Origin: Leucoraja erinacea
Taxonomy: Eukaryota
Assembly (NCBI RefSeq): GCF_028641065.1
Contig: NW_026576484.1
Location: forward strand, 1 to 64,000
Direction of reading: 5' to 3'
DNA: 64,000 nt
Below, piece after piece: positions 1 to 64,000 of this stretch. The notes beneath the pieces are model-generated. The model did not search any database. It saw nothing but the letters and a program-made list of their open reading frames with translations, and was not told the origin of the DNA. Positions within the stretch are counted from its first letter, which is position 1. Every line of letters begins with the position of its first letter. The position numbers and the translations under genes are program-made.

Positions 1-122
1 GTCGTTTCACTGAAAACTACCGTCCAATCTGCGGTCGATCTGACGCACAGCAGCGCAGAAAAACTCGCAGCGGTTGTGAATTCTGCAGAATGACCAGCGG
101 CTCCGTGTGATCCGTGTCTCGG

Positions 123-131
123 CACTTCCTT
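123..131 (-). promoter_or_regulatory. Ets/PU.1-type site (AAGGAAGTG) just upstream of the receptor ATG
   Basis: cacttcctt about 15 nt 5' of the ATG; motif match only. Confidence 0.3.
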
Positions 132-144
132 CACCAAAATCAAA

Positions 145-193
145 ATGTCATCGTTTGCAAAATTAATCTACACACTCTGCCTCTTTCTCCCAG
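145..193 (+). CDS. VJ-C1 IgSF receptor exon 1, signal peptide (MSSFAKLIYTLCLFLP/G)
   Basis: aaaATG at 145; hydrophobic 16-codon leader; consensus donor CAG|GTAAGT at 193/194; phase 1 joins in frame to the V exon. Confidence 0.88.
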
Positions 194-975
194 GTAAGTC
201 ATTCATGTTCACCCTTGCCAACCTCTGTTCACGTTGTCTTCCGATAACTTGTTTCTTTCTATGCCTTTTGCAATAATGTTTGTTGCTTTTTTGCCGTCTT
301 TTAGAAATTTCATGTGTAATTTATGTTCAATTTGTTTTTGAATATGTGTTTGTTTCAGTGTAAGTGTATGTGATGCTGTTGCAAGCAAGATTTTCATTTA
401 GACACAAAAGCAGAAATTGAACATGTAGTTAAAATAAGTTTGTCAGAAAGTTAACTTTAATTTAAGACTAAATTTAAGCGAAGGGTTCCGACCCGAAATG
501 TCACCCGTCATTTTTCTCCAGAGATGCTGCGTGACCCGCTGAGTTACTCCAGCACCTTGTGTCTATCTTAAATATAAGTGACACAAGGAACTGTAGATTA
601 ATGTAAGTTTACATGAGGACGTTAACGTAAATAAATGTAAGAGACACAAGAAGTGCAGATGCTGGAATCTTGAACAAAACACAGTACTGGAGTAACTCAG
701 CGGGTCAGGCAGCATCTCTGGAGAACATGGACAGAAGGCGTTTCGCGTCACGACCTTTCTTCGGATATGTTCTCCAGAGATGCTACTAGCGTCTCCAGCA
801 CTTCGTGCCTGGCTTCGATATAGATCAGCATCTGCAGTTCCTTCCTACACAAGTGGTTACAGGTGAGAGGGGGGGGGGGGTTTAATTGGGCCTGGACCTC
901 ACTGTCCTTGTGCCCATGATAGTAAACTCGAGTTACTCGGAAGACGTTGTTAACTATGTTCACTTTCCGTGCCAG

Positions 976-1311
976 GGTCCGCTGTCGGTGTGAGGGTGAA
1001 CCAGTCTCCTGCTGCTCTGACACGTCTCCGAGGACAGACAGCTACGTTCACCTGCTCCCTGCTACCTGGAGAGGGGGAGATAGTTTCAATGAGGGAATTC
1101 TGGTTTCGGACGAAAGACAACCCGGAGCTCAGGGACAACAAGACCAAGAGTTTTCTGAAGACAGGCGACCGACTGTCCGTGTCTGTGGGCTCGCTGGTCA
1201 TTCGGGAGGTGACTGTGCACGATGCAGACACTTACCATTGTGTGGTACTGATTGGTGATACATTGCCCTGGAAAACGTTTACAGGAAACGGAACCACATT
1301 ACATATCCAAG
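976..1311 (+). CDS. VJ-C1 IgSF receptor exon 2, V-set domain with germline J-like motif (NKp30/SIRP-like)
   Basis: Acceptor ttccgtgccag|, donor CAAG|GTAATT; V-frame motifs V-x-Q-S-P, G-x-T-A-T-F-T-C, FWFR, DADTYHC and G-strand FTGNGTTLHIQ, all in one exon. Confidence 0.95.
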
Positions 1312-1989
1312 GTAATTAATATAATAATAAACAGGAACAGGCCCTTCAGCCCACAATGTTCGTGCGGCCCATGAGGCCAAGTTAAACAAACATGTGTCTA
1401 TCCAAAAGTCTCTTAAACTCTACGATCGAATCTGCCTCCACAGCCACCCCGAGATCTGATGCGATGGAGTTGGTGAATCACACGAATCCCAAGTTCCCCA
1501 ACCCGAAACGCCGCCTGTCCATTCTCTCCACAGATGCGGCCTTAACCGCTGAGTTCCTCCAGCATTTTGTGTTTTGCTTAAGACTGCAGCGCCTGCAGTT
1601 CCATGTCTCTACTTCTATTTCATTCCTGCATTTCATCTCTCTCTATTAATGCTCATTTTCCGGCACAAACCAGCCCAGTCTGACAAAAGGTCCCGAACTT
1701 AAACGTCATATATCCATGATTTCCAGAGATGCTGCCTGACCCGCTGAGTTACTCCAGCGCTTTGAGTCTATCTTTGGTAAAAATAAACCTCGCATCTACA
1801 GTTCCTCCCGTCTCCCTAACGATACTAAATAGATAATGAAAACACCATCAACCGAGGTCGCAGTGTTTATATTCCCAACATGTCTAGTGTTGGCATTTAA
1901 TTCTCTTGATTTCCTTACACGGAGGGAGTGTGGAAACAAAAGCATCTTTGTTTCTCTCAGTTTTCTCTAGATTCCCTCTTGACATGACC

Positions 1990-2633
1990 CTGAAGTCGTC
2001 AAGTTGGGAAAAGGGGAAGTACAACGGGATCTGGGGGCCCTTGTACATCAGTCTATGAAAGTAAGCATGCGGGTACAGCAGGCAGTGAAGAAAGCGATTG
2101 TTGGCCTTTATAACAAGAGGAATCGAATATAGGAGCTGCTGCAGTTGTACAGAGTCCTAGTGAGACCACACCTGGAGTATTGTGTGCAGTTTTGGTCCTC
2201 TAATTTGAGGAAGGACATTCTTGCTATTGAGGGAGTGCAGCGTAGGTTTACGAGGTTAAATCCCGGATGGCGGGGCTGTCGTATGCTGAGAGAATGGAGC
2301 AGCTGGGTTTGTACACTCTGGAGTTTAGAAGGATGAGAAGGCATCTCATTGAAACATATAAGATTGTTAAGGGCTTGGACACGCTAGAGGCAAGAAACAT
2401 GTTCCCGATATCGGGGGAATCCAGAACTAAGGGCCACAGTTTAAGAATAAGGAGTAAGGCATTTAGAACGGAGACGAAGAAACACTTTTTCTCACAGAGA
2501 GTGGTGAGTCTGTGGAATTCTCTGCCTCAGAGGGAGGTGGAGGCAGGTTCTCTGGATGCTTTCAAGTAGGAGCTAGATAGGGCTCTTAAAAATAGCGGAG
2601 TCATGGGATATGGGGAGAAGGCAGGAACGGGGA
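1990..2633 (+). mobile_element. CR1 LINE 3' fragment
   Basis: [38 protein letters not shown]. Confidence 0.9.
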
Positions 2634-4005
2634 ACTCGGCGGTTAAGGCAGCATTCGTGGAGGTTTGGTGTTGGGGAACTTGGGATGTGTGTGAGGTCCC
2701 CACCCCACTGTATCAGCGGACAGTGGGAATGGTCGCACACATCCCTAACGCTTCATTGAAGGGAGGCAGCTACAATGCAAACGTGCGGCCGCTCTCCCAT
2801 CGCCCACGGGCTGGCGAGAGGGAGCCCGACCCGACCAGACTCTGCTAAATAATTCTGGCAACGTGAATCCATCTTCTGACCAATCTCGGCCCGGAAAGTA
2901 CCAGATGTAACACAAAATGCTGGAGCTACTCATCGGGTCGGCCCGTATCTGTGTGCGTGTGTGTGTGTGGGGTGGGGGGGGGGGGGGGGGAATAATTTAC
3001 CGATTCACATTGAAGGCTTCCAGCCGAAACCTTCGCCCTGAGACACAAGGAACCGGAGGGGCTGGTTAAAACAAAGACGCAAAGTGTTGGAGTAACTCAT
3101 CGAGTCAGGCAGCATCTCTGGAGAACATGGACCGTCATTCTCTTCCCACGAATCAGGCCTGTCCGGCTGAATATTTATATGTTCTGTTTTAGATGTCCAT
3201 CATCTGCTTGGATTTAGTTTACCGTCTACATATTCACTTCCATTTCATGCATTAAAATGCACAAAGTGCTGAAGGAACTCGGCGGGTCCGGCAGCATCTG
3301 TGGAATGAATGGACAGGCGGCGATTCAGACCGAAGAATGGTCCCGACCCGAAACACCGCCTGTCCATTTCGCCCGCTGATTCACTGTGATTATGGCTGAT
3401 CATCCACAGTCAGTATCCCCTTCTCCCCATATCCATGGACTCCGCTATCTTTAAGAGCTCTATAACTCTCGCTTGAAAGCATCCAGAGAATGCCTCCACT
3501 GCCTTCTGAGGCAGAGAATTCCGCAGATTCACAACTCTCTGGGAGAAATGTTTTTCCTCATCTCCATTCTAAATGGCTTACTCATTATTCTTAAAAATTC
3601 CAGCATCTCCAATTCCTTGTGTCTCCACGTCCATTTCATTCGCTTCCTGTATTTTTCTCTCTTATTGTGCATTTTGAGACACAGACTGAAGAGATGTAGT
3701 CTGTAGATGTAACCCGACCCGAAACATCGCATATCATCCATGAAGAGTTACTCCAGCACTTTGTGTCTCGTCAGCTGTTCATGTTCTCCACAGATGCCGC
3801 CTGACCCTCTGAGTTACTCCAGTACTTGTGCCTTTCTTTGGTATAAACCAGCGTTTGCAGCTCCTCTTTATTCCGCTAATAATCCATTGAATTACTTGGT
3901 TGCTCCTTAAGCAGGTGCACGGCGTGCCGTGTTATCATAGTTGCTTCATGCATGACTGAGAGCGACAGGAAGATTCACACCGTGTTATTTTCCTACTTTA
4001 CGCAG

Positions 4006-4305
4006 CGAAGCCTGATATCTCGCTGACCCTGGATGCCGGGGTAAAAGGCGCAGAGACGCGGAGCCTGACTTGTGTGGCCGCCGGATTCTTCCCGAGGGAG
4101 CTGAACATGTCCTGGGCTGTCGTGGGCCAGTTGTCCTATGAAACAGAAGCGGGGCCGCTGAGGGAGAATGAGGATGGAAGCTTCAACGTGAGCTCCCGGC
4201 TGCGGCTCACCGGCCCTCGGCTAGAGGCGGGCATGGTCGTCACCTGCCTGGTTCAGCACCTCACGGGGACGGGCTCGGTGAGCAAACGTTTCCCTCCCAT
4301 CCCAA
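4006..4305 (+). CDS. VJ-C1 IgSF receptor exon 3, C1-set domain
   Basis: Acceptor tttacgcag|, donor CCAA|GTAAGT; phase 1-1, 300 nt; AKPDISL...LTCVAAGFFPRELNMSW...NEDGSFNVSSRL...VTCLVQH matches C1 hallmarks (CxxxGFxP, W, NxDGxF, CxVxH). Confidence 0.95.
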
Positions 4306-4679
4306 GTAAGTGGCTTGAATGAACGTGGCAGTCAGCGTCCTCCAATTACTGAAGATACACAGAGTGCTGGAGTAACTCAGCGGCTCAGTTACTGCCGAGT
4401 TACTCCAACATTTTGTGTCTATCTGCGCCGTAAACTAACATCTGCAGGTCCTTCCTACACATGTCCAAGGTTGCAAGGTTTAATAGTACATGTGTACACA
4501 TTTGTTAAACGTAGCCACAATGAACTGCAGATTCTAGATTACAAAAAAGACACAAAGTGTTGAAGTAACTCAGCAGCGTCTAGTAGCATCTCTGGAGAAC
4601 GTTGAACGCAATTGATAAACCTGATCAAAAGTGTATAAGATCACTCAATGTGTACAATATCAACTGCAAATATGTATTT

Positions 4680-5045
4680 AGACTTTAGAGATACGCGGCA
4701 AAAGGCATTTCGGCCCATCAGCGATCACCTCATACACTGGCTAGACAAACACACGCTGGAGGAACTCAGCGGGTGAGGCCGCATCTATGTAGAGAAAGAT
4801 ATGCGACGTTTCGGGTCGAGACCTTTCTTCTTAAACACATCATACACTAACACTATCCTGCACATTGGGGACAATTTACAATTTTACCGAAGCCAATTAA
4901 CCTACAAACTCGTACGTCTTTGGAGTGTGGGAGGAAACCGGAGCACCCGGAAAAAAACCCACACAGGTCACGGGAAGAACGTACAGACTCCGCACATCCA
5001 ACACCCGTAGTCAGGATTGAACCCGCGTCTACTGCGCTGTAACAG
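4680..5045 (-). mobile_element. HE1-type tRNA-derived SINE with a Penelope-derived insert
   Basis: Reverse complement of the SINE core (ccgggtgctccggtttcctcccacactccaaagacgtac) shared with 25381-25660. Confidence 0.75.
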
Positions 5046-5241
5046 CAACTCAAGTACAGTTCATCTGTGCATCGATAAATATATATATACATATTTGAGT
5101 TGCTGCCATATATATTATATATATGTATGTTTATGCATCGATGATATCAGCACAATATATATATATATATCTTTCTTCATTATTATTTGAAACATTTACC
5201 GTTACAATACGGCGTAAGTGCTTTATCATATCAATATATTA

Positions 5242-5605
5242 ACCATATAACCATATAACAATTACAGCACGGAAACAGGCCATCTCGGCCCTACAAGTCC
5301 GTGCCGAACAACTTTTTATCCTTAGTCCCACCTGCCTGCACTCATACCATAACCCTCCATTCCCTTCTCATCCATATGCCTATCCAATTTATTTTTAAAT
5401 GATACCAACAAACCTGCCTCCACCACTTCCACTGGGAGCTCATTCCACACCGCTACCACTCTCTGAGTAAAGAAGTTCCCCCTCATGTTACCCCTAAACT
5501 TCTGTCCCTTAATTCTGAAGTCATGTCCTCTTGTTTGAATCTTCCCTATTCTCAAAAGGAAAAGCTGATCCACATCAACTGTCTATCCCTCTCATCATTT
5601 TAAAA
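5242..5605 (-). mobile_element. CR1 3' end with (ATATGGTT)n tail
   Basis: TRGHDFRIKGQKFRGNMRGNFFTQRVVAVWNELP; tail repeat aaccatat. Confidence 0.9.
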
Positions 5606-7129
5606 TGATGACATTATTATGTACATCTTGTACCCTGTATTTTAACGGTAAATGTCTCAAATAATAATGGAAGTTGAAGAAAGATGTATAAAATTGATAC
5701 TCGAGAAACTGCAGATGCTGGAATCTTGAGCTGGAGGAACTCAGCATCTGTGGAGGGAATGGACATGAGTCGTTTCGGGTCGGAACCCTTCAGCCCACAG
5801 ATGCTGTCTGACCCACTGAGTTCCACCAGCACTTTGTGTTTTGCTCAAGATTCCAGCATCTGCGGTTCCTTGTGCCTGCAAATTTCATATTGTTTAATTA
5901 ATTTAATTTATTCTGCGTTCATCGACGCACAGATGGGATCTCGACAAAAAGGGTTTAGGTGAATATATAAACTATAAACAAATGCAGCGGGTCAAGCAGC
6001 ATCTGTGGAGGGAATGAACAGACGACGTTTCAGACTGACGAAGGTTCCCGATCCAAACATCGTCTGTCCATTCCCTCCACAGATGCTGCCTGACCCGCTG
6101 AGTAGCTCCAACACGTTCTGTTTTGCTCAAGATTCCAGCATCTGCCCTTCCTTGTATCTCCATAAACTATACACAATACTTAATTATTTCCACTTCAATT
6201 TCGCTCCTGGTGCCCCACCGGTTATAGTGTTGCTGTTAAATCAACTTGGTTTCTTTACAAGGACCGTGGAATATGGTGGAACAGTGGGAAAATTGCTGGA
6301 GTAACTCAGCGGGTCAGGCAGCATCTCTAGAGAACATGGATAGGTGATGTGTCGGGTCAGGACCCTTCTTCAGACTGAATATTATGAAATATTGTAATGT
6401 ATACGACTCCTATGAAGGCAGCGTTGTGATGTTGCTGAATTTTTGAATTATACAAAGACAGATAGGAATGTTGATTGTGAATAGAATATATGAACAAGAA
6501 AATAGATGTGAAGTCTAGCATAATGTGGGGGGGGAAAAGGCAAAATTGTATATTTTGATGAGAAAACAAAAGCTTTTTGCTGTATCTCAGTCCATGTAAC
6601 AATAAACTAAACTAAACTAAATTAAAACAAAAAAGTTAAAAATATTGACACAGGTTTTGACCTGAATCGTTGAATCTGATTTTCTCTTCACAAATGCTCA
6701 TGATCTTATGAGCATTTAATTTTTTTATTGAGGGTGGTGTGAGCTGGATCATGCTGCCAGGGGTGGTGGGGGAGGCAGATGCGATTTGTGGTGTTGGAGG
6801 TTAGAGGTTTTGATAGGCACATGGATTTGCAGGGAATGGAGGGATGTGGATGATATGCAAACAGAGATTAGTTTAACTTGGCATCATGTTCTTCATAGAC
6901 ATTGTGGGCTGAAGGACCTGATCCTGTATTGTTATATGTTCTACTTTAGAGTAGTTTACTTGTTTTCATTGGTCTATCTTTGGTATAAACCAGCATCTGC
7001 ATTTCGTTCCTACATTCTCTATCTATCTATCTGTCTGAAAAAGGGTTGCGACCCGAAACGTCACCTACAGTATTTCTTTTCTTTAGAGATGCTGACTGAA
7101 CCGCTGAGTTACTACAGCAATTTGTGTCT

Positions 7130-10100
7130 ATCTTCCACTATTGCCACTTTTCCCCCAGGAATATCACCCTGGAAAAAATTCCCCTGCAACCACAAGAGAT
7201 GCAACACCTGTCCCTATACCATCTCCCTCGACTCCGTCCCGGGATCCCGGTAGTCCTTTCAGGTTAGGCAGAGGTTCACTTGCATCTCCTCCAACCTCAC
7301 CTACTGTATCCGTTGTTCAAGATGTGGACTCTTATGAACTGATGTTCTGACCTACCTCATAGCACATCATATTATATTATATTGTCTCCTGGGCCTGTGC
7401 AATTTACAATGCAATCGACACTTTTTATATAGGGTTTGTGTAATTTACAATGCTCTCACTTTTCCCTTTATATAGGGTTTTAGGCATTTTCTTTCTTTTT
7501 TAGTTCTAGAGAAGTATATGTTTTTATAGATTATGTGTCTTCTGTGTGTCTTTTTAACTTGACGTGACCTGACTCTCTGAACAACCGCGCAAGAGTTCCT
7601 ATGTGTGTAAGCACAAATGGCAAATACAATTTTTGACCTTTGACCTTGACCTTTATATATCGGCAAGACCAAATGTAGACTGGGCAATCATTTCGCTGAA
7701 AACCTTCTCTCAGTCCGCCTGGCCCTACCTGATCTCCCAGTTGCTAAACACATTTAATTCTCCTTCTCATTCCCGCTCTAACCTTTCTGTTCTAGGCCTC
7801 CTCCATAATCAAAGTGAGGTTAAATGGAAATTGGAGTAATGGCCCTATTTATTTTCGGTGATGGAAACATTTCAACTGGGTGAGACGTTTTGCACATGGG
7901 TTAAGCTTTTATACACTAACCCAACAGCTAGCATAATGACAAATCAAATGTTATCAACAAAATTATATTTATCTAAAGGTTTCAGACAAGGATGCCCGTT
8001 ATCTCCATTATTATTTGCCCTTGCTATTGAACCACTAGCAGAAAGTGTTCGAACACATCCAGAAATATATGGGTATAATACTAAAAATACAGTTAATAAA
8101 ATCTCTCTATATGCAGACGATGTATTACTATATATTACAAACCCACAAATCAGCATTCCAAACTTGTTAAATCTTATAACTCAATTTGTTTTATTTTTGG
8201 GATATAGAATTAATTGGAATAGTGCTTAAAAGTTACACTTAAAAGTGAGATTATGCCAAGTTATACATATTGCAACAATCACCTTTCAGAATAGTCAAGG
8301 AAAAATGTAAATACCTAGGAATTTATGCGACCATGAAATATACTTCTTTATTTAAATCAAATTTCATGCCTTTACTTAATAAATTGCATAAGAATATTCA
8401 ATATTGGAAAACACTTCTCATTTCAATGCTCGGTGGATTTAACGCTATAAAAATGATTTTCCTTCTGCAATTGCTATACCTTTTACAATCAATTCCTATA
8501 AATCTCCCAAAATATTTATTTTAAAAAGTTGACTCCACAGTGACAAGTTTTATTTGGAATTATAAGAACCATAGAATAAGCAAAAAACACTTATGCAAAT
8601 CCAAGACCAAAGGAGGATTAGTTTTACCAATTTTTTTATTTTACTTTTGGGCAGTCAATGTCAAAAATATGAATTTTTGGTTGGACGATATGGATCAACA
8701 ACCAGACTGGTTAAAGATGGAAAAGGAAGACTGTTTGCCTTTTGAAATTGGTCCGATTCTGTTAGCTCCCACAAAATTGAATTTAAAAATCTATAGTGAA
8801 AACCCTATAATATATAGTGGTATTCGAATTTGGAAACAACTAAAAAAGTCATTAAAATTGGATAATTTATCACTTTCTCTCCCCATTGCAAATAAACCTT
8901 TATTTAAACCCTCAGTGTTGGATAAAGGGTTTGTACAATGGAAAAATCATGGAATTAAAAAGATGGGACATGTTTATAGAAATTGTATTTTTCTCGCGTT
9001 TCAGGAGTTACAACAGAATTACGGATTACATTCAAATAATTTTTTTAGATATTTACAACTTAAAGATTATGTTAAATCGCATACACGAGAACACAGAACC
9101 AGAGAGCCAGAGATTTGAGATGAATGTTTGAATAAACACCCTAACACAGTCAAATTAATATCTCACATTTATAATACTTTTATAGACAGTGAGAATCCGT
9201 CGCCGGAATTATACAGAGAAGCATGGGAAAAGGAATTAGCTCAACCTATAACGAAAGATATTTGGGACAAAAGCCTACAACATATACACCAATGTTCGTT
9301 AAATGCCAAACATTCTTTAATTTAATTTAAAGCACTACATAGACTGCATTATTCTAAAACAAAATTAAATATAATGTTTCCTAATATCTCTCCTCTCTGT
9401 GATAAATTTCAATCCCACGTGGCTAATTCAACCCATGCTTTTGTAATCTGTAGTAAAATTAAAAATTACTGGATGGATATTTTTTAAATAATCTCTGTAG
9501 TTGTCAATATCCAAATCGATCCCGATCCTAAATTAATAATATTGGGCATATCAGAACAATACCTAAACCTCAGAATAAACCAAAGAGATTTCCTTCATTA
9601 CAGTATAATAATTGGGAAAAAATTGATATTAAAATTTTGGAAAAACCCAACAACCCCCACAATCAAGATGTGGATTATGGAGATGTCGGAGACCTTACAT
9701 TTGGAAAAAATTAGATTTGTCTTAATTCACAAACCAGAATTATTTACTAGAATATGGTCTCCATTTATAGATTATTTGAAGGGGTAAATTGGACCGGCGT
9801 GGAGGCCGGACTGAAGCCTGAACCCAGGACTAGATGAATAGTTATGTTCTCTGGCCCCAAGTTGTATTATTGATAGTTTATCCTATTTTTCTAATTTCCT
9901 TCTTTCTTTCTTTATTTTTCCTATCTATAAATATAAATAAATAATTAAAGGCAATGTTAATGTGTAACCGATAAAGGAGGATCCCAGCTACATTGGTAAC
10001 TGGCTCCCTGGAAACCTGGATAGTTAATATGTAACCATTAAACAAAGTCTGTACTGGTTTGGATTATGATATGCAGATGCCTCTAATAAAAATGTATTTA

Positions 10101-10200
10101 AAAAAAAAGGAAATTGGAGGAACAACATCTCATATTACGCTTGGGCAGCTTACAACCCAGGGGTATGAATATTGAGTTGTCTAACTTCAAGTAACCCTTG
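7130..10200 (+). mobile_element. Penelope-like element GIY-YIG fragment, interrupted by two insertions
   Basis: CNHKRCNTCPY, QRFTCISSNLTYCIRC, YIGKTKCRLG and, after the L1, KLEEQHLILRLGSLQPRGMNIE. Confidence 0.8.
7837..10108 (+). mobile_element. 5'-truncated L1/Tx1-type LINE (degenerate ORF2, RT to C-terminus)
   Basis: GFRQGCPLSPLLFALAIEPLA, ISLYADD, KYLGI; AATAAA and A-tail; 11-bp TSD ggaaattggag at 7826-7836 and 10109-10119. Confidence 0.92.
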
Positions 10201-10845
10201 AATTCCCTCTCTCTCTCCATCCCTCCCCATCCAAGTCACAACAGCTTTTTGTTCTCACCTAGCTACAGCTAACAATGACCTGTTTCCTTTATCTCTTGAC
10301 ATCATTGCCGGTATCTCTTGTTTCCCTTTCCCTTAACTTTCAGTCTGAAGAAGTATTGACTCAAAACGTCACCCATTCCTTCTCTCCACAGATGCTGCCT
10401 GTCCCACTGAGTTACTTCAGCATTTTGTTTCTATCTTCGATTTGAACCAGTAGTTCCTTCCTATGAAATTCTGCTCCTCTCTATCGTCTAATTTGCTCCC
10501 TGTTCTCACGATCGGTCCTTGACCTGTTTCTTTAACTTTGTTTCCCTTTACACATTTTTAGATTAGATTAGATTAGATCCTTTATTTGTCATTCAGAACG
10601 AAATGTCATTGCCTGCAGCCATACATGTAATAATAAACAACAAAACACACAATAAACACAAATTAACATCCACCACAGTGAGTTCACCAGGCACTTCCTC
10701 ACTGTGATGGAGGCAAAAATCTTAGGGTTACTGTCTCTTCCCTCCTCTTCTCCCTCTGCGCTGAGGCGATATGCTGTTACCCCACCGGGCGATGGTAAGT
10801 CAGTCCCGCGGCTCACCGAGCTCCGCGAACGGGACGGTTCACGCT

Positions 10846-11705
10846 CCAAGAGTCAAGAGTCAATTCAAGAGTCAATTTAATTGTCATTTGGACCCCTAGA
10901 GGTCCATACGAAATGCCGTTTCTGCAGCCATACATTACACACAAATAGACCCAGACACAACATAATTACAATTTTACATAAACATCCATCACATAGCTGT
11001 GATGGAAGGCCAAAAAAAACTTATCTCTCCACTGCACTCTCCCCCCCCCCCCGATGTCAGAGTCAAAGTCAAAGCCCCCGGCTAGCGATGGCGATTGTCC
11101 CGCGGCCATTGAAGCCACGCCGGGTGGTGCGAGGTCGCACACCGGGTCTTGGTGTTGGAGCCCCCGGTGTGCACTCGTAAAGTCCCGCAGCCGTTCCAGC
11201 CGCGCGGGGCAGTGGTGTAAGGCCCCGCTCCAGGAGCTCTTCAACCCCGCAACTCGGGCGGGAGAATTTGCCGTTGTAGGAGCCCCGAAAAGCGGTCTCT
11301 CTCCAGGGATCCGCCGGCTCCCGGCGCCGCTGTCCGCAGACCCGCAGCAGCAGCCCCCGACTCAGCAGCAGCAGCAGCAGCAGCAGCAACCCGCTCCAGA
11401 CTCGGCCAGCTCCGCGACGGCGACGGTGAGTAGCACCTGAGTCCCCGGTTTCCTCCTGTTGGAGGCCGCTCCTCGTTACGGCCTCAACGACAACGGAGCC
11501 CGACGAGAAAAGGTCGGGTCTCCAGTGCAGGGAGAGATTTAAAAAGTTTCCCCCCCCCCCCCCCCCCACCCCACCCCCCACCCCCCCACACACACACCCC
11601 AACATAAAATAACAAAAACTACATTAAAACACAGACAGAAAATAATAAAAACGCGGACAGACTGCAGAGGCCGCTGCTGGCCAGAGCCGCGCCGCCTACC
11701 GGATC
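10846..11705 (-). mobile_element. Non-autonomous GC-rich retroelement, copy 1, with (TCTTGA)n tail and (CTG)n
   Basis: Colinear with 16623-17528 and 28649-29443; 3' end tgacaattaaa plus tandem tail; related partial copies at 10560-10845, 11705-12340, 31550-32205. Confidence 0.8.
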
Positions 11706-13084
11706 ACCGGAGGGCGGCCCGGGGTGGTCGAAGCTGCCGCCCTCCAGTCCAGCGGATGCAGTTGTTGCCATGGGAGCTCCGGAAAACAGGCACTGCCTGT
11801 GACCTGCGAATTCCCGACGATTTCGTCCACTGGCCCGCGGCCGAGCCCCAGATTCAGGTCGCCGCCGCCAGAACGCCGCCTCAGCTATCGGAGCGCCGTC
11901 CCAGCCCTGCGCCGGGCCGCCCTCACTGGAGCGCCATCTCAGCCCCGAGCGTCGAGTTGTGCCGCTGCCACCGGAGCATCTCAGCCCCGCGCCGGGTCGC
12001 CCTCATGGGAGCGTCGAGTCACTGGAGCGCCCGAACGCGGCCACAGCTCGAAGACGGCCAGCCTAGCTCCGGAGCCTCGAGGTCGGTCGCAGGTTGGAGG
12101 CCGCCAGCTCCGCCATTAGGCCTCAGCGCAGACGGAGGCAGAGAAGGGGGATATGACAAGAAAAAGTCGCATTCCCCCGAAGGGAGAGACAGAAAGCCCT
12201 GTTTTAGGCCCCCCCCACCCCACACACATAACACAACCTAATAACCAAAAATGTAACTAAACAAGACAAAAAAAAACAACACAAAAAAGTAAAAACAGAT
12301 GGACTGCAGGAGAGCCGTTCAACAGCGCCGCCACTTCCGGAGCCTGACCTGCTGCATATTTCCACCATTTTCTTTCTTTTCGTTAATTTTTTTTTTTAAA
12401 CCTTCTTGTTGTAGATTGGTTACTTTACTTACTAACCAATGTAGTGCTTTATTATTATATGGCAGGAGACAGCATTTATCCTCTGTGACTTGGGAGATCT
12501 TGGTTTCATAGTAAATGATTTACTGAAGCCAGTAAGCAGATATAGCAAATCAATGTGAATGCTATATAGTGGAAATGTCAAGGACTAGAGGACATAGCTT
12601 CAAGGTGAGAGAGGCAAAGTTTAAAGGAGATGTACGGGACAAGTTGTTTTAAACAGAGGGTGGTGAGTGCCTGGAACATGTTGCTAGTAGTGGTGGTGGA
12701 GGCTGATATGATAGTGGCATTTAAGAGGTGTTTAGATAGGCATGTGGATGTGCAGGGAATGGAGGGATATGATTCACGTGCAGGCAGAGAAGATTGGTTT
12801 AACTTGGCTCCATGTTTGTCACAGACATTGCAAATTGAAGGGCCTGTACTATGTTCTAAACTCTATGAGGTTGGCAGATTCCGTACACAACACATTCCAA
12901 GACAGACCACTACATAAAGGATTCACTGTTGATTTTGCATAATGATTTTTCCTTGTTGTTTGGTTTATAAGGGGCAAAGTTTAACAAAGATGTGCACGCT
13001 GCCAGGGGTGGTAGTGGAGGCAGATATGATAGTGGTGTTTAAGAGGCTTTTAGGAAGCAGTTACGCAGCTGATTTTCCAATATA

Positions 13085-13561
13085 CCTGGGGTGTCCTGGG
13101 ATGTCAGGACTTTCATATGAAGAAAGACTGGATAGACTCGGATTGTACTCGCTAGAATTTAGGAAATTGAAGGCGGATCTTATAGAAACTTACAAAATTC
13201 TTAAGGGATTGGACAGGCTAGATGCAGGAAGATTGTTCCTGATGTTGGGGAAGTCCAGAACAAGGGATCACAGTTTAAGGATAAGGGGAACTCGTTTAGG
13301 ACCGAGATGAGAAAAACATTTTTCACACAGAGAGTGTTGAATCTCTGGAATTCTCTGCCACAGAAGGTAGTTGAGGCCAGTTCATTGGCTATATTTAAGA
13401 GGGAGTTAGATGTGGCCCTTGTGGCTAAAGGGATCGGGGGTATGGAGAGAAGTCAGGTACAGGATACTGAGTTGGATGATCAGCCATGATCATATTGAAT
13501 GGCGGTGCAGGCTCGAAGGCCAAATGGCCTACTCCTGCACCTATTTTCTATGTTTCTATGT
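13085..13561 (+). mobile_element. CR1 3' end with (TTTCTATG)n tail
   Basis: GMSGLSYEERLDRLGLYSLEFR, FFTQRVLNLWNSLP. Confidence 0.9.
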
Positions 13562-14751
13562 AAACGCTAGTGGTTTGTGAAATGTTTCACTTCTCATAAA
13601 CAGCTCGGTAATTCACAACACCTATTGAGTCCACACCCAAGATTAGAAGTTGTTCAGCCACAGCCATACAATGATGTCTGTCTTGCGCTTGTTGTGCTTC
13701 TTGTGCGTGATGGTGGGAGATTGGTGGAAACAGGGCCGCGATGTGAACGCTCTTTCCTTGACCCCATTTACAACACGTTATATTGCGGTCATTTACAACA
13801 CAAGGATCCAATCTTTACCCCAGTAACAGTAAACTTAGTGAATAGTAAGAATGTTAATCTATGAATAGAATAATGTTGGTTTTCACCTCTGAAAGGCCTG
13901 TCTCATTTCTTTAAGTATAGATATTTGTAGAACTAGAATATTAAGTGATAATCAAGGAGTATCTATAGTTACATTGACTTCTCTAACTTCAAGTAGCCCT
14001 TGCTTTCCCTCTCTCTCCATCTCCTCCCTCTTCCCAGTTCTCCTACCAGTCTTACTGTCTCTGACTACATTTTATCTCTGTACTGCCCACTTCCCTGACA
14101 TCAGTCTGAAGAAAAGTCCCAACCAGAAAAGTCACCCATTCCTTCTCTCCAGAGATGCTGTCTGTTCCGCTGAGTTACTCCAGCAGTTTGTGTTTGCCTT
14201 CGATTTAAACCACCATCTGCAGTTCTTTCCTACACATATCTATATTAACAGACATATTGGTAATATTTACCATGGAATTCCTGCAGAAAAAAATCTATTG
14301 ACATATTTCACAAGAGCAATATATCGGAAATATTAGATTTTAATATATTTCTGTTTCAATTGTCTGTGCGGAGATTGCATGTTTTAGCTGTGACCGTGTG
14401 GGTTTCCTCCTCCGGGTGCTCCGGTTTCCTCGCACGTCCAAAAGACATAAAGGTTTGTAGTTCAATTGGTCCCTGCACATTGTCTCTAGTGTGTAGAGAG
14501 TGGATGTGAAAGGGTGATAACATAGAACTGGTGTAAACGGATGATCGATAGTCAGCGTGGACTCTGCGGGTTGAAGCACCAGGTTCTATCTGTGCCTCTA
14601 AACAACATTAAACTAAACGACATACATGATTAATGTTTCATGTAACAGTGCATTTAAATGATTTAATGTAATGTAACATGCAATAGTCATGATTATATTT
14701 GCTATTCATTGTAGCATTATTTTGATTCATATTTCAATTGTGATTTTCAAG

Positions 14752-14853
14752 GATCCTCCAAGTATTATTTCATTCGACTGAGTCTGATCCTAATAGTACC
14801 AATATGGGTCTTGATTGTGTATCATTATCACAATAAATTGAAGAAAGGAAAAG
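14752..14853 (+). CDS. VJ-C1 IgSF receptor exon 4, transmembrane segment with Arg (RSSKYYFIRLSLILIVPIWVLIVYHYHNKLKKGK)
   Basis: Acceptor attttcaag|, donor AAG|GTAATG; phase 1-1, open in the C1 frame; hydrophobic helix followed by a basic stop-transfer cluster; lies in non-repetitive sequence. Confidence 0.85.
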
Positions 14854-14961
14854 GTAATGTATACATTGTACATTTTATTTTGTAATTTAACTAAAAACTG
14901 AGTATATAAAAGTGAATATTGTCTTTAGTTCCCAGAGAGATTAAAATAATTTAAACAAAAT

Positions 14962-15445
14962 GAGGGTGACAGCTTGTAGAGCTGCTGCCTCACAGTGCTA
15001 GAGATCCGGGTTAGAAACATAGAAACATAGACAATAGGTGCAGGAGTGGGCCATTCAGCCCTTCGAGCCAGCACCACCATTAAATGTGATCATGACTGAT
15101 CATCTAAAATCAGTACCCCGTTCTTGCTTTTTCACCATATCCCTTGATTCCTTTAGCCCTAAGAAATAAATCTAACTCTCTCTTGAATCCTGACTACGGG
15201 TGCTGACTTTGTGTAGAGTTTGCATGTTCTCCCTGTGACCACTTGGATTTCCTCAGAGTGCTTTGTTTTTCTCCCACATCCCAAAGATGTGTGGGTTTGT
15301 AGGTTAATTGACCGTGTGTAAATTGCCTCTAGTGTGCAGGGAGTGGATGTGAAAATGGGATAATGTAGAACTAGTCCGAACAGGTGATCGATGGTCGGCG
15401 TAGACGCGGTGGGCTGAATGGCCTGTTTCTGTCCTGTATCTCTGA
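14962..15445 (+). mobile_element. HE1-type SINE with a nested minus-strand CR1 3' end (15013-15186)
   Basis: tRNA-like head gctgctgcctcacagtgctagagatccgggtt, central core, CR1-like tail. Confidence 0.75.
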
Positions 15446-15476
15446 AATACACTAAATATTCATGATATTTTTATAG

Positions 15477-15544
15477 AATCATCTGTCCATGACACAACTG
15501 TTGATATTCAAAGCATGAGAAACCGAAATAACTCAGTAAATGAG
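15477..15544 (+). CDS. VJ-C1 IgSF receptor exon 5, cytoplasmic (ESSVHDTTVDIQSMRNRNNSVNE)
   Basis: Acceptor tttttatag|, consensus donor GAG|GTGAGT; phase 1-0; open frame. Confidence 0.78.
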
Positions 15545-15659
15545 GTGAGTAATTTAGTTTGATATTTACCCTTATGTTGCATGCACGATGTTCTAATGTA
15601 CACTGCGGTATTGTCAGCTTATATGAACAAATTCGTCAGCACTATTGGATGTAATGGAC

Positions 15660-16545
15660 TTTGTAGTTTTGCAGATAGTGAAGATGATTGTGAAATATTG
15701 TAGCAGGATTGGCCAGGTGGGCAGAGGAATGGTTGATGGAATTTAATACAGAGATGTGTGAGATGTTGTATTTTGGGACATTGAACAAAGGCCTACACAG
15801 TAAATGGTAGGCCTCTGGGTAATATTGTAGAGTAGAGGCATCTACCTGGGACTCGACCATGGTTCGTTGAAGGTCTAGTCGCAGGTAAATAAGGTGGTCG
15901 AAAAGGCTTTTGGCACTTTGGCCTTCATCAGTCAAAGTATTGAGTATCAAAGCTAAGAGGTCATGTTGTAGTTGTATAAGACGTTGGTGAGACGGCATTT
16001 AGAATATTGTGTTCAGTTTTGGGCACTATGTTAGAGGAAAGATATTGTCAAGCTTGAAAGGTTTCAGAAAATATTTACGAGGATGTTGTCAGGACTAGAG
16101 GGTGTGAGCTATAGGTAGAGATTGAGTAGGCTGGGTCTCTATTCCATGGAGCACAGGAGGATGATGGGAGATCTTATAGAGGTATACATAATCATGAGAG
16201 GAATAGATCGGGCAGATGCACAGAGGCTCTTGCCCAAAGTAGGGGAATCGAGGACCAGAGGACATAGGTTCAAGGTGAAGGGGAAAAGATTTAATAGGAA
16301 TCCGAGGGGTATCTTTTACACACAAAGGATGGTGGATGTATGGAACAAGCTGCCAGGTTAGGTAGTTGATTCTATCCCATCCTTTAAGAAACAGTTTGAC
16401 AGGTAAATGGATAGGGCGGGTTTGGAGGGTTATGGACCAAGCGCAGGCAAGTGGGACTAGTGTAGCTGGGACATTGTTGGCCGGTGTGGGCGAGTTGGGC
16501 CAAAGGGCCTGTTTCCACACTGTATCTCTCTCTATGTCTCTATAA
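15660..16545 (+). mobile_element. Degenerate CR1 3' region
   Basis: RLGLYSMEHRRMMGDLIEVY, SRTRGHRFKVKG, WNKLP. Confidence 0.85.
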
Positions 16546-16622
16546 CACAAGACATTCTGCGGCACGGTGGCGCAGTGGGAGTGTTGCTGCCTCATAGCTG
16601 AGTCGCACGTTACGAGTTAACA

Positions 16623-17528
16623 CAAGAGTCAAGAGTCAAGAGTCAAGAGTCAATTTAATTGTCATTTGGACCCCTGGGGGTCCAAACGAAATGCCGTTTC
16701 TGCAGCCATACATTACACACAAATAGACCCCAGACAAAACATAATTACATTTAACATAAACATCCATCACATAACTGTGATGGAAGGCCAAAAACACTTA
16801 TCTCTCCACTGCACTCTCCCCCCCCCGATGTCACAGTCAAAGTCAAAGCCCCCGGCTGGCGATGGCGATTGTCCCGCGGCCATTAAAGCCACGCCGGGTG
16901 GTGCGAGGTCGCACACCGGGTCTTGGTGTTGGAGCCCCCGGTGTGCGCTCGCAAAGTCCCGCAGCCGTTCCAGCCGCGCGGGGCAATGGTGTTAGGCCCC
17001 GCTCCAGGAGCTCTTCGACCCCGCAACACGGGCGGGAGAATTCGCCGTTGCAGCAGCCCGAAAAGCGGTCTCCCTCCAGGGAGCCGCGCGGGGTCGTCCG
17101 AGCCATCCGCAGACCCGCAGTAGCAGCCTCCGACTCAGCAGCAGCAGCGGCATCGGCAGCAGCAGCAGCAGCAGCAGCAGCGGCAGCGGCAGCGCTCCTC
17201 CACCGCTCCACCCGCTCCGGTCTCGGCCAGCTCCGCGACGGCAACGGTGAGTCGGCACCAGAGTCCCCGGCTTCTTCCCGTTGGAGGCCGCTCCTCGTTG
17301 CGGCCTCAACGACACCTGAGACCCGACGAGAAAAGGTCGGGTCTCCAGTGCAGGGAGAGATTCAAAAGTTCCCCCCCCCCCCCCCCACCCCACCCCCCAC
17401 CCCCACCCCCCCACACACACACCCCAACATAAAATAACAAACACTACACAGAAACACAGACAAAAAATAACAAAAACGCGGACAGGCTGCAGAGGCCGCT
17501 GCTGGCCAGAGCCGCGCCGCCTACCGGA
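16623..17528 (-). mobile_element. Non-autonomous GC-rich retroelement, copy 2
   Basis: Colinear with 10846-11705; (caagagt)n tail. Confidence 0.8.
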
Positions 17529-17850
17529 ACCCCGAGGTACCCCGAGTTAAAACTCGTGGTAATAACGTACGATTAACGTACCAAACTCGTAGACGTAACT
17601 TAGAGACTCGTGGCGCTAACGGCAGGTACTCGAGAAACTTGTCAACTCTTGCAAAAAATCAAACATGTTTAAAATTTTCCACGAGTCAATTTTACCCTTG
17701 TGGTTAAGAATTGAAACATTTAAACTTGTAAGAACATAGTGGCCCGTGCGTTTACCTTAGTGTATCATGAGTCTACCGTGGGAACGCTTTAACTCAGCGA
17801 GCAGGCAGCAGCAGATTGTCGCTCCCTTCAGTTTCCCAGCGACAATCACC

Positions 17851-18886
17851 TGCCATAACGCGAGAAAGATCATGCACTGTTGTAGGTCTCCTTTGCACGT
17901 CGGTGTTTCTGTCTTTCTCCACTCATTGGTGGCCCTATCTGTCACCACCCCCAGCTTCCCGGCCATGTGTGTGACCCCTTCCCTCCCCTCTCCAGCTCCC
18001 CGCCCATTGCACCAGCGTGGGGGCTTTGCACTGTCTTCACGTCGGCGATGCCAGCAGGTCAGTGCCAGTCGCCCCGGGGCAGTTGCTCCCTTCAGTTTCC
18101 CAGGGGGTCGAGATAGGACTGGAATTGGGAGGGAAAGGTGGGGGGGGTGGGGGGGTTAGGTGAGCAGGAGAGTGGAGTTGTTTGCAGTTGCAGAGTAAGG
18201 GGGCAAGGGCGGTACAGTTCCCAGTCTCAGCTCCTGCCCAGGGGGGTGGCCGGAGACGTCAGGACCAACGAGACACCGACCCCCAGGCCCACGAGGCCCA
18301 CTGCAAGCACGGAGAACCCAGAGACCCATAGCCAACAGCAACTCCAGCCCAGTCCCGCTCCAACTCCAATGGAACCCGCTCCCCGTAGGGTCAGAAGCTG
18401 ATGGTATGCAAGGTACGTGTGAGGGGGCACCCGTGGGCGAACTGGGTCAGAAGCCCATCTGATGGTATGCAAGGTACGTCTTGTTCTTGGGGTGGCGGCC
18501 ACTCTCCTGGTCCTGACGTCTCAGGCCACCACCCTGGGGAGGAGCTGAGACGGAACTGTACTGCCCTTGCCCCCCCCCCACCATTCCCTCCCAACTCCAG
18601 TCCCGTCCCGACCCCCTGGGAAACTGAAGGGAGCGACTGCCCCGGGGCGACTAGCAGTGACCTGCTGGCATCGCCGACGTGAAGACAGTTCAAATCCCCC
18701 TCGCCAGTGCAATGGGCGGGGAGCTGGAGAGAGGAGGTAAAGGGTCACACACATGGCCGGGAAGCAGAGGGATGTAGGTGGGGGTGGTGACAGATAGGGC
18801 CAACAATGAGTGGAGAAAGACAGAAACACCGACGTGCAAAGGAGACCTACAACAAACAGTGCATGATCTCTCTCGCGTTATGGCAG
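17851..18886. repeat. About 1-kb imperfect inverted repeat (foldback)
   Basis: 17851-18235 is the reverse complement of about 18500-18886. Confidence 0.8.
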
Positions 18887-20104
18887 CTGTTCCTGAAGCT
18901 AAAGCCTTGGGATCGTTGCCCTTCGTGTTGGTTTGGACAGGGAGAGGGGGTATTGTGCTGTTTGATCGCCCCCTGCTATCCCAGGGACAAAGAGACACAG
19001 CGGCTTTTGAGACTGGTGGGCAATCACGTCTAAAGTGTCTGCCCACACAGTCAGTACACCTCTCCTACACTTGTCTCCACCTCTCCTACACCTGCCTCCA
19101 CCACTTCCACTGAAGCTCATTCCACACCGCTACCACTCTCTGAGTAAAGAAGTTCCCCCTCATGTTACCCCTAAACCTCTGTCCCTTAATTCGTGGGTTT
19201 TCTCCGGGTGCTCCCGTTTCCTCTCATTCTTCAAATTGGATTCTGTAAAAACTATCACTAGTGTGTAGGATAGTGCTAGTGCAGGGGTTAATCGCTGTTC
19301 GGCACGGGGACTCGGTGGGCCGAAGGGCCTGTTTCCGCACTGTTTCTCTAAAGTCCAGTGCATCTGCAGTTCCTTGTGTCAGCAAACCCGAATTGTCGCT
19401 GTCCTTTTTCAATCGAGAGAATTTTTCAATGCATTTAACTTGTTTGCCGTTTGCTTCCATCAGCTGGAATTATACTGCCAACAAAGTGAGATCCATATTC
19501 CAAAACACACTCCCTCTTCAAGGAGGCCTTGTGATCAACTGCATACCAGTCATTGGGCATTGCTGTGTAATGAGTTTCGTTGTTGAAGAAGTGATGTTGC
19601 TACTAATATGCGTTGGATTCCATTCTCTTCAACTAAATCTACTATGCGTAAAATGACCTCAAGTGCCTGGTTTACTCATTATTGTGAATGCAGGGTATTT
19701 TACCCAGGATAGGAAAATCTGGCTGCGTTATTCAAGCACTTTGGGGCTTTTTCCAAGCCACCATCTGCAGTTCCTTGCGTATTTATTAAAGAAGTTCGGT
19801 TCTGTTACTTTTTTGCGTAAGAAAGAACTTCAGATGCTGGTAAAAATCAAAGGTTTTGATCAGTCTGAAGAAGGATCTCGACCCCAAAACGTCGCCCATT
19901 CCTTCTCTCTAGAGATGCTGCCTCACCGGCTGAGTTGCTCCTGCATTCTGTGTCTATCTTCTGTTACTTTTTTATTCTTCTACTCTGTGAAGACTTTAAG
20001 CCTGGAGTATAATTCCAGGGTCTCATTGTCCTCAATGTTATTTCTCACTTCTTCAAGTGTATATCCTAGCGTTGATGAAATGACATATCTTGACCAAGTC
20101 TGAT

Positions 20105-20410
20105 TAGACTTTAGAGATACAGCGTGGAAACAGGACATTTGGCCCATCGAGTCCGCACCGACCAGCAATCACCTCTTACACTAGCGCGATCCTACTCACT
20201 GGGGACATTTTACACATTTACCAAAGCCAATTAACCTACAAACCTGTATGTATTTGGAGTGTGGGAGGAAACTGGAGCATCTGGAGGTCCCACGCGATCA
20301 AGGGGAGAACATATAAACTTTGTACAGACAGCACGTGTAGTCAGTCGGGATTAAAACCAGGTCTCTGCCGCTGTGAGGCAGCTACTCTGCCGCTGCGCCA
20401 ATGTGCCCCC
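20105..20410 (-). mobile_element. HE1-type SINE
   Basis: Head, core and tail all recognisable in reverse complement. Confidence 0.8.
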
Positions 20411-20965
20411 TAATCATGCACCTTTTTGCACATAACATTAGTTGCACTCCTCAGACTGACTTTCACCTCCGTATCATTTTACACACACAAAACCTGATAG
20501 CGCGCGACAAACAAAACAGCTGTTAATCTTGTCCTTTTAGAGATGGTCAGATACAGGTCACAATGGCAGATTATAGCAGGCATAGATATTCCCTACACAC
20601 TGGGGGCAATTTACATAAGACCACAAACCCGCACTTCTTTGTGACATGGGGGGAAATTAGAGCATGGATGAATTAATTAACTCTGCCCGATATCTTTCCC
20701 TGGATGTGCAGCAGCTGAAAGTGATGGGGGTGGGTTTTCTCCTTAAACAGCTCAGTGAGTGGTCAGATGAATTTTTGCAGTTGGAGGTCACTTCAGTAAA
20801 ATATGAAGTGCCAGCGCAAAGTTCTCTGATTCTAGCAATATTCCACCGTCATATCACACTGTCCCCTGCCAACAACAATCCCATCAATACCTCCCTGCCT
20901 GAGATCATTTGTTGCCGGCCCTGATTTGTCCCAGTCTTTGCTTACTTTCAGTCCCCCCCCCCAGT

Positions 20966-20993
20966 CTGAAGAAGAGTCCCAATCTGAAACGTC
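20966..20993 (+). ncRNA. Minimal hammerhead-ribozyme motif in a Penelope-derived short element (best-preserved copy)
   Basis: CTGAAGA-AGA gtcccaa TCT-GAAA-CG-TC; catalytic core nucleotides intact. Confidence 0.5.
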
Positions 20994-21224
20994 ACCTGTC
21001 CACCACATAGACGTTGTCTGTCTCGTTGAGTTTGTGTCTATCTGATTCTAGCAAGCTTTGTTGTTGGGAAAACTGAATACAATGGACTGGCCATTGTTAA
21101 GATCAGAAAATGACCCAAAGACTCAACTGCCAGGCAGTATCTCTGCTGAATATGGATAGATATGTTTCCTCGACGGTGAAACTGATGAGAAGGTTGGTTG
21201 ACCCTGTTAAGGGACAAGAGTGTT

Positions 21225-21670
21225 ATCATTTGTTGTCATATACACTGACAACAGAACAATAACATTCTTATTTGCAGCAGCATAACAAGCCTGTAAACAC
21301 AAGGCATACAAAGAATATATAGCAAACAAAAATGCAATCCATTAATAACTCCAATACCATTGCAAAAACCCACAAAGTGTGTAGTGCAACTAAAGACAGT
21401 TTAGTTGATGTTGTGCAGTGTTCAAGAGCCTGATGGTTGGTGGAAAGAAGCTGTTCCTGAACCTGGACATTGCTGTTCACACATTCCTCTGTACCTTCTT
21501 CCTGATAGCAGGAATGAAATGAAAGCGTGGCCAGAGTGCTGTGGGTCTCTGATGATATTGGTTGACTTTTAGAGGCAGCGCCTCCTGCAGATCCCTTTGA
21601 TGTTGGGGAGGTCTGTTCCTGTGATGGACTAGGCAGTGTCCACCACTCTTTGTAACCTGCTTCATTCCCG
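21225..21670 (-). mobile_element. Rex1/Babar LINE 3' fragment
   Basis: Degenerate HSLFSLLPSGRRYR-type C-terminal sequence and tgacaacaaa 3' end. Confidence 0.65.
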
Positions 21671-22784
21671 GGTGATGTTGATAATGATATCAGTGAAACA
21701 GATATTGCCCACAAGTGTCACATGCCCATCGATCACTGACTAGTCCATGGACACACACACACCCACACTTTAGCTTTTGCCCATTTGGTGTTTACTAATC
21801 AAATTCGTTACTGATTTCACATGACTTTTCAATAAAAATCAGGAACAGAGCCTCATTATAATTTATAAATTATAAATTATAAATCAGGAACAGAATACCT
21901 CATTAGATTCAGCTAAAAATAAAATGACCATAAGATCATCAGACATAGTAGCAGAATTAGGTCATTCAGCCCATCGAGTCTGCTCTGACATTCACTCATG
22001 GCTGATCTAATTTTCCCTCTCAACCAATACTCCTGCCTTCTCACCGTAATCTTTGACACCCGTACTAATCAAGAATCTATCATTCTCCGCTTTAAAATGA
22101 TCCAATGTCTTGGCCTCTACCACTGACTGCGCTAATAAATTCCACAGATTCACCACCATCTGGCTAAATAAATCCTCTCATCTCCGTTCTATTGTTATCC
22201 AAAATGTTCTAAAGTTCTAAAATTCCTCCGCTTCTCCAATTCTAAAATGAAGAAAATATCTTTCTAACCATAAGTTGGAATGTCTACAGAGACGATTTAC
22301 GATGATGTTGACAGGACTTCAGGGAGAGGTTGAGCAGGCTTGGACTCCCTGGAGCACAGGAGGATAAGGGGCGATCTTATTGGGGTGTATAAAATCATAA
22401 TGGGAATAGGTGGGTGAATGCACTGAGTTATTATAGCCAAAGGGAATTGAGAAATAGAAGGCATATGTTTAATGTGAGAGGGAAAAACTTGAGGGGCAAC
22501 TTTATCACTCAGAGGGTGGTGGGTATATGGAACGAGCCGCCGGAGGACGTAGTTGGGGCAGGGACTACAACACCATTTAAAAGATATTTGGACAGGTACA
22601 TGGACACAAAAGGTTTAGAGGGACTAGTGCCAACCGAGGGCAAATGGGACTATCTTAGATGGGGCATCTTGGTCGGCGTAGACGAGTTGGGCCGATGGGT
22701 CTGTTTCCGTGCTCTATAACTATGATATCAACTCTATAACACTAATATTTGCAAGTGGTTCTTATTGTTATTTTTGTGTTGCAG

Positions 22785-22820
22785 GATAATGTTTCAATAA
22801 ACTATGAAAATCTGCATTAG
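22785..22820 (+). CDS. VJ-C1 IgSF receptor terminal exon (DNVSINYENLH*), ITIM INYENL
   Basis: Strong acceptor tttttgtgttgcag|; phase 0 matches exon 5; I-x-Y-x-x-L motif; TAG at 22818-22820. Confidence 0.78.
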   Translation, partial: DNVSINYENLH

Positions 22821-23194
22821 GCGCCTGTTTATTGCAAGGAGGGACAGCAAAGACAGGAATTGAGATGGACCGAGCAATCCCAAGAAACAGAATATGCCGT
22901 CTTAAAGGTCAAAGATAACAATTCTCTCTTTTTTGCATCTTTCTTCTTTTTCTTCATTCTTTTCGTTTTTCTCTTTTCCTCGATTTATGTATAAATTTAT
23001 TCTTTTCGATTTATGTATCAATTTATAAGATGTTAAAAATGAAGCTGTACGGAAATTGTATAACTCTCATGCTGATTGCTTTATTCTTGTACAATAGCTC
23101 CTAATAAAATAAACATATTAAAAAAAAGATTAAAATAATTTATGAAGAACCGGTAACTTACTCCACAGTAATACATTGTCCCTCTTCAACATAA
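22821..23194 (+). pseudogene. Vestigial cytoplasmic tail beyond the stop (APVYCKE...ETEYAVLKVKD / KIIYEEPVTYSTVIHCPSST*)
   Basis: Frame stays open after the TAG; removing the insertion at 22917-23131 joins both parts in frame to TAA 23192-23194. Confidence 0.7.
22917..23128 (+). mobile_element. 5'-truncated poly(A) retroelement 3' end (L1/Tx1-like) inserted in the receptor last exon
   Basis: T-rich 3'UTR-like body, AATAAA x2 at 23103-23113, A-tail; imperfect TSD aaagataa/aaagattaa; architecture resembles the L1 3' end at 9790-10108. Confidence 0.65.
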
Positions 23195-23669
23195 CCGCAA
23201 ACTGATACTTATCATACAACCACACACTCATCTCTCAAACAACATATGCAAAATATAAAAAAACAGAATCTAGCGGATGTGGCATGGCTGTCGAAACTTA
23301 CTTCTCTATTCAATTACTTTCCTTGAGCTCAAAACCAATTGATCTTTGTGACTCGCCATAAATCGCCTTCTGAGAGTTCCAAATGTACTTAGAATAAAGG
23401 GGAGGCATTTAGATTGAGGTGAGAAAAAACGTTTTCACCCAGAGAGTTGTGAATTTGTGGAATTCCCTGCCACAGAGGGCAGTGGAGGCCAAGTCACTGG
23501 ATGGATTTAAGAGAGAGTTAGATAGAGCTCTAGGGGCTAGTGGAATCAAGGGATATGGGGAGAAGGCAGGCACGGGTTATTGATTGAGGATGATCAGCCA
23601 TGATCACAATAGTTGGCGGTGCTGGCTCGAAGGGCCGAATGGCCTCCTCCTGCACCTATTTTGAAAAGC

Positions 23670-24010
23670 TTTGTTTTGCATGCTATCCAATCAAATCAGA
23701 TACTACTATACATAAATACAATTAACCCAAACTCAAGTACAATAGGTGGAGCAAAGTGGAAGATACAAAGTGCAGAATTTAATTCTCAGCACTGTAGCAC
23801 ACCGGTTCCACAGACAAAGTCCAATGTCCCTCAATGGGGTAGAGGTGAATCGGACAGTGATTCGGAAGCCTGATAACAGAGGGGAAGAAGCTGTTGCTGA
23901 ATCTGTTGGTGCGCACTTTCAAGCTTCTGTATCTTCTGCCTGATGAGAGCAGGGAGAAAAGTGAATGATCAGGTTGGGACAAGTCTTTGATTATGTTGGC
24001 TGCCAATCCG
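23670..24010 (-). mobile_element. Rex1/Babar LINE 3' fragment
   Basis: HSLFSLLSSGRRYRSLKVRTNRFSNSFFPSVIRL. Confidence 0.8.
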
Positions 24011-25380
24011 ATGAGCCCCACACCTCTACTTTCAGAAGAAGGGTTCCGACCCAAAACGTCACCTACGTTTTCTCTAGAGATGCTGCCTGACCCGCTGAGT
24101 TACTCCAGCACTTTGTCTCTATCTAGAGCTGGGTCACACTGAAGATCATCAGTGCCCTAAAACATGACCCGTCCATGTCCTCCAGAGATGCCACTTGACT
24201 CTTCCTCAGTCTGAAGTAGTGTTCTGTCCCGGCAGATGTTTTCAAGAGGGTTAGATTTAGCTCCAAGGGCTAACAGAATCAAAGGATATTGGTAGAGAGC
24301 AGGAACGGGGTACTGATTTTGGACGATCAGCCATGATAATATTGAATGGTGGTGCTGACTCGAAGGACCAAATGACCTATTCCTGCACCTATTTTCCATG
24401 TCTGTATGACCTGAAACATTGCCTGTCCTCATACTCCAGAGACGCTACCTGACTTGCTGAGTTACTCCAAGTTGATTAGTCCGACTGATTTTGGTAAGTC
24501 TGAATAAGGGTCTCGATCCGTTATCTAATCTGAAGAAGGTTCTCGATCCGTACGGTGCCTGTCCAGCTGAGTTCCTCCAGCACATTGTGTTGTGTTCCAG
24601 GTTCAATCATAGAAACATCGAAACATAGAAAATAGGTGCAGGAGTAGGCCATTCAGCCCTTCGAGCCTGCACCGCCATTCAATATGATCATGGCTGATCA
24701 TCCAACTCAGTATCCTGTACCTGCCTTCTCTCCATACCCCCTGATCCCTTTAGCTACAAGGGCCACATCTAACCCTCTTAAATATAGCCAATGAAATGGC
24801 CTCAACTACCTTCTATGGCAGAGAATTCCAGAGATTCACCACTCTTACCACCACAAGGGCCATTGTCTTGCAGACCACAGTTGCTTGTGTCATCCAAATT
24901 AACATCGATCTTTCTTGTTTTAATGGAGTTTTCCTGTCAGAGCGGTTGATGCAGGGAATTAGATTGTGGGGATAATTTTCCCTTTTACCTGACACCGGAG
25001 AAAACTGGAGCAATAGATCGTGGAATCTAACACGGCAATACTTTGTTCTGTTTACCACTTTATCTCTAGTTGGTCACATCTGAGGTCAGATCAATTCCAG
25101 ACCACTGCTTCAAAACATGCACAAGCCATTACAATAAAATACGCAGAAGCAAACATGGTGATATTTACTCATATTTTGCAATCACTCTCTGCTCCCACCA
25201 CATCCTGCCCATGAACATCTCCACCCAGTTTAGTTCACTTTAGTTTAGTTTATTGTCACGTGTACCGAGGTACAGTTAAAAGTATTTGTTGTTGTGTGCT
25301 AACCAGTCAGCGGAATGATAATACATGATTCCAATCAAGCCTCCACAGGGTAAAGGGAATAATGTTTAGTGCAAGATTTG

Positions 25381-25665
25381 GGTGGCACGGTGGCACAGCT
25401 GGAGAGTTGCTGCCGTGCCAGAGACATGGATTTGATCCTGACTAGGGGTGCTGTCTGTACGGTGTTTGTACGTTCTCCGTGTGATGGCATGGGTTTTCTA
25501 CGGGTGCTCCGGTTTCCTCCCACATTCCATAGACGTAGGTTAATTGGCTACTGTAAATTGTCCGTAATGAATTGGATAGAACTCATATACTTTTGTTGGT
25601 CAGTGCAGACTCGGTGGCCGAAGGGCCTGTTTCCACGCTGTATCTCCAAACTAAACTAAACTAAA
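25381..25665 (+). mobile_element. HE1-type SINE with (CTAAA)n tail
   Basis: ggtggcacggtggcacagc tRNA head, core, ggccgaagggcctgtttcc CR1-like tail. Confidence 0.8.
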
Positions 25666-26150
25666 GTCCAGTAAAGTCTGACGGTGTGCAATGAGGTAGA
25701 TCAGGACTGCTCCCTAGTTGGTGATAGGATGGTTCAGTTGCCTGATAACAGCTGGTAAGAAAGTGTCACTGAATCTGGAGGCTTGCGTTTACAAGCTGCT
25801 GTACCTCTTGCCTGACGGAGGAGGGTTGAATCCACTTTAAATGCAATTTTCATGGATCCTTACCCGATGTCAAGCAATCTTGTTGTGTATTTGGAGTATT
25901 GTTTTGTTTAAAGAGTAAGTCATAAAATGCTTGAGTAACAGCGGGTCAGGAAGCGACTGTAGAAGGAACGGACATGTGATGTTCCGGGTCGGGACCCTTC
26001 TTCAGACTGATTGTTGTAGGAGTGGGGGAGGAAGCTAGAAAAGAGAGGTGGTAGTAGGACAAAGTGATAGGTGGATACAGGGGATGGGGGGGAGGGGGTT
26101 TGATCAGCAGATTGGTTGAATAAAAGACCGATAAAGAATAAAAGGCTGAA

Positions 26151-26915
26151 TAACCATATAACCATATAACAATTACAGCACGGAAACAGGCCATCTCGAC
26201 CCTTCTAGTCCATGCTGAACACGTATTCTCCCCTAGTCCCATACATCTGCATTCAGACCATAACCCTCCATACCTTTCCCATCCATATAACTATCCAATT
26301 TATTTTTAAATGATAAAAACGAACCTGCCTCCACCACCTTCACTGGAAGCTCATTCCACACAGCCACCACTTTCTGAGTAAAGAAGTTCCCCCTCATGTT
26401 ACCCCTAAACTTCTGTCCCTTAATTCTCAAGTCATGTCCCCTTGTTTGAATCTTCCCTACTCTCAGTGGGAAAAGCTTATCCAAGTCAACTCTGTCTATC
26501 CCTCTCATCATTTTAAAGACCTCTATCAAGTCCCCCCTTAACCTTCTGCGCTCCAAAGAATAAAGCCCTAACTTGTTCAACCTTTCTCTGTAACTTAGTT
26601 GCTGAAACCCAGGCAACATTTTAGTAAATCTCCTCTGAACTCTCTCTATTTTGTTGACATCCTTCCTATAACTCGGCGACCAAAATTGTACACCATACTC
26701 CAAAATTGGCGTCACCAATGCCTTGTACAATTTTAACATTACATCCCAACTTCTATACTCAATGCTCTGATTTATAAAGGCCAGCACACCAAAAGCTTTC
26801 TTTACCACCCTATCTACATGATATTCCACTTTCAGGGAACTATGCACAGTTATTCCCAGATCCTTCTGTTCACCTGCATTCTTCAATTCCCTACCATTTA
26901 CCATGTACGTCCTAT
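26151..26915 (-). mobile_element. CR1 3' fragment, (ATATGGTT)n family
   Basis: 223-aa ORF 26233-26904, C-terminal ORF2. Confidence 0.92.
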
Positions 26916-27434
26916 TACATGAAAAGGAAACATAAGGAGAGAAGAGGAGGAGTGAAATATACAGTCAGAGGGAGTGATGTGGGTAGAAGAGGGCGAGTAA
27001 GGGGGAGGGGGAGATGGGCAGGGATTGGTGAGAAATAAGTGTGCACTTGGGTGGAGAGAACAGGAAAGAGAGAGAGGAGGAAGGTATTTATTGGAGATTC
27101 AAATTTTCATACATTTCAGTCTGCAGACAGGTCCCGACCCGAAACGTCATCTATCCATGTCCCTCAGAGATGCTGCCATTTACCATGTAATGACTTACTC
27201 CATTACTTTCAATGTTTATACAGCTAGGTTGTAAGTTACCCAAGCGGAATATGAGGTGCTGTACCTCCAGTTTAGTGTGTTGCTAATTGATGGGCCTAGC
27301 ATTCCCACTGTTTGATGTTGACACCATCTTCATGTGTAATTGTTGAACTACATCTATCAGGCCAAGTAACTGGAGAGTCTGAATTAGGTCAACACCAACA
27401 ATTTGTTTGTTTTGGTCAGGTGACCATCTTAATT

Positions 27435-28448
27435 TAGGTATGTTGCAAAGCCTACCTGAAGCGTCGCTGAAAATCTTTCGCTGCGGATGTGCGCGAATTT
27501 GGCGCCGTTTAGAGGGGGCGGGTTTAAAACGCGATTTTCCCTAGGCTGTTTCAATCGAGGATGTTCAGCCTAGTTAATTATTAACGGAAAATCGCTGGAA
27601 TATTCCGTCACTTTAGCTATTATTACTTTTAAAGGCTTTATATAAATGTTGTAGTAGTTTAAAAATTAACCTCTCAACCGGCGACCACCGGTAACCGGCA
27701 GGGTCTCATACAGCAGACAACAGAAGGTAGGCTGTTTATTTTTACATTAAAAAGGGCTTCTTAAGATCCCTTTATACAAAGTTTAAAGTTGCGAGTAGCT
27801 CATTTTGGGCCCATTATATCCCGCAGTATTTTTCTGGGCATTTGGGGCACAAATCTAGCGCAATGTGAACATTCTAAACCAGCGCGTTCACAGGAACCCA
27901 CTAGAAAGCTGATTTAAATGGACTTTAATTTACAGCAATTGAACACTAAATTCTTTCCATTTGGCCTATAAATTAATGTAAATGAGATTTAAAAATCATG
28001 TTTTATTGTGAATTATTTGTGAATATTATTTGGACACTTAGGCTATTTAAAAATGTTAATCATTTATTAAGAAATGGATAGATGTTTAGATCTAGTAATT
28101 GAAGTTTGAAATTAGCTCCAATTGGGTAACTAACTAATTATATGCTTTAATTTCAGGTCATCCAAGTAAGATTGATTTATATATGTTTCAGAATTTCATT
28201 CAGTTCTCTTAATTTTTAAGGAAGTTTTGGGCTTTTGACTGTCCACGATCACAGCTTTTTTGTTATGTCCATAGAAAATCAATAGGGAACAAGATGCTAA
28301 TTTCCGAGTATGAAAATGGCCAGAACCTTTTAAATACTTGAGATATGAAAGTGAATTAGGTGTCAAATTAAACTTCTTTTTATGCTTTATCTGAAGGGAT
28401 AAATTGCAGACTTGATTTTTTAAATCTCAAAATTTTGCAACATTGCTA
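27435..28448 (+). mobile_element. Non-autonomous DNA transposon with TAG...CTA termini and 7-bp TSD
   Basis: TIR taggtatgttgcaaa / tttgcaacattgcta; TSD cttaatt at 27428-27434 and 28449-28455. Confidence 0.85.
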
Positions 28449-28648
28449 CTTAATTAGGTCAACATGGACTCTGTTGTTTCTCTTAATTGGGTCAGACGTT
28501 GATGCATCAACATCTAAAAGTCTTCATGGCTATTATTGTTTCCTTTGATCATATCAAGAGGATGGGTAAAGTGTGCTAGAAACATTATGCAAAAATTCTC
28601 TGTTATCCACCTGCACATAATCCATACTTGTCCATTCCCTGTGTATCC

Positions 28649-29443
28649 CGGTGGGCGGCGCGACTCTGGTCAGCAGCGGCCTCTGCAGTCTGTCCGCGTT
28701 TTATTATTTTCTGTCTGTGTTTTTATGTAGTGTTTGTTATTTTTTGTTGGGGTGTGTGTGTGGGGGGGGCGGGGGTGGGGTGGGAGGGAGGGGGAAACTT
28801 TTTAAAATCTCTCCCTGCACGGGAGACCCGACCGTTTCTCGTCGGGTTTCCGTTGTCGTTGGGGCCGCAACGAGGAGCGGCCTCCAACAGGAAGAGACCG
28901 GGGACTCTGGTGCTACGACTCACCGTCGCCGTCGCGGGGTTGGCCGAGTCCGGAGCGGGTGGAGTGGTGGAGGAGCGCTGCTGCTGCTGCTGCGGCCCGA
29001 CCGGACAGTCGGAGGCTTCAACGGCAGGTCTGTGGACGGCGGCACCGGGAGCCCGCGGGTCCCTGGAGGGAGACCGCTTTTCAGGGCTCTCGCAACGGCG
29101 ACTTCCCCCGCCCGAGTTGCGGGGTTGAAGAGCTCCTGGAGCGGGGCCTAACATCACCGCCCGGCGCGGCTTTAATGGCCGCGGGACAATCGCCATCGCC
29201 AGCCGGGGGCTTTGACTTTGACTTTGACATCGGGGGGGGGGGGGGGGGGGGGGGGGAGAGTGCAGTGGAAAGATAAGTTTATTTGGCCTTCCATCACAGC
29301 GATGTGATGGATGTTTATGTTTATGTAAATTATGTTGTGTCTTGGGTCTATGTGTTTGTAATGTATGGCTGCAGAAACGGCATTTCGTTTGGACCTCAAG
29401 GGGTCCAAATGACAATTAAATGTATCTTGTATCTTGTTGTATC
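28649..29443 (+). mobile_element. Non-autonomous GC-rich retroelement, copy 3
   Basis: Reverse complement of the 10846-11705 family; (tcttgta)n tail; TSD tgtatcc. Confidence 0.8.
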
Positions 29444-29969
29444 TTGTATCCACGTGCCTGTCTAAATGTTTCTTCAACGCCGTTATTGTATCTGCCTTTG
29501 CAGTGTGTTCCAGGTACTCACTACCCTCTGTGTAAAAACACTTTCCTGCACATCACATTGCCCCTCTCACCTTAAAGCTTTGCCCTCTAGTATTTGATGT
29601 TTGCAATCTATGCTTCCCATAACTTTATTAATTATAACCTAAATATCAATAACAGAACACAGATGATGTCTGTGCTAAACTTAATGCCAAGGTAAACTAA
29701 TCTCCTCTGCCTGCATGTGATCCATAACCCAACTCTCACTGCATATCCATGTGCCTATCTAATTACCAGTATTGCCATCAATTAAATGCCATTATCGTAC
29801 CTTATTCCACCAACACCCCGGCAGCTTGTTCCACGCACCCACCCTGGCAGCTTGTTCCACGCACCCCCCCACACCTCGCTTAAACTTTGTTCAATGATAC
29901 TTTATTATTACATATACCATAGTACAATGAAATTCCCTTTGGGCATTCGGTTCAGTAAAAATCTTACTA

Positions 29970-31498
29970 CAGGTGCACAACCTTTATATCCGAAATTCCA
30001 AATAATGAAAAACTCCGAATAGCGGACATTTGTTCGGTCCTTGAAGAAAGGGCCTTGAAGACATTCACCGAGGGCGTCCCGCAGAGGTGACAGCGGAACC
30101 TCCGGTCGGTCCTCGAAGAAAGGGGAACTAAATCCCCATTCATAAAAGAGAAGGTGAGGGTATATTGCGCGGGAGGGTTAATAATTGACAATCTGCTGCT
30201 GCCTGCCCGCTGAGTTAAAAAGTTCCCACGGTAGACTCACGATACACAGTGTATCGTGAGTCTTGCGTGGAAACTTTTTAACTCAGCGGGCAGGCAGCAG
30301 CAGATTGTCTCTCCCTTCAGTTTCACCCCACCTACACCCCTCTGCTTCCCGGCCATGTGTGTGACCCCTTCCCTCCCCTCTCCAGCTCCCCGCCCATTTG
30401 CACGGATGCGGAGGCTTTGCACTGTCTTCACTGCCAGCAGGTCAGTGCCAGTCACCGGAGACGTCAGAACCAACGGGACACCGACCCCCAGGCCCACTGC
30501 AAGCACGGAGATCCCAGAGACCCACAGCCAGCAGCAGCCCAGCCCCGTTCCAACTCCAGAGGGAAACTGGAATCTGGCCGGAGACGTCAGGACCACCAGA
30601 AGCCGCTCCCCGATGGGCCGCTACGGCGACAAGTGGCAGTTTGCCCTTAGCCCGAGCTGCGCCCCCTCATCGGGACACCGACCCCCAGGCCCACTGCAAG
30701 CACGGAGATCCCAGATCAGCAACTCCAGCCCAGCCCCGCTCCAACTCCAGAGGAACACGGGGCAGAAGCTGATGGTGTGCAAGGTACATCTTGTTCTTGG
30801 GGTGGCGCATTTTAAGTTGCGAAACGGTGATATTTTTCCCCATACGAACCAACAGTGTTTTTGCTGCCGATATGGGGACTAAATCACTGCAAACGCAACA
30901 TTCCAATTGATCGCGTTCCAGAAAAACCCATTCGCAAGCTGATTTAAATGGCCATTAATTTACAGGTATTAAACATTAAATTCCTTCCATTTGGCCTATA
31001 AACCCATGACAATGAGATTTAAAAATTATGTGATATTTGGAATTCTTGTGTGAATGTTATTTGGACATTTAGGCTATTTAAAAATGTTAATCTATTCTTA
31101 AGAAATGGATAGATGTTTAGATTTAGTAATTGAATTTTGTAATTAGCTACAATTAGGTAACTAACTAATTATATGCTTTATCTTCAAGTCATCCAATTGT
31201 TTCATATTTGTTTCAGAATGCTTCAATCCACAATAACTGAACATTTCTTTCAGTTCTCTTAATTTTTAAGAAAGCTATGGGCTTTTGACTGTACTTGATC
31301 ATAGCTTTTGTGTTAAGTTAATGGAAAAGCAATAGGGTACAAGATGCTAAATTCTGAGTATGAAAATGGCCATGACCTTTTTAATACTGAAGATATGAAA
31401 GTGAATTAGGTGTCAAATTAAACTTCTTTTTATGCTTTATCTAATGGGATAAATTGCAGACTTGATTTTTTAAATCTCAAAATTTTGTAACATTCCTA
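29970..31498 (+). mobile_element. Composite DNA-transposon remnant: Tc1/mariner(pogo)-like 5' end, GC-rich middle, 3' half of the 7-bp-TSD family
   Basis: TA|CAGGTGCACAACC start; 30237-30800 shared with 17757-18500; 30900-31498 aligns to 27880-28448. Confidence 0.6.
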
Positions 31499-33995
31499 GT
31501 CAGTGCACAAGAGTCGCCATGTTTCCGGCACCATCTTGTATCCTTCAGGGATGCCGCACAATGGCTGCGTCGCCAACGGTCTGTCTTTGTCTTTTTCATT
31601 GTTTGCGTTTTTAGTTTGTTGAAAATGTATGTTTTAGTTTATCTTTACTTTTGTATTTGTGGGGAGTGAAACTGTTCTTGCCTCTTTCCTCGACGGAGAT
31701 ATGACTTTTTCTATGTCGTATCTCCATCGACACTGCGGTCTAACATCGTGGAGTTAGCGGCCTCTTGTTTGGGACTTCTAGGGCTCCAAAACAGTGGAGC
31801 CTGTGGGCTTTAACATCTCAGAGTGGTCGGGGTCGGCAAGGGGTCGGCCTTTGGTGCTCCAATCTGCGGGTGCTGTGGACTTTAACATCGTGAAGCTCGT
31901 GGTCCCCGGTTAGCGATCAACTCCAAGCCGCAGGAGTTTCGACCGCCCTGGTGTGGGAGCTTAGACCGCCACGACATGGGAGTTCGATCGCTGGCTGCAG
32001 ATGGTTCGACTCCTCCAACTTCGGGAAGAAAGGTGGAAAGAAGATAAAACTTTATTGCCTTCCTTCCGGTGGAGGAGCCGCTGTGGTGGATGTTTATGTT
32101 ACATTTTTATGTAGTGTGCTAGTTGCTTTTTTGTTTTGACAGTTTGGCAAACCAAATTCCTTGTATGTTGCAAAACATACTTGGCTAATAGATCATGATT
32201 GTGATCAGTATTTAGTCAAGTTAATTATTGTCACACGTACACATAGAGTAAAAAGCTTTCCTTGCATGCTAACCAGTCAGCGGAAAAACTATGCATGATT
32301 ATAGCTGGGAAAAGCTATATCAAGCCATCCACAGTCCACAGATACAGGATAAAGGCTATAATGTTTAGTGCAAGATAAAGTCCAGTAAAACCAGTTTAAA
32401 GATGGTCCAAGGGTCTCCAATGAGGTTGATGGTACCGCAGGACCACTCTCTAGTTAGTGAGAGGACGGTTCAGTCACCTGATGAAACAGGAACTGGGATG
32501 AAACAGAAACTGTGAATTGTTAAAAATGTTAGTGCCTTAACTTGGCCATAAATGCCTGTTGTCATTTGTCCCTCTCACATTAAAACTATAGCCTTTCTAG
32601 TCTTTTATATTTCTACTCTGGGACAAGATTCTGACTGTCTACCTCATCTCTGCCTCTCATACCATCATCTACTTCTATCAGGTTTCCCCTCAGCCTCTGG
32701 TGGTCCAGAAATAACAATCCAAGTTTGTCCAATTGTAGTTTTATGCATCTCTAATCTTGGAAGGGTTCTTCTGCTCTGCTGAAAATCTGAGCATTTTGGG
32801 CCTTGATAGTGCCTAATCATGATTTAGAATGTAGGTTAGAACATGAACTGTGAGTTACGAGGTTCCTAACCTAAGGAAACGCAGATTCAACAGAATAAGT
32901 GACCATGAAGTCTTGTCCGCCATTCGATCATGGCTGATCTAGTTTTCCCTCTAGACCCTATTCTCCTGCCTTCTCCCCAAAACCTTTGATGGCCTTACTA
33001 TTCAAGTACCTGTCATTCTCTGCTTTAAAAATACCCATAACAAAGACCTAATGTGAATGGGTGATCGATGGTCGGCGTGGACATGATGCCCGGAAAGTCT
33101 ATTTCCACGCTGTACCTTTCAATGAATCATTCAATCAACTTTAAAGTCAGAGTCATGAAAGCTGTTTGTGCTATGTTTGCAGGATGCCAAACAAGCTAAA
33201 AATGGACCTCTGTATATTGCTCCACTGCTGAAGACATCACCTATCCATGTCTTCCAGAGATGCTGCCTGACTCGCTGTGTTACTCCAGTGCTTTGTGTCT
33301 TTTATTGTAAACCAGCATCTGTAGTTCCCTGAGTCTGCATTTTACTGCTTCATTGCAAAATCTCCTCAAGGTCTTCCTACTTTGAAGTTCTCCTCCTCTC
33401 TCTGATGAGACTTCTGTGAGACCGTCTCTTATAGCTTCCGCATCTGTGATTCTTCTTTCAGCTTTCTCCCTTCCCACCCCTCCACAAAATCAATCTGCAG
33501 AAGGGTTCCAACCCTAAAAGTCACCTATCCATGTGCAGGTTGGAATTGCAGATGCTGGTTTATACCGGCAATAGACACAGAGTGCTGGATTAACTCAGCA
33601 GCTCAGCCACATCTCTGGGGGAAAAGGATGGGTGTTATTTTGGGTTGGAACCCTTCTTCAGACACCTGTCTTGTGTTTTGGTTTTGTAAACAAGCATCTG
33701 CAGTTCCTGTTGCTCAGGGTCGATTAAGTATTTCACAAGGTTTGAGACTAACCACAAAAATGGCACTCTTTCCACTCAGGCTATATGACTGAGTTACAAC
33801 AGAGTAGAAATAAGGGCAAGGGTTGTTGGGCTGACTGACCACAATAACACATTACCTGCCTTTCTATATTGTATTATTACCAAGGACCAGGCAGCAAACC
33901 GTGTAATACTCTCAATGGCTCTTATCAACGAATGGTGAAAATAATAGTTCAGCAAGACTGGAAGTGAAAGGGCATGGATATTCGTTAAAAGTATT

Positions 33996-34260
33996 TAGTT
34001 TAGTTTAGTTTAAAGATACAGCGGGGATACAGGCCCTTCAGCCCACTGAGTCCGCATTGACCAGCGATTCTTGTACAATAACACTGTCCAACACACTGTA
34101 AAATTTACAATTTTACCAAAGCCAATTAACCTACAAACCTGTACATCTTTGGAATGTGGTAGGAAACCGGAGCACTCAGAGAAAACCCACACAGATCACG
34201 GGGAGAATGTACACACTCCACACAGTCAGGATGGGACATAGGTCTCCGGTGCTGCATCAC
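33996..34260 (-). mobile_element. HE1-type SINE
   Basis: (tttag)n tail and SINE core in reverse complement. Confidence 0.75.
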
Positions 34261-34791
34261 TGAGTCTTTAGATAGAATGTTTGCAGGAACTTAACAATTG
34301 ATCACAATGTAAATATTCACGAAATAGTTGAGTTTAGTTTATTGTCACATGTCCAGAAGTACAGCAAAAAGCTTTTGTTGCGTGCTAACCAGTCAGGGGC
34401 AAGGCTATACATAATTTAATCAAGCCGCCCACTGTGTACTTATAAATAAGTCCAATAATGTCCGATTAAAAGTAGTCTGGCTCCAATGAGGTAGATGGGA
34501 GGTCAGGACTGCAATCTAGTTGGTGATAGGATCAGGGTCGGCCTTAAGCCGATTGGACCGATTGCTCCCAATTGGGCCCCGCGCCTAAGGGGGGCCCGCA
34601 CTAATGTTCCGTATTTCGTACGGAAATACGAATTTGCTTTGTTAAATAAAGATTTTTTTTAAACATTCGCCATCCGGATTTTTAAAAAAACGAACATGGA
34701 TAACAACCGCTGCATGGCCATCAGACACAAACGATTTGTTAACTACTACTGTTAGCACTTGGTAACAGCCAGTAGTTAACAAGTAGTTATA

Positions 34792-34944
34792 CAATGTGTC
34801 ATCAATGCATCGATCCACATTCCTCATTGTGTTTTGAACAAGTATTAATGACACCGCGTTCCTTTGAATAAAATTCACGCGGCATCATTAATACTTGTTC
34901 AAAACACAATGAGGAATGTGGATCGATGCATTGATGACACATTG
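34792..34944. repeat. Perfect 60-bp-arm inverted repeat
   Basis: 34792-34851 is the exact reverse complement of 34885-34944. Confidence 0.95.
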
Positions 34945-35170
34945 AGAATTTCTAAAAACTCACCATTATGATTGACGGCGCCGGACCGCGAGAAGGGGCT
35001 TCTTCTTGGTGTTCTTGATCATTCATCTACCGACCCACGTTGTGTCTCTCTGTCTTCCGCTCAACCCTCCCTCTCTCTCTCTCGCGCTCTCCCCATCTCG
35101 TCTCTCTCTAGCTCTCTCTCTCTCTCACCTTGTTGCCTCGGCATTCCCAAAATCATTGACGTTTTGCGGT

Positions 35171-38100
35171 AACCATATAACCATATAACAATTACAGCAC
35201 GGAAACAGGCCATCTCGACCCTTCTAGTCCGTGCCGAACACGTATTCTCCCCTAGTCCAATATACCTGCGCTCAGACCATGACCCTCCATTCCTTTCCCG
35301 TCCATATAATTATCCAATTTATTTTGAAATGATAAAAACGAACCTGCCTCCACCACCTTCACTGGAAGCTCATTACACACAGCCACCACTCTGAGTAAAG
35401 AAGTTCCCCCTCATGTTACCCCTAAACTTCTGTCCCTTAATTCTCAAGTCATGTCCCCTTGTTTGAATCTTCCCCACTCTCAGTGGGAAAAGCTTATCCA
35501 TGTCAACTCTGTCTATCCCTCTCATCATTTTAAAGAGCTCTATCAAGTCCCCCCTTAACCTTCTGCTCTCCAAAGAATAAAGCCCTAACGTCTTCAACCT
35601 TTCTCTGTAACTTAGTTGCTGAAACCCAGGCAACATTCTAGTAAATATTCTCTGTACTCTCTCTATTTTGTTGACATCCTTCCTATAATTAGGCGACCAA
35701 AATTGTACACCATACTCCAGAATTGGCCTCACCAATGCCTTGTACTTACATCCCAGCTTCTATACTCAATGCTCTGATTTATAAAGGCCAGCACACCAAA
35801 AGCTTTCTTTACCACCCTATCTACATGAGATTACACTTTCAGGGAACTGTGCACAGTTATTCCCAGATCCCTCTGTTCACCTGCATTCTTCAATTCCCTA
35901 CCATTTACCATGTACTATGTACCATGTACAAATCTATTTTGATTTGTCCTGCCAAGATGTAGAACCTCACGCTTATCAGCATTAAACTCCATCTGCCATC
36001 TTTCAGCCCACTCTTCCAACTGGCATAAATCTCTCTGTAGTCTTTGAAAATCTACTTCATTATCCACAACCCCACCTATCTTAGTATCATCTGCATACTT
36101 ACTAATCCAATTTACCACACCATCATCCAGATCATCGATGTACATGACAAACAACAGTGGACCCAACACAGATCCCTGTGGCACCCCACTAGTCACTGGC
36201 CTCCAACCTGACAAACAACCATCCACCATTACTCTCTGGCAACTTCCATTCAGCCACTGTTGAATCCATCTTGCTACTGCACCATTAATACCCAACAATT
36301 GAACCTTCTTAACCAACCTTCCGTGAGGAACCTTGTCAAAGGCCTTACTGAAGTCCATGTAGATAACATCCACTGCTTTACCCTCGTCAATTTCCCGAGT
36401 AACCTCTTCAAAAAATTCAAGATTAGTCAAACATGACCTTCCAGGCACAAATCCATATTGACTGTTCCTAATCAGACCCTGTTTATCCAGATGCTTATAT
36501 ATATTATCTCTAAGTATCCTTTCCATTAATTTGCCCACCACTGATGTCAAACTAACAGGTCTATAAATGCTAGGTTTACTCTTAGACCCCCTTTTAAACA
36601 ATGGAACAACATGCGCTGTACGCCAATCCTCCGGCACTATTCCCGTTTCTAATGACATTTGAGATATTTCTGTCATAGCCCCTGCTATTTCTACACTAAC
36701 TTCCCTCAATGTCCTAGGGAATATCCTGTCCGGATCTGGAGACTTATCCACTTTTATATTTCTCAAAGGTGTCAGTACTTCCTCTTCTTTGAATCTCATA
36801 GTTTCCATAGCTACTCTACTTGTTTCCCTTACCTCACATAATTCAATATCCTTCTCCTTGGTGAATACCGAAGAAAAGAAATTGTTCAATATCTCCCCCA
36901 TCTCTTTTGGCTCTGCAGATAGCTGTCCACTCCGACTCTCTAATGGACCAATTTTATCCCTCGTTATCCTTTTGCTATTAATATATCTGTAGAAACCTTT
37001 GGATTTACTTTCAACTTACTTGCCAAAGCAACCTCATATCTTCTGTTAGCTTTTCTAATTTCTTTCTAAAGATTCTTTTTACATTCTTTATACTCCTCAA
37101 GCACCTCATTTACTCCATGCAGCCTATCTATATTACCAAAACTCTGTTCTTGACCGGATTTGGCGATCTGTGCTGCGATTTCCAAGAGAACGCCGCCACC
37201 TACGGCCGTCATTTTTGGCCACCTCACTCAGAGCCCCCCTCCGCCGTGTGTGTGCCGAGGATTTTTCCCGTCGATGAAATATGACAGAGATATTAATGAT
37301 TTTACAACATTTTCCATTCTCTCTGCTGCCCCCGCTGGCAGCAGGGGGGAGGGACTATAAAACCAGGAAGTGGTGTGCCTCAATCAGTCTCTGCAAGTGA
37401 TGTGCCTCAGTCAGTCTCTGCAAGTGGTGTGCCTCAATCAGAGCTCTGAATGACACTGACAAATGTCTACAGCACTGTGAGTACCCTTAATTAACCCATA
37501 AAAAGCAGCATACCGGAGGTCTGGGAGAAATTCAGAGACCAGCAGAGGAGGACAAAGGGCTTAATTAGGAAAGGAAAAATAGATTATGAAAGAAAACTGG
37601 CAGGGAACATAAAAACTGACAGCAAAAGTTTTTATAGATATGTGAAAAGAAAGAGATTAGTTAAAACAAATGTAGGTCCCTTGCAGTCAGAAGCAGGTGA
37701 GTTGATCATGGGGAACAAGGATATGGCGGACCAATTGAATAACTACTTTGGTTCTGTCTTCACTAAGGAAGACATAAATAATTTGCCGGAAATAGCAGGG
37801 GACCGCGGGTCAAAGGAGTTTGGAGGAATTGAGTGAAATCCAGGTTAGCCGGGAAGTGGTGTTGGGTAAATGGAATGGATTAAAGGCCGATAAATCCCCA
37901 GGGCCAGATAGGCTGCATCCCAGAGTACTTAAGGAAATAGCTCCAGAAATAGTGGATGCATTAGTAGTAATCTTTCAAAACTCTTTAGATTCTGGAGTAG
38001 TTCCTGAGGATTGGCGGGTAGCAAACGTAACCCCACTTTTTAAGAAGGGAGGGAGAGAGAAAACAGGGAATTGCAGACCAGTTAGTCTAACATCGGTAGT

Positions 38101-39650
38101 GGGGAAACTGCTAGAGTCAGTTATTAAAGATAGGATAGCAGCACATTTGGAAAGTGGTGAAATCATTGGACAAAATCAGCATGGATTTACGAAAGGTAAA
38201 TCATGTCTGACGAATTTTTCGAGGATGTAACTAGTAGCGTGGATAGGGGAGAACCAGTGGATGTGGTGTATCTGGACTTCCAGAAGGCTTTCGACAAGGT
38301 CCCACATAAGAGATTAGTATACAAACTTAAAGTACACGGCATTGGGGGTTCAGTATTGATGTGGATAGAGAACTGGCGGGCAAACAGGAAGCAAAGAGTA
38401 GGAGTAAACGGGTCCTTTTCACAATGGCAGGCAGTGACTAGTGGGGTACCGCAAGGCTCAGTGCTGGGACCCCAGCTATTTACAATATATATTAATGATC
38501 TGGATGAGGGAATTGAAGGCAATATCTCCAAGTTTGCGGATGACACTAAGCTGGGGGGCAGTGTTAGCTGTGAGGAGGATGCTAGGAGACTGCAAGGTGA
38601 CTTGGATAGGCTGGGTGAGTGGGCAAATGTTTGGCAGATGCAGTATAATTTCGAGGTAGTTAGTGTGTGATGCTGCATTCCTCCTCTCCTCCCCCCCCCC
38701 CCCCCCCCCCCACAACCGCACTTTGGGGGAACAGACCCAACGGGTCTGCACTTGGTCTAGTAATTATTGTAGATCTCTCTCTTTTTCCGAACCAAGTGTC
38801 AACTTTCCCTTGAAAACCATGGCTCTTTCCAATTTTTACTATTTCCTTTCAACCGAACAGGGACATAAAGATTCTGTACTCTTAAAATTTCATCTTTAAA
38901 TGTCCTGCATTTCTCTTCCACATTTTTCCCATAAAACAAACTGTTCCAATTTACTCCTTTTAAATTCTTTCGCATCTCCTCAAAGTTAGCCTTTCTCCAA
39001 TCAAAAATCTCAACCCTAGGTCCAGTTCTGACCCTCTCCATAATTATATTGAAACTAATGGTATTGCGATCACTGGTCCCAAACTGTTCCCCAACGCATA
39101 CCTCTGCCACCTGACCCGTCTCATTTCCTAACAGGAGGTCCAGCACTGCCCCTCCTCTAGTAGGTACTGCTATGTATTGCCGCAAAAAACTATCCTGCAC
39201 ACATTTTACAAACTCCAACCCATCCAGCCCATTTACACAATGTGTTTCCCAGTCTATGTGTGGAAAATTGAAATCTCCCACAATCACTACCTTGTGCTTA
39301 TTACTAATATCTGCAATCTCCTTACATATTTGCTCTTCCAATTCTCGCTCCCCATTTGGCGGTCTGTGATACACCCCTATAAGTGTTGCTACACCTTTCC
39401 CACTTCTCAGTTCCACCCAAATAGCCTCCCTAGACGAGCCCTCCAATCTATCCTGCCAAAGCATTGCTGTAATATCTTCCCTGACTAGCAATGCAACACC
39501 TCCACCTCTTGCCCCTCCAATTCTATGACACCTGAAGCAACAAAATTCTGGAATATTTAGTTTCCAATCATAGCCCTCTTGCAACCATGTTTCACTGATC
39601 GCCACAACATCATACTTCCAGGTGTCTATCCAGGCTCTAAGTTCATCCAG
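35171..39650 (-). mobile_element. CR1 LINE (APE endonuclease and RT, deleted), split by a Helitron
   Basis: ORF 38799-39677 (ISETWL, GDFNFP, LDLLL) and 35915-36901 ([14 protein letters not shown]); aaccatat tail. Confidence 0.93.
37127..38760 (+). mobile_element. Non-autonomous Helitron carrying a CR1 RT fragment (about 37497-38650)
   Basis: A|TCTATATTAC 5' end; hairpin cagaccc-aac-gggtctg, then CTAG|T 3' end; no TSD; host CR1 (gccta|taattattg) rejoins. Confidence 0.88.
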
Positions 39651-40160
39651 TCTGGTGAACCTACAGAGAAGGTTCACCAGACTGATTCCTGGGATGTCAG
39701 GACTTTCATATGAAGAACGACTGGATAGACTCGGTTTGTACTAGCTAGAATTTAGAAGATTCAGGGGGATCTTATAGAAACTTACAAAATTCTTAGGGGT
39801 TGGACAGGCTAGATGCAGGAAGATTGTTCCCGATGTTGGGGAAGTCCAGGACAAGGGGTCTCAGTTTAAGGATAAGGGGGAAATCTTTTAGGACCGAGAT
39901 GAGGAAAACATTTTTCACACAGAGAGTGGTGAATCTCCGGAATTCTCTGCCACCGAAGGTAATTGAGGCCAGTTCATTGGCTATATTTAAGAGGGAGTTA
40001 GATGTGGCCCTTGTGGCTAAAGTGATCAGGGGGTATGGAGAGAAGGCAGGTACAGGATACTGAGTTGGATGATCAGCCATGATCATATTGAATGGCGGTA
40101 CAGGCTCGAAGGGCCGAATGGCCTACTCCTGCATCTATTTTCTATGTTTCTATGTTTCTA
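39651..40160 (+). mobile_element. CR1 3' end, (TTTCTATG)n family
   Basis: Very similar to 13085-13561 and 55020-55535. Confidence 0.9.
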
Positions 40161-42042
40161 GATCTTGAGCAAAAAAACTGCTGGAGGAATATTGAGTCAC
40201 ACCATTTAGTGAAGCCACCTAACAAAAGGTTGCTCTTTGGAGGCGAATAGTCACTTCCTGACTAACTGCTGACTCTTTTTAACTTGGCTCAGAATGCTAT
40301 GATTACCCGTTTTCTATTGCACAAATGCATGAGTTAAGAGTCGAGTCAAGAATGTACAATTGTCATGTGTACCCACAACACAACACTGAAATTCTTATTT
40401 GCAGCAGCATAACAGGCGTGTAAACATAATACTCATAGATTGTATGAGAACAAATGAGAAACGATTGAATTCAATAACTGAGAAACAATAATTCAATAAA
40501 TGAGAAACAAATGAATTCAATAACTTAATCCTAATACAATAACTTAACCCTAATACAATAGTGCAAAAAATACTAACCCTAATACTAGTGCAAAAAAGCT
40601 CAGGGTGCTCCCATCAAATCTTATCAGTCGCTTGTTAATCACATGACTGCGTCCAACTGCTGTCTGGTTCGTTGATCGTATTGCTAGATATGAACTGTTT
40701 TGGGAGAGAAAAATGCTCACGGTAGACCAAACTTGTTAAACAGAAATTGGTCAGATATTGAGCTTTACACAGTGAGAAATAATCACTGAATTTTATTGTA
40801 AATGAATGTACCTGCATGTTATACTGTTTAGTTTGGCGATACAGCCAGATAGTCCACTGAGTTCGTACTGACCAGCGAGTTTTGTTTTTCCTATTTGTCA
40901 ATTATTTTGTGCCTGATTATTTGCCGGCCAATCAATCGCTGCCTCTAAGGGAGTTGCGTCCAATCACCAACCAGCTTGCCCTAAAATTCCCGTCCAATCA
41001 ACAAATAGGTCTCCTCCCCTCCAATCAGCCGCTGTCTCCAAGGGCATTGTATCCAATCACATAATGCAGTTTAATAGTAATTAGCTGCTACGGTAAAGGT
41101 TGGAAGCCAGCGGGAGCAGGAGACATTCACACAGTGTATAATCCATAGCACCTTAGTGTACAATTTCATAATATATACTAAATAACTGGGCTGATGGACC
41201 TTGGCTTGGAACCTGGGGCTCACCAAAATTGTTCCCAATTGGGCCCCGCACCTCCTAAGGCCGGTCCTGGATAGAATTGGTTGCTTGGTAATAGCTGGCA
41301 AGAAATTGTCCCTGCATTTTCCCACTTTGGTGCCTCTTGCATGATGGGAGGGGAGAAGAGGGAGTGACCGGGGTCCAACTCAACCCACCGAGCCCATGCA
41401 AACCATCGATCTCCTGTTCACACTAGTGCTCCCATTTTCTCATCCACTACCTACCCAATATGGAACAATTTCACAGAGCCCCCTAAAACGATGCGTCTTT
41501 GGGATGTGGGTGAAAATTGGAGCACAGGAGAATGTGCAAACTACACACAGACACGACAGAGGTGATAATCAAACCCATGAGGCAGTGGCTCCAGCAGCTG
41601 CACCACTGTGCCACTCTAAATTTTCTTGGATTTAACGAAAAGAAGACAGAGGTGATTTTATTTGATCCCAATGGCTGCCGTGAACCTCCATTTGTTGATT
41701 TAGGTCCATTGTCAACACAGAAACACAGAAAGTAGGTGCGAGAGTAGACCACCAGGTCCGTCGAGCCCGCACCGCCATTCGCTCATGGCTGAACACTAAA
41801 CAGACACACTTACCCACAAACAGTAGACACAAGACACAGAACACAAGACACTACCCTCCCCTTTATACCGCTATCACCCCTCTCCACCCCAAGAACCTTG
41901 TGATCTCCTGGGGGAGGCAAAAAACCGGATAAAAACCCAGGTCCAATTCGGGAAAAAAATCCGGGAAATTCCTCTCCGACCCCAATCCAGGCGATCGACA
42001 CTTGTCCAGGAGATCACTCAGGTCTTACTATACTAACCATAC

Positions 42043-44937
42043 CTAGGTCCATATCCCTGCCCTCTCTCCGTAGCCCCTTATCCCCTTGGCAGCTAAAAAC
42101 CCATCTATTTTAGTCTTAAATATATTTAAAGTTTCTGCTTCCACTGCTCCCTGGGGCAGTGAATTCCATAAATTAACCACCCTCTGGGTGAAGAAGTTCT
42201 TCCTCATCTCAGTTTTAAAAGAGCCCCCCCTTATTCTGCAGCTATGTCCCCTAGTTCTAGTTTCCCCGATCATTGGGAACATCCTCGGTGCATCCACCCG
42301 ATCAAGGCCCCTCACGATCTTATATGTTTCAATGAGATCGCCTCTCATTCTTCTAAACTCCAAAGAGTAGAGTTCCAGCCTACTTAACCTTTCCTCATAT
42401 GTCAATCCCCTCATTGCAGGAATTAATCTTGTAAACCTTCGCTGCACTGCCTCCAGGGCTAGTACATCCTTTCTTAAGTATGGACCCCAGAACTGTACAC
42501 AGTATTCCAAATGTGGTCTCACTAATACTGTGTACAGCTGCAGCAAGACCTCCGTGTTTTTATACTCAATCCCCCTAGCAATAAAGGCCAAAACTCCATT
42601 GGCCTTCCTGATTGCTTGCTGCACCTGCATACTAACTTTCAGTGATTCATGTACTAATACCCCTAGATCCCTTTGCGTTGCATTACAACGCAGCTCCTCC
42701 TCATTTAGAAAATAACTTGCCCTATCATTTTTTTTTCCCAAAGTGAATAACTTCACATTAATAGTATTAAATTTCATCTGCCAAGTTGTTGCCCACTCAC
42801 CTAGCTTATCTATATCCTTTTGCAGACTCTTCCTATCCTCCTCATCCCCTACTTTTCCTCCCATTTTTGTATCGTCCGCAAATTTTGATATATTACACTT
42901 GGTTCCCTCCTCCAAATCATTTATATAAATTGTGAACAACTGGGGTCCCAGCACCGACCCTTGCGGAACCCCGCTAGTTACCGGTTGCCATCCCGAGTAT
43001 GAACCATTTATCCCCACTCTCTGCTTCCTATTTGTTAGCCAATCCTCTACCCATGCTAATATATTACCCCCAATCCCATAATTTTTTTATTTTTAGCAAT
43101 AGTCTCTTATGTGGCACCTTGTCAAAAGCCTTTTGGAAGTCCAAGTATACCACATCCACCGGTTCCCCTTTATCCACCCGGGTTGTTACTTCCTCAAAGA
43201 ATTCGAGCAGATTCGTTAAACAGGACTTCCCCTTCACAAAACCATGCTGGTTCTGTCCGATGAAGTCATGTTTATCCAAGTGCCCCGTTAGTGTTTCTTT
43301 AATAATTGTCTCTAACATTTTACCCACCACCGATGTTAGACTAACCGGTCTATAGTTACCCGCCTTCTGTTTACTTCCTTTTTTAAATATAGGTGTTACA
43401 TTGGCCATTTTCCAATCCACTGGGACCGTTCCTGCCTCCAGGGAGTTTTGGAAAATTATCACCAATGCATCCACAATCCCCACCGCTATCTCCCTCAAGA
43501 CCCTTGGATGTAATCCATCAGGCCCAGGGGATTTATCCTCCTTCAGTCTCATTAATTTCCCTAATACCACCTCCTTGGTGATCTTAATAGTATTTAGCTC
43601 CTCCATTCCTACCGCCCCCTGTTTATCCAGCGTTGGAATATTTTTTTTGTGTCTTCTATGGTGAAGACTGATACAAAATACTCGTTTAATGCCTTTGCCA
43701 TTTCCATGTTCCCCACCAACAACTCTCCAGTCTCACCCTCCAATGGACCAACGTTCACCTTAGCCACCCTTTTTCTTTTTATATAGCTATAAAAACTCTT
43801 ACTATTAGTTTTTATGTTGTTCGCTAAATTCCTTTCATAGTCTATTTTCCCCGTCTTAATTAATCTCTTAGTTATTTTTTGCTGACCTTTAAATGCTTCC
43901 CAATCCTCTACCCTCCCACTATCTCTGGCTACCTTATATGCCCTTGCCTTCAGCCGAATACTATCCTTTATAGTTTTACTGAGCCATGGCTGACAGTTCT
44001 TACCCTTACCCCTTTTTTTCTTCATAGGAATAAATTTTTCTTGAAGGTTATACAGTATACCCTTAAACGTACACCACTGCTCATGTACCGTCTTATTCTT
44101 GAGTCTGCTATCCCAGTCAACTTTGATCAGCTCAGTCCTCATACCTTCATAATCCCCCTTATTTAGACTAAGCACCCTAGCCTGAGTTTCAACCTGCTCC
44201 CCTTCTATTTGAATATGGAATTCGACCATGTTGTGGTCACTTGTTCCCAACGAGTCCCTAACTATGACATTTTTAATTAATCCTGCTTCATTACACAGGA
44301 CCAGATCCAAGATTGCCTCCCCCCTTGTCGGTTCTGTGACATACTGTTCTAGGAACCCGTCTCTAATACATTCTATAAACTCTTCCTCTAGTCTACCCTG
44401 CCCAGTTTGGTTTGCCCAATTAATATGAAAATTGAAGTCCCCCATGATTACAGCAGTTCCCTTTTTACATGCGTCAACTATTTGCAGATTTATGTTCTGA
44501 CTAACAGCGTCACAGCTATTTGGAGGTCTATAAATTACACCCACTAGTGTTTTTTTCCCCTTATTATTCTCTATCTGTACCCAAGCTGTTTCACTATCCT
44601 GATCCTTCAACGCAATATCCTTCCTCTCTATTGCCGTTATTCCCTCCCTTATTAAAAGGGCCACCCCTCCTCCCTTTCTTTCCTGTCTATCTTTCCTAAT
44701 TGTCGAGTACCCCTCTATATTTAACTCCCAGTCCTGATCCCCTTGCAGCCATGTCTCCGTAATGGCCACGATATCATAACTATATATACTTAATTGCACC
44801 ATTAATTCATTTATCTTATTACGAATACTCCGTGCATTTAGATAAAGCACTTTCAGATGATTTTTACTACCCTTCCTTTCCGTTTTTGCCCCTTTTACAT
44901 CTAAAGCTTTATCTTCACACATTCTGTCTCCTGTCAC
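42043..44937 (-). pseudogene. CR1 ORF2p (APE endonuclease and RT), frameshifted into three ORFs
   Basis: ORFs 43609-44937, 43064-43606, 42043-43017; [36 protein letters not shown]. Confidence 0.92.
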
Positions 44938-45026
44938 ATTTTGACTTTCCGCTTCCCCACTGATATCCTGCTCTATTTCCTCTACCCCTGCCGTTATTAC
45001 CCCCCTTGATACCTCCCCCCCGCTAC

Positions 45027-45980
45027 TTAGTTTAAAGACCTCTCTACTGCCCTAGTTATATGATTTGCCAGGACCCCAGTCCCAGCACCGTTCAGGTGAA
45101 GTCCGTCCTTACAGAACAGATCTCCCCTGTCCCAGTACTGGTGCCAGTGGCCCAAGAAACCAAACCCTTTATTCCCACACCAGTCTTTGAGCCACGTATT
45201 TAGCTTTTTAATTTTACGTACCCTCGCCGATTTGGCCCGTGGCTCAGGTAGCAATCCGGAGATCAGTACCCTCGAGGTTCTGCTTTTTAATTTATTCCCT
45301 AACTGCTCAAACTCCTTCAGCAGATCCTCCTTCCTCGTCCTTCCTATGTCATTGGTCCCCACATGGACCACGACCACTGGATCCTCCCCCTCCCTCTGCA
45401 AATTTCTCTCCAGCATCGCAGAGATATCCTTAACCCTAGCACCGGGTAGGCAACACAGCCTTCGGGACATGTTCTGCTGGCCGCAGAGAACCTTATCTAC
45501 CCCCCGAATAATACTATCCCCTATCACTACGGCATTTCTTCTAACTCCCCCCTCTTGAATGGCCTCCTGATCCACGGTGCTGCAGCCAGGTTGCTCATCC
45601 CTCCCACAGCCCCTGATCCCGTCCTTACATTGAGTAAGAGCCTCGGTCATGCTCGTCAGGGACAAGGGCTGTGGCCCCTGCCGCATCTCCTCCTGGTTCC
45701 CCCTACCTGCCTCGCTTATGGCCACACCTTCCTTTCCTTGCTCACTGCCTACTGAATTAGTTAAACTGGTCGGTGTGACCATCCCCTGGCACAAAACATC
45801 CAGGTAATACTCCCCCTCCCTGATGTACCGCAGCGTATGAAGTTGGGTCTCCAGCTCATCAATGCGGAGCTGGAGTTCCTCTAGCCTCAAACACTTACTG
45901 CAGCTGTAGGGATCTTCTACATCAATGGTGTCGACAAATTCCCACATCTCGCAGTATTGGCACATCTCCTGACCGCCCAT
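45027..45980 (-). CDS. CR1 ORF1p (CxxC zinc finger, coiled coil, SGNH esterase domain)
   Basis: CQYC...CSKC, VIGDSII, CLPGARV, VHVGTND, DGLHLN; uninterrupted 317 aa. Confidence 0.92.
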   Translation of the reverse strand: MGGQEMCQYCEMWEFVDTIDVEDPYSCSKCLRLEELQLRIDELETQLHTLRYIREGEYYLDVLCQGMVTPTSLTNSVGSEQGKEGVAISEAGRGNQEEMRQGPQPLSLTSMTEALTQCKDGIRGCGRDEQPGCSTVDQEAIQEGGVRRNAVVIGDSIIRGVDKVLCGQQNMSRRLCCLPGARVKDISAMLERNLQREGEDPVVVVHVGTNDIGRTRKEDLLKEFEQLGNKLKSRTSRVLISGLLPEPRAKSARVRKIKKLNTWLKDWCGNKGFGFLGHWHQYWDRGDLFCKDGLHLNGAGTGVLANHITRAVERSLN

Positions 45981-47475
45981 CTTATATAAGTAATTAACTG
46001 GTCCTATTTAAGAATCCCCTACTGTATTGATACACCCCTTATTTATATAATCCTACCTCCTATAAATCGGAAAGTACTCACCCCAGCCGTAAATTACCTA
46101 CTGGTTTGGCTGTCTAGTGGTAATTCCGTCCGCTCTTCCTGTCTGGTCCACTGTACAACCCACCAACTGGTCCGTCGCCGGGCCCGACCTCTCTCTCAAT
46201 TCGCTTCGTCACTCCGTACTGCAGGCCGCTGCTTCCCCTCCCTCGATCGCTCTGGGCCCGAGCTCCTCTCACTCTTCCCCCGGCGCGGCCTCTGCTGCTC
46301 CTGCTGCTGCCTCACTCTTCCCCGGCGCGGCCTCACGACGCTGCTGCTACTGCCACCTGTCTCGGCCTTTCCCCGGCGCGGCCTCTACTCGGCTCCGCCC
46401 TGCCAGCTGGTTCACTGTGTGTCCCCGGCGCTGCTGCTGCTACTGCTCCCAGTCTACGGCGCTGTTGCTGCTGTAGCTGCTGCTGGCGGCTCTGTGACTG
46501 TCCCCGGCTCTGTGACTGTCGACTGTCGACTGTCGACTGCGACTGCGACTGTCCCCGGTGCGGCCTCCCGGCGCTGCTCCCCGTCAGTGAATGAGAATGC
46601 TGCCTGAATTTGGGTTCAGATAACATGCAAACAAACCACGGTTCACGAGACGTCAAGGTACGTGAAGCCAACAGTTGTGAACCTGGGTTTTAGGATGGAC
46701 AGTGACTTTAAATTAGATCGCCAAATATGCGCGGTGGTTAAGTCCAGCTTCTTTCACCTAAGGAAGCTGGCGAAGGTGAAGCCCATTCTCGAGCGGCAGC
46801 ATTTTGAGACAGTAATCCATGCCTTTATTACATCTAGGCTGGATTACTGTAACGCGTTCTATTTTGGAGTTGCTCGTTTTTCACTGGCTCGTCTCCAGTT
46901 GGTTCAGAATGCTGCTGCTCGCCTTTTAACTGGGACTCGAAAGAGGGAGCACATATCGCCAATTCTGGACTCCCTACACTGGCTCCCGGTGCTCTTTCGA
47001 GTTCATTTTAAGATACTGTTATTTGTTTTTAAATCTCTGAATGGGCTCGCCCCGCCTTACCTCTCTGAGCTGCTTCACCCATACGCTCCTGCCCGGTCCC
47101 TCAGGTCAGCTGGTCAGCTGCTCCTGGAGGTACCGAGGTCTAGTCGGAGGCTCAGAGGGGATAGAGCCTTCTCTGTTGCTGCTCTGGCACTCTGGAACAC
47201 CCTGCCATTGCACATCAGACAGGCCCCCTCACTGTCCATCTTCAAATCCAGTGTTAAAACACATTTGTACTCCCTGGCTTTTGACCGTGCCTGAGACTTT
47301 GCTTCTGTTTTTGGTGTTTTTGATGTTTCTTTATTTTACATGTCTTTTCCTACTATTTCTTTTGATTGTTATTTTTGGTGTGTATTAACTTTTTTTTGTC
47401 AATGATTAGTGATGTACAGCACTTTGTTGCAACTATGCTTGTTTTTAAAGTGCTTTATAAATAAAATTATTATTA

Positions 47476-47541
<66 letters not shown>

Positions 47542-48486
47542 CCAAAGATGATCTACAAAGGGAGATTTACAAAATGTTTTACAAGGTGGTGGCAGCAAGT
47601 AAAAAAAAAGTTGAAGACAAGCCGGTCGTGGTACAGTGGCTTGGCACAGTATACTTTACCCTTTTAAGTTGCTCTTACCACTCAATACAAATGATGGTAT
47701 GGAAGGAGGGGATGGGAGGGGAGGGGAGGGGAGTGTGGGGTTGGAGGGGAGTGGGGTGTGTGTGTGGGCAGGGGGGTGTAGGAGGGGGAGAGCATGGTTT
47801 GGGGGGGGGCGGGCGGTGGGGGAGGGTGTGTGTGGTGGTGGGGGGGGGGGTGGGGTGGTAGGGGAGGTGTGTATGTGTTGCATCTCTTGTTGCATTCTGC
47901 AGCTGGGGAAGGGGATGGCTTCAGACGGGGGCTGTTGGGAGCAGGTTGGGGAGGGGGAGCGTTCTGCATCCAGGGGAGGGGATGCATCATAGGATGCTTC
48001 CCCCCCCATCCCCGGACCCCGACAGCCCCCTCCTGAAGCCGTCCCTCTCCCAAACTGCAGGACGCTCTCCACCACCGGCCCCCACCTGAAGCCGTCCCAT
48101 CACCAAGTGAACAACTCTTAAAATATAAAAACAATTTAAATTTATTCAGTCCATTCTTTCTTGTTGCATCTCTTGTTGCATTCTGCAGCTGGCGGAGCAG
48201 GGTGGCTTCAGNNNNNNNNNNNNNNNNNNNNNNNNNNNNNNNNNNNNNNNNNNNNNNNNNNNNNNNNNNNNNNNNNNNNNNNNNNNNNNNNNNNNNNNNN
48301 NNNNNNNNNNNNNNNNNNNNNNNNNNNNNNNNNNNNNNNNNNNNNNNNNNNNNNNNNNNNNNNNNNNNNNNNNNNNNNNNNNNNNNNNNNNNNNNNNNNN
48401 NNNNNNNNNNNNNNNNNNNNNNNNNNNNNNNNNNNNCGCGGGGGCCCGAGCGAGCCCGGAGAGACCTGAGGACCAAAGATCCTATA

Positions 48487-49361
48487 GGGGGGTTGCACGT
48501 AAGGTCACTGGGTCATAGGGCTCGACGCACAGAGCCGCTAAATCCAACTGGAAGACATCCATCACTTCCGGTATATGTTATTAATGCTAGAAACGCATAC
48601 TTTCCTACCTGTTAAAAACCGCCAAAATGTTGATTTTCTGCGTTGAAAGAAATTGTGGGAGTTGGGGTAGGTGTGAGAGACATGTACTCAACTTTAGAAT
48701 TCCAAACGTGAAGCGAAATGAAGGCATAGAGAAGCGAGAACTGAAGGGACTACAGCAGCTAAAGTGGTTGGTAAACATTGAAAATATTGGGAATTATCGC
48801 GTTTGCTCACTGCATTTCATCAAGTAAGGCTTTATTTGTGTTTTTTCTTGATTCCTTTGGTATCTAAAAAGTCTCAGAAGTGATAAATCTGGCTGTAAAT
48901 TTTACTTCAGATGCGTTTTCATTTTGTATGTAAAAACCCACGGGAACCATGGGCGATTTAAAAAAATTACAGCCAGATTTATCACTTCTGAAATTTTTTA
49001 GATGCCAAAGGAATCAAGAAAAAACACAAATAATGCCTTACTGTTGATGAAATGCAGTGAGCAAATGGCCAATGTTCGCCAAGCACTCTGGCTGTTGTTG
49101 TCCCTTCAGCTCTCGTTTCTATTTACCATCATTTCTCAGCACATTTGGAATTCTGAAGTAGGCTAAATGTCTCACACGCTTATCCCGATTTCCATAATTA
49201 TTTGCAGCGCAAAAATTGACAATTTCAGTGGGTTTTAACGGGCCTGCACCGCTGGAAACAATGGTCAGTGCTTACCTGCAGTTCATCGCGTGTACTGCAT
49301 TTGGAGTTGCGTAGCAACAGTAGGGGTCATGGGTCGTGACCCGACTGCCGTGAAACCTCCC
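48487..49361. mobile_element. MITE with GGG...CCC termini and TATA duplication, inserted in a micro-MITE
   Basis: GGGGGGTTGCACG / CGTGAAACCTCCC; internal IR about 48801-48902 vs 48963-49066. Confidence 0.7.
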
Positions 49362-49699
49362 TATAGAGATCTATAGGCTCTTTGCTGAGAGCTATCAAAA
49401 GCAGTGGAGGACCGGCTGATCGTGGCTTCCGCCAGCATTATAGAGGATCGGGCTGGGTAGGGTAGTGAGGAAAGGGAAGAGAGGGAGGGCGGAGTAGTAG
49501 GGAGGTGAGAAGAGGAGGGCGGAACCGGGCGAGTGAGTGGGCTGCAAAATGCGGAAAGAGACAGAACCGGCTTAACTCGCCGGAAACCTGCGGCTGAGTG
49601 AGTGAGCGGGCGGGCGGGAGATGGGAGAGGCATGGCTTCACAAGCTGCGCGGTCAGTGCGGAGAAAGCTCTTCAACACGTGATCTGCAGATCTGCAGAA

Positions 49700-49732
49700 C
49701 AAAGATCCTATAGCGGAGCTGTACGATCTTTG
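49700..49732. mobile_element. 33-bp micro-MITE (CAAAGAT...ATCTTTG)
   Basis: TSD ctgcagaa/ctggagaa (7/8). Confidence 0.7.
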
Positions 49733-50327
49733 CTGGAGAACTTTCTCGTTCTTTCCGCGCCTTTTGAAGGGGGGGTGGCTAACTAACCTCGTGGAAAACT
49801 GCGCATGCACGTTGACAGCAGCTGCATTCATCCAGATCGGCGGGGAGGGCAGGGCCATGAGGAAAGGCATTGGGAGGTCAGCAGCTGGGCAGCCTTTATA
49901 TTTTTTTTAAATGTCAGTTTGGTCATAAATTTTAGTAAATATCTCAGGAAATAATTCACCAAAATTATGGAGGAGTGGATTTTTGTAATCATAAGGAAAG
50001 TTTCTACCAGAAGATGTAAACATTTCACTGTTATTGTAACGTCAGCAGCCGGTCAGTGGTCAGATTTTTAAAAAAAGGTCAGAATGGTCAACAATTTTAA
50101 TTAAAAAGTCGGGAAAATAATGTACCAAATGTACAGGGGAGTAGATTTCTAAAATAACAAGGAAAATCTCTACTGAAATATGTAAAGATTTCCCCGTTTT
50201 GGCGTCTGGTTTTCGAGGAGATATGTTTCAAAGGCAAAATGTCGCGCACACACACACACAGACAGAGTTTTAAAAGTATACTAGACCAAGTGCAGACCCG
50301 TTGGGTCTGTTTCCCCAACGGCGTTTG

Positions 50328-50358
<31 letters not shown>

Positions 50359-50376
50359 CTGCGCTGCGGCACACAC

Positions 50377-53055
50377 CAGTGGTGTAGTCTAGTTTTTTGT
50401 AGTGGGTATACTGTGATGATTCCCTCCAAGCCTCTTCCACACCTGTCCTCTAAACACCGCCACACTCACACACTCACACACATACAGTAGCCTACAACCG
50501 CCATAAGTAATTGAGATTATTCAACACTCGATATTGTCATCAGTTTCTAGGACAATAAACAGCCAAATTAAAATCACCATTAGCCACTAGCATCAAATAA
50601 ACTATAAAGCATCAATAAATAAATAACTGTTGTCTATATAAACACTGTACTACTGTATATGTAACCGGCCTGGCCTCAGTATTAATGTGCTAAGGAGACG
50701 ACGGGATACTTGAGTCTTTTGCACAGGACATTTATTGCTGCTGCTGCTGCATGCTCTGTTTAGAGTTTTGAGACAAGAAAAAACAGAGCTAGTCATTTGT
50801 CAGAAACAATTACAACTCAATAAAATAAAATGCCCTATATAAGAAACAATAAATGCAAAAATACAAAATAAAAACATGTTCTTTAGAATTATGTTTCCCA
50901 TACAAAAATACTTAAATAATAAATTAAAATAAATAAAACATATCAGCAACTGTTCTAAGACGTCCCACACTCATACTTAATACAGCAATCGCACAGCATC
51001 ACAAAATACACGTTTTCAATCACAGTAAGTCCTATGCAAATAACATCTGTTCAGTGTATAACAGAGAAGAAAATCAGTACATCCGCAAAAACGACCAGCG
51101 GAGGGCGCATGACCCATGTAAAATAAAACAAACCCCACAATCCCTTCATTGTAAAAAAGTAACAAACAAAGGTGAATACACAGTTACATGAGAGATATTT
51201 TGTGGAATACAAACACTTTTCCATACTTGCTACTGTAGCAGGTATGGAAAAGTGTTTGTATTCCACTAAAAGGGATTTTGTCAACAATTGTTTTTCACTT
51301 TAAATGTAGTAACCTGCTAGTTTACAAAACTTTCCAAATTTGCTTGTACTCAGGCATCTGAGGTGTGCTCTGCCTTCTTGCTTGCGTGGCAGAGCGATGG
51401 CTTCGTAACCATATTGATACATATTTGCTTGGCTCAAAAAGGCCCATTGATGCTGATCATCATCAAATTGCTGACACTAGACAACAACATTCTAGATCTT
51501 TGGTCTGTGTACACAATATTCATCAGACTGAAGCCCCTTTCACACTCTGCAGTGCTGCAAGGGATGGTCTGCATGCAGTGGATGAGTGGTTTGAGGCATT
51601 CAGGTTCACTCTCTGGGTGCTCGATGAAATCTCTCATTCCATTGACAGTGTCTGACACAGCTCTCACAAGATTCCCAAGTAAATCCTGTCCACCCTTTTC
51701 AGTGAGCTCCTGAGCTATTTCGTGTGCCCTGGACATCTCATGCCGTCTGATCTTGTTTCTCAAGGAGGCCAGGGCTGTTGGTCTGCTTGAGCCTGATGAC
51801 TGGATCTTAAACATCACCCATTCCTCAGATATGGAAATTATTTTCTCTGTTAAGATGCCAGTAGATTTTGTTGAGCTGCAAATAGCACAACCTGGAAGTA
51901 AACAAAAACATGACTAATTAACATCATACAAGTAGTCGTTTTTGAATCTTTATTAGCAATAACACCTTCTGAACTGGATAAGAATCTATTCAAAATAATT
52001 GAATGAACTGTAAATAAGCTTCACTGTGACAATATCATTATAATTTAATTGTATAAAAGTGAAATTAATGTATCTTTAAGATGAAAATAAACCAGCTATA
52101 CTCTCATTTGCATAAAGTTGACCATGTGTTTATACCAGCTTTACAAGTTGGCTGATATTTACCTAACTTTCTGTCCTTCCATTCTAACCGAGAATGCCTG
52201 CTTTTAAACTCCCTAGCCTGACTCTCAGTCCATAGGGCTGGCCAGGAGTTATCATCTAGAAGGAACAAGGAGATATTCAGCACACACACACTCACAGTCT
52301 CACAGTAAAATGTGTAATAACTACGTTATTTACTACTTTACTACAACAAGATTGAGCTAGCAAGGCCGTTTAGTGAATATATGTGTGGTATTCATTCAGT
52401 TTGGGAAATCTCTTATAAGCTAGTAGCTAGTAGTCTAATATCTGCTAAAGTTCACTTGTATACGACTTTCACTTACCCGATACACTGCTGGCATCAGGCT
52501 CCGCTGTAGTTCCCTCTTCTTCATCTAACATCCTAATGACTGCTGGAGTGTCGTCCGAGGGGCAGCAGCAGGCTTGTTTTTTTTTAAATAAATGGCTAAG
52601 GGTAGTTTGTTGCTTCCGCTTCATATTTACTGTTGAGCCGCTGGACATCACCTCAGCGCCGACTGAGTTGATATCGCTGTCGTGACAGGTGACGTGACGT
52701 CAGGTCTAGGTCACGGGCGGTCACCACGGTCACGGGCATGGGCCATGGACGGAAGCCTCTGTATGGCTATTATAATGCTGCGTTCCATTGTACTCAGAAC
52801 TCGGGACTTTCCGACTTCCGACAAGGAAAAGTGCGACTCTGACAGAGACACAGCGCACAGGTTGAATTTATGAATGAAAGTATGACAGTTCTGTGACAGA
52901 ACTGTCATACTTTCATTCATAAAATAAACAGAACTTCTGTCACTATCGAAGTTGATACGTGTCATTGCGCATTTCTAAGTGGGCATACGGAAATGCTGGA
53001 GCTTTCTTAGTGGGTATACGGCGTATACCTGCGTATCACGTAGACTACACCTCTA
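50377..53055 (-). mobile_element. Internally deleted hAT transposon
   Basis: TIR CAGTGGTGTAGTCTA / TAGACTACACCTCTA (13/15); degenerate TSD; subterminal tagtgggtatac at both ends; transposase remnant inside. Confidence 0.85.
51434..52648 (-). pseudogene. Spliced hAT transposase remnant (KIAA1586/ZNF862-like); exons 52477-52648, 52163-52255, 51434-51891
   Basis: GT-AG phase-1 introns keep the frame; W...W...GCAIC...RRHEMSRAH zinc finger fused to the hATC motif IPCSTAECERGFSLMN...RSRM. Confidence 0.8.
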
Positions 53056-53516
53056 CATCACACTCACATTAACCACCCCCCAAACACACAGGTGGGGGGA
53101 GGGGGGGTGAGAAGAGGGGAGGGAGGGGAGAGGAGGAGGAAGTAACGGAACAGATTTGGGAGGGAAAGGAGAGCGGGGTAGGGGTTGAGAGAGGGGGATG
53201 GGGAGAGAGAGATGTGGGGGAGAGGGGGATGGGAAGGGAGGGGAGGAGGGAGGGAAGCGGAGAGGGGTGGGTGGAGAGAGAGGGGAAAGAGTGGGGAAGG
53301 AGGGTGGAGGGGGAAGGGGGGGGGGGGAGAGTAGTGGAAGAGTTGGGAGGGAGGGGGAGAGGGGTAGGGAGTGATGGAAAAAAAGGACAGAGGGGTAGGG
53401 GAAGGGGTAGGGGAAGGGGGGGAGATAGGGGAGGGAGAGAGTGAGGGGTGGGGCAGTGAGATGGAGCGGGGGGTGGGGTAAGGGGGAGTGGTGGAAGAGG
53501 TACAGAAGGGTAAGGG

Positions 53517-54379
53517 TAGCAATGTTACAACATTTTGAGATTAAAAAAATCAAGTCTGCAATTTATCCCATCAGATAAAGCATAACAATAAGTTTAATTT
53601 GACACCAAATTCACTTTCATATCTCAAGTATTAAAAAAGTTATGACCATTTTCATACTCGGAAATTAGCATCTTGTTCCCTATTGATTTTCAATGGACAT
53701 TACAAAAAAGCTGTGATCTTGGATAGTCAAAGCCCATTTCTTAAGGAAAGATTAACATTTTTAAATAGCCTAAGTGTCCAAAGATTATTCACAAATAATT
53801 CACAATATAACATGATTTTTATATCTAATTTACATTAATTTATAGGCCAAATGGAAGGAATTTAGTGTTCAATTGCTGTAAATAAATGCCCATTTAAATC
53901 GGCTTTCTAGTGGGTTCATGTGGAACGCGCTGGTTTAGAACGTTGACATAGCGCTGGATTAGTGCCCTCAAATGCCGAGAAAAATACTGCGGGATATAAA
54001 AAGCCCAAAATGAACTATTCGTTATAGATAACTTGATATATAGGGTTATATATATGCCCCATTTAATGTAAAAATAAGGTACATACCTTTAATTGTTTGC
54101 TTTATAAAACCCTGGGGCTGCGAGAGGTTGCGAAATGAGACAGTAATTTTAAAACTATTAGAACTATATTATCGAGGCCTATAAAACTAATAATACCTTT
54201 TGCGACCGGGTCTTGCAGCGATTTTTCGTTAATGATTTACTAGGCTGAACATGTGCGATTAGTACAGCCTAGTAAAAATCGCGTTTTAAACCCGCCCCCT
54301 CCAAACAGCGCCAAAATCGCCGACATGGCTGAGGGCAGATTCCCAATGATGATTCAGGTAGGTTTTTGTAACATACCTA
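53517..54379 (-). mobile_element. Second complete copy of the 7-bp-TSD DNA transposon family
   Basis: Reverse complement of 27435-28448; TSD gtaaggg at 53510-53516 and 54380-54386. Confidence 0.85.
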
Positions 54380-55019
54380 GTAAGGGGAAGGGGGCGGGGG
54401 AAGAGAGAGGTGAGGGGGTGGGATAGAGAAGGAAGGGGTGGGGGGAGAGAGGGATGGCTTGGGAGGATGAGGGGAGAAGGGTGAGGGGGAGGAGAGAGAG
54501 GGGGGGGAGAGATGTGTGGGGGTAGGCGAGAGAGGAGGAAGAGTGTGGAGGGAGGGGAAGAGTGTGGAGGGGGAAAAGGGGATGGGGGTGGGAGGAGGAG
54601 AGGTGTGAGGAGAGAGAGAGCAGAGAGGGGTGGGGGAGGAGGGGGAGAGGGATGGGGAGGGGGAGGGAGGTGTGGGGAGGAGGAATGGGGGGGCAGAGAG
54701 GAGGAGGGAGGGGTTGGGGGAGGGAGGGGGAAGAGTGTGGAGGGAGGGTGAAGAGGGGGGGGGGGAGAGGGGAGAAAGAGTGGGGAGGGATAGTGGGGTA
54801 GGGGATAGAGGGGAAGGGAGGGGGTGAGAGGGGTGGGGGATGGAAAGGGGTGGGGTGAGGGAGAGAAGTGGAAGAGTGGGGGGAGGGAGCGGTAGGGGGA
54901 GTGGTGGAAAGAGGGACAGAGGGGGGTAGGGGGAGGGGGCAGGGGGGAGAGGGGAAGGGGGGTGTGGGTTAGAGAGGGATAGGGGTGAGGGGAGGGCGAG
55001 GGGTGAGGAGAGGGAAATT

Positions 55020-55535
55020 TAGAAACATAGAAATTAGGTGCAGGAGTAGGCCATTCGGCCCTTCGAGCCTGCATCTCCAGTCAATATGATCATGGCTGAT
55101 CAACCAACTCAGTATCCTGTACCAGCCTTCTCTCCATACCCCCGATCCCTTTAGCCACAAGGGCCACATCTAACTCCGTCTTAAATATAGCCAATGAACT
55201 GGCCTCAACTACCTTCTGTGGCAGAGAATTCCAGAGATTCGCCACTCTCTGTGTGAAAAATGTTTTTCTCATCTCGGTCCTAAAGGATTTCCCCCTTATC
55301 CTTAAGCTGTGACCCCTTGTTCTGGACTTCCCCAACATCGGGAACAATCTTCCTGCATCTAGCCTGTCCAACACCTTAAAAATGTTGTACGTTTCTATAA
55401 GACCCCCCATCAATCTTCTAACATCTAGCGAGTACAAGCCGAGTCTATCCAGTCTTTCTTCATATGAAAGTCCTGACACCCCAGGAATCAGTCTGGTGAA
55501 CCTTCTCTGTACTCCCTCTATGGCAAGAATGTATT
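55020..55535 (-). mobile_element. CR1 3' end, (TTTCTATG)n family
   Basis: ORF 55090-55479, C-terminal ORF2. Confidence 0.9.
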
Positions 55536-56917
55536 TGGCAAAGGAGATGGAGAGAGGGGTGGGGGAGGGGAAGAGGGAGGGGAGGGGGGCAGGAGGGAGA
55601 TACGGTGGGGGAGGGGAGGGGGAAGATTGTGGAAGGAGGGGGGGTGGGGGGAGAGAGGGGAAAGAGTGGGGGGGGGGGGGAGAGGGGGGATGGGTGTAGG
55701 AGGAGGAAGGGGAGGAGAGGGCTGAGGAGGAGAGTGAGATGGAGAGGGGGAGGGGCAGGCAAAAAGAGAGAGTGATAGGGGGGAGGGGGAGAGAGGTGTG
55801 GGCATGGGGGGAGGGAGGGGAGGAGGGAGATGGGGTGGGGGAGGAAGGGGGAAGATTGTGGAGGGAGGGAGGGGAAAGTGTGTGGGGGAGAGTGGGGGAG
55901 GAGGAGGGAGAGAAGTGGAAGAGTGGGGAGGGAGGGGAGAGAGGTGTGGGGAGGGGGGGCGGAGGGAGAGGGCGGGAGGGCTGGGGGGAAGGGAGGGGGA
56001 GGGTGTGGAGGGGGAGGGGGAGAGGGGAGGTGGGGGGGAGAGAGGGGAGAGAGAGGGGAATTAGGGGGGAGGGATAGTGGAAGGGGGGGGGGGGGAGGGA
56101 CAGTCCATCTGTTCCCCATTCCCTTTCACCCCAAATCCTCTTTCTCTATTCTCACACACGTGATGACACAGGCTGCGGGGGTGGGGGGGAGGGGCTGGGG
56201 ATGGTGCAAATGCATATGTAAATAGATCCATTCCGATTGGACATATGTAAACCTTAGGCATTGTGACCAAAGATTATAGAGGAGCAAGATAGACCACTCC
56301 TCGAAAAACGCGTAGTATCAGGTGTGTGATCGTCGACGCCATTTTTTGAGGCATTTTATTGGGCTTCCCCCACACTGTCATGGCGTCCTTATCTAAATTT
56401 CATCTCACTGCTCTGCTTTCAATTATTTGGGTCCAAAAGAGGATAGAAAGAAAATACTTAATGGTCTTTGTAAGAAGATTTTAATAAGCTCTTCTACATT
56501 TAAGGTAAATTGACATATTAGAGGCAAAAAGCATCTTCAATATACAGGTCTCTCCACACAACTGAAAACAATTGCATTTAAGTGATATATCATCCATTGT
56601 TCAGGCATGTAGCACTAGGTTACAATAAACTTCCTACATATTCCAGGAATGTATCTCATAAAAATGGAAGAGGCTTAAATGCATTGTAAAATCATAAATC
56701 CATGTTGACTTGGACTAATTATTTTACTGCTATCCAAATGCCCCATTATTACATCTTTAATAATTGACTCCAGCATCTTTCACACCACCAAAGTCAGGAT
56801 AACTGGTCTGTAATTCCCCGTTTTCTCTCTCGCTCCTTTCTTGAAAAGTGGGATAGCATTAGCTATCCTCCAATCCACAGGAATGATCATAAATCTATTG
56901 ATCGTTGGAAAACGATC

Positions 56918-57050
56918 ATATGTATAAATATATATGTATGTGTATATATGCATGTATGTGTATATATGCATGTATATGTATATGTGTGTATATATGTATG
57001 TATATATATGTTTATATGTGTGTATGTATGCATATAAATGTATCCATATG
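56918..57050 (+). repeat. (TA/TG)n microsatellite abutting an assembly gap
   Basis: tatatgtatgtg runs up to the Ns at 57051. Confidence 0.9.
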
Positions 57051-57491
57051 NNNNNNNNNNNNNNNNNNNNNNNNNNNNNNNNNNNNNNNNNNNNNNNNNN
57101 NNNNNNNNNNNNNNNNNNNNNNNNNNNNNNNNNNNNNNNNNNNNNNNNNNNNNNNNNNNNNNNNNNNNNNNNNNNNNNNNNNNNNNNNNNNNNNNNNNNN
57201 NNNNNCCTTTATGGTTCATGCACATCATCTTACAAGACAAATTATTTAATAGTGATTATTTAAATCAAAGTTGCTTCTGATCCATGAGAATAAACTTAAT
57301 TATCTCTAACTTGCCTCTCACACACAGACACACATTCATATAAATATATAAAATATGTATACGTTAAATTTAATTTTGTGCAGTGTGTGTTAAAGCAATA
57401 CAAGGGAAACTGCACAATACAATGCAAGGGAAACTACGCAAAGGAGGGGGCTGTTCCCGCTACAAGATACTCGAGGATCTTTACTTTGGAT

Positions 57492-57522
57492 CAAAGATTA
57501 TAGCGGAGCTCTATAATCTTTG
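57492..57522. mobile_element. 31-bp micro-MITE
   Basis: CAAAGATTATAG-cggagct-CTATAATCTTTG; perfect TSD ctttggat at 57484-57491 and 57523-57530. Confidence 0.85.
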
Positions 57523-57939
57523 CTTTGGATCTCAGCGGGTGGCATACCGGAAGTCGCGTGTCGCATTAGGAAATGGCGGCCGTGACGTTCCGTCACGTAC
57601 TACACGTCAGTCCATTGGATTTCAGAGGAGTGGTCTATCTTGCTCCTCTAGGATCTTTGATTGTGACATCACACGATGGAACGTTCACCAGGGGCTGGGG
57701 CTGCTTCTATGGGTGAGAAGCCAGTTAAACACGCCGAAAAGTAATCAGGAGTGGATACTTAGAAAGAAATGTGAAATCTCTACCGAAATGGAAAAAGTCT
57801 CGGCGATTCTGCGTCTGGTGTCGACGTAGCAACGAATCAAAGGCAGAAAGGCGGCCGGCAGGCTGCCGGACGGACGGAAGGGGGACGGACGGTGGCAGCC
57901 ACAGAGTTTTAAAGATAGATAGATAAATAGATAGATAGG

Positions 57940-58820
57940 TAGCCAATCTTACCCCAGCGCTGCACTTTCAATACTTCCACCACTTAATATTGAATAACCT
58001 TTCAGTATTGTACTTTAAGACGCTGCCAATCGTTTACCCCTATACTGACCCTCTCAATTGTCCCGACCTTCAGACAGCTGTTGACTAATCCTCAGACAGC
58101 TAATCCAACTATCTTGACCCCCAGTAATTAATACTGACCCTCATAACTAATAACCCTATTGACCTGAACCCTCCGTACACCAGAGTTTGCTAGACTACTA
58201 TTCTTTTATCTTGTTGGCATCCCCAACACAAGCACGCAAAAGATTAATTTGTCCTGATCAGCGAAGCGGGGGAAACCGATGCGAAATGGAGACGAGGAAA
58301 CACTTTTTCTCACAGTGAGTTGTGAGTCTGTGGAATTCTCTGCCTCTTCTCGGCGGAGGCCTGTTCTCTGGATATTTTCAAGAGAGAGCTAGATAGGGCT
58401 TTTAAAGATAGCGGAGTCAGGGGATGTGGGGATAAGGCAGTAACGGGGTACAGATTGGGGATGATCAGCCATGATCACATTGATGGTGCTGGTTCGAAGG
58501 GCCGAATGGCCTACTCATACACCTATTGTCTATTAAAAACCACACTGTGGCACTCATTTCACCTCTTGAAATCTGGAACGACTCAACTCGCTGACCACAA
58601 ACTTATGTCTGGGGCTCCGTTGAGATCCCGGATGAACGCCCCCAATGTAAATTCCGGTTCAAGACTTACCTCCCTTTGTCTGGTTTAGTCAAACACTGTC
58701 AAACTCTGGTTCCAAAACCTTACTTTATTGAAGAACAAACTGCAAGGTGGTTGCCGATCCACTTGCGCAAGACAACAATATCTCGTGCTTCTCTTCTAAG
58801 TCACAATCAACCGACACACC
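57940..58820 (-). mobile_element. Endogenous retrovirus remnant: LTR 3' end, tRNA-Pro-like PBS and leader
   Basis: Minus strand: AATAAA (58724-58729)...TTTACA (ends 58646), T, then TGGGGGCGTTCATCCGGGAT (58625-58644); CR1 fragment inserted at 58275-58535. Confidence 0.6.
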
Positions 58821-60397
58821 CAATAGAAGGGTTTCGGCCCGAAACGTTACCTATTTCCTTCGCTCTATAGATGCTGCTGCACCCGTTGTGTTTCTCCAGC
58901 ATTTTTGTGTACCATCCCAAAGAATTACCCACACTCTTATACCCTTCAAAACTAAGGGCTTAACATTACTTGGAGGAGGCAACCCCTACAAACCAATCAC
59001 ACATATTGATCACATTATACAGTTGTTGACAGTTCCCCAATCCAATCACAAAGCATCCTATTACAATGTTTCTACAGAAGCTTCTGGAAAGAAGTCAGTT
59101 GACCAAGTAATGCAACATTCTCCTGGGGGGTATAAACAATTCAAACAAGGCTTCACACTTCAGCCAATCATCAAGCAGCAGTACAACCACCTTGCTACAT
59201 TATTAACAATACCTTTACACACACCCTTCTATAACCAATCCCCACTTTGCATTTGTAGACCTTCTTATCTCTTTCTGCCAACCCCCATACATTTTAACAA
59301 AGTAAAGAGATCTGGACCTCTCCTGATCATCAACTTCCATCTGGGGTCCAGACTCCTTGGAGCCATAACTCCATCTTGCAACTTCCACAGAAAGAGGCCA
59401 AGCTGGCCCTGCAAATTACATGATCCTTCATTTTATAAGAGCTGTATTTTTGGTCAATATTAACAATCCCACATACTCATCCACTTCTTACACATTAGGG
59501 GTAATTTTTACAGAGGCCAATTTACCTACAAACCCGTATTCGGGATGTAGGAGGAAACCCATCCATTCACAGGGAGAACGTGCAAACTCAACAATAACTG
59601 CACCAAGGATAAGATCATACTCGGGTCTCTTGAGCTGTGAGGCAACAGCTCTACCAGCTACACCACTGTGCCGTCCTGAATTGAAAAAGATAAATAAATC
59701 TTACTAATCGGTGATATAAAAATGTCCATACTCAATGCAGCGAGGGAAGTATCTCGAATATAACCTGACAATTCTGGTTAAAAATGTTCTGATACATGAA
59801 ATGTTGCTGACCTCCAGTCTTGTGATCTACTCATCATCTCCACCTCACCAACTAAAAGGAGGGTTCTGACTCAAAAGGTCACCTGCCCATGTTCTCCAGA
59901 GATGCTGCCTGGCCCACTGAGTTACTCCAGCACTTTTGTACTTTTCTGTAAACCTGTATCTGCAGTTCCTTGTTTCTGCACAAAGGATAAGTTGCAACTG
60001 AACTAACTATAAATTGAAACTATATAGAATGACAAAAATAAACTTACAGAGTGACATTTTCTCAATTGTATTCTAGAAGTGAGGAACATTATGATCATCA
60101 TCTCCTCTGTCGTCCATTACACTGCATTTGTTCTACTCTAGTGTTACTTCATCATAGTTGAGAAATTCTACTGAACCAAAAACAGAGGAACATTTTGTAA
60201 TATTTGGAAAACTCAACTCGTGAGGTTTTCACCCCAACTTGTTAACTTTTGTTGTGTCAGGTAAAAAGGCTCCCCCAATGCTTCTTGATAGCAAACTGTG
60301 AAAGACAAATGGAATTGTAAAATAATAAAATGAGGTTGTTGGAGCGAATTGTGTGTTATTTTGTGCCGTACCCATACCCTATATCTGACTTTACTCA

Positions 60398-62460
60398 GAT
60401 ATAACTATATAACAATTACAGCACGGAAACAGGCCATCTCGGCCCTTCTAGTCCGTGCTGAACACTTATTCTCCCCTAGTCCCATCTATCTGCACTCAGA
60501 CCATAACCCTTCATTCCTTTCCCGTCCATATACCTATCCAATTTATTTTTAAATGATAAAATCAAACCTGTCTCCACCACTTCCACTGGAAGCTCATTCC
60601 ACATAGCTACCACTCTCTGAGTAAAGAAGTCCCCCTCATGTTACCCCTAAACTTCCGTCCCTTAATTCTCAGGTCATGTCCCCTTGTTTAAATCTTCCCT
60701 ACTCTCAGTGGGAAAAGCTTTTCCACGTCAACTCTGTCTATCCCTCTCATCATTTTAAAGACCTCTATCAAGTCCCCCCTTAACCTTCTGCGCTCCAAAG
60801 ATTAAAGCCCTAACTTGTTAAACCTTTCTCTGTAACTTAGTTGCTGAAACCCAGGCAACATTCTAGTAAATCTCCTCTGTACTCTCTCTATTTTGTTGAC
60901 ATCCTTCCTATAATTAGGTGACCAAAACTGTACACCATACTCCAGAATTGGCCTCACCAATGCCTTGTACAATTTTAACATTACATCCCAACTTCTATAC
61001 TCAATGCTCTGATTTATAAAGGCCAGCACACCAAAAGCTTTCTTTACCACCCTATCTACATGAGATTCCACTTTCAGGGAAATGTGCACAGTTATTCCTA
61101 GATCCCTCTGTTCACCTACATTCTTCAATTCCCTACCATTTACCATGTATGTCCTATTTTGATTTGTCCTGCCAAGATGTAGCACCTCACACTTATCAGC
61201 ATTAAACTCCATCTGCCATCTTTCAGCCCACTCTTCCAACTGGCATAAATCTCTCTGTAAACTTTGAAACTCTACTTCTTTACCCGCAACCCCACCTATC
61301 TTAGTATCATCTGCATACTTACTAATCCAATTTACCACACCATCATCCAGATCATTGATGTACATGACAAACAACAGTGGACCCAACACAGATCCCTGTG
61401 GCACCCCACTCGTCACTGGCCTCCAACCTGACAAACAACCATCCACCATTACTCTCTGGCATCTCCCATTCAGCCACTGTTGAATCCATCTTGCTACTCC
61501 ATCATTAATACCCAACCATTGAACCTTCTTAACCAACCTTCCATGAGGAACCTTGTCAAAGCCCTTACTGAAGTTCATATACACAACATCCACTGCTTTA
61601 CCCTCATCAATTTCCCGAGTAACATCTTCAAAAAATTCAAGAAGATTAGTTAAACATGACCTTCCAGGCACAAATCCATGTTGACTGTTCCTAATCAGAC
61701 CCTGTTTATCCAGATGCTTATATATATTATCTCTAAGTATTCTTTCCATTAATTTGCCCACCACTGACGTCAAACTAACAGATCTATAATTGCTAGGTTT
61801 ACTCTTAGACCCCTTTTTAAACAATGGAACAACATGCGCAGTACGCCAATCCTCCGGCACTATTCCCGTTTCTAATGACATTTGAAATATTTCTGCCATA
61901 GCCCCTGCTATTTCTACACTAACTTCCCTCAATGTCCTAGGGAATATCCTGTCCGGACCTGGAGACTTATCCACTTTTATATTTCTCAAAAGTGTCAGTA
62001 CTTCCTCTTCTTTGACCCTCATAGTTTCCATAGCTACTCTACTTGTCTCCCTTACCTCACATAATTCAATATCCTTCTCCTTGGTGATTACCGAAGAAAA
62101 GAAACTGTTCAATATCTCTCCCATCTCTTTTGGCTCTGCAGATATTTGTCCACTCTGACTCTCTAATGGACCAATTTTATCCCTCGTTATCCTTTTGCTA
62201 TTAATATAGCGGTAGAAACCCTTCGGTTCTAGTTTAAAGTCTCCTCAGTAGCCTTTGCAATTCTCCCCACCAGGATATTAGTCCCCCTCGGGTTCAAGTG
62301 CAACCCGTCCTTTTTGTATAGGTCGCACCTTCCACAAAAGCAGTCCCAATGATCCAGAAACTTGAATCCCTACCCTCTGCACCAGTCCTTCAGCCACGCA
62401 TTTATCCTCCACCTCGCTCAGTTCCTACTCTCAGGCAGTATTCCCAAGATTGTTACCTTT
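60398..62460 (-). mobile_element. CR1 LINE with a 440-aa RT ORF (60802-62124) and internal deletion of the endonuclease
   Basis: All RT motifs present; 62229-62460 is the ORF1 C-terminus (DGLHLNPRGTNIL...TLN*). Confidence 0.92.
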
Positions 62461-62500
62461 TGGAGAATTGATTCTATTTGTTAAAACTCTTCAAATAGGT

Positions 62501-62850
62501 TGAAATGGTATGAAACTGCATTTGAATTTGGTGGCCTTGCACACGGCTTGAAATGGTATGGAACTGGACTTGAATTTGGTGGCCTTGCACCCTGCTTGAA
62601 ATGGTATGAAACTGCACTTGAATTTGGTGGTCTTGCGCCCCGTTTGAAATGGTATGAAACCGCACTTTGAATTTGTTGGCCTTGCACCCTGCTTGAATTA
62701 GTATGAAACTGCACTTGAACCCTGAATGAAATGGTATGAAACAGCATTTGAATTTGGTGGCTTCGCACCGTGCTTGAAATGGTATAAAACTGCATTTGAA
62801 ATTGGTGGCCTTGCACCCTGCTTGAAATGGTATGAAACTACACTTGAACC
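62501..62850 (+). repeat. 48-bp minisatellite, about 7 copies
   Basis: Unit tgaaatggtatgaaactgcatttgaatttggtggccttgcaccctgct. Confidence 0.9.
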
Positions 62851-62856
62851 CTGCAT

Positions 62857-63290
62857 GAAAGAGGCAGGCATAGCTAGGCCCCATGCACATGCCCATAGCT
62901 ATGCTTTGTATTTGGAGGAAATGGGAGGAGTCAACCAAAAAGTTATTGAGGGTAAGGACCAGTTCCGCTAGGCGGAGGAGAGTATTAGTAGACGGGGATT
63001 GGTTGGTTCTCCGGTCAAGGAAGAAACGTAGCGCTTTGAGACCCTCCTGGTGGGGATGGAGGTGTAGAGTGACTGGGCATCCATGGTGAAGATGAGGGAA
63101 TGGGGGCCTAGAAAACGGAAGTCCTGGAGTAGATGAAGAGCATGTGAGGTGTCTTGAGCATAGGTAGGGAGGGATTTAACCAGGGGGGATGGGAGTTGAG
63201 GTATGTGGAAATAGTTACGTAGGACACCAACAGGCAGAAACAATCGGTCTGCCAGGACAGTCAGGTTTATGGATTTTGAGGAGAAGATAA
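62857..63290 (-). mobile_element. Penelope-like RT fragment
   Basis: LPTYAQDTSHAL, IFTMDAQSLYTSIP, GMCMGPSYACLF. Confidence 0.85.
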
Positions 63291-63419
63291 AATCTTCAGA
63301 TCTCAGATCACAGTCCTCTCACTTTTTCGCTGTACTTGAAAAACACGACCTCATCATATAGAACCTAGAGATTGAACCCGCAGCTACTAACTGAAAAAGA
63401 GTTTTGTGAATATTTAACA

Positions 63420-63750
63420 TAGAGACATAGAAACATAGAAAATAGTTGCAGGAGTCGTGATTGTGATCCTGGCTGATCGTCCCCAATCAATAACCTTTGC
63501 CTGCCTTCTCCCCATATCCCTTGACTCCACTAGCCCCGAGAGCTCTATCTAACTCTCTCTTAAATATATCCAATGATTTGGCCTCCACTGCCCTCTGTGG
63601 CAGGGAATTCCACAAATTCACAACTCTCTGGGAGAAAATGTTTTTTCTCACCTCAGCCTTAAATGGCCTCCCCTTTATTCTAAGACTGTGGCCTCTAGTT
63701 CTGGACTCGACCAACATTGGGAACATTTTTCCTGTATCCAGCTTGTCCAG
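63420..63750 (-). mobile_element. CR1 3' end
   Basis: ESRTRGHSLRIKG, FSQRVVNLWNSLP; (TTTCTATG)n tail. Confidence 0.88.
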
Positions 63751-64000
63751 TCAAGTCAAGAGAGTTTATTGTCATGTGTCCCAGATCGGACAATTAAATT
63801 CTTGCTTTGCTTCAGCACAACAGAATATAGAAGGCATGAATACAGAACATATCAGTGTGTTCATATACCATTATATAAATATATACACATATTAATTAAT
63901 AAGTAGATAAAGTGCAAATAAACAGATAATGGTGTATTAATGTTCAGAGATTTGTTTTAGTTGAGTTTAATAGCCTGATGGCTGTGGGGAAGTAGCTATT

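Follow-up and report, generated by a model that had tools for sequence, protein, structure and literature searches.

Results

The window, that is, the whole 64-kb stretch of little-skate DNA that was analyzed, carries on its forward strand a real six-exon gene, confirmed here, whose sequence predicts a cell-surface receptor made up of a leader, a VJ domain, a C1 domain, a transmembrane (TM) helix and a cytoplasmic tail. Exon 1 (145..193) provides the start codon and the greater part of the signal peptide (MSSFAKLIYTLCLFLP plus one nucleotide) and ends at a phase-1 donor, GTAAGT. Exon 2 (976..1311) supplies the end of the leader and a complete VJ-type V-set domain, and exon 3 (4006..4305) the C1-set constant domain (LTCVAAGFFPRELNMSW ... 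VTCLVQH). Exon 4 (14752..14853) encodes the stalk, the TM helix (YYFIRLSLILIVPIWVLIVYHY) and a basic stop-transfer segment, NKLKKGK; exon 5 (15477..15544), the first cytoplasmic exon (SSVHDTTVDIQSMRNRNNSVNE), ends at a phase-0 donor; and the coding part of exon 6 (22785..22820) reads DNVSINYENLH before the stop TAG (22818-22820). By arithmetic, exons of 49, 336, 300, 102, 68 and 36 nt joined in phases 1,1,1,1,0 give 296 codons. The exon borders are canonical GT-AG, each internal exon being flanked by AG and GT with pyrimidine-rich acceptors; the codons across the phase-1 junctions are GGG, GCG, AGA and GAA, and the frame is open in all six exons. Each of the six exon translations, searched alone, matched full-length elasmobranch proteins in the same order, at E-values ranging between 1e-43 for the V exon and about 1e-3 for the leader exon. 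The proteins matched in this order come from at least 13 species of sharks and rays, with two amphibians besides. Identity was 50-62% over 16 residues for exon 1 (N-termini of Mobula, Hemitrygon and Hypanus proteins), 44-57% for exon 4 (orthologue TM exons) and 52-57% for exon 5 (same segment of Heptranchias, Heterodontus and Pristis proteins). An earlier note on this DNA had proposed the six GT-AG exons, their phases and the 296-residue frame; its coordinates proved exact and the frames open, and the order of domains that it gave is borne out by the collinear exon-by-exon matches. It had also raised extra Ig exons and tandem paralogues, and no further Ig exon or paralogue was found within the 64-kb window.

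Exon 2 matches the Pfam V-set at 31.5 bits (cutoff, 26; E = 2.1e-7), and a J-like segment, FTGNGTTLHIQ (1278-1310), lies in the same exon, with the GT donor directly after it, so that the exon reads YHC...FTGNGTTLHIQ. It contains the sequons NQS, NKT and NGT. No exact recombination signal (RSS) heptamer occurs between 800 and 1500, and a scan of positions 1-5000 returned a single weak match (6/7 plus 6/9) inside the V exon, on the minus strand and at background frequency. The best family match of the V exon was a 290-residue sawfish protein (1.5e-32; 66% identity), followed by stingray, catshark and electric-ray proteins; in the exon-by-exon alignment, identity to the sawfish orthologue was 64.5%. 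Among solved structures, sequence comparison placed the shark IgNAR V domain first (1.6e-7) and NKp30 next (E = 5.5e-4). An AlphaFold model of the domain (pLDDT, 85.9) had as Foldseek neighbors VNAR, NKp30 (rank 2), TCR V-alpha, IgL V and SIRP V, all at E-values of 5e-8 to 4e-7. The skate V domain is about equally close to IgNAR V, NKp30, TCR V-alpha, Ig light-chain V and SIRP V.

Exon 3 is a true C1-set domain, as the earlier note had read it: it scores 49.4 bits against the Pfam C1-set (cutoff, 21; E = 5.8e-13) and has all three C1 hallmarks, namely FFP, 13 residues from Cys to Trp, and CxVxH (criteria from PMC2785349). The residues A-K-P stand at the V/C1 junction. Its sequence matches in the PDB were UrIg2 (the best, only because three UrIg2 C domains add up), Ig C regions and SIRP-alpha/gamma, and the Foldseek neighbors listed for its model (pLDDT, 81.7) were mostly C1-set chains, from B7-H6, Ig C regions, MHC class II and beta-2-microglobulin. 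With an unsplit VJ exon, no flanking RSS and a C1-set domain, the gene falls into the class of non-rearranging VJ-C1 receptors in which it had been placed. The skate V domain keeps 13 of 13 family-invariant residues and the C1 domain 12 of 12, and we count the retention of all 25 as support for continued constraint. The skate has a long branch in the V tree (0.54; median, 0.12), which could reflect relaxed constraint.

The gene has many relatives. The family is annotated in at least 13 elasmobranch species (13 genera listed), always under automatic RefSeq names such as "SIRP beta-1-like" and "SHPS-1-like", and occurs in two amphibians; its range covers sharks, rays and amphibians and probably chimaeras. 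A caecilian protein (P0039) is collinear over 369 residues, including the TM segment and four tail motifs (E = 5e-27). These alignments make the gene the little skate's representative of a conserved VJ-C1-TM family already labeled SIRP-like in databases. No skate protein of the family turned up in the protein databases searched; the skate gene may lack annotation, be expressed weakly or be a young pseudogene. Four tyrosine motifs occur in the tails of sharks and amphibians (L.YASV, TEYA.L, V.Y.TV and T.YASL), of which rays keep the first two, and two stingray-lineage members have a secondarily duplicated C1 exon. Several rays also have partner genes (P0060, P0069 and P0071) with a short tail, a different TM segment containing Arg, and ectodomains near-identical to those of the long forms; by V domain, they group with long forms from their own lineage. 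Together, these features suggest a family of paired inhibitory and activating receptors. The family genes sit on sequences of 211.7 Mb in catshark and 120.5 Mb in sawfish; no gene on the catshark MHC chromosome lies beyond 163.4 Mb, and in sawfish the MHC is on chromosome 34. In both species the relatives are off the MHC chromosome, the site of the shark NCR3 cluster.

A profile of the family aligns with SIRP-alpha (2wng) collinearly over V and C1 at 75.3 bits, with SGAGTELSVRAKPS opposite TGNGTeLNVQAKPe. The same profile scores 80 bits against an Ig kappa chain, so the SIRP-alpha match is no better. The two nearest language-model clusters were SHPS-1-like (0.97) and Signal regulatory protein alpha (0.96). 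The overall layout of the family matches that of SIRP-alpha, down to the inhibitory tyrosine tail and the G.GTEL..(R/Q)AKP motif where V meets C1, a likeness short of proof of orthology.

The skate copy departs from its relatives in the TM helix and the tail. An Arg codon (CGA, 14775-14777) lies inside the hydrophobic span (Kyte-Doolittle mean of 2.25 for 19-residue windows containing it), in the outer third of the helix. All comparable relatives have Leu at this position and none of 12 has Arg; judging by this alignment, the Arg is not ancestral in the family and is a skate-only substitution. In the tail, INYENL (22797-22814), an ITIM-like or YxN motif, stands four residues before the stop. 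Orthologues have L-S-(N/S/D)-E-T-L in its place, which makes its Tyr a skate novelty.

In tblastn alignments, the TAG at 22818-22820 falls opposite the Tyr of L(H/Q)YA(S/P)V in all orthologues. The 296-residue frame is, by these alignments, a truncated derivative with its stop codon at the Tyr of the family's first ITIM, although the TAG could represent an allelic variant or an error of assembly. Directly behind it, in frame, lies a fossil of the ancestral tail (22821..22934; APVYCKEGQQRQELRWTEQSQETEYAVLKVKDNNSLFF) with 51-65% identity to orthologue tails (blastp E = 4e-10) and an ITSM-like motif, TEYAVL, read from the sequence at 22887-22904. An insertion of about 200 bp follows (22935..23130), T-rich at its start and ending in AATAAA...A-run. 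Orthologue tails match on both sides of it, and alike short sequences (AAAGAT.A.AAT) on its two flanks make it look like a retroposed element with a target-site duplication. The distal part of the fossil (23131..23245) is frame shifted and reads IIYEEPVTYSTVIHCPSST, a stop, then PQTDTYHTTTHSSLKQ; the second stop is TAA (23192-23194), and His takes the place of the last-motif Tyr of shark relatives. Orthologue tails cover 23117-23242 by tblastn (E = 6e-8 to 3e-3). The gene has lesions only behind the first stop codon. PolyA RNA-seq from one run of unspecified tissue, about 6% of which was read, gave zero depth on exons 1-3 when compared with positions 1-6000.

Discussion

The gene structure, the domain types of its product, its family membership and the lesions of its tail are features observed at the locus. 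The explanation that we favor on balance is that of a conserved receptor family with a SIRP-alpha-like inhibitory ancestor, whose skate copy would have been truncated, lost inhibition and assumed an activating-adaptor or decoy role. The ancestral form would have been inhibitory in the manner of SIRP-alpha, its ITIM/ITSM-type tail motifs, judging by their class, recruiting the phosphatases SHP-1 and SHP-2. The skate copy would derive from this type: its first-motif tyrosine has given way to a nonsense codon, what remains of the tail is a fossil carrying a retro-insertion and a second stop, and an arginine has been gained in the outer third of the membrane helix. The V domain may still bind the family's ligand, while the SHP-mediated inhibitory signal would no longer be delivered. 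The TM Arg and the loss of the tail fit an inhibitory receptor becoming activating or signal-dead: either the Arg could couple to an acidic, ITAM-bearing adaptor like FcR-gamma, CD3-zeta or DAP12, or the receptor could be a signal-poor decoy. The expression, ligand binding, adaptor coupling and signaling direction of the skate receptor are what we infer.

The skate copy might instead be a young pseudogene or a silent, decaying gene, in which tail loss ended function and the V, C1 and TM segments are not yet disabled. Zero RNA depth on exons 1-3, the lack of a skate family protein in the databases, three lesions in the last exon (stop, retro-insertion and second stop) and the long V branch speak for this, and we regard it as unlikely while giving it real weight: the RNA test is weak (one run, about 6% sampled, unspecified tissue), the open frames and canonical splice sites of all six exons and the 25 of 25 invariant V and C1 residues are retained, the damage is confined behind the stop codon, and the TM change is to Arg, typical of activating partners. 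A receptor that is still inhibitory, with INYENL replacing the lost motifs and the TM Arg having no adaptor role, seems to us quite improbable. INYENL fits the ITIM consensus I/V/L/S-x-Y-x-x-L/V and its Tyr is new in skate; it could be a working ITIM, which would count against a pure activating switch. However, SHP phosphatases would dock weakly on one membrane-distal motif placed five residues from the C-terminus, YxN can equally well be read as a motif of the Grb2 type, and a buried Arg in the outer third of the helix would be costly in energy unless it met an acidic partner.

The earlier note had seen in this gene a precursor-like relic, a mosaic of NKp30-like V and TM with a SIRP-like C1. 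As a surviving pre-RAG antigen-receptor precursor, nearer to the Ig/TCR ancestor than known non-rearranging genes, the gene could claim its single VJ and single C1 domains, the phase-1 split leader, the lack of an RSS, the rearranging shark IgNAR V as best solved V relative ahead of NKp30, and UrIg2 as the best solved match of C1. We hold this to be very doubtful. VNAR, NKp30, TCR, IgL and SIRP all lie at roughly the same distance from the V domain, UrIg2 ranks first only through three summed C domains, the TM Arg is not ancestral, the tail is of the SIRP-alpha ITIM/ITSM type and the family behaves as paired innate receptors, the catshark and sawfish orthologues lie off the MHC chromosome, and UrIg (MHC-linked) and UrIg2 (linked to IgH/TCR-alpha-delta) are better-placed published candidates (PMC12227049). 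A family common to sharks, rays and amphibians, with a SIRP-alpha-like layout, makes the skate gene no unique relic of the first antigen receptor. The VJ-C1 class and the architecture stand, and the mosaic and the lone precursor relic find no support. Descent from the shark and ray NCR3 (NKp30) multigene family by acquisition of a C1 exon is more doubtful still, and we give it very little credence: the J-like TGNGT.L resembles the human NKp30 motif, NKp30 is among the solved relatives by sequence and by fold, and the skate TM carries Arg, but that Arg is skate-specific, white-shark NCR3 genes adjoin AIF1 on the MHC chromosome whereas the catshark and sawfish family genes map elsewhere, and a search with an orectolobiform member gave no author-named NCR3/NKp30 protein.

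Comparison with known systems

A link between SIRPs and the evolution of antigen receptors had been put forward by 2009 (PMC2785349). Compared with solved SIRP structures (2wng, 4i2x and 2jju), the skate family shares a V domain whose J-like G.GT.L strand leads through (R/Q)AKP into a C1-set domain, collinear at 75 bits. It also consists of type I membrane proteins, and in its tail stand four motifs of the YA..(L/V/I) type, arranged as two pairs and with TEYA.. among them. The tail of SIRP-alpha, which the solved structures lack, likewise has four such tyrosine motifs. Paired forms that combine a short tail with a charge in the TM segment recall SIRP-beta, and automatic RefSeq names and language-model neighbors both indicate SIRP. 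In contrast, mammalian SIRPs have two C1 domains and the skate family one, the family V domain is no closer to SIRP V than to Ig, TCR or NKp30 V, and SIRP-beta-1 has a mid-helix Lys where skate has an outer-third Arg. The VJ domain of NKp30 likewise does not rearrange, sits in one exon and has a G.GNGT.L strand; the skate copy also shares with NKp30 a TM Arg and a short tail, and by fold NKp30 ranks second. NKp30 lacks a C1 domain and is linked to MHC class III beside AIF1, whereas the skate family has C1, is ancestrally ITIM-bearing with no ancestral TM charge, and lies off the MHC chromosome in catshark and sawfish.

UrIg and UrIg2 (PMC12227049; PDB 9dmx) are likewise elasmobranch, with a single-exon VJ, a split leader and true C1 domains, and UrIg2 is the best solved match of the skate C1 exon. 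They have several C1 domains, nine in nurse-shark UrIg2, which forms disulfide-linked dimers, and they lie in the MHC or beside IgH/TCR-alpha-delta (PMC12227049). The skate family differs in its one C1 domain, its lack of a stalk cysteine, its ITIM/ITSM tail and its map position. PRARP, from a 2019 paper in J Immunol, reportedly comprises membrane proteins of a non-rearranging VJ(-C1) type that carry an immunoregulatory motif in their cytoplasmic part and range from bony fish to birds. By this description it is of the same general class and possibly of the same family as the amphibian relatives; no PRARP-named sequence was among the search results. The PRARP study is cited in PMC10751288, and in the MBE paper PRARP appears among the VJ genes linked to the MHC. 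The skate family, in contrast, is off the MHC chromosome in two elasmobranchs.

In the conversions of KIR, Ly49, LILR/PIR and Siglec receptors, a premature stop removes the ITIMs, a basic TM residue appears and the ectodomain stays near the inhibitory form. The ectodomains there are of C2/I-set or lectin type, whereas that of skate is VJ plus C1, and the skate conversion is a putative one. By analogy, the skate copy would have taken the same route of conversion as these receptors.

Gene structure and domain content

The little skate gene lies on the forward strand and comprises six exons, 145-193, 976-1311, 4006-4305, 14752-14853, 15477-15544, and 22785-22820, which encode a leader, a VJ domain, a C1 domain, a transmembrane (TM) segment, and two cytoplasmic parts. 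A direct reading of the sequence placed the exons at these coordinates, and a script check of the splice sites found that all donors are GT (GTAAGT, GTAATT, GTAAGT, GTAATG, and GTGAGT) and that every acceptor AG is preceded by a pyrimidine-rich tract. With lengths of 49, 336, 300, 102, 68, and 36 nt, the exons have phases 1,1,1,1,0, and the codons sum to 296 (16+1+111+1+99+1+33+1+22+11), so that the six-exon GT-AG model of the earlier note was borne out. The split codons at the junctions read GGG (Gly), GCG (Ala), AGA (Arg), and GAA (Glu), and it is the Ala codon that supplies the A-K-P start of the second domain. The splice sites also agree with orthologous protein models for the joining of the VJ exon to the C1 exon. 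A polyA RNA-seq run (X12; one run) over 1-6000 gave zero depth on exons 1-3 and depth only on transposons, which is neither support for the gene nor evidence of its silence; three contig runs over the same interval likewise had depth only on transposons and zero on exons 1-3.

The exons were searched and modeled one at a time, and their translations were not combined into one query. Exon 2 (976-1311) is a Pfam V-set domain (31.5 bits; cutoff, 26). It contains YHC followed within the same exon by FTGNGTTLHIQ, with the donor GT at 1312 directly after, and the J-like G.GT.L strand is therefore encoded in the V exon itself. The Phe of this motif stands two residues before the first Gly, not one. 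No exact RSS heptamer was found in 800-1500, and a scan of 1-5000 for heptamer-spacer-nonamer combinations returned a single weak pair, inside exon 2, at the background rate. The V-set match, the motif within the exon, and the lack of an RSS beyond background confirm the proposal that the V exon holds a J-like diglycine motif and is not flanked by an RSS. The AlphaFold model of the V exon (pLDDT, 85.9) had as Foldseek neighbors shark IgNAR V, NKp30, TCR V-alpha, Ig light-chain V, and SIRP V, with E values of 5e-8 to 4e-7. Judged by this predicted fold, the skate V is a generic antigen-receptor-like V domain without one closest kin.

Exon 3 (4006-4305) is a Pfam C1-set domain (49.4 bits; cutoff, 21; E, 5.8e-13), and C2-set_2 reached only 20.1 bits on it. 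Hatherley et al. described in 2009 (PMC2785349) three features of C1 domains: (F/Y)(F/Y/H)P opening the BC loop, a gap of exactly 13 residues from the B-strand Cys to the C-strand Trp, and x-V-x-H behind the F-strand Cys. All three are present in the skate exon, which reads C-VAAGFFPRELNMS-W, with 13 residues between and FFP inside, and VTC-LVQH at the F-strand Cys. The listed Foldseek matches of the C1 model (pLDDT, 81.7) were mostly B7-H6 C, IgA, IgE, and IgG C, MHC class II alpha-2 and beta-2, and beta-2-microglobulin chains. The C1 identity proposed from the sequence is upheld by the Pfam score, the three hallmarks, and these C1-set neighbors.

The layout of one V exon and one C1 exon held across the whole 64-kb window. 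No further Ig exon was found anywhere in it, including between the C1 and TM exons, and it likewise contains no tandem paralogue of the gene; additional Ig exons were part of what the earlier note had named as evidence against its reading. Beyond the gene, the window holds only transposon debris, and no other cellular gene was recognized in 23300-64000. The LINE remains comprise a GDSL-esterase ORF1 (45027-45980), endonucleases (43609-44937 and 38799-39677), and reverse transcriptases (42043-43017 and 60802-62124). A hAT dimerization fragment lies at 51434-51817, low-complexity stretches rich in proline occur at about 53000-56200, and the 380 N in the window include two runs, one near 48210-48470 and one near 57040-57210. 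Repeats in introns 1-3 (401-900, 1600-2800, and 4800-5600) were very deeply covered by RNA and contig runs labeled as several organisms; they are abundant, transcribed, interspersed repeats common to related species.

A conserved family in elasmobranchs and amphibians

When the V exon was compared by phmmer with 1.84 billion representative proteins, the top match was a 290-aa sawfish (Pristis) protein (1.5e-32; 66% identity), followed by stingray, catshark, and electric-ray proteins. Cluster look-ups and word-index searches extended the family to 13 elasmobranch genera, with Pristis, Mobula, Hypanus, Hemitrygon, Narcine, Heptranchias, Heterodontus, Hemiscyllium, Stegostoma, Scyliorhinus, Mustelus, and Cetorhinus among those named, and an unnamed UniParc entry may be from a chimaera. 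A profile search with the family alignment in a set of 5.8 billion proteins returned at least two members among the matches listed. All six skate exons align to the relatives in the same order, with identities of 47-65% for V, 46-61% for C1, and 44-57% for TM, and both cytoplasmic exons match as well, which indicates that the skate exon model is complete. Two amphibian proteins are collinear relatives: a caecilian protein (P0039) aligns with the catshark (Scyliorhinus) protein over 369 residues, including the TM segment and tail (E, 5e-27).

The database names of these proteins were assigned automatically and do not agree with one another ("signal-regulatory protein beta-1-like," "immunoglobulin kappa light chain-like," and "T cell receptor beta chain-like," among others). 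None of the database matches carries an author-given name, our literature search found no paper that names this VJ-C1 family, and the searched protein databases contain no skate protein of it. The skate gene is an apparently unannotated member of a SIRP-alpha-like, non-rearranging VJ-C1 paired-receptor family that is already present in RefSeq, under automatic names, for many sharks and rays. A homodimer prediction with two copies of the sawfish ectodomain (residues 19-226) scored 0.00, "no answer," and speaks neither for nor against binding. Proteins of Hypanus sabinus (P0002/P0061) and Mobula birostris (P0063) have a V-C1-C1 layout with two tandem, near-identical C1 domains; this doubling in the stingray lineage looks like a recent duplication of the C1 exon.

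A lost ancestral tail and a new transmembrane arginine

The tails of shark and amphibian members close with four tyrosine motifs, L(H/Q)YASV, TEYA(V/A)L, V.Y(S/T)TV, and T.YASL, of which ray members retain the first two; the motifs conform to the ITIM/ITSM consensus. The skate TAG at 22818-22820 stands opposite the Tyr of the first motif (NLH-stop-APV versus TLHYAPV). The frame behind it continues to 22934 with 51-65% identity to the tails of orthologues (E, 4e-10) and with TEYAVL intact. The old last exon is then interrupted by an insertion of ~200 bp (22935-23130) with a T-rich start, an end of AATAAA and an A run, and similar flanks (AAAGAT.A.AAT); these features make it a probable short retroposon flanked by a target-site duplication. 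Tail homology returns in another frame at about 23117-23242, where a second stop, TAA, occupies 23192-23194 and His takes the place of the last-motif Tyr of sharks. Because the TAG falls on a motif Tyr and homologous sequence lies behind it, the 296-aa skate ORF derives by truncation from a longer inhibitory receptor, and the ancestral tail has been lost.

The TM segment has changed as well. Exon 4 encodes a hydrophobic helix, YYFIRLSLILIVPIWVLIVYHY, with a Kyte-Doolittle mean of 2.25 in 19-residue windows that include an Arg. The skate segment reads F-I-R-L-S-L, and Leu occupies the Arg position in each of the 12 comparable relatives. Among these proteins, the charged residue is a gain of the skate alone, and the earlier view of this segment as NKp30-like is not supported.

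Several rays have partner genes (P0060 of Pristis, P0069 of Mobula hypostoma, and P0071 of Hemitrygon akajei) whose ectodomain is near-identical to that of the long form of the same lineage, and in the V tree each partner form falls with the long forms from its lineage. They have a differing, Arg-containing TM segment, e.g., LIPVIVRHFIIVVG, and a short tail. Such long and short/Arg forms make up the pattern expected for paired inhibitory and activating receptors, the activating members of which would have been kept alike by gene conversion or recent duplication. The skate window was also examined for an alternative, Arg-type TM exon resembling the one in the ray partner genes, and none was found.

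The skate protein, whose ectodomain has five sequons, would be a glycosylated receptor of type I with a V domain that binds a ligand. Ancestral members would have inhibited via SHP phosphatases, and the skate copy would have lost this inhibition. Its TM Arg could pair with an acidic ITAM adaptor, or the protein could act as a signal-poor decoy; a new INYENL motif could keep some ITIM or Grb2-type signaling. A serious rival to a working receptor is that the skate copy is a young pseudogene, which would agree with its long branch in the V tree and with the zero RNA depth on exons 1-3 in the one run over 1-6000. However, the skate retains each of the 25 V and C1 residues that are invariant in the family, and its lesions all lie behind the stop, which together argue for continued constraint on the gene.

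Relationship to SIRP, NKp30, and antigen-receptor precursors

True C1-set domains are rare beyond Ig, TCR, and MHC, and genes with an unsplit VJ exon and a C1 exon are material for reasoning on the origin of antigen receptors. The present analysis contributes a conserved VJ-C1 family of sharks, rays, and amphibians that appears to lie off the MHC chromosome in both species checked. The earlier note saw in the skate gene a precursor-like receptor combining features of NKp30 and SIRP. That reading stands in part: the gene does encode a non-rearranging VJ-C1 receptor, with V-set and C1-set domains and no RSS, but membership in the NKp30 family is not supported. NKp30 and the skate gene share a single-exon VJ and a G.GNGT.L strand, whereas the skate gene and all its relatives have a C1 exon and NKp30 is a VJ without a constant domain. 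Shark NCR3 genes adjoin AIF1 on the MHC chromosome. Family genes lie on sequences of 211.7 Mb in catshark and 120.5 Mb in sawfish; the MHC chromosomes are chr13 in catshark, with its last listed gene at 163.4 Mb, and chr34 in sawfish. From these sizes we infer that the family is not MHC linked in either species, and membership in the NCR3/NKp30 cluster was rejected on the C1 domain and on chromosome size (catshark and sawfish).

UrIg and UrIg2 have several C1 domains after the VJ and are linked to the MHC or to IgH/TCR-alpha-delta (PMC12227049). The single C1 exon in 64 kb and chromosome sizes unlike those of the MHC chromosomes (catshark and sawfish) set the family apart from UrIg/UrIg2. The kinship of SIRP-type V-C1 receptors with an antigen-receptor precursor is an idea from 2009 (PMC2785349), and UrIg and UrIg2, since published (PMC12227049), are stronger precursor candidates. 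PRARP, the family of Fu et al. (2019; cited in PMC10751288), may be a relative; no PRARP-named protein was among our sequence-search matches.

The family profile, compared with solved structures, is collinear with SIRP-alpha over V and the first C1 (d2) at 75.3 bits. It matches an Ig kappa chain at 80.1 bits, and the best stretch of UrIg2 scores 71.4 bits; UrIg2 heads the list of solved matches only because the scores of three of its C domains sum. In the alignment of SIRP-alpha with the family profile, the V-C1 junctions (SGAGTELSVRAKPS versus TGNGTeLNVQAKPe) are strikingly alike. Of the proposed SIRP-like C1 starting with AKP, the junction G.GTEL.V.AKP is indeed common to the family and SIRP-alpha, but Ig kappa outscores SIRP-alpha over the profile. 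By language-model features, the nearest clusters of the catshark member are "SHPS-1-like" (0.97) and "Signal regulatory protein alpha" (0.96). Human SIRP-alpha carries two pairs of tyrosine motifs in its tail, four in all, and TEYASI is among them. Collectively, the junction, the collinear match, the language-model neighbors, and the SIRP-alpha tail point to SIRP as the closest characterized family in layout and likely mode of action, a nearness of kind that would not by itself amount to orthology.

The skate gene is a clean sequence-level example of the loss of an ITIM tail and the gain of a charged membrane residue. It is possible, although we hold it tentatively, that the SIRP counterpart of cartilaginous fishes and amphibians is this family and that the skate copy, with its stop on an ITIM Tyr, fossil tail, and new TM Arg, stands midway in a switch from inhibition to activation. 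Were the family the SIRP counterpart, the ancestral SIRP would have been an inhibitory receptor with a single VJ and a single C1, the minimal layout of an antigen-receptor chain. Were orthology true, SIRP-type receptors would date to the base of jawed vertebrates, and the mammalian two-C1 form would be derived. The four-motif tail of sharks and amphibians, with two motifs in rays, is SIRP-alpha-like, and the skate copy, with its short tail and basic TM residue, is SIRP-beta-like. The family has one C1 domain, whereas mammalian SIRPs have two; the doubled C1 of the Hypanus and Mobula members parallels this mammalian pair and also the duplication of C domains reported for UrIg2.

Follow-up and report, generated by a model that had tools for sequence, protein, structure and literature searches.

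A probable relic of an inhibitory tail behind the stop codon of a SIRP-like receptor gene in skates

Paired receptors of mammals and a SIRP-like gene of sharks, rays and skates

In mammals, SIRP-alpha is an inhibitory receptor, and SIRP-beta combines a lysine in its transmembrane helix (TM) with a short tail. In mammalian SIRPs as in the elasmobranch family described below, a V-set domain that ends J-like precedes one or more C1-set domains, and the tails of the shark and ray proteins, with their four ITIM/ITSM-like tyrosines, carry motifs that presumably resemble those of the human SIRP-alpha tail. The number of C1 domains varies, with two in mammalian SIRPs as well as in Mobula and Hypanus, and one in the skate, in sharks and in Pristis.

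For the short-tailed, activating KIR of hominoids, NK-cell receptors that derive from long-tailed inhibitory KIR, a two-step route has been reconstructed that comprises a TM charge and a stop codon inside the membrane-proximal ITIM (Abi-Rached & Parham 2005, PMC2213150). Both signature changes are also found in the skate gene analyzed here, and like in short-tailed KIR (PMC2213150), formerly ITIM-coding sequence appears to be left in the 3'UTR. The two systems differ in their domains, which are D0-D1-D2 in KIR and V-C1 of SIRP-like type in the skate, in the position of the charge, which is a Lys in the middle of the TM in KIR and an Arg near its outer end in the skate, and in the host, which here is a cartilaginous fish and not a hominoid. 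Unlike in the case of KIR, no inhibitory sister gene was seen, as a skate paralogue is absent from protein searches that cannot prove absence, and it may therefore be that the conversion struck a single-copy gene and not one of two paired genes. An inhibitory-to-activating conversion with ITIM relics is already known, but the SIRP-like family of sharks and rays is so far undescribed in the searchable literature, which yielded no work on SIRP of elasmobranchs; shark DAP12 or FcR-gamma likewise did not turn up among the papers listed. Tyrosine motifs are judged in the following by the consensus (S/I/V/L)xYxx(I/V/L) for ITIMs and TxYxx(V/I) for ITSMs (PMC12151841).

The window, i.e. the whole analyzed stretch of 64,000 nt from Leucoraja erinacea (contig NW_026576484.1), contains on its + strand a complete six-exon gene for a V-set/C1-set receptor, which was identified by tblastn with orthologue proteins and by a leader scan. 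The exons, which were compared with the proteins one by one and not as a joined spliced model, are the following:

145-193, + strand: leader exon with ATG at 145, encoding MSSFAKLIYTLCLFLP plus 1 nt; donor CAG/gtaagt
976-1311, + strand: V-set Ig exon with the J-like end FTGNGTTLHIQ, phase 1 to 1
4006-4305, + strand: C1-set Ig exon, AG/GT confirmed
14752-14853, + strand: TM exon, (R)SSKYYFIRLSLILIVPIWVLIVYHYHNKLKKGK
15477-15544, + strand: cyt1 exon, (E)SSVHDTTVDIQSMRNRNNSVNE, ending in phase 0; found by tblastn, with AG/GT
22785-22820, + strand: last coding exon piece, DNVSINYENLH followed by TAG (22818-22820)

AG/GT borders and coherent phases were found at all six exons, the 10 splice sites are canonical, the acceptor ahead of 22785 is strong (tattgttatttttgtgttgcag directly precedes the exon), and the model sums up to 891 nt, i.e. 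296 codons plus TAG, so that the corrected skate gene model encodes 296 aa and ends at 22820. Identity to orthologues is 45-66% in every coding exon; the leader matches that of Mobula at 10/16 positions, and the V and C1 exons are 66% and 61% identical to the Pristis orthologue, with Pfam E-values of 2.9e-7 (V-set) and 9.7e-13 (C1-set), respectively. Together with the leader and TM exons, these Pfam matches describe a type I membrane protein in which a V-set is followed by a C1-set domain, i.e. the SIRP-like V-C1 architecture, and among the non-antibody structures in the PDB, those of SIRP-alpha (2wng) and SIRP-gamma (4i2x) are closest to the Scyliorhinus orthologue. This supports the comparison with SIRPa that the first-pass annotation had drawn for the ancestral tail.

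A protein search with the V exon returned a small family, whose members are named tyrosine-protein phosphatase non-receptor type substrate 1-like (SHPS-1-like) or signal-regulatory protein beta-1-like in RefSeq. It comprises proteins of the sharks Scyliorhinus (P0003), Stegostoma (P0065), Hemiscyllium (P0064), Heptranchias (P0063) and Heterodontus (P0066/67) and of the batoids Mobula (P0062), Narcine (P0005), Pristis (P0001), Hypanus (P0002) and Hemitrygon, and thus constitutes a SIRP-like shark and ray family with a conserved four-motif tail. The orthologues other than that of Hemitrygon have the same exon plan as the skate gene and a tail exon that is collinear with 22785-23242, but in contrast to the skate they have either Tyr at the column of the TAG or short-tail isoforms (Pristis X2, Hypanus X2), and they lack both the insert described below and the TM Arg. 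In the two X2 isoforms, cyt1 is followed by unrelated ends (ARFPCLQ and ...GFLQMTSCCYMVA), which suggests that other batoids may obtain ITIM-less products via alternative 3' exons and not via a stop codon. Two family members of 270 aa, from Mobula hypostoma (P0068) and Hemitrygon akajei (P0070), have another TM (LIPFI(L/S)R(A/T)VII...) that includes an Arg, and a short tail free of tyrosines; these are activating-type partners or isoforms, and paired signalling is thus present in the family outside the skates. Neither this stingray-type TM exon nor other tail exons or other copies of the tail exon were found in the window.

The region downstream of the stop codon

Behind the TAG, the following elements were assigned:

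22821-22916, + strand: first piece of the putative tail relic, APVYCKEGQQRQELRWTEQSQETEYAVLKVKD, 32 open codons after the TAG in frame 0
22917-23131, + strand: retro-insert of 215 nt with poly(A), two overlapping AATAAA (23103-23113) and an A-run to 23127
23132-23194, + strand: second piece, KIIYEEPVTYSTVIHCPSST plus TAA, in another frame, with a YEEP motif and a VxYSxV ITIM
23195-23242, + strand: third piece, PQTDTYHTTTHSSLKQ, recognized by tblastn and alignment as a likely relic of QTANYxxT(I/T)YASLK(Q/K)

The letters, frames, repeats and AATAAA signals that had been reported in the first-pass annotation were all confirmed in the sequence, including the finding that an excision of 22917-23131 joins a single frame, as expected from 215 mod 3 = 2. 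The orthologue tails carry LHYA[S/P]V, TEYA[V/I/A]L, [F/I]YEE, VxYSxV, ANY and T[I/T]YASL, and their alignment to the window is collinear in the order DNVSINYENLH[TAG]APVYCKEG..QQRQELRWTEQSQETEYAVLKVKD[insert]KIIYEEPVTYSTVIHCPSST[TAA]PQTDTYHTTTHSSLKQ. Nine shark and ray tails match the pieces on both sides of the insert over ~70 residues. When the tails were compared with the 64 kb of the window by tblastn, E-values were 8e-11 and 2e-7 for Mobula and 1e-9 and 1e-4 for Scyliorhinus, whose tail ends with ...NVSLSSETLHYAPVHVSNPRRWKQKRESERPEQEQETEYAVLKVKDKNNLSYEEPVQYSAVCTSNRRQTANYDTTIYASLKQ. One further tblastn pairing, of KVKDNNSLFF with KVKDKNNLSY, was rejected, as it is due to a chance match of the first bases of the insert. 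The first piece is 59-72% identical to the Mobula and shark tails and holds (T/K/S)EYA(V/I/A)L, which is invariant in the elasmobranch family. As the pieces altogether are 53-72% identical to functional tails, and thus no worse conserved than the coding exons, the substitutional decay is slight. On these grounds, 22821-23242 is almost certainly the decaying remnant of the ITIM-bearing cytoplasmic tail of a skate orthologue, and the earlier proposal that a multi-tyrosine inhibitory tail once continued behind the stop is borne out by the tail motifs of the orthologues and by tblastn.

Three details of that proposal need to be revised. The relic had been thought to end with the TAA at 23194, but homology continues to about 23242 (PQTDTYHTTTHSSLKQ versus RQTANYDTTIYASLKQ in a shark). 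The stop codon had been suggested to originate from CAG, but the column of the TAG is occupied by Tyr and not Gln in 9/9 long-tail orthologues of the protein alignment, and this Tyr belongs to the membrane-proximal ITIM L-(H/Q)-Y-A-(S/P/F)-V (ETLHYA[S/P]V); as judged from the protein alignment alone, it was thus the codon of the ITIM tyrosine that turned into a stop, by TAY (Tyr) > TAG. Moreover, TEYAVL had been likened to the TEYASI/TEYATI motifs of SIRPa/PD-1, but with T at -2 and L at +3 it strictly fits neither consensus (PMC12151841), and like TIYASL, which also has L at +3, it can only be termed ITSM-like. In contrast, LHYAxV and VxYSxV agree with the ITIM consensus, and the assignment of VTYSTV as ITIM is therefore correct.

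The most distal motif of the relic, T(I/T)YASL in the orthologues, now reads TTHSSL, with His in place of Tyr. Distal losses, regarded as independent of those in the skate, are also seen in Mobula birostris (P0062), where Y1-Y3 are kept but the distal tyrosines are gone (VCNFTV; ANCHTTTSFSL). As the HTTT run is common to Mobula and the skate relic, some of the distal decay may be older than the separation of skates and stingrays.

The insert is flanked by AAAGATAA (22911-22918) and AAAGATTAA (23125-23133), which are AAAGAT(A/T)AA repeats. In three DNA runs, the depth over 22927-23154 is 200-570x that of the single-copy flanks and peaks in the 3' part, which points to an abundant repeat family with a 5'-truncation profile like that of LINE/SINE tails. 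A second copy was not found within the window. The orthologue proteins outside the skates run through the insertion site without interruption (KVKDK/..YEE), and the element thus shows what is expected of a LINE-mediated insertion. With its poly(A), its AATAAA, the A-rich target-site duplication and the depth, the 215-bp piece is confirmed as a genuine retro-insertion, as had been suggested before.

The truncation in other skates

Three DNA runs from other skates (organisms B, C and D, with single-copy depths of ~22, ~69 and ~24) were represented by their Logan contigs, which were aligned to 22300-24000. At 22818-22820, none of them differs from the TAG, though nearby full-share differences are listed, and contigs from all three sets bridge both junctions of the insert with at least 33 letters per side, while a joint that skips the insert was not reported among the contigs of these sets. 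As both the TAG and the insert are common to the three other skate sets, the truncation is old. A rough neutral yardstick is provided by the 3' flank (23155-23390), where 17-18 of 236 positions (~7%) in C and D deviate from the window. The expectation that orthologues have a sense codon in place of the TAG, and no insert, therefore holds for sharks and rays, whose proteins have Tyr at this column and lack the insert, but not for the skate relatives, which share both. It had further been anticipated that an ancient stop and insert together with a lack of downstream conservation would speak against a relic. Here the outcome is mixed: the TAG and the insert are indeed ancient among skates, but the VTYSTV segment is conserved in comparison with the coding tails of sharks and rays, and the interpretation as fossil tail thus stands.

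Other positions differ among the skates:

22796-22803: intact in the window; net 5-nt loss in C, whose product ends DNVS(A/D)-TGA and lacks INYENL
23192-23194: TAA in the window; AAA in B; AGA in C and D (Arg, as in sharks)
23198: CAA in the window; TAA in C only

The TAA at 23192-23194 is thus a derived variant that is private to this assembly (AGA > AAA > TAA), and its consideration as an old truncation was rejected, since it is absent from B, C and D. The last 11 codons of the gene are not conserved among skates, as evident from the 5-nt loss in C. An AATAAA lies within the last coding exon at 22796-22801 (tcAATAAAc), and the loss in C falls exactly there.

In the old reading frame, six synonymous differences face eight that are non-synonymous or nonsense, a ratio that does not depart significantly from neutrality (binomial P 0.17). 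The stretches are not uniform, as 22821-22916 has only 2/96 differences among skates, both of them non-synonymous, versus 7-11% further downstream (Poisson P ~0.03), and 4/5 differences in 23132-23191 are synonymous. The low divergence of 22821-22916 may be due to chance or to a constrained element of the 3'UTR.

Switched receptor or pseudogene

In the skate protein, in-frame ITIM/ITSM tyrosines as required for an inhibitory receptor are largely missing, since the first ITIM Tyr has given way to the TAG, and the remaining tail motifs follow only after this stop. The sole in-frame motif is INYENL, an ITIM by pattern, which is still present in the window as well as in B and D despite the cut at the first ITIM, but is lost in organism C. 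At the same time, the TM of the skate reads YYFIRLSL (YYFIRLSLILIV, 14752-14853), whereas the orthologues have YYF(A/S/V/G)LL(S/T/G)L. The Arg, encoded in the 14773-14775 region (ATT CGA), is positioned close to the outer end of the helix, at a site where 10/10 orthologues of the same TM type have Leu, and it provides the positive TM charge that is typical for activating paired receptors of the SIRP-beta or short-tailed KIR type. A new TM Arg together with a truncated tail fits a switch from an inhibitory to an activating receptor.

How could such a switch have taken place? In a skate ancestor, the Tyr codon of the membrane-proximal ITIM (LHY-A-S/P-V) changed to TAG. The reading frame now closes after 11 codons of the last exon, and the four ITIM/ITSM-like motifs have all come to lie in the 3'UTR. 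This formerly coding 3'UTR then drifted: it took up the poly(A) retro-insert that is common to other skates, the Tyr was lost from the most distal motif, and different nonsense mutations arose in different skate lineages. The TM helix has gained the Arg that is seen in no orthologue, and the rest of the gene is intact. A receptor that inhibited by recruitment of SHP would thereby have turned into a tail-less receptor that depends on an adaptor, comparable to SIRP-beta or short-tailed KIR. It is our inference that a truncated protein is produced and that it uses an ITAM adaptor for signalling. The intact 891-nt ORF and the 10 splice sites, which persisted despite an old TAG, argue for a functional switch rather than for a plain death of the gene, and we therefore lean towards the view that the gene encodes a still-functional switched receptor, which is adaptor-dependent or at least tail-less. 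The instability of the last 11 codons has to be counted against this view.

What else could account for these observations? The main alternative, which we consider less likely than a switch, is a young unitary pseudogene, in which the Tyr > stop change destroyed the sole useful, inhibitory product, with upstream exons that in slowly evolving elasmobranch genomes simply have not yet been hit. The stop is indeed premature relative to the orthologues, and in one oligo-dT RNA run (X11, tissue unstated) the unique exon and UTR parts had zero depth, with reads that were derived from repeats only. Annotated proteins likewise offer no skate member of the family: none was returned by the V-exon search in 1.8 billion representative proteins, which cannot show absence, and there was none among the 37 candidates of a tail-only search with Mobula residues 335-466, which is uninformative on absence; the missing skate protein could mean that the gene has been annotated as a pseudogene or has remained unannotated. 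The unstable end of the coding region in organism C also agrees with decay, and as even the relic pieces have barely diverged, the intactness of the upstream exons can only be weak evidence of constraint. The 296-codon ORF and the splice sites are nevertheless unhit, in contrast to two disabling hits in the ~207 nt of the relic; if this lesion rate is applied upstream, the probability of zero hits is ~(207/1095)^3, i.e. ~0.007, a crude estimate from two events. It also speaks against a pseudogene that the TAG is old enough to be common to sets with ~7% neutral divergence, and that an Arg at an otherwise all-Leu TM position is the expected companion of a functional switch (PMC2213150).

It is also conceivable that alternative processing continues to produce the tail, and thus an inhibitory isoform beside the short one. 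The AG of the TAG (22819-22820) could serve as phase 0 acceptor, and a cryptic intron from GT 22908-9 to AG 23127-8 could excise the insert without a frame shift (...AVLK/IKIIYEEPVTYSTV...). All of these sites exist and keep the frame, and the low divergence of 22821-22916 as well as the predominantly synonymous differences in 23132-23191 would be in line with a tail that is still translated. However, both acceptors have no pyrimidine tract, one of them even follows an A-run, the two differences in 22821-22916 change the amino acid, the would-be ORF has acquired independent stops (TAA 23192 in the window, TAA 23198 in organism C), the overall 6:8 ratio of synonymous to non-synonymous differences does not deviate from neutrality, and no reads fell on the unique parts in the RNA run, so that we regard such a rescue as very unlikely. 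Finally, ITIM-like patterns are short, and 32 stop-free codons are expected ~20% of the time, so that an ordinary 3'UTR might in principle have an open frame with tyrosine motifs by chance; the significant, collinear alignment of two pieces to nine orthologue tails refutes this idea for all practical purposes.

If the gene indeed encodes a switched receptor, it would be a clean and datable example from cartilaginous fish of an inhibitory immune receptor that lost its brake. The Tyr > stop change in the first ITIM and the new TM Arg mirror the route that has been reconstructed for primate KIR, and this parallel suggests that the route may be general for ITIM receptors across jawed vertebrates. 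It might even be that the skates (Rajiformes) converted an apparently single-copy inhibitory receptor to an activating type with TM Arg tens of Myr ago and kept it, with a lineage-wide loss of the checkpoint in place of the evolution of a receptor pair. This extension is speculative and rather unlikely to hold in full, but if true, no documented switch by first-ITIM stop and TM charge would branch off more deeply, and it would have come about by conversion and not by duplication. The locus also indicates that 3'UTRs can keep readable fossils of signalling motifs, which can be useful for dating such switches.

The surroundings of the exons are rich in repeats. Large repeated elements lie inside the large introns of the gene, represented by GC-rich (~53%) blocks at 10600-12240, 16620-18700 and 28500-30900 with near-identical long ORF patterns, twice in + orientation and once inverted, and N stretches are present in the window at 48212-48436 and 57051-57205. 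The terminal exon is flanked by LINE-type fragments (ORF ...FFTQRVV..WN.LP...) at 22393-22716 and 23380-23700, whose depth in the DNA runs reaches up to 10^5-10^7.
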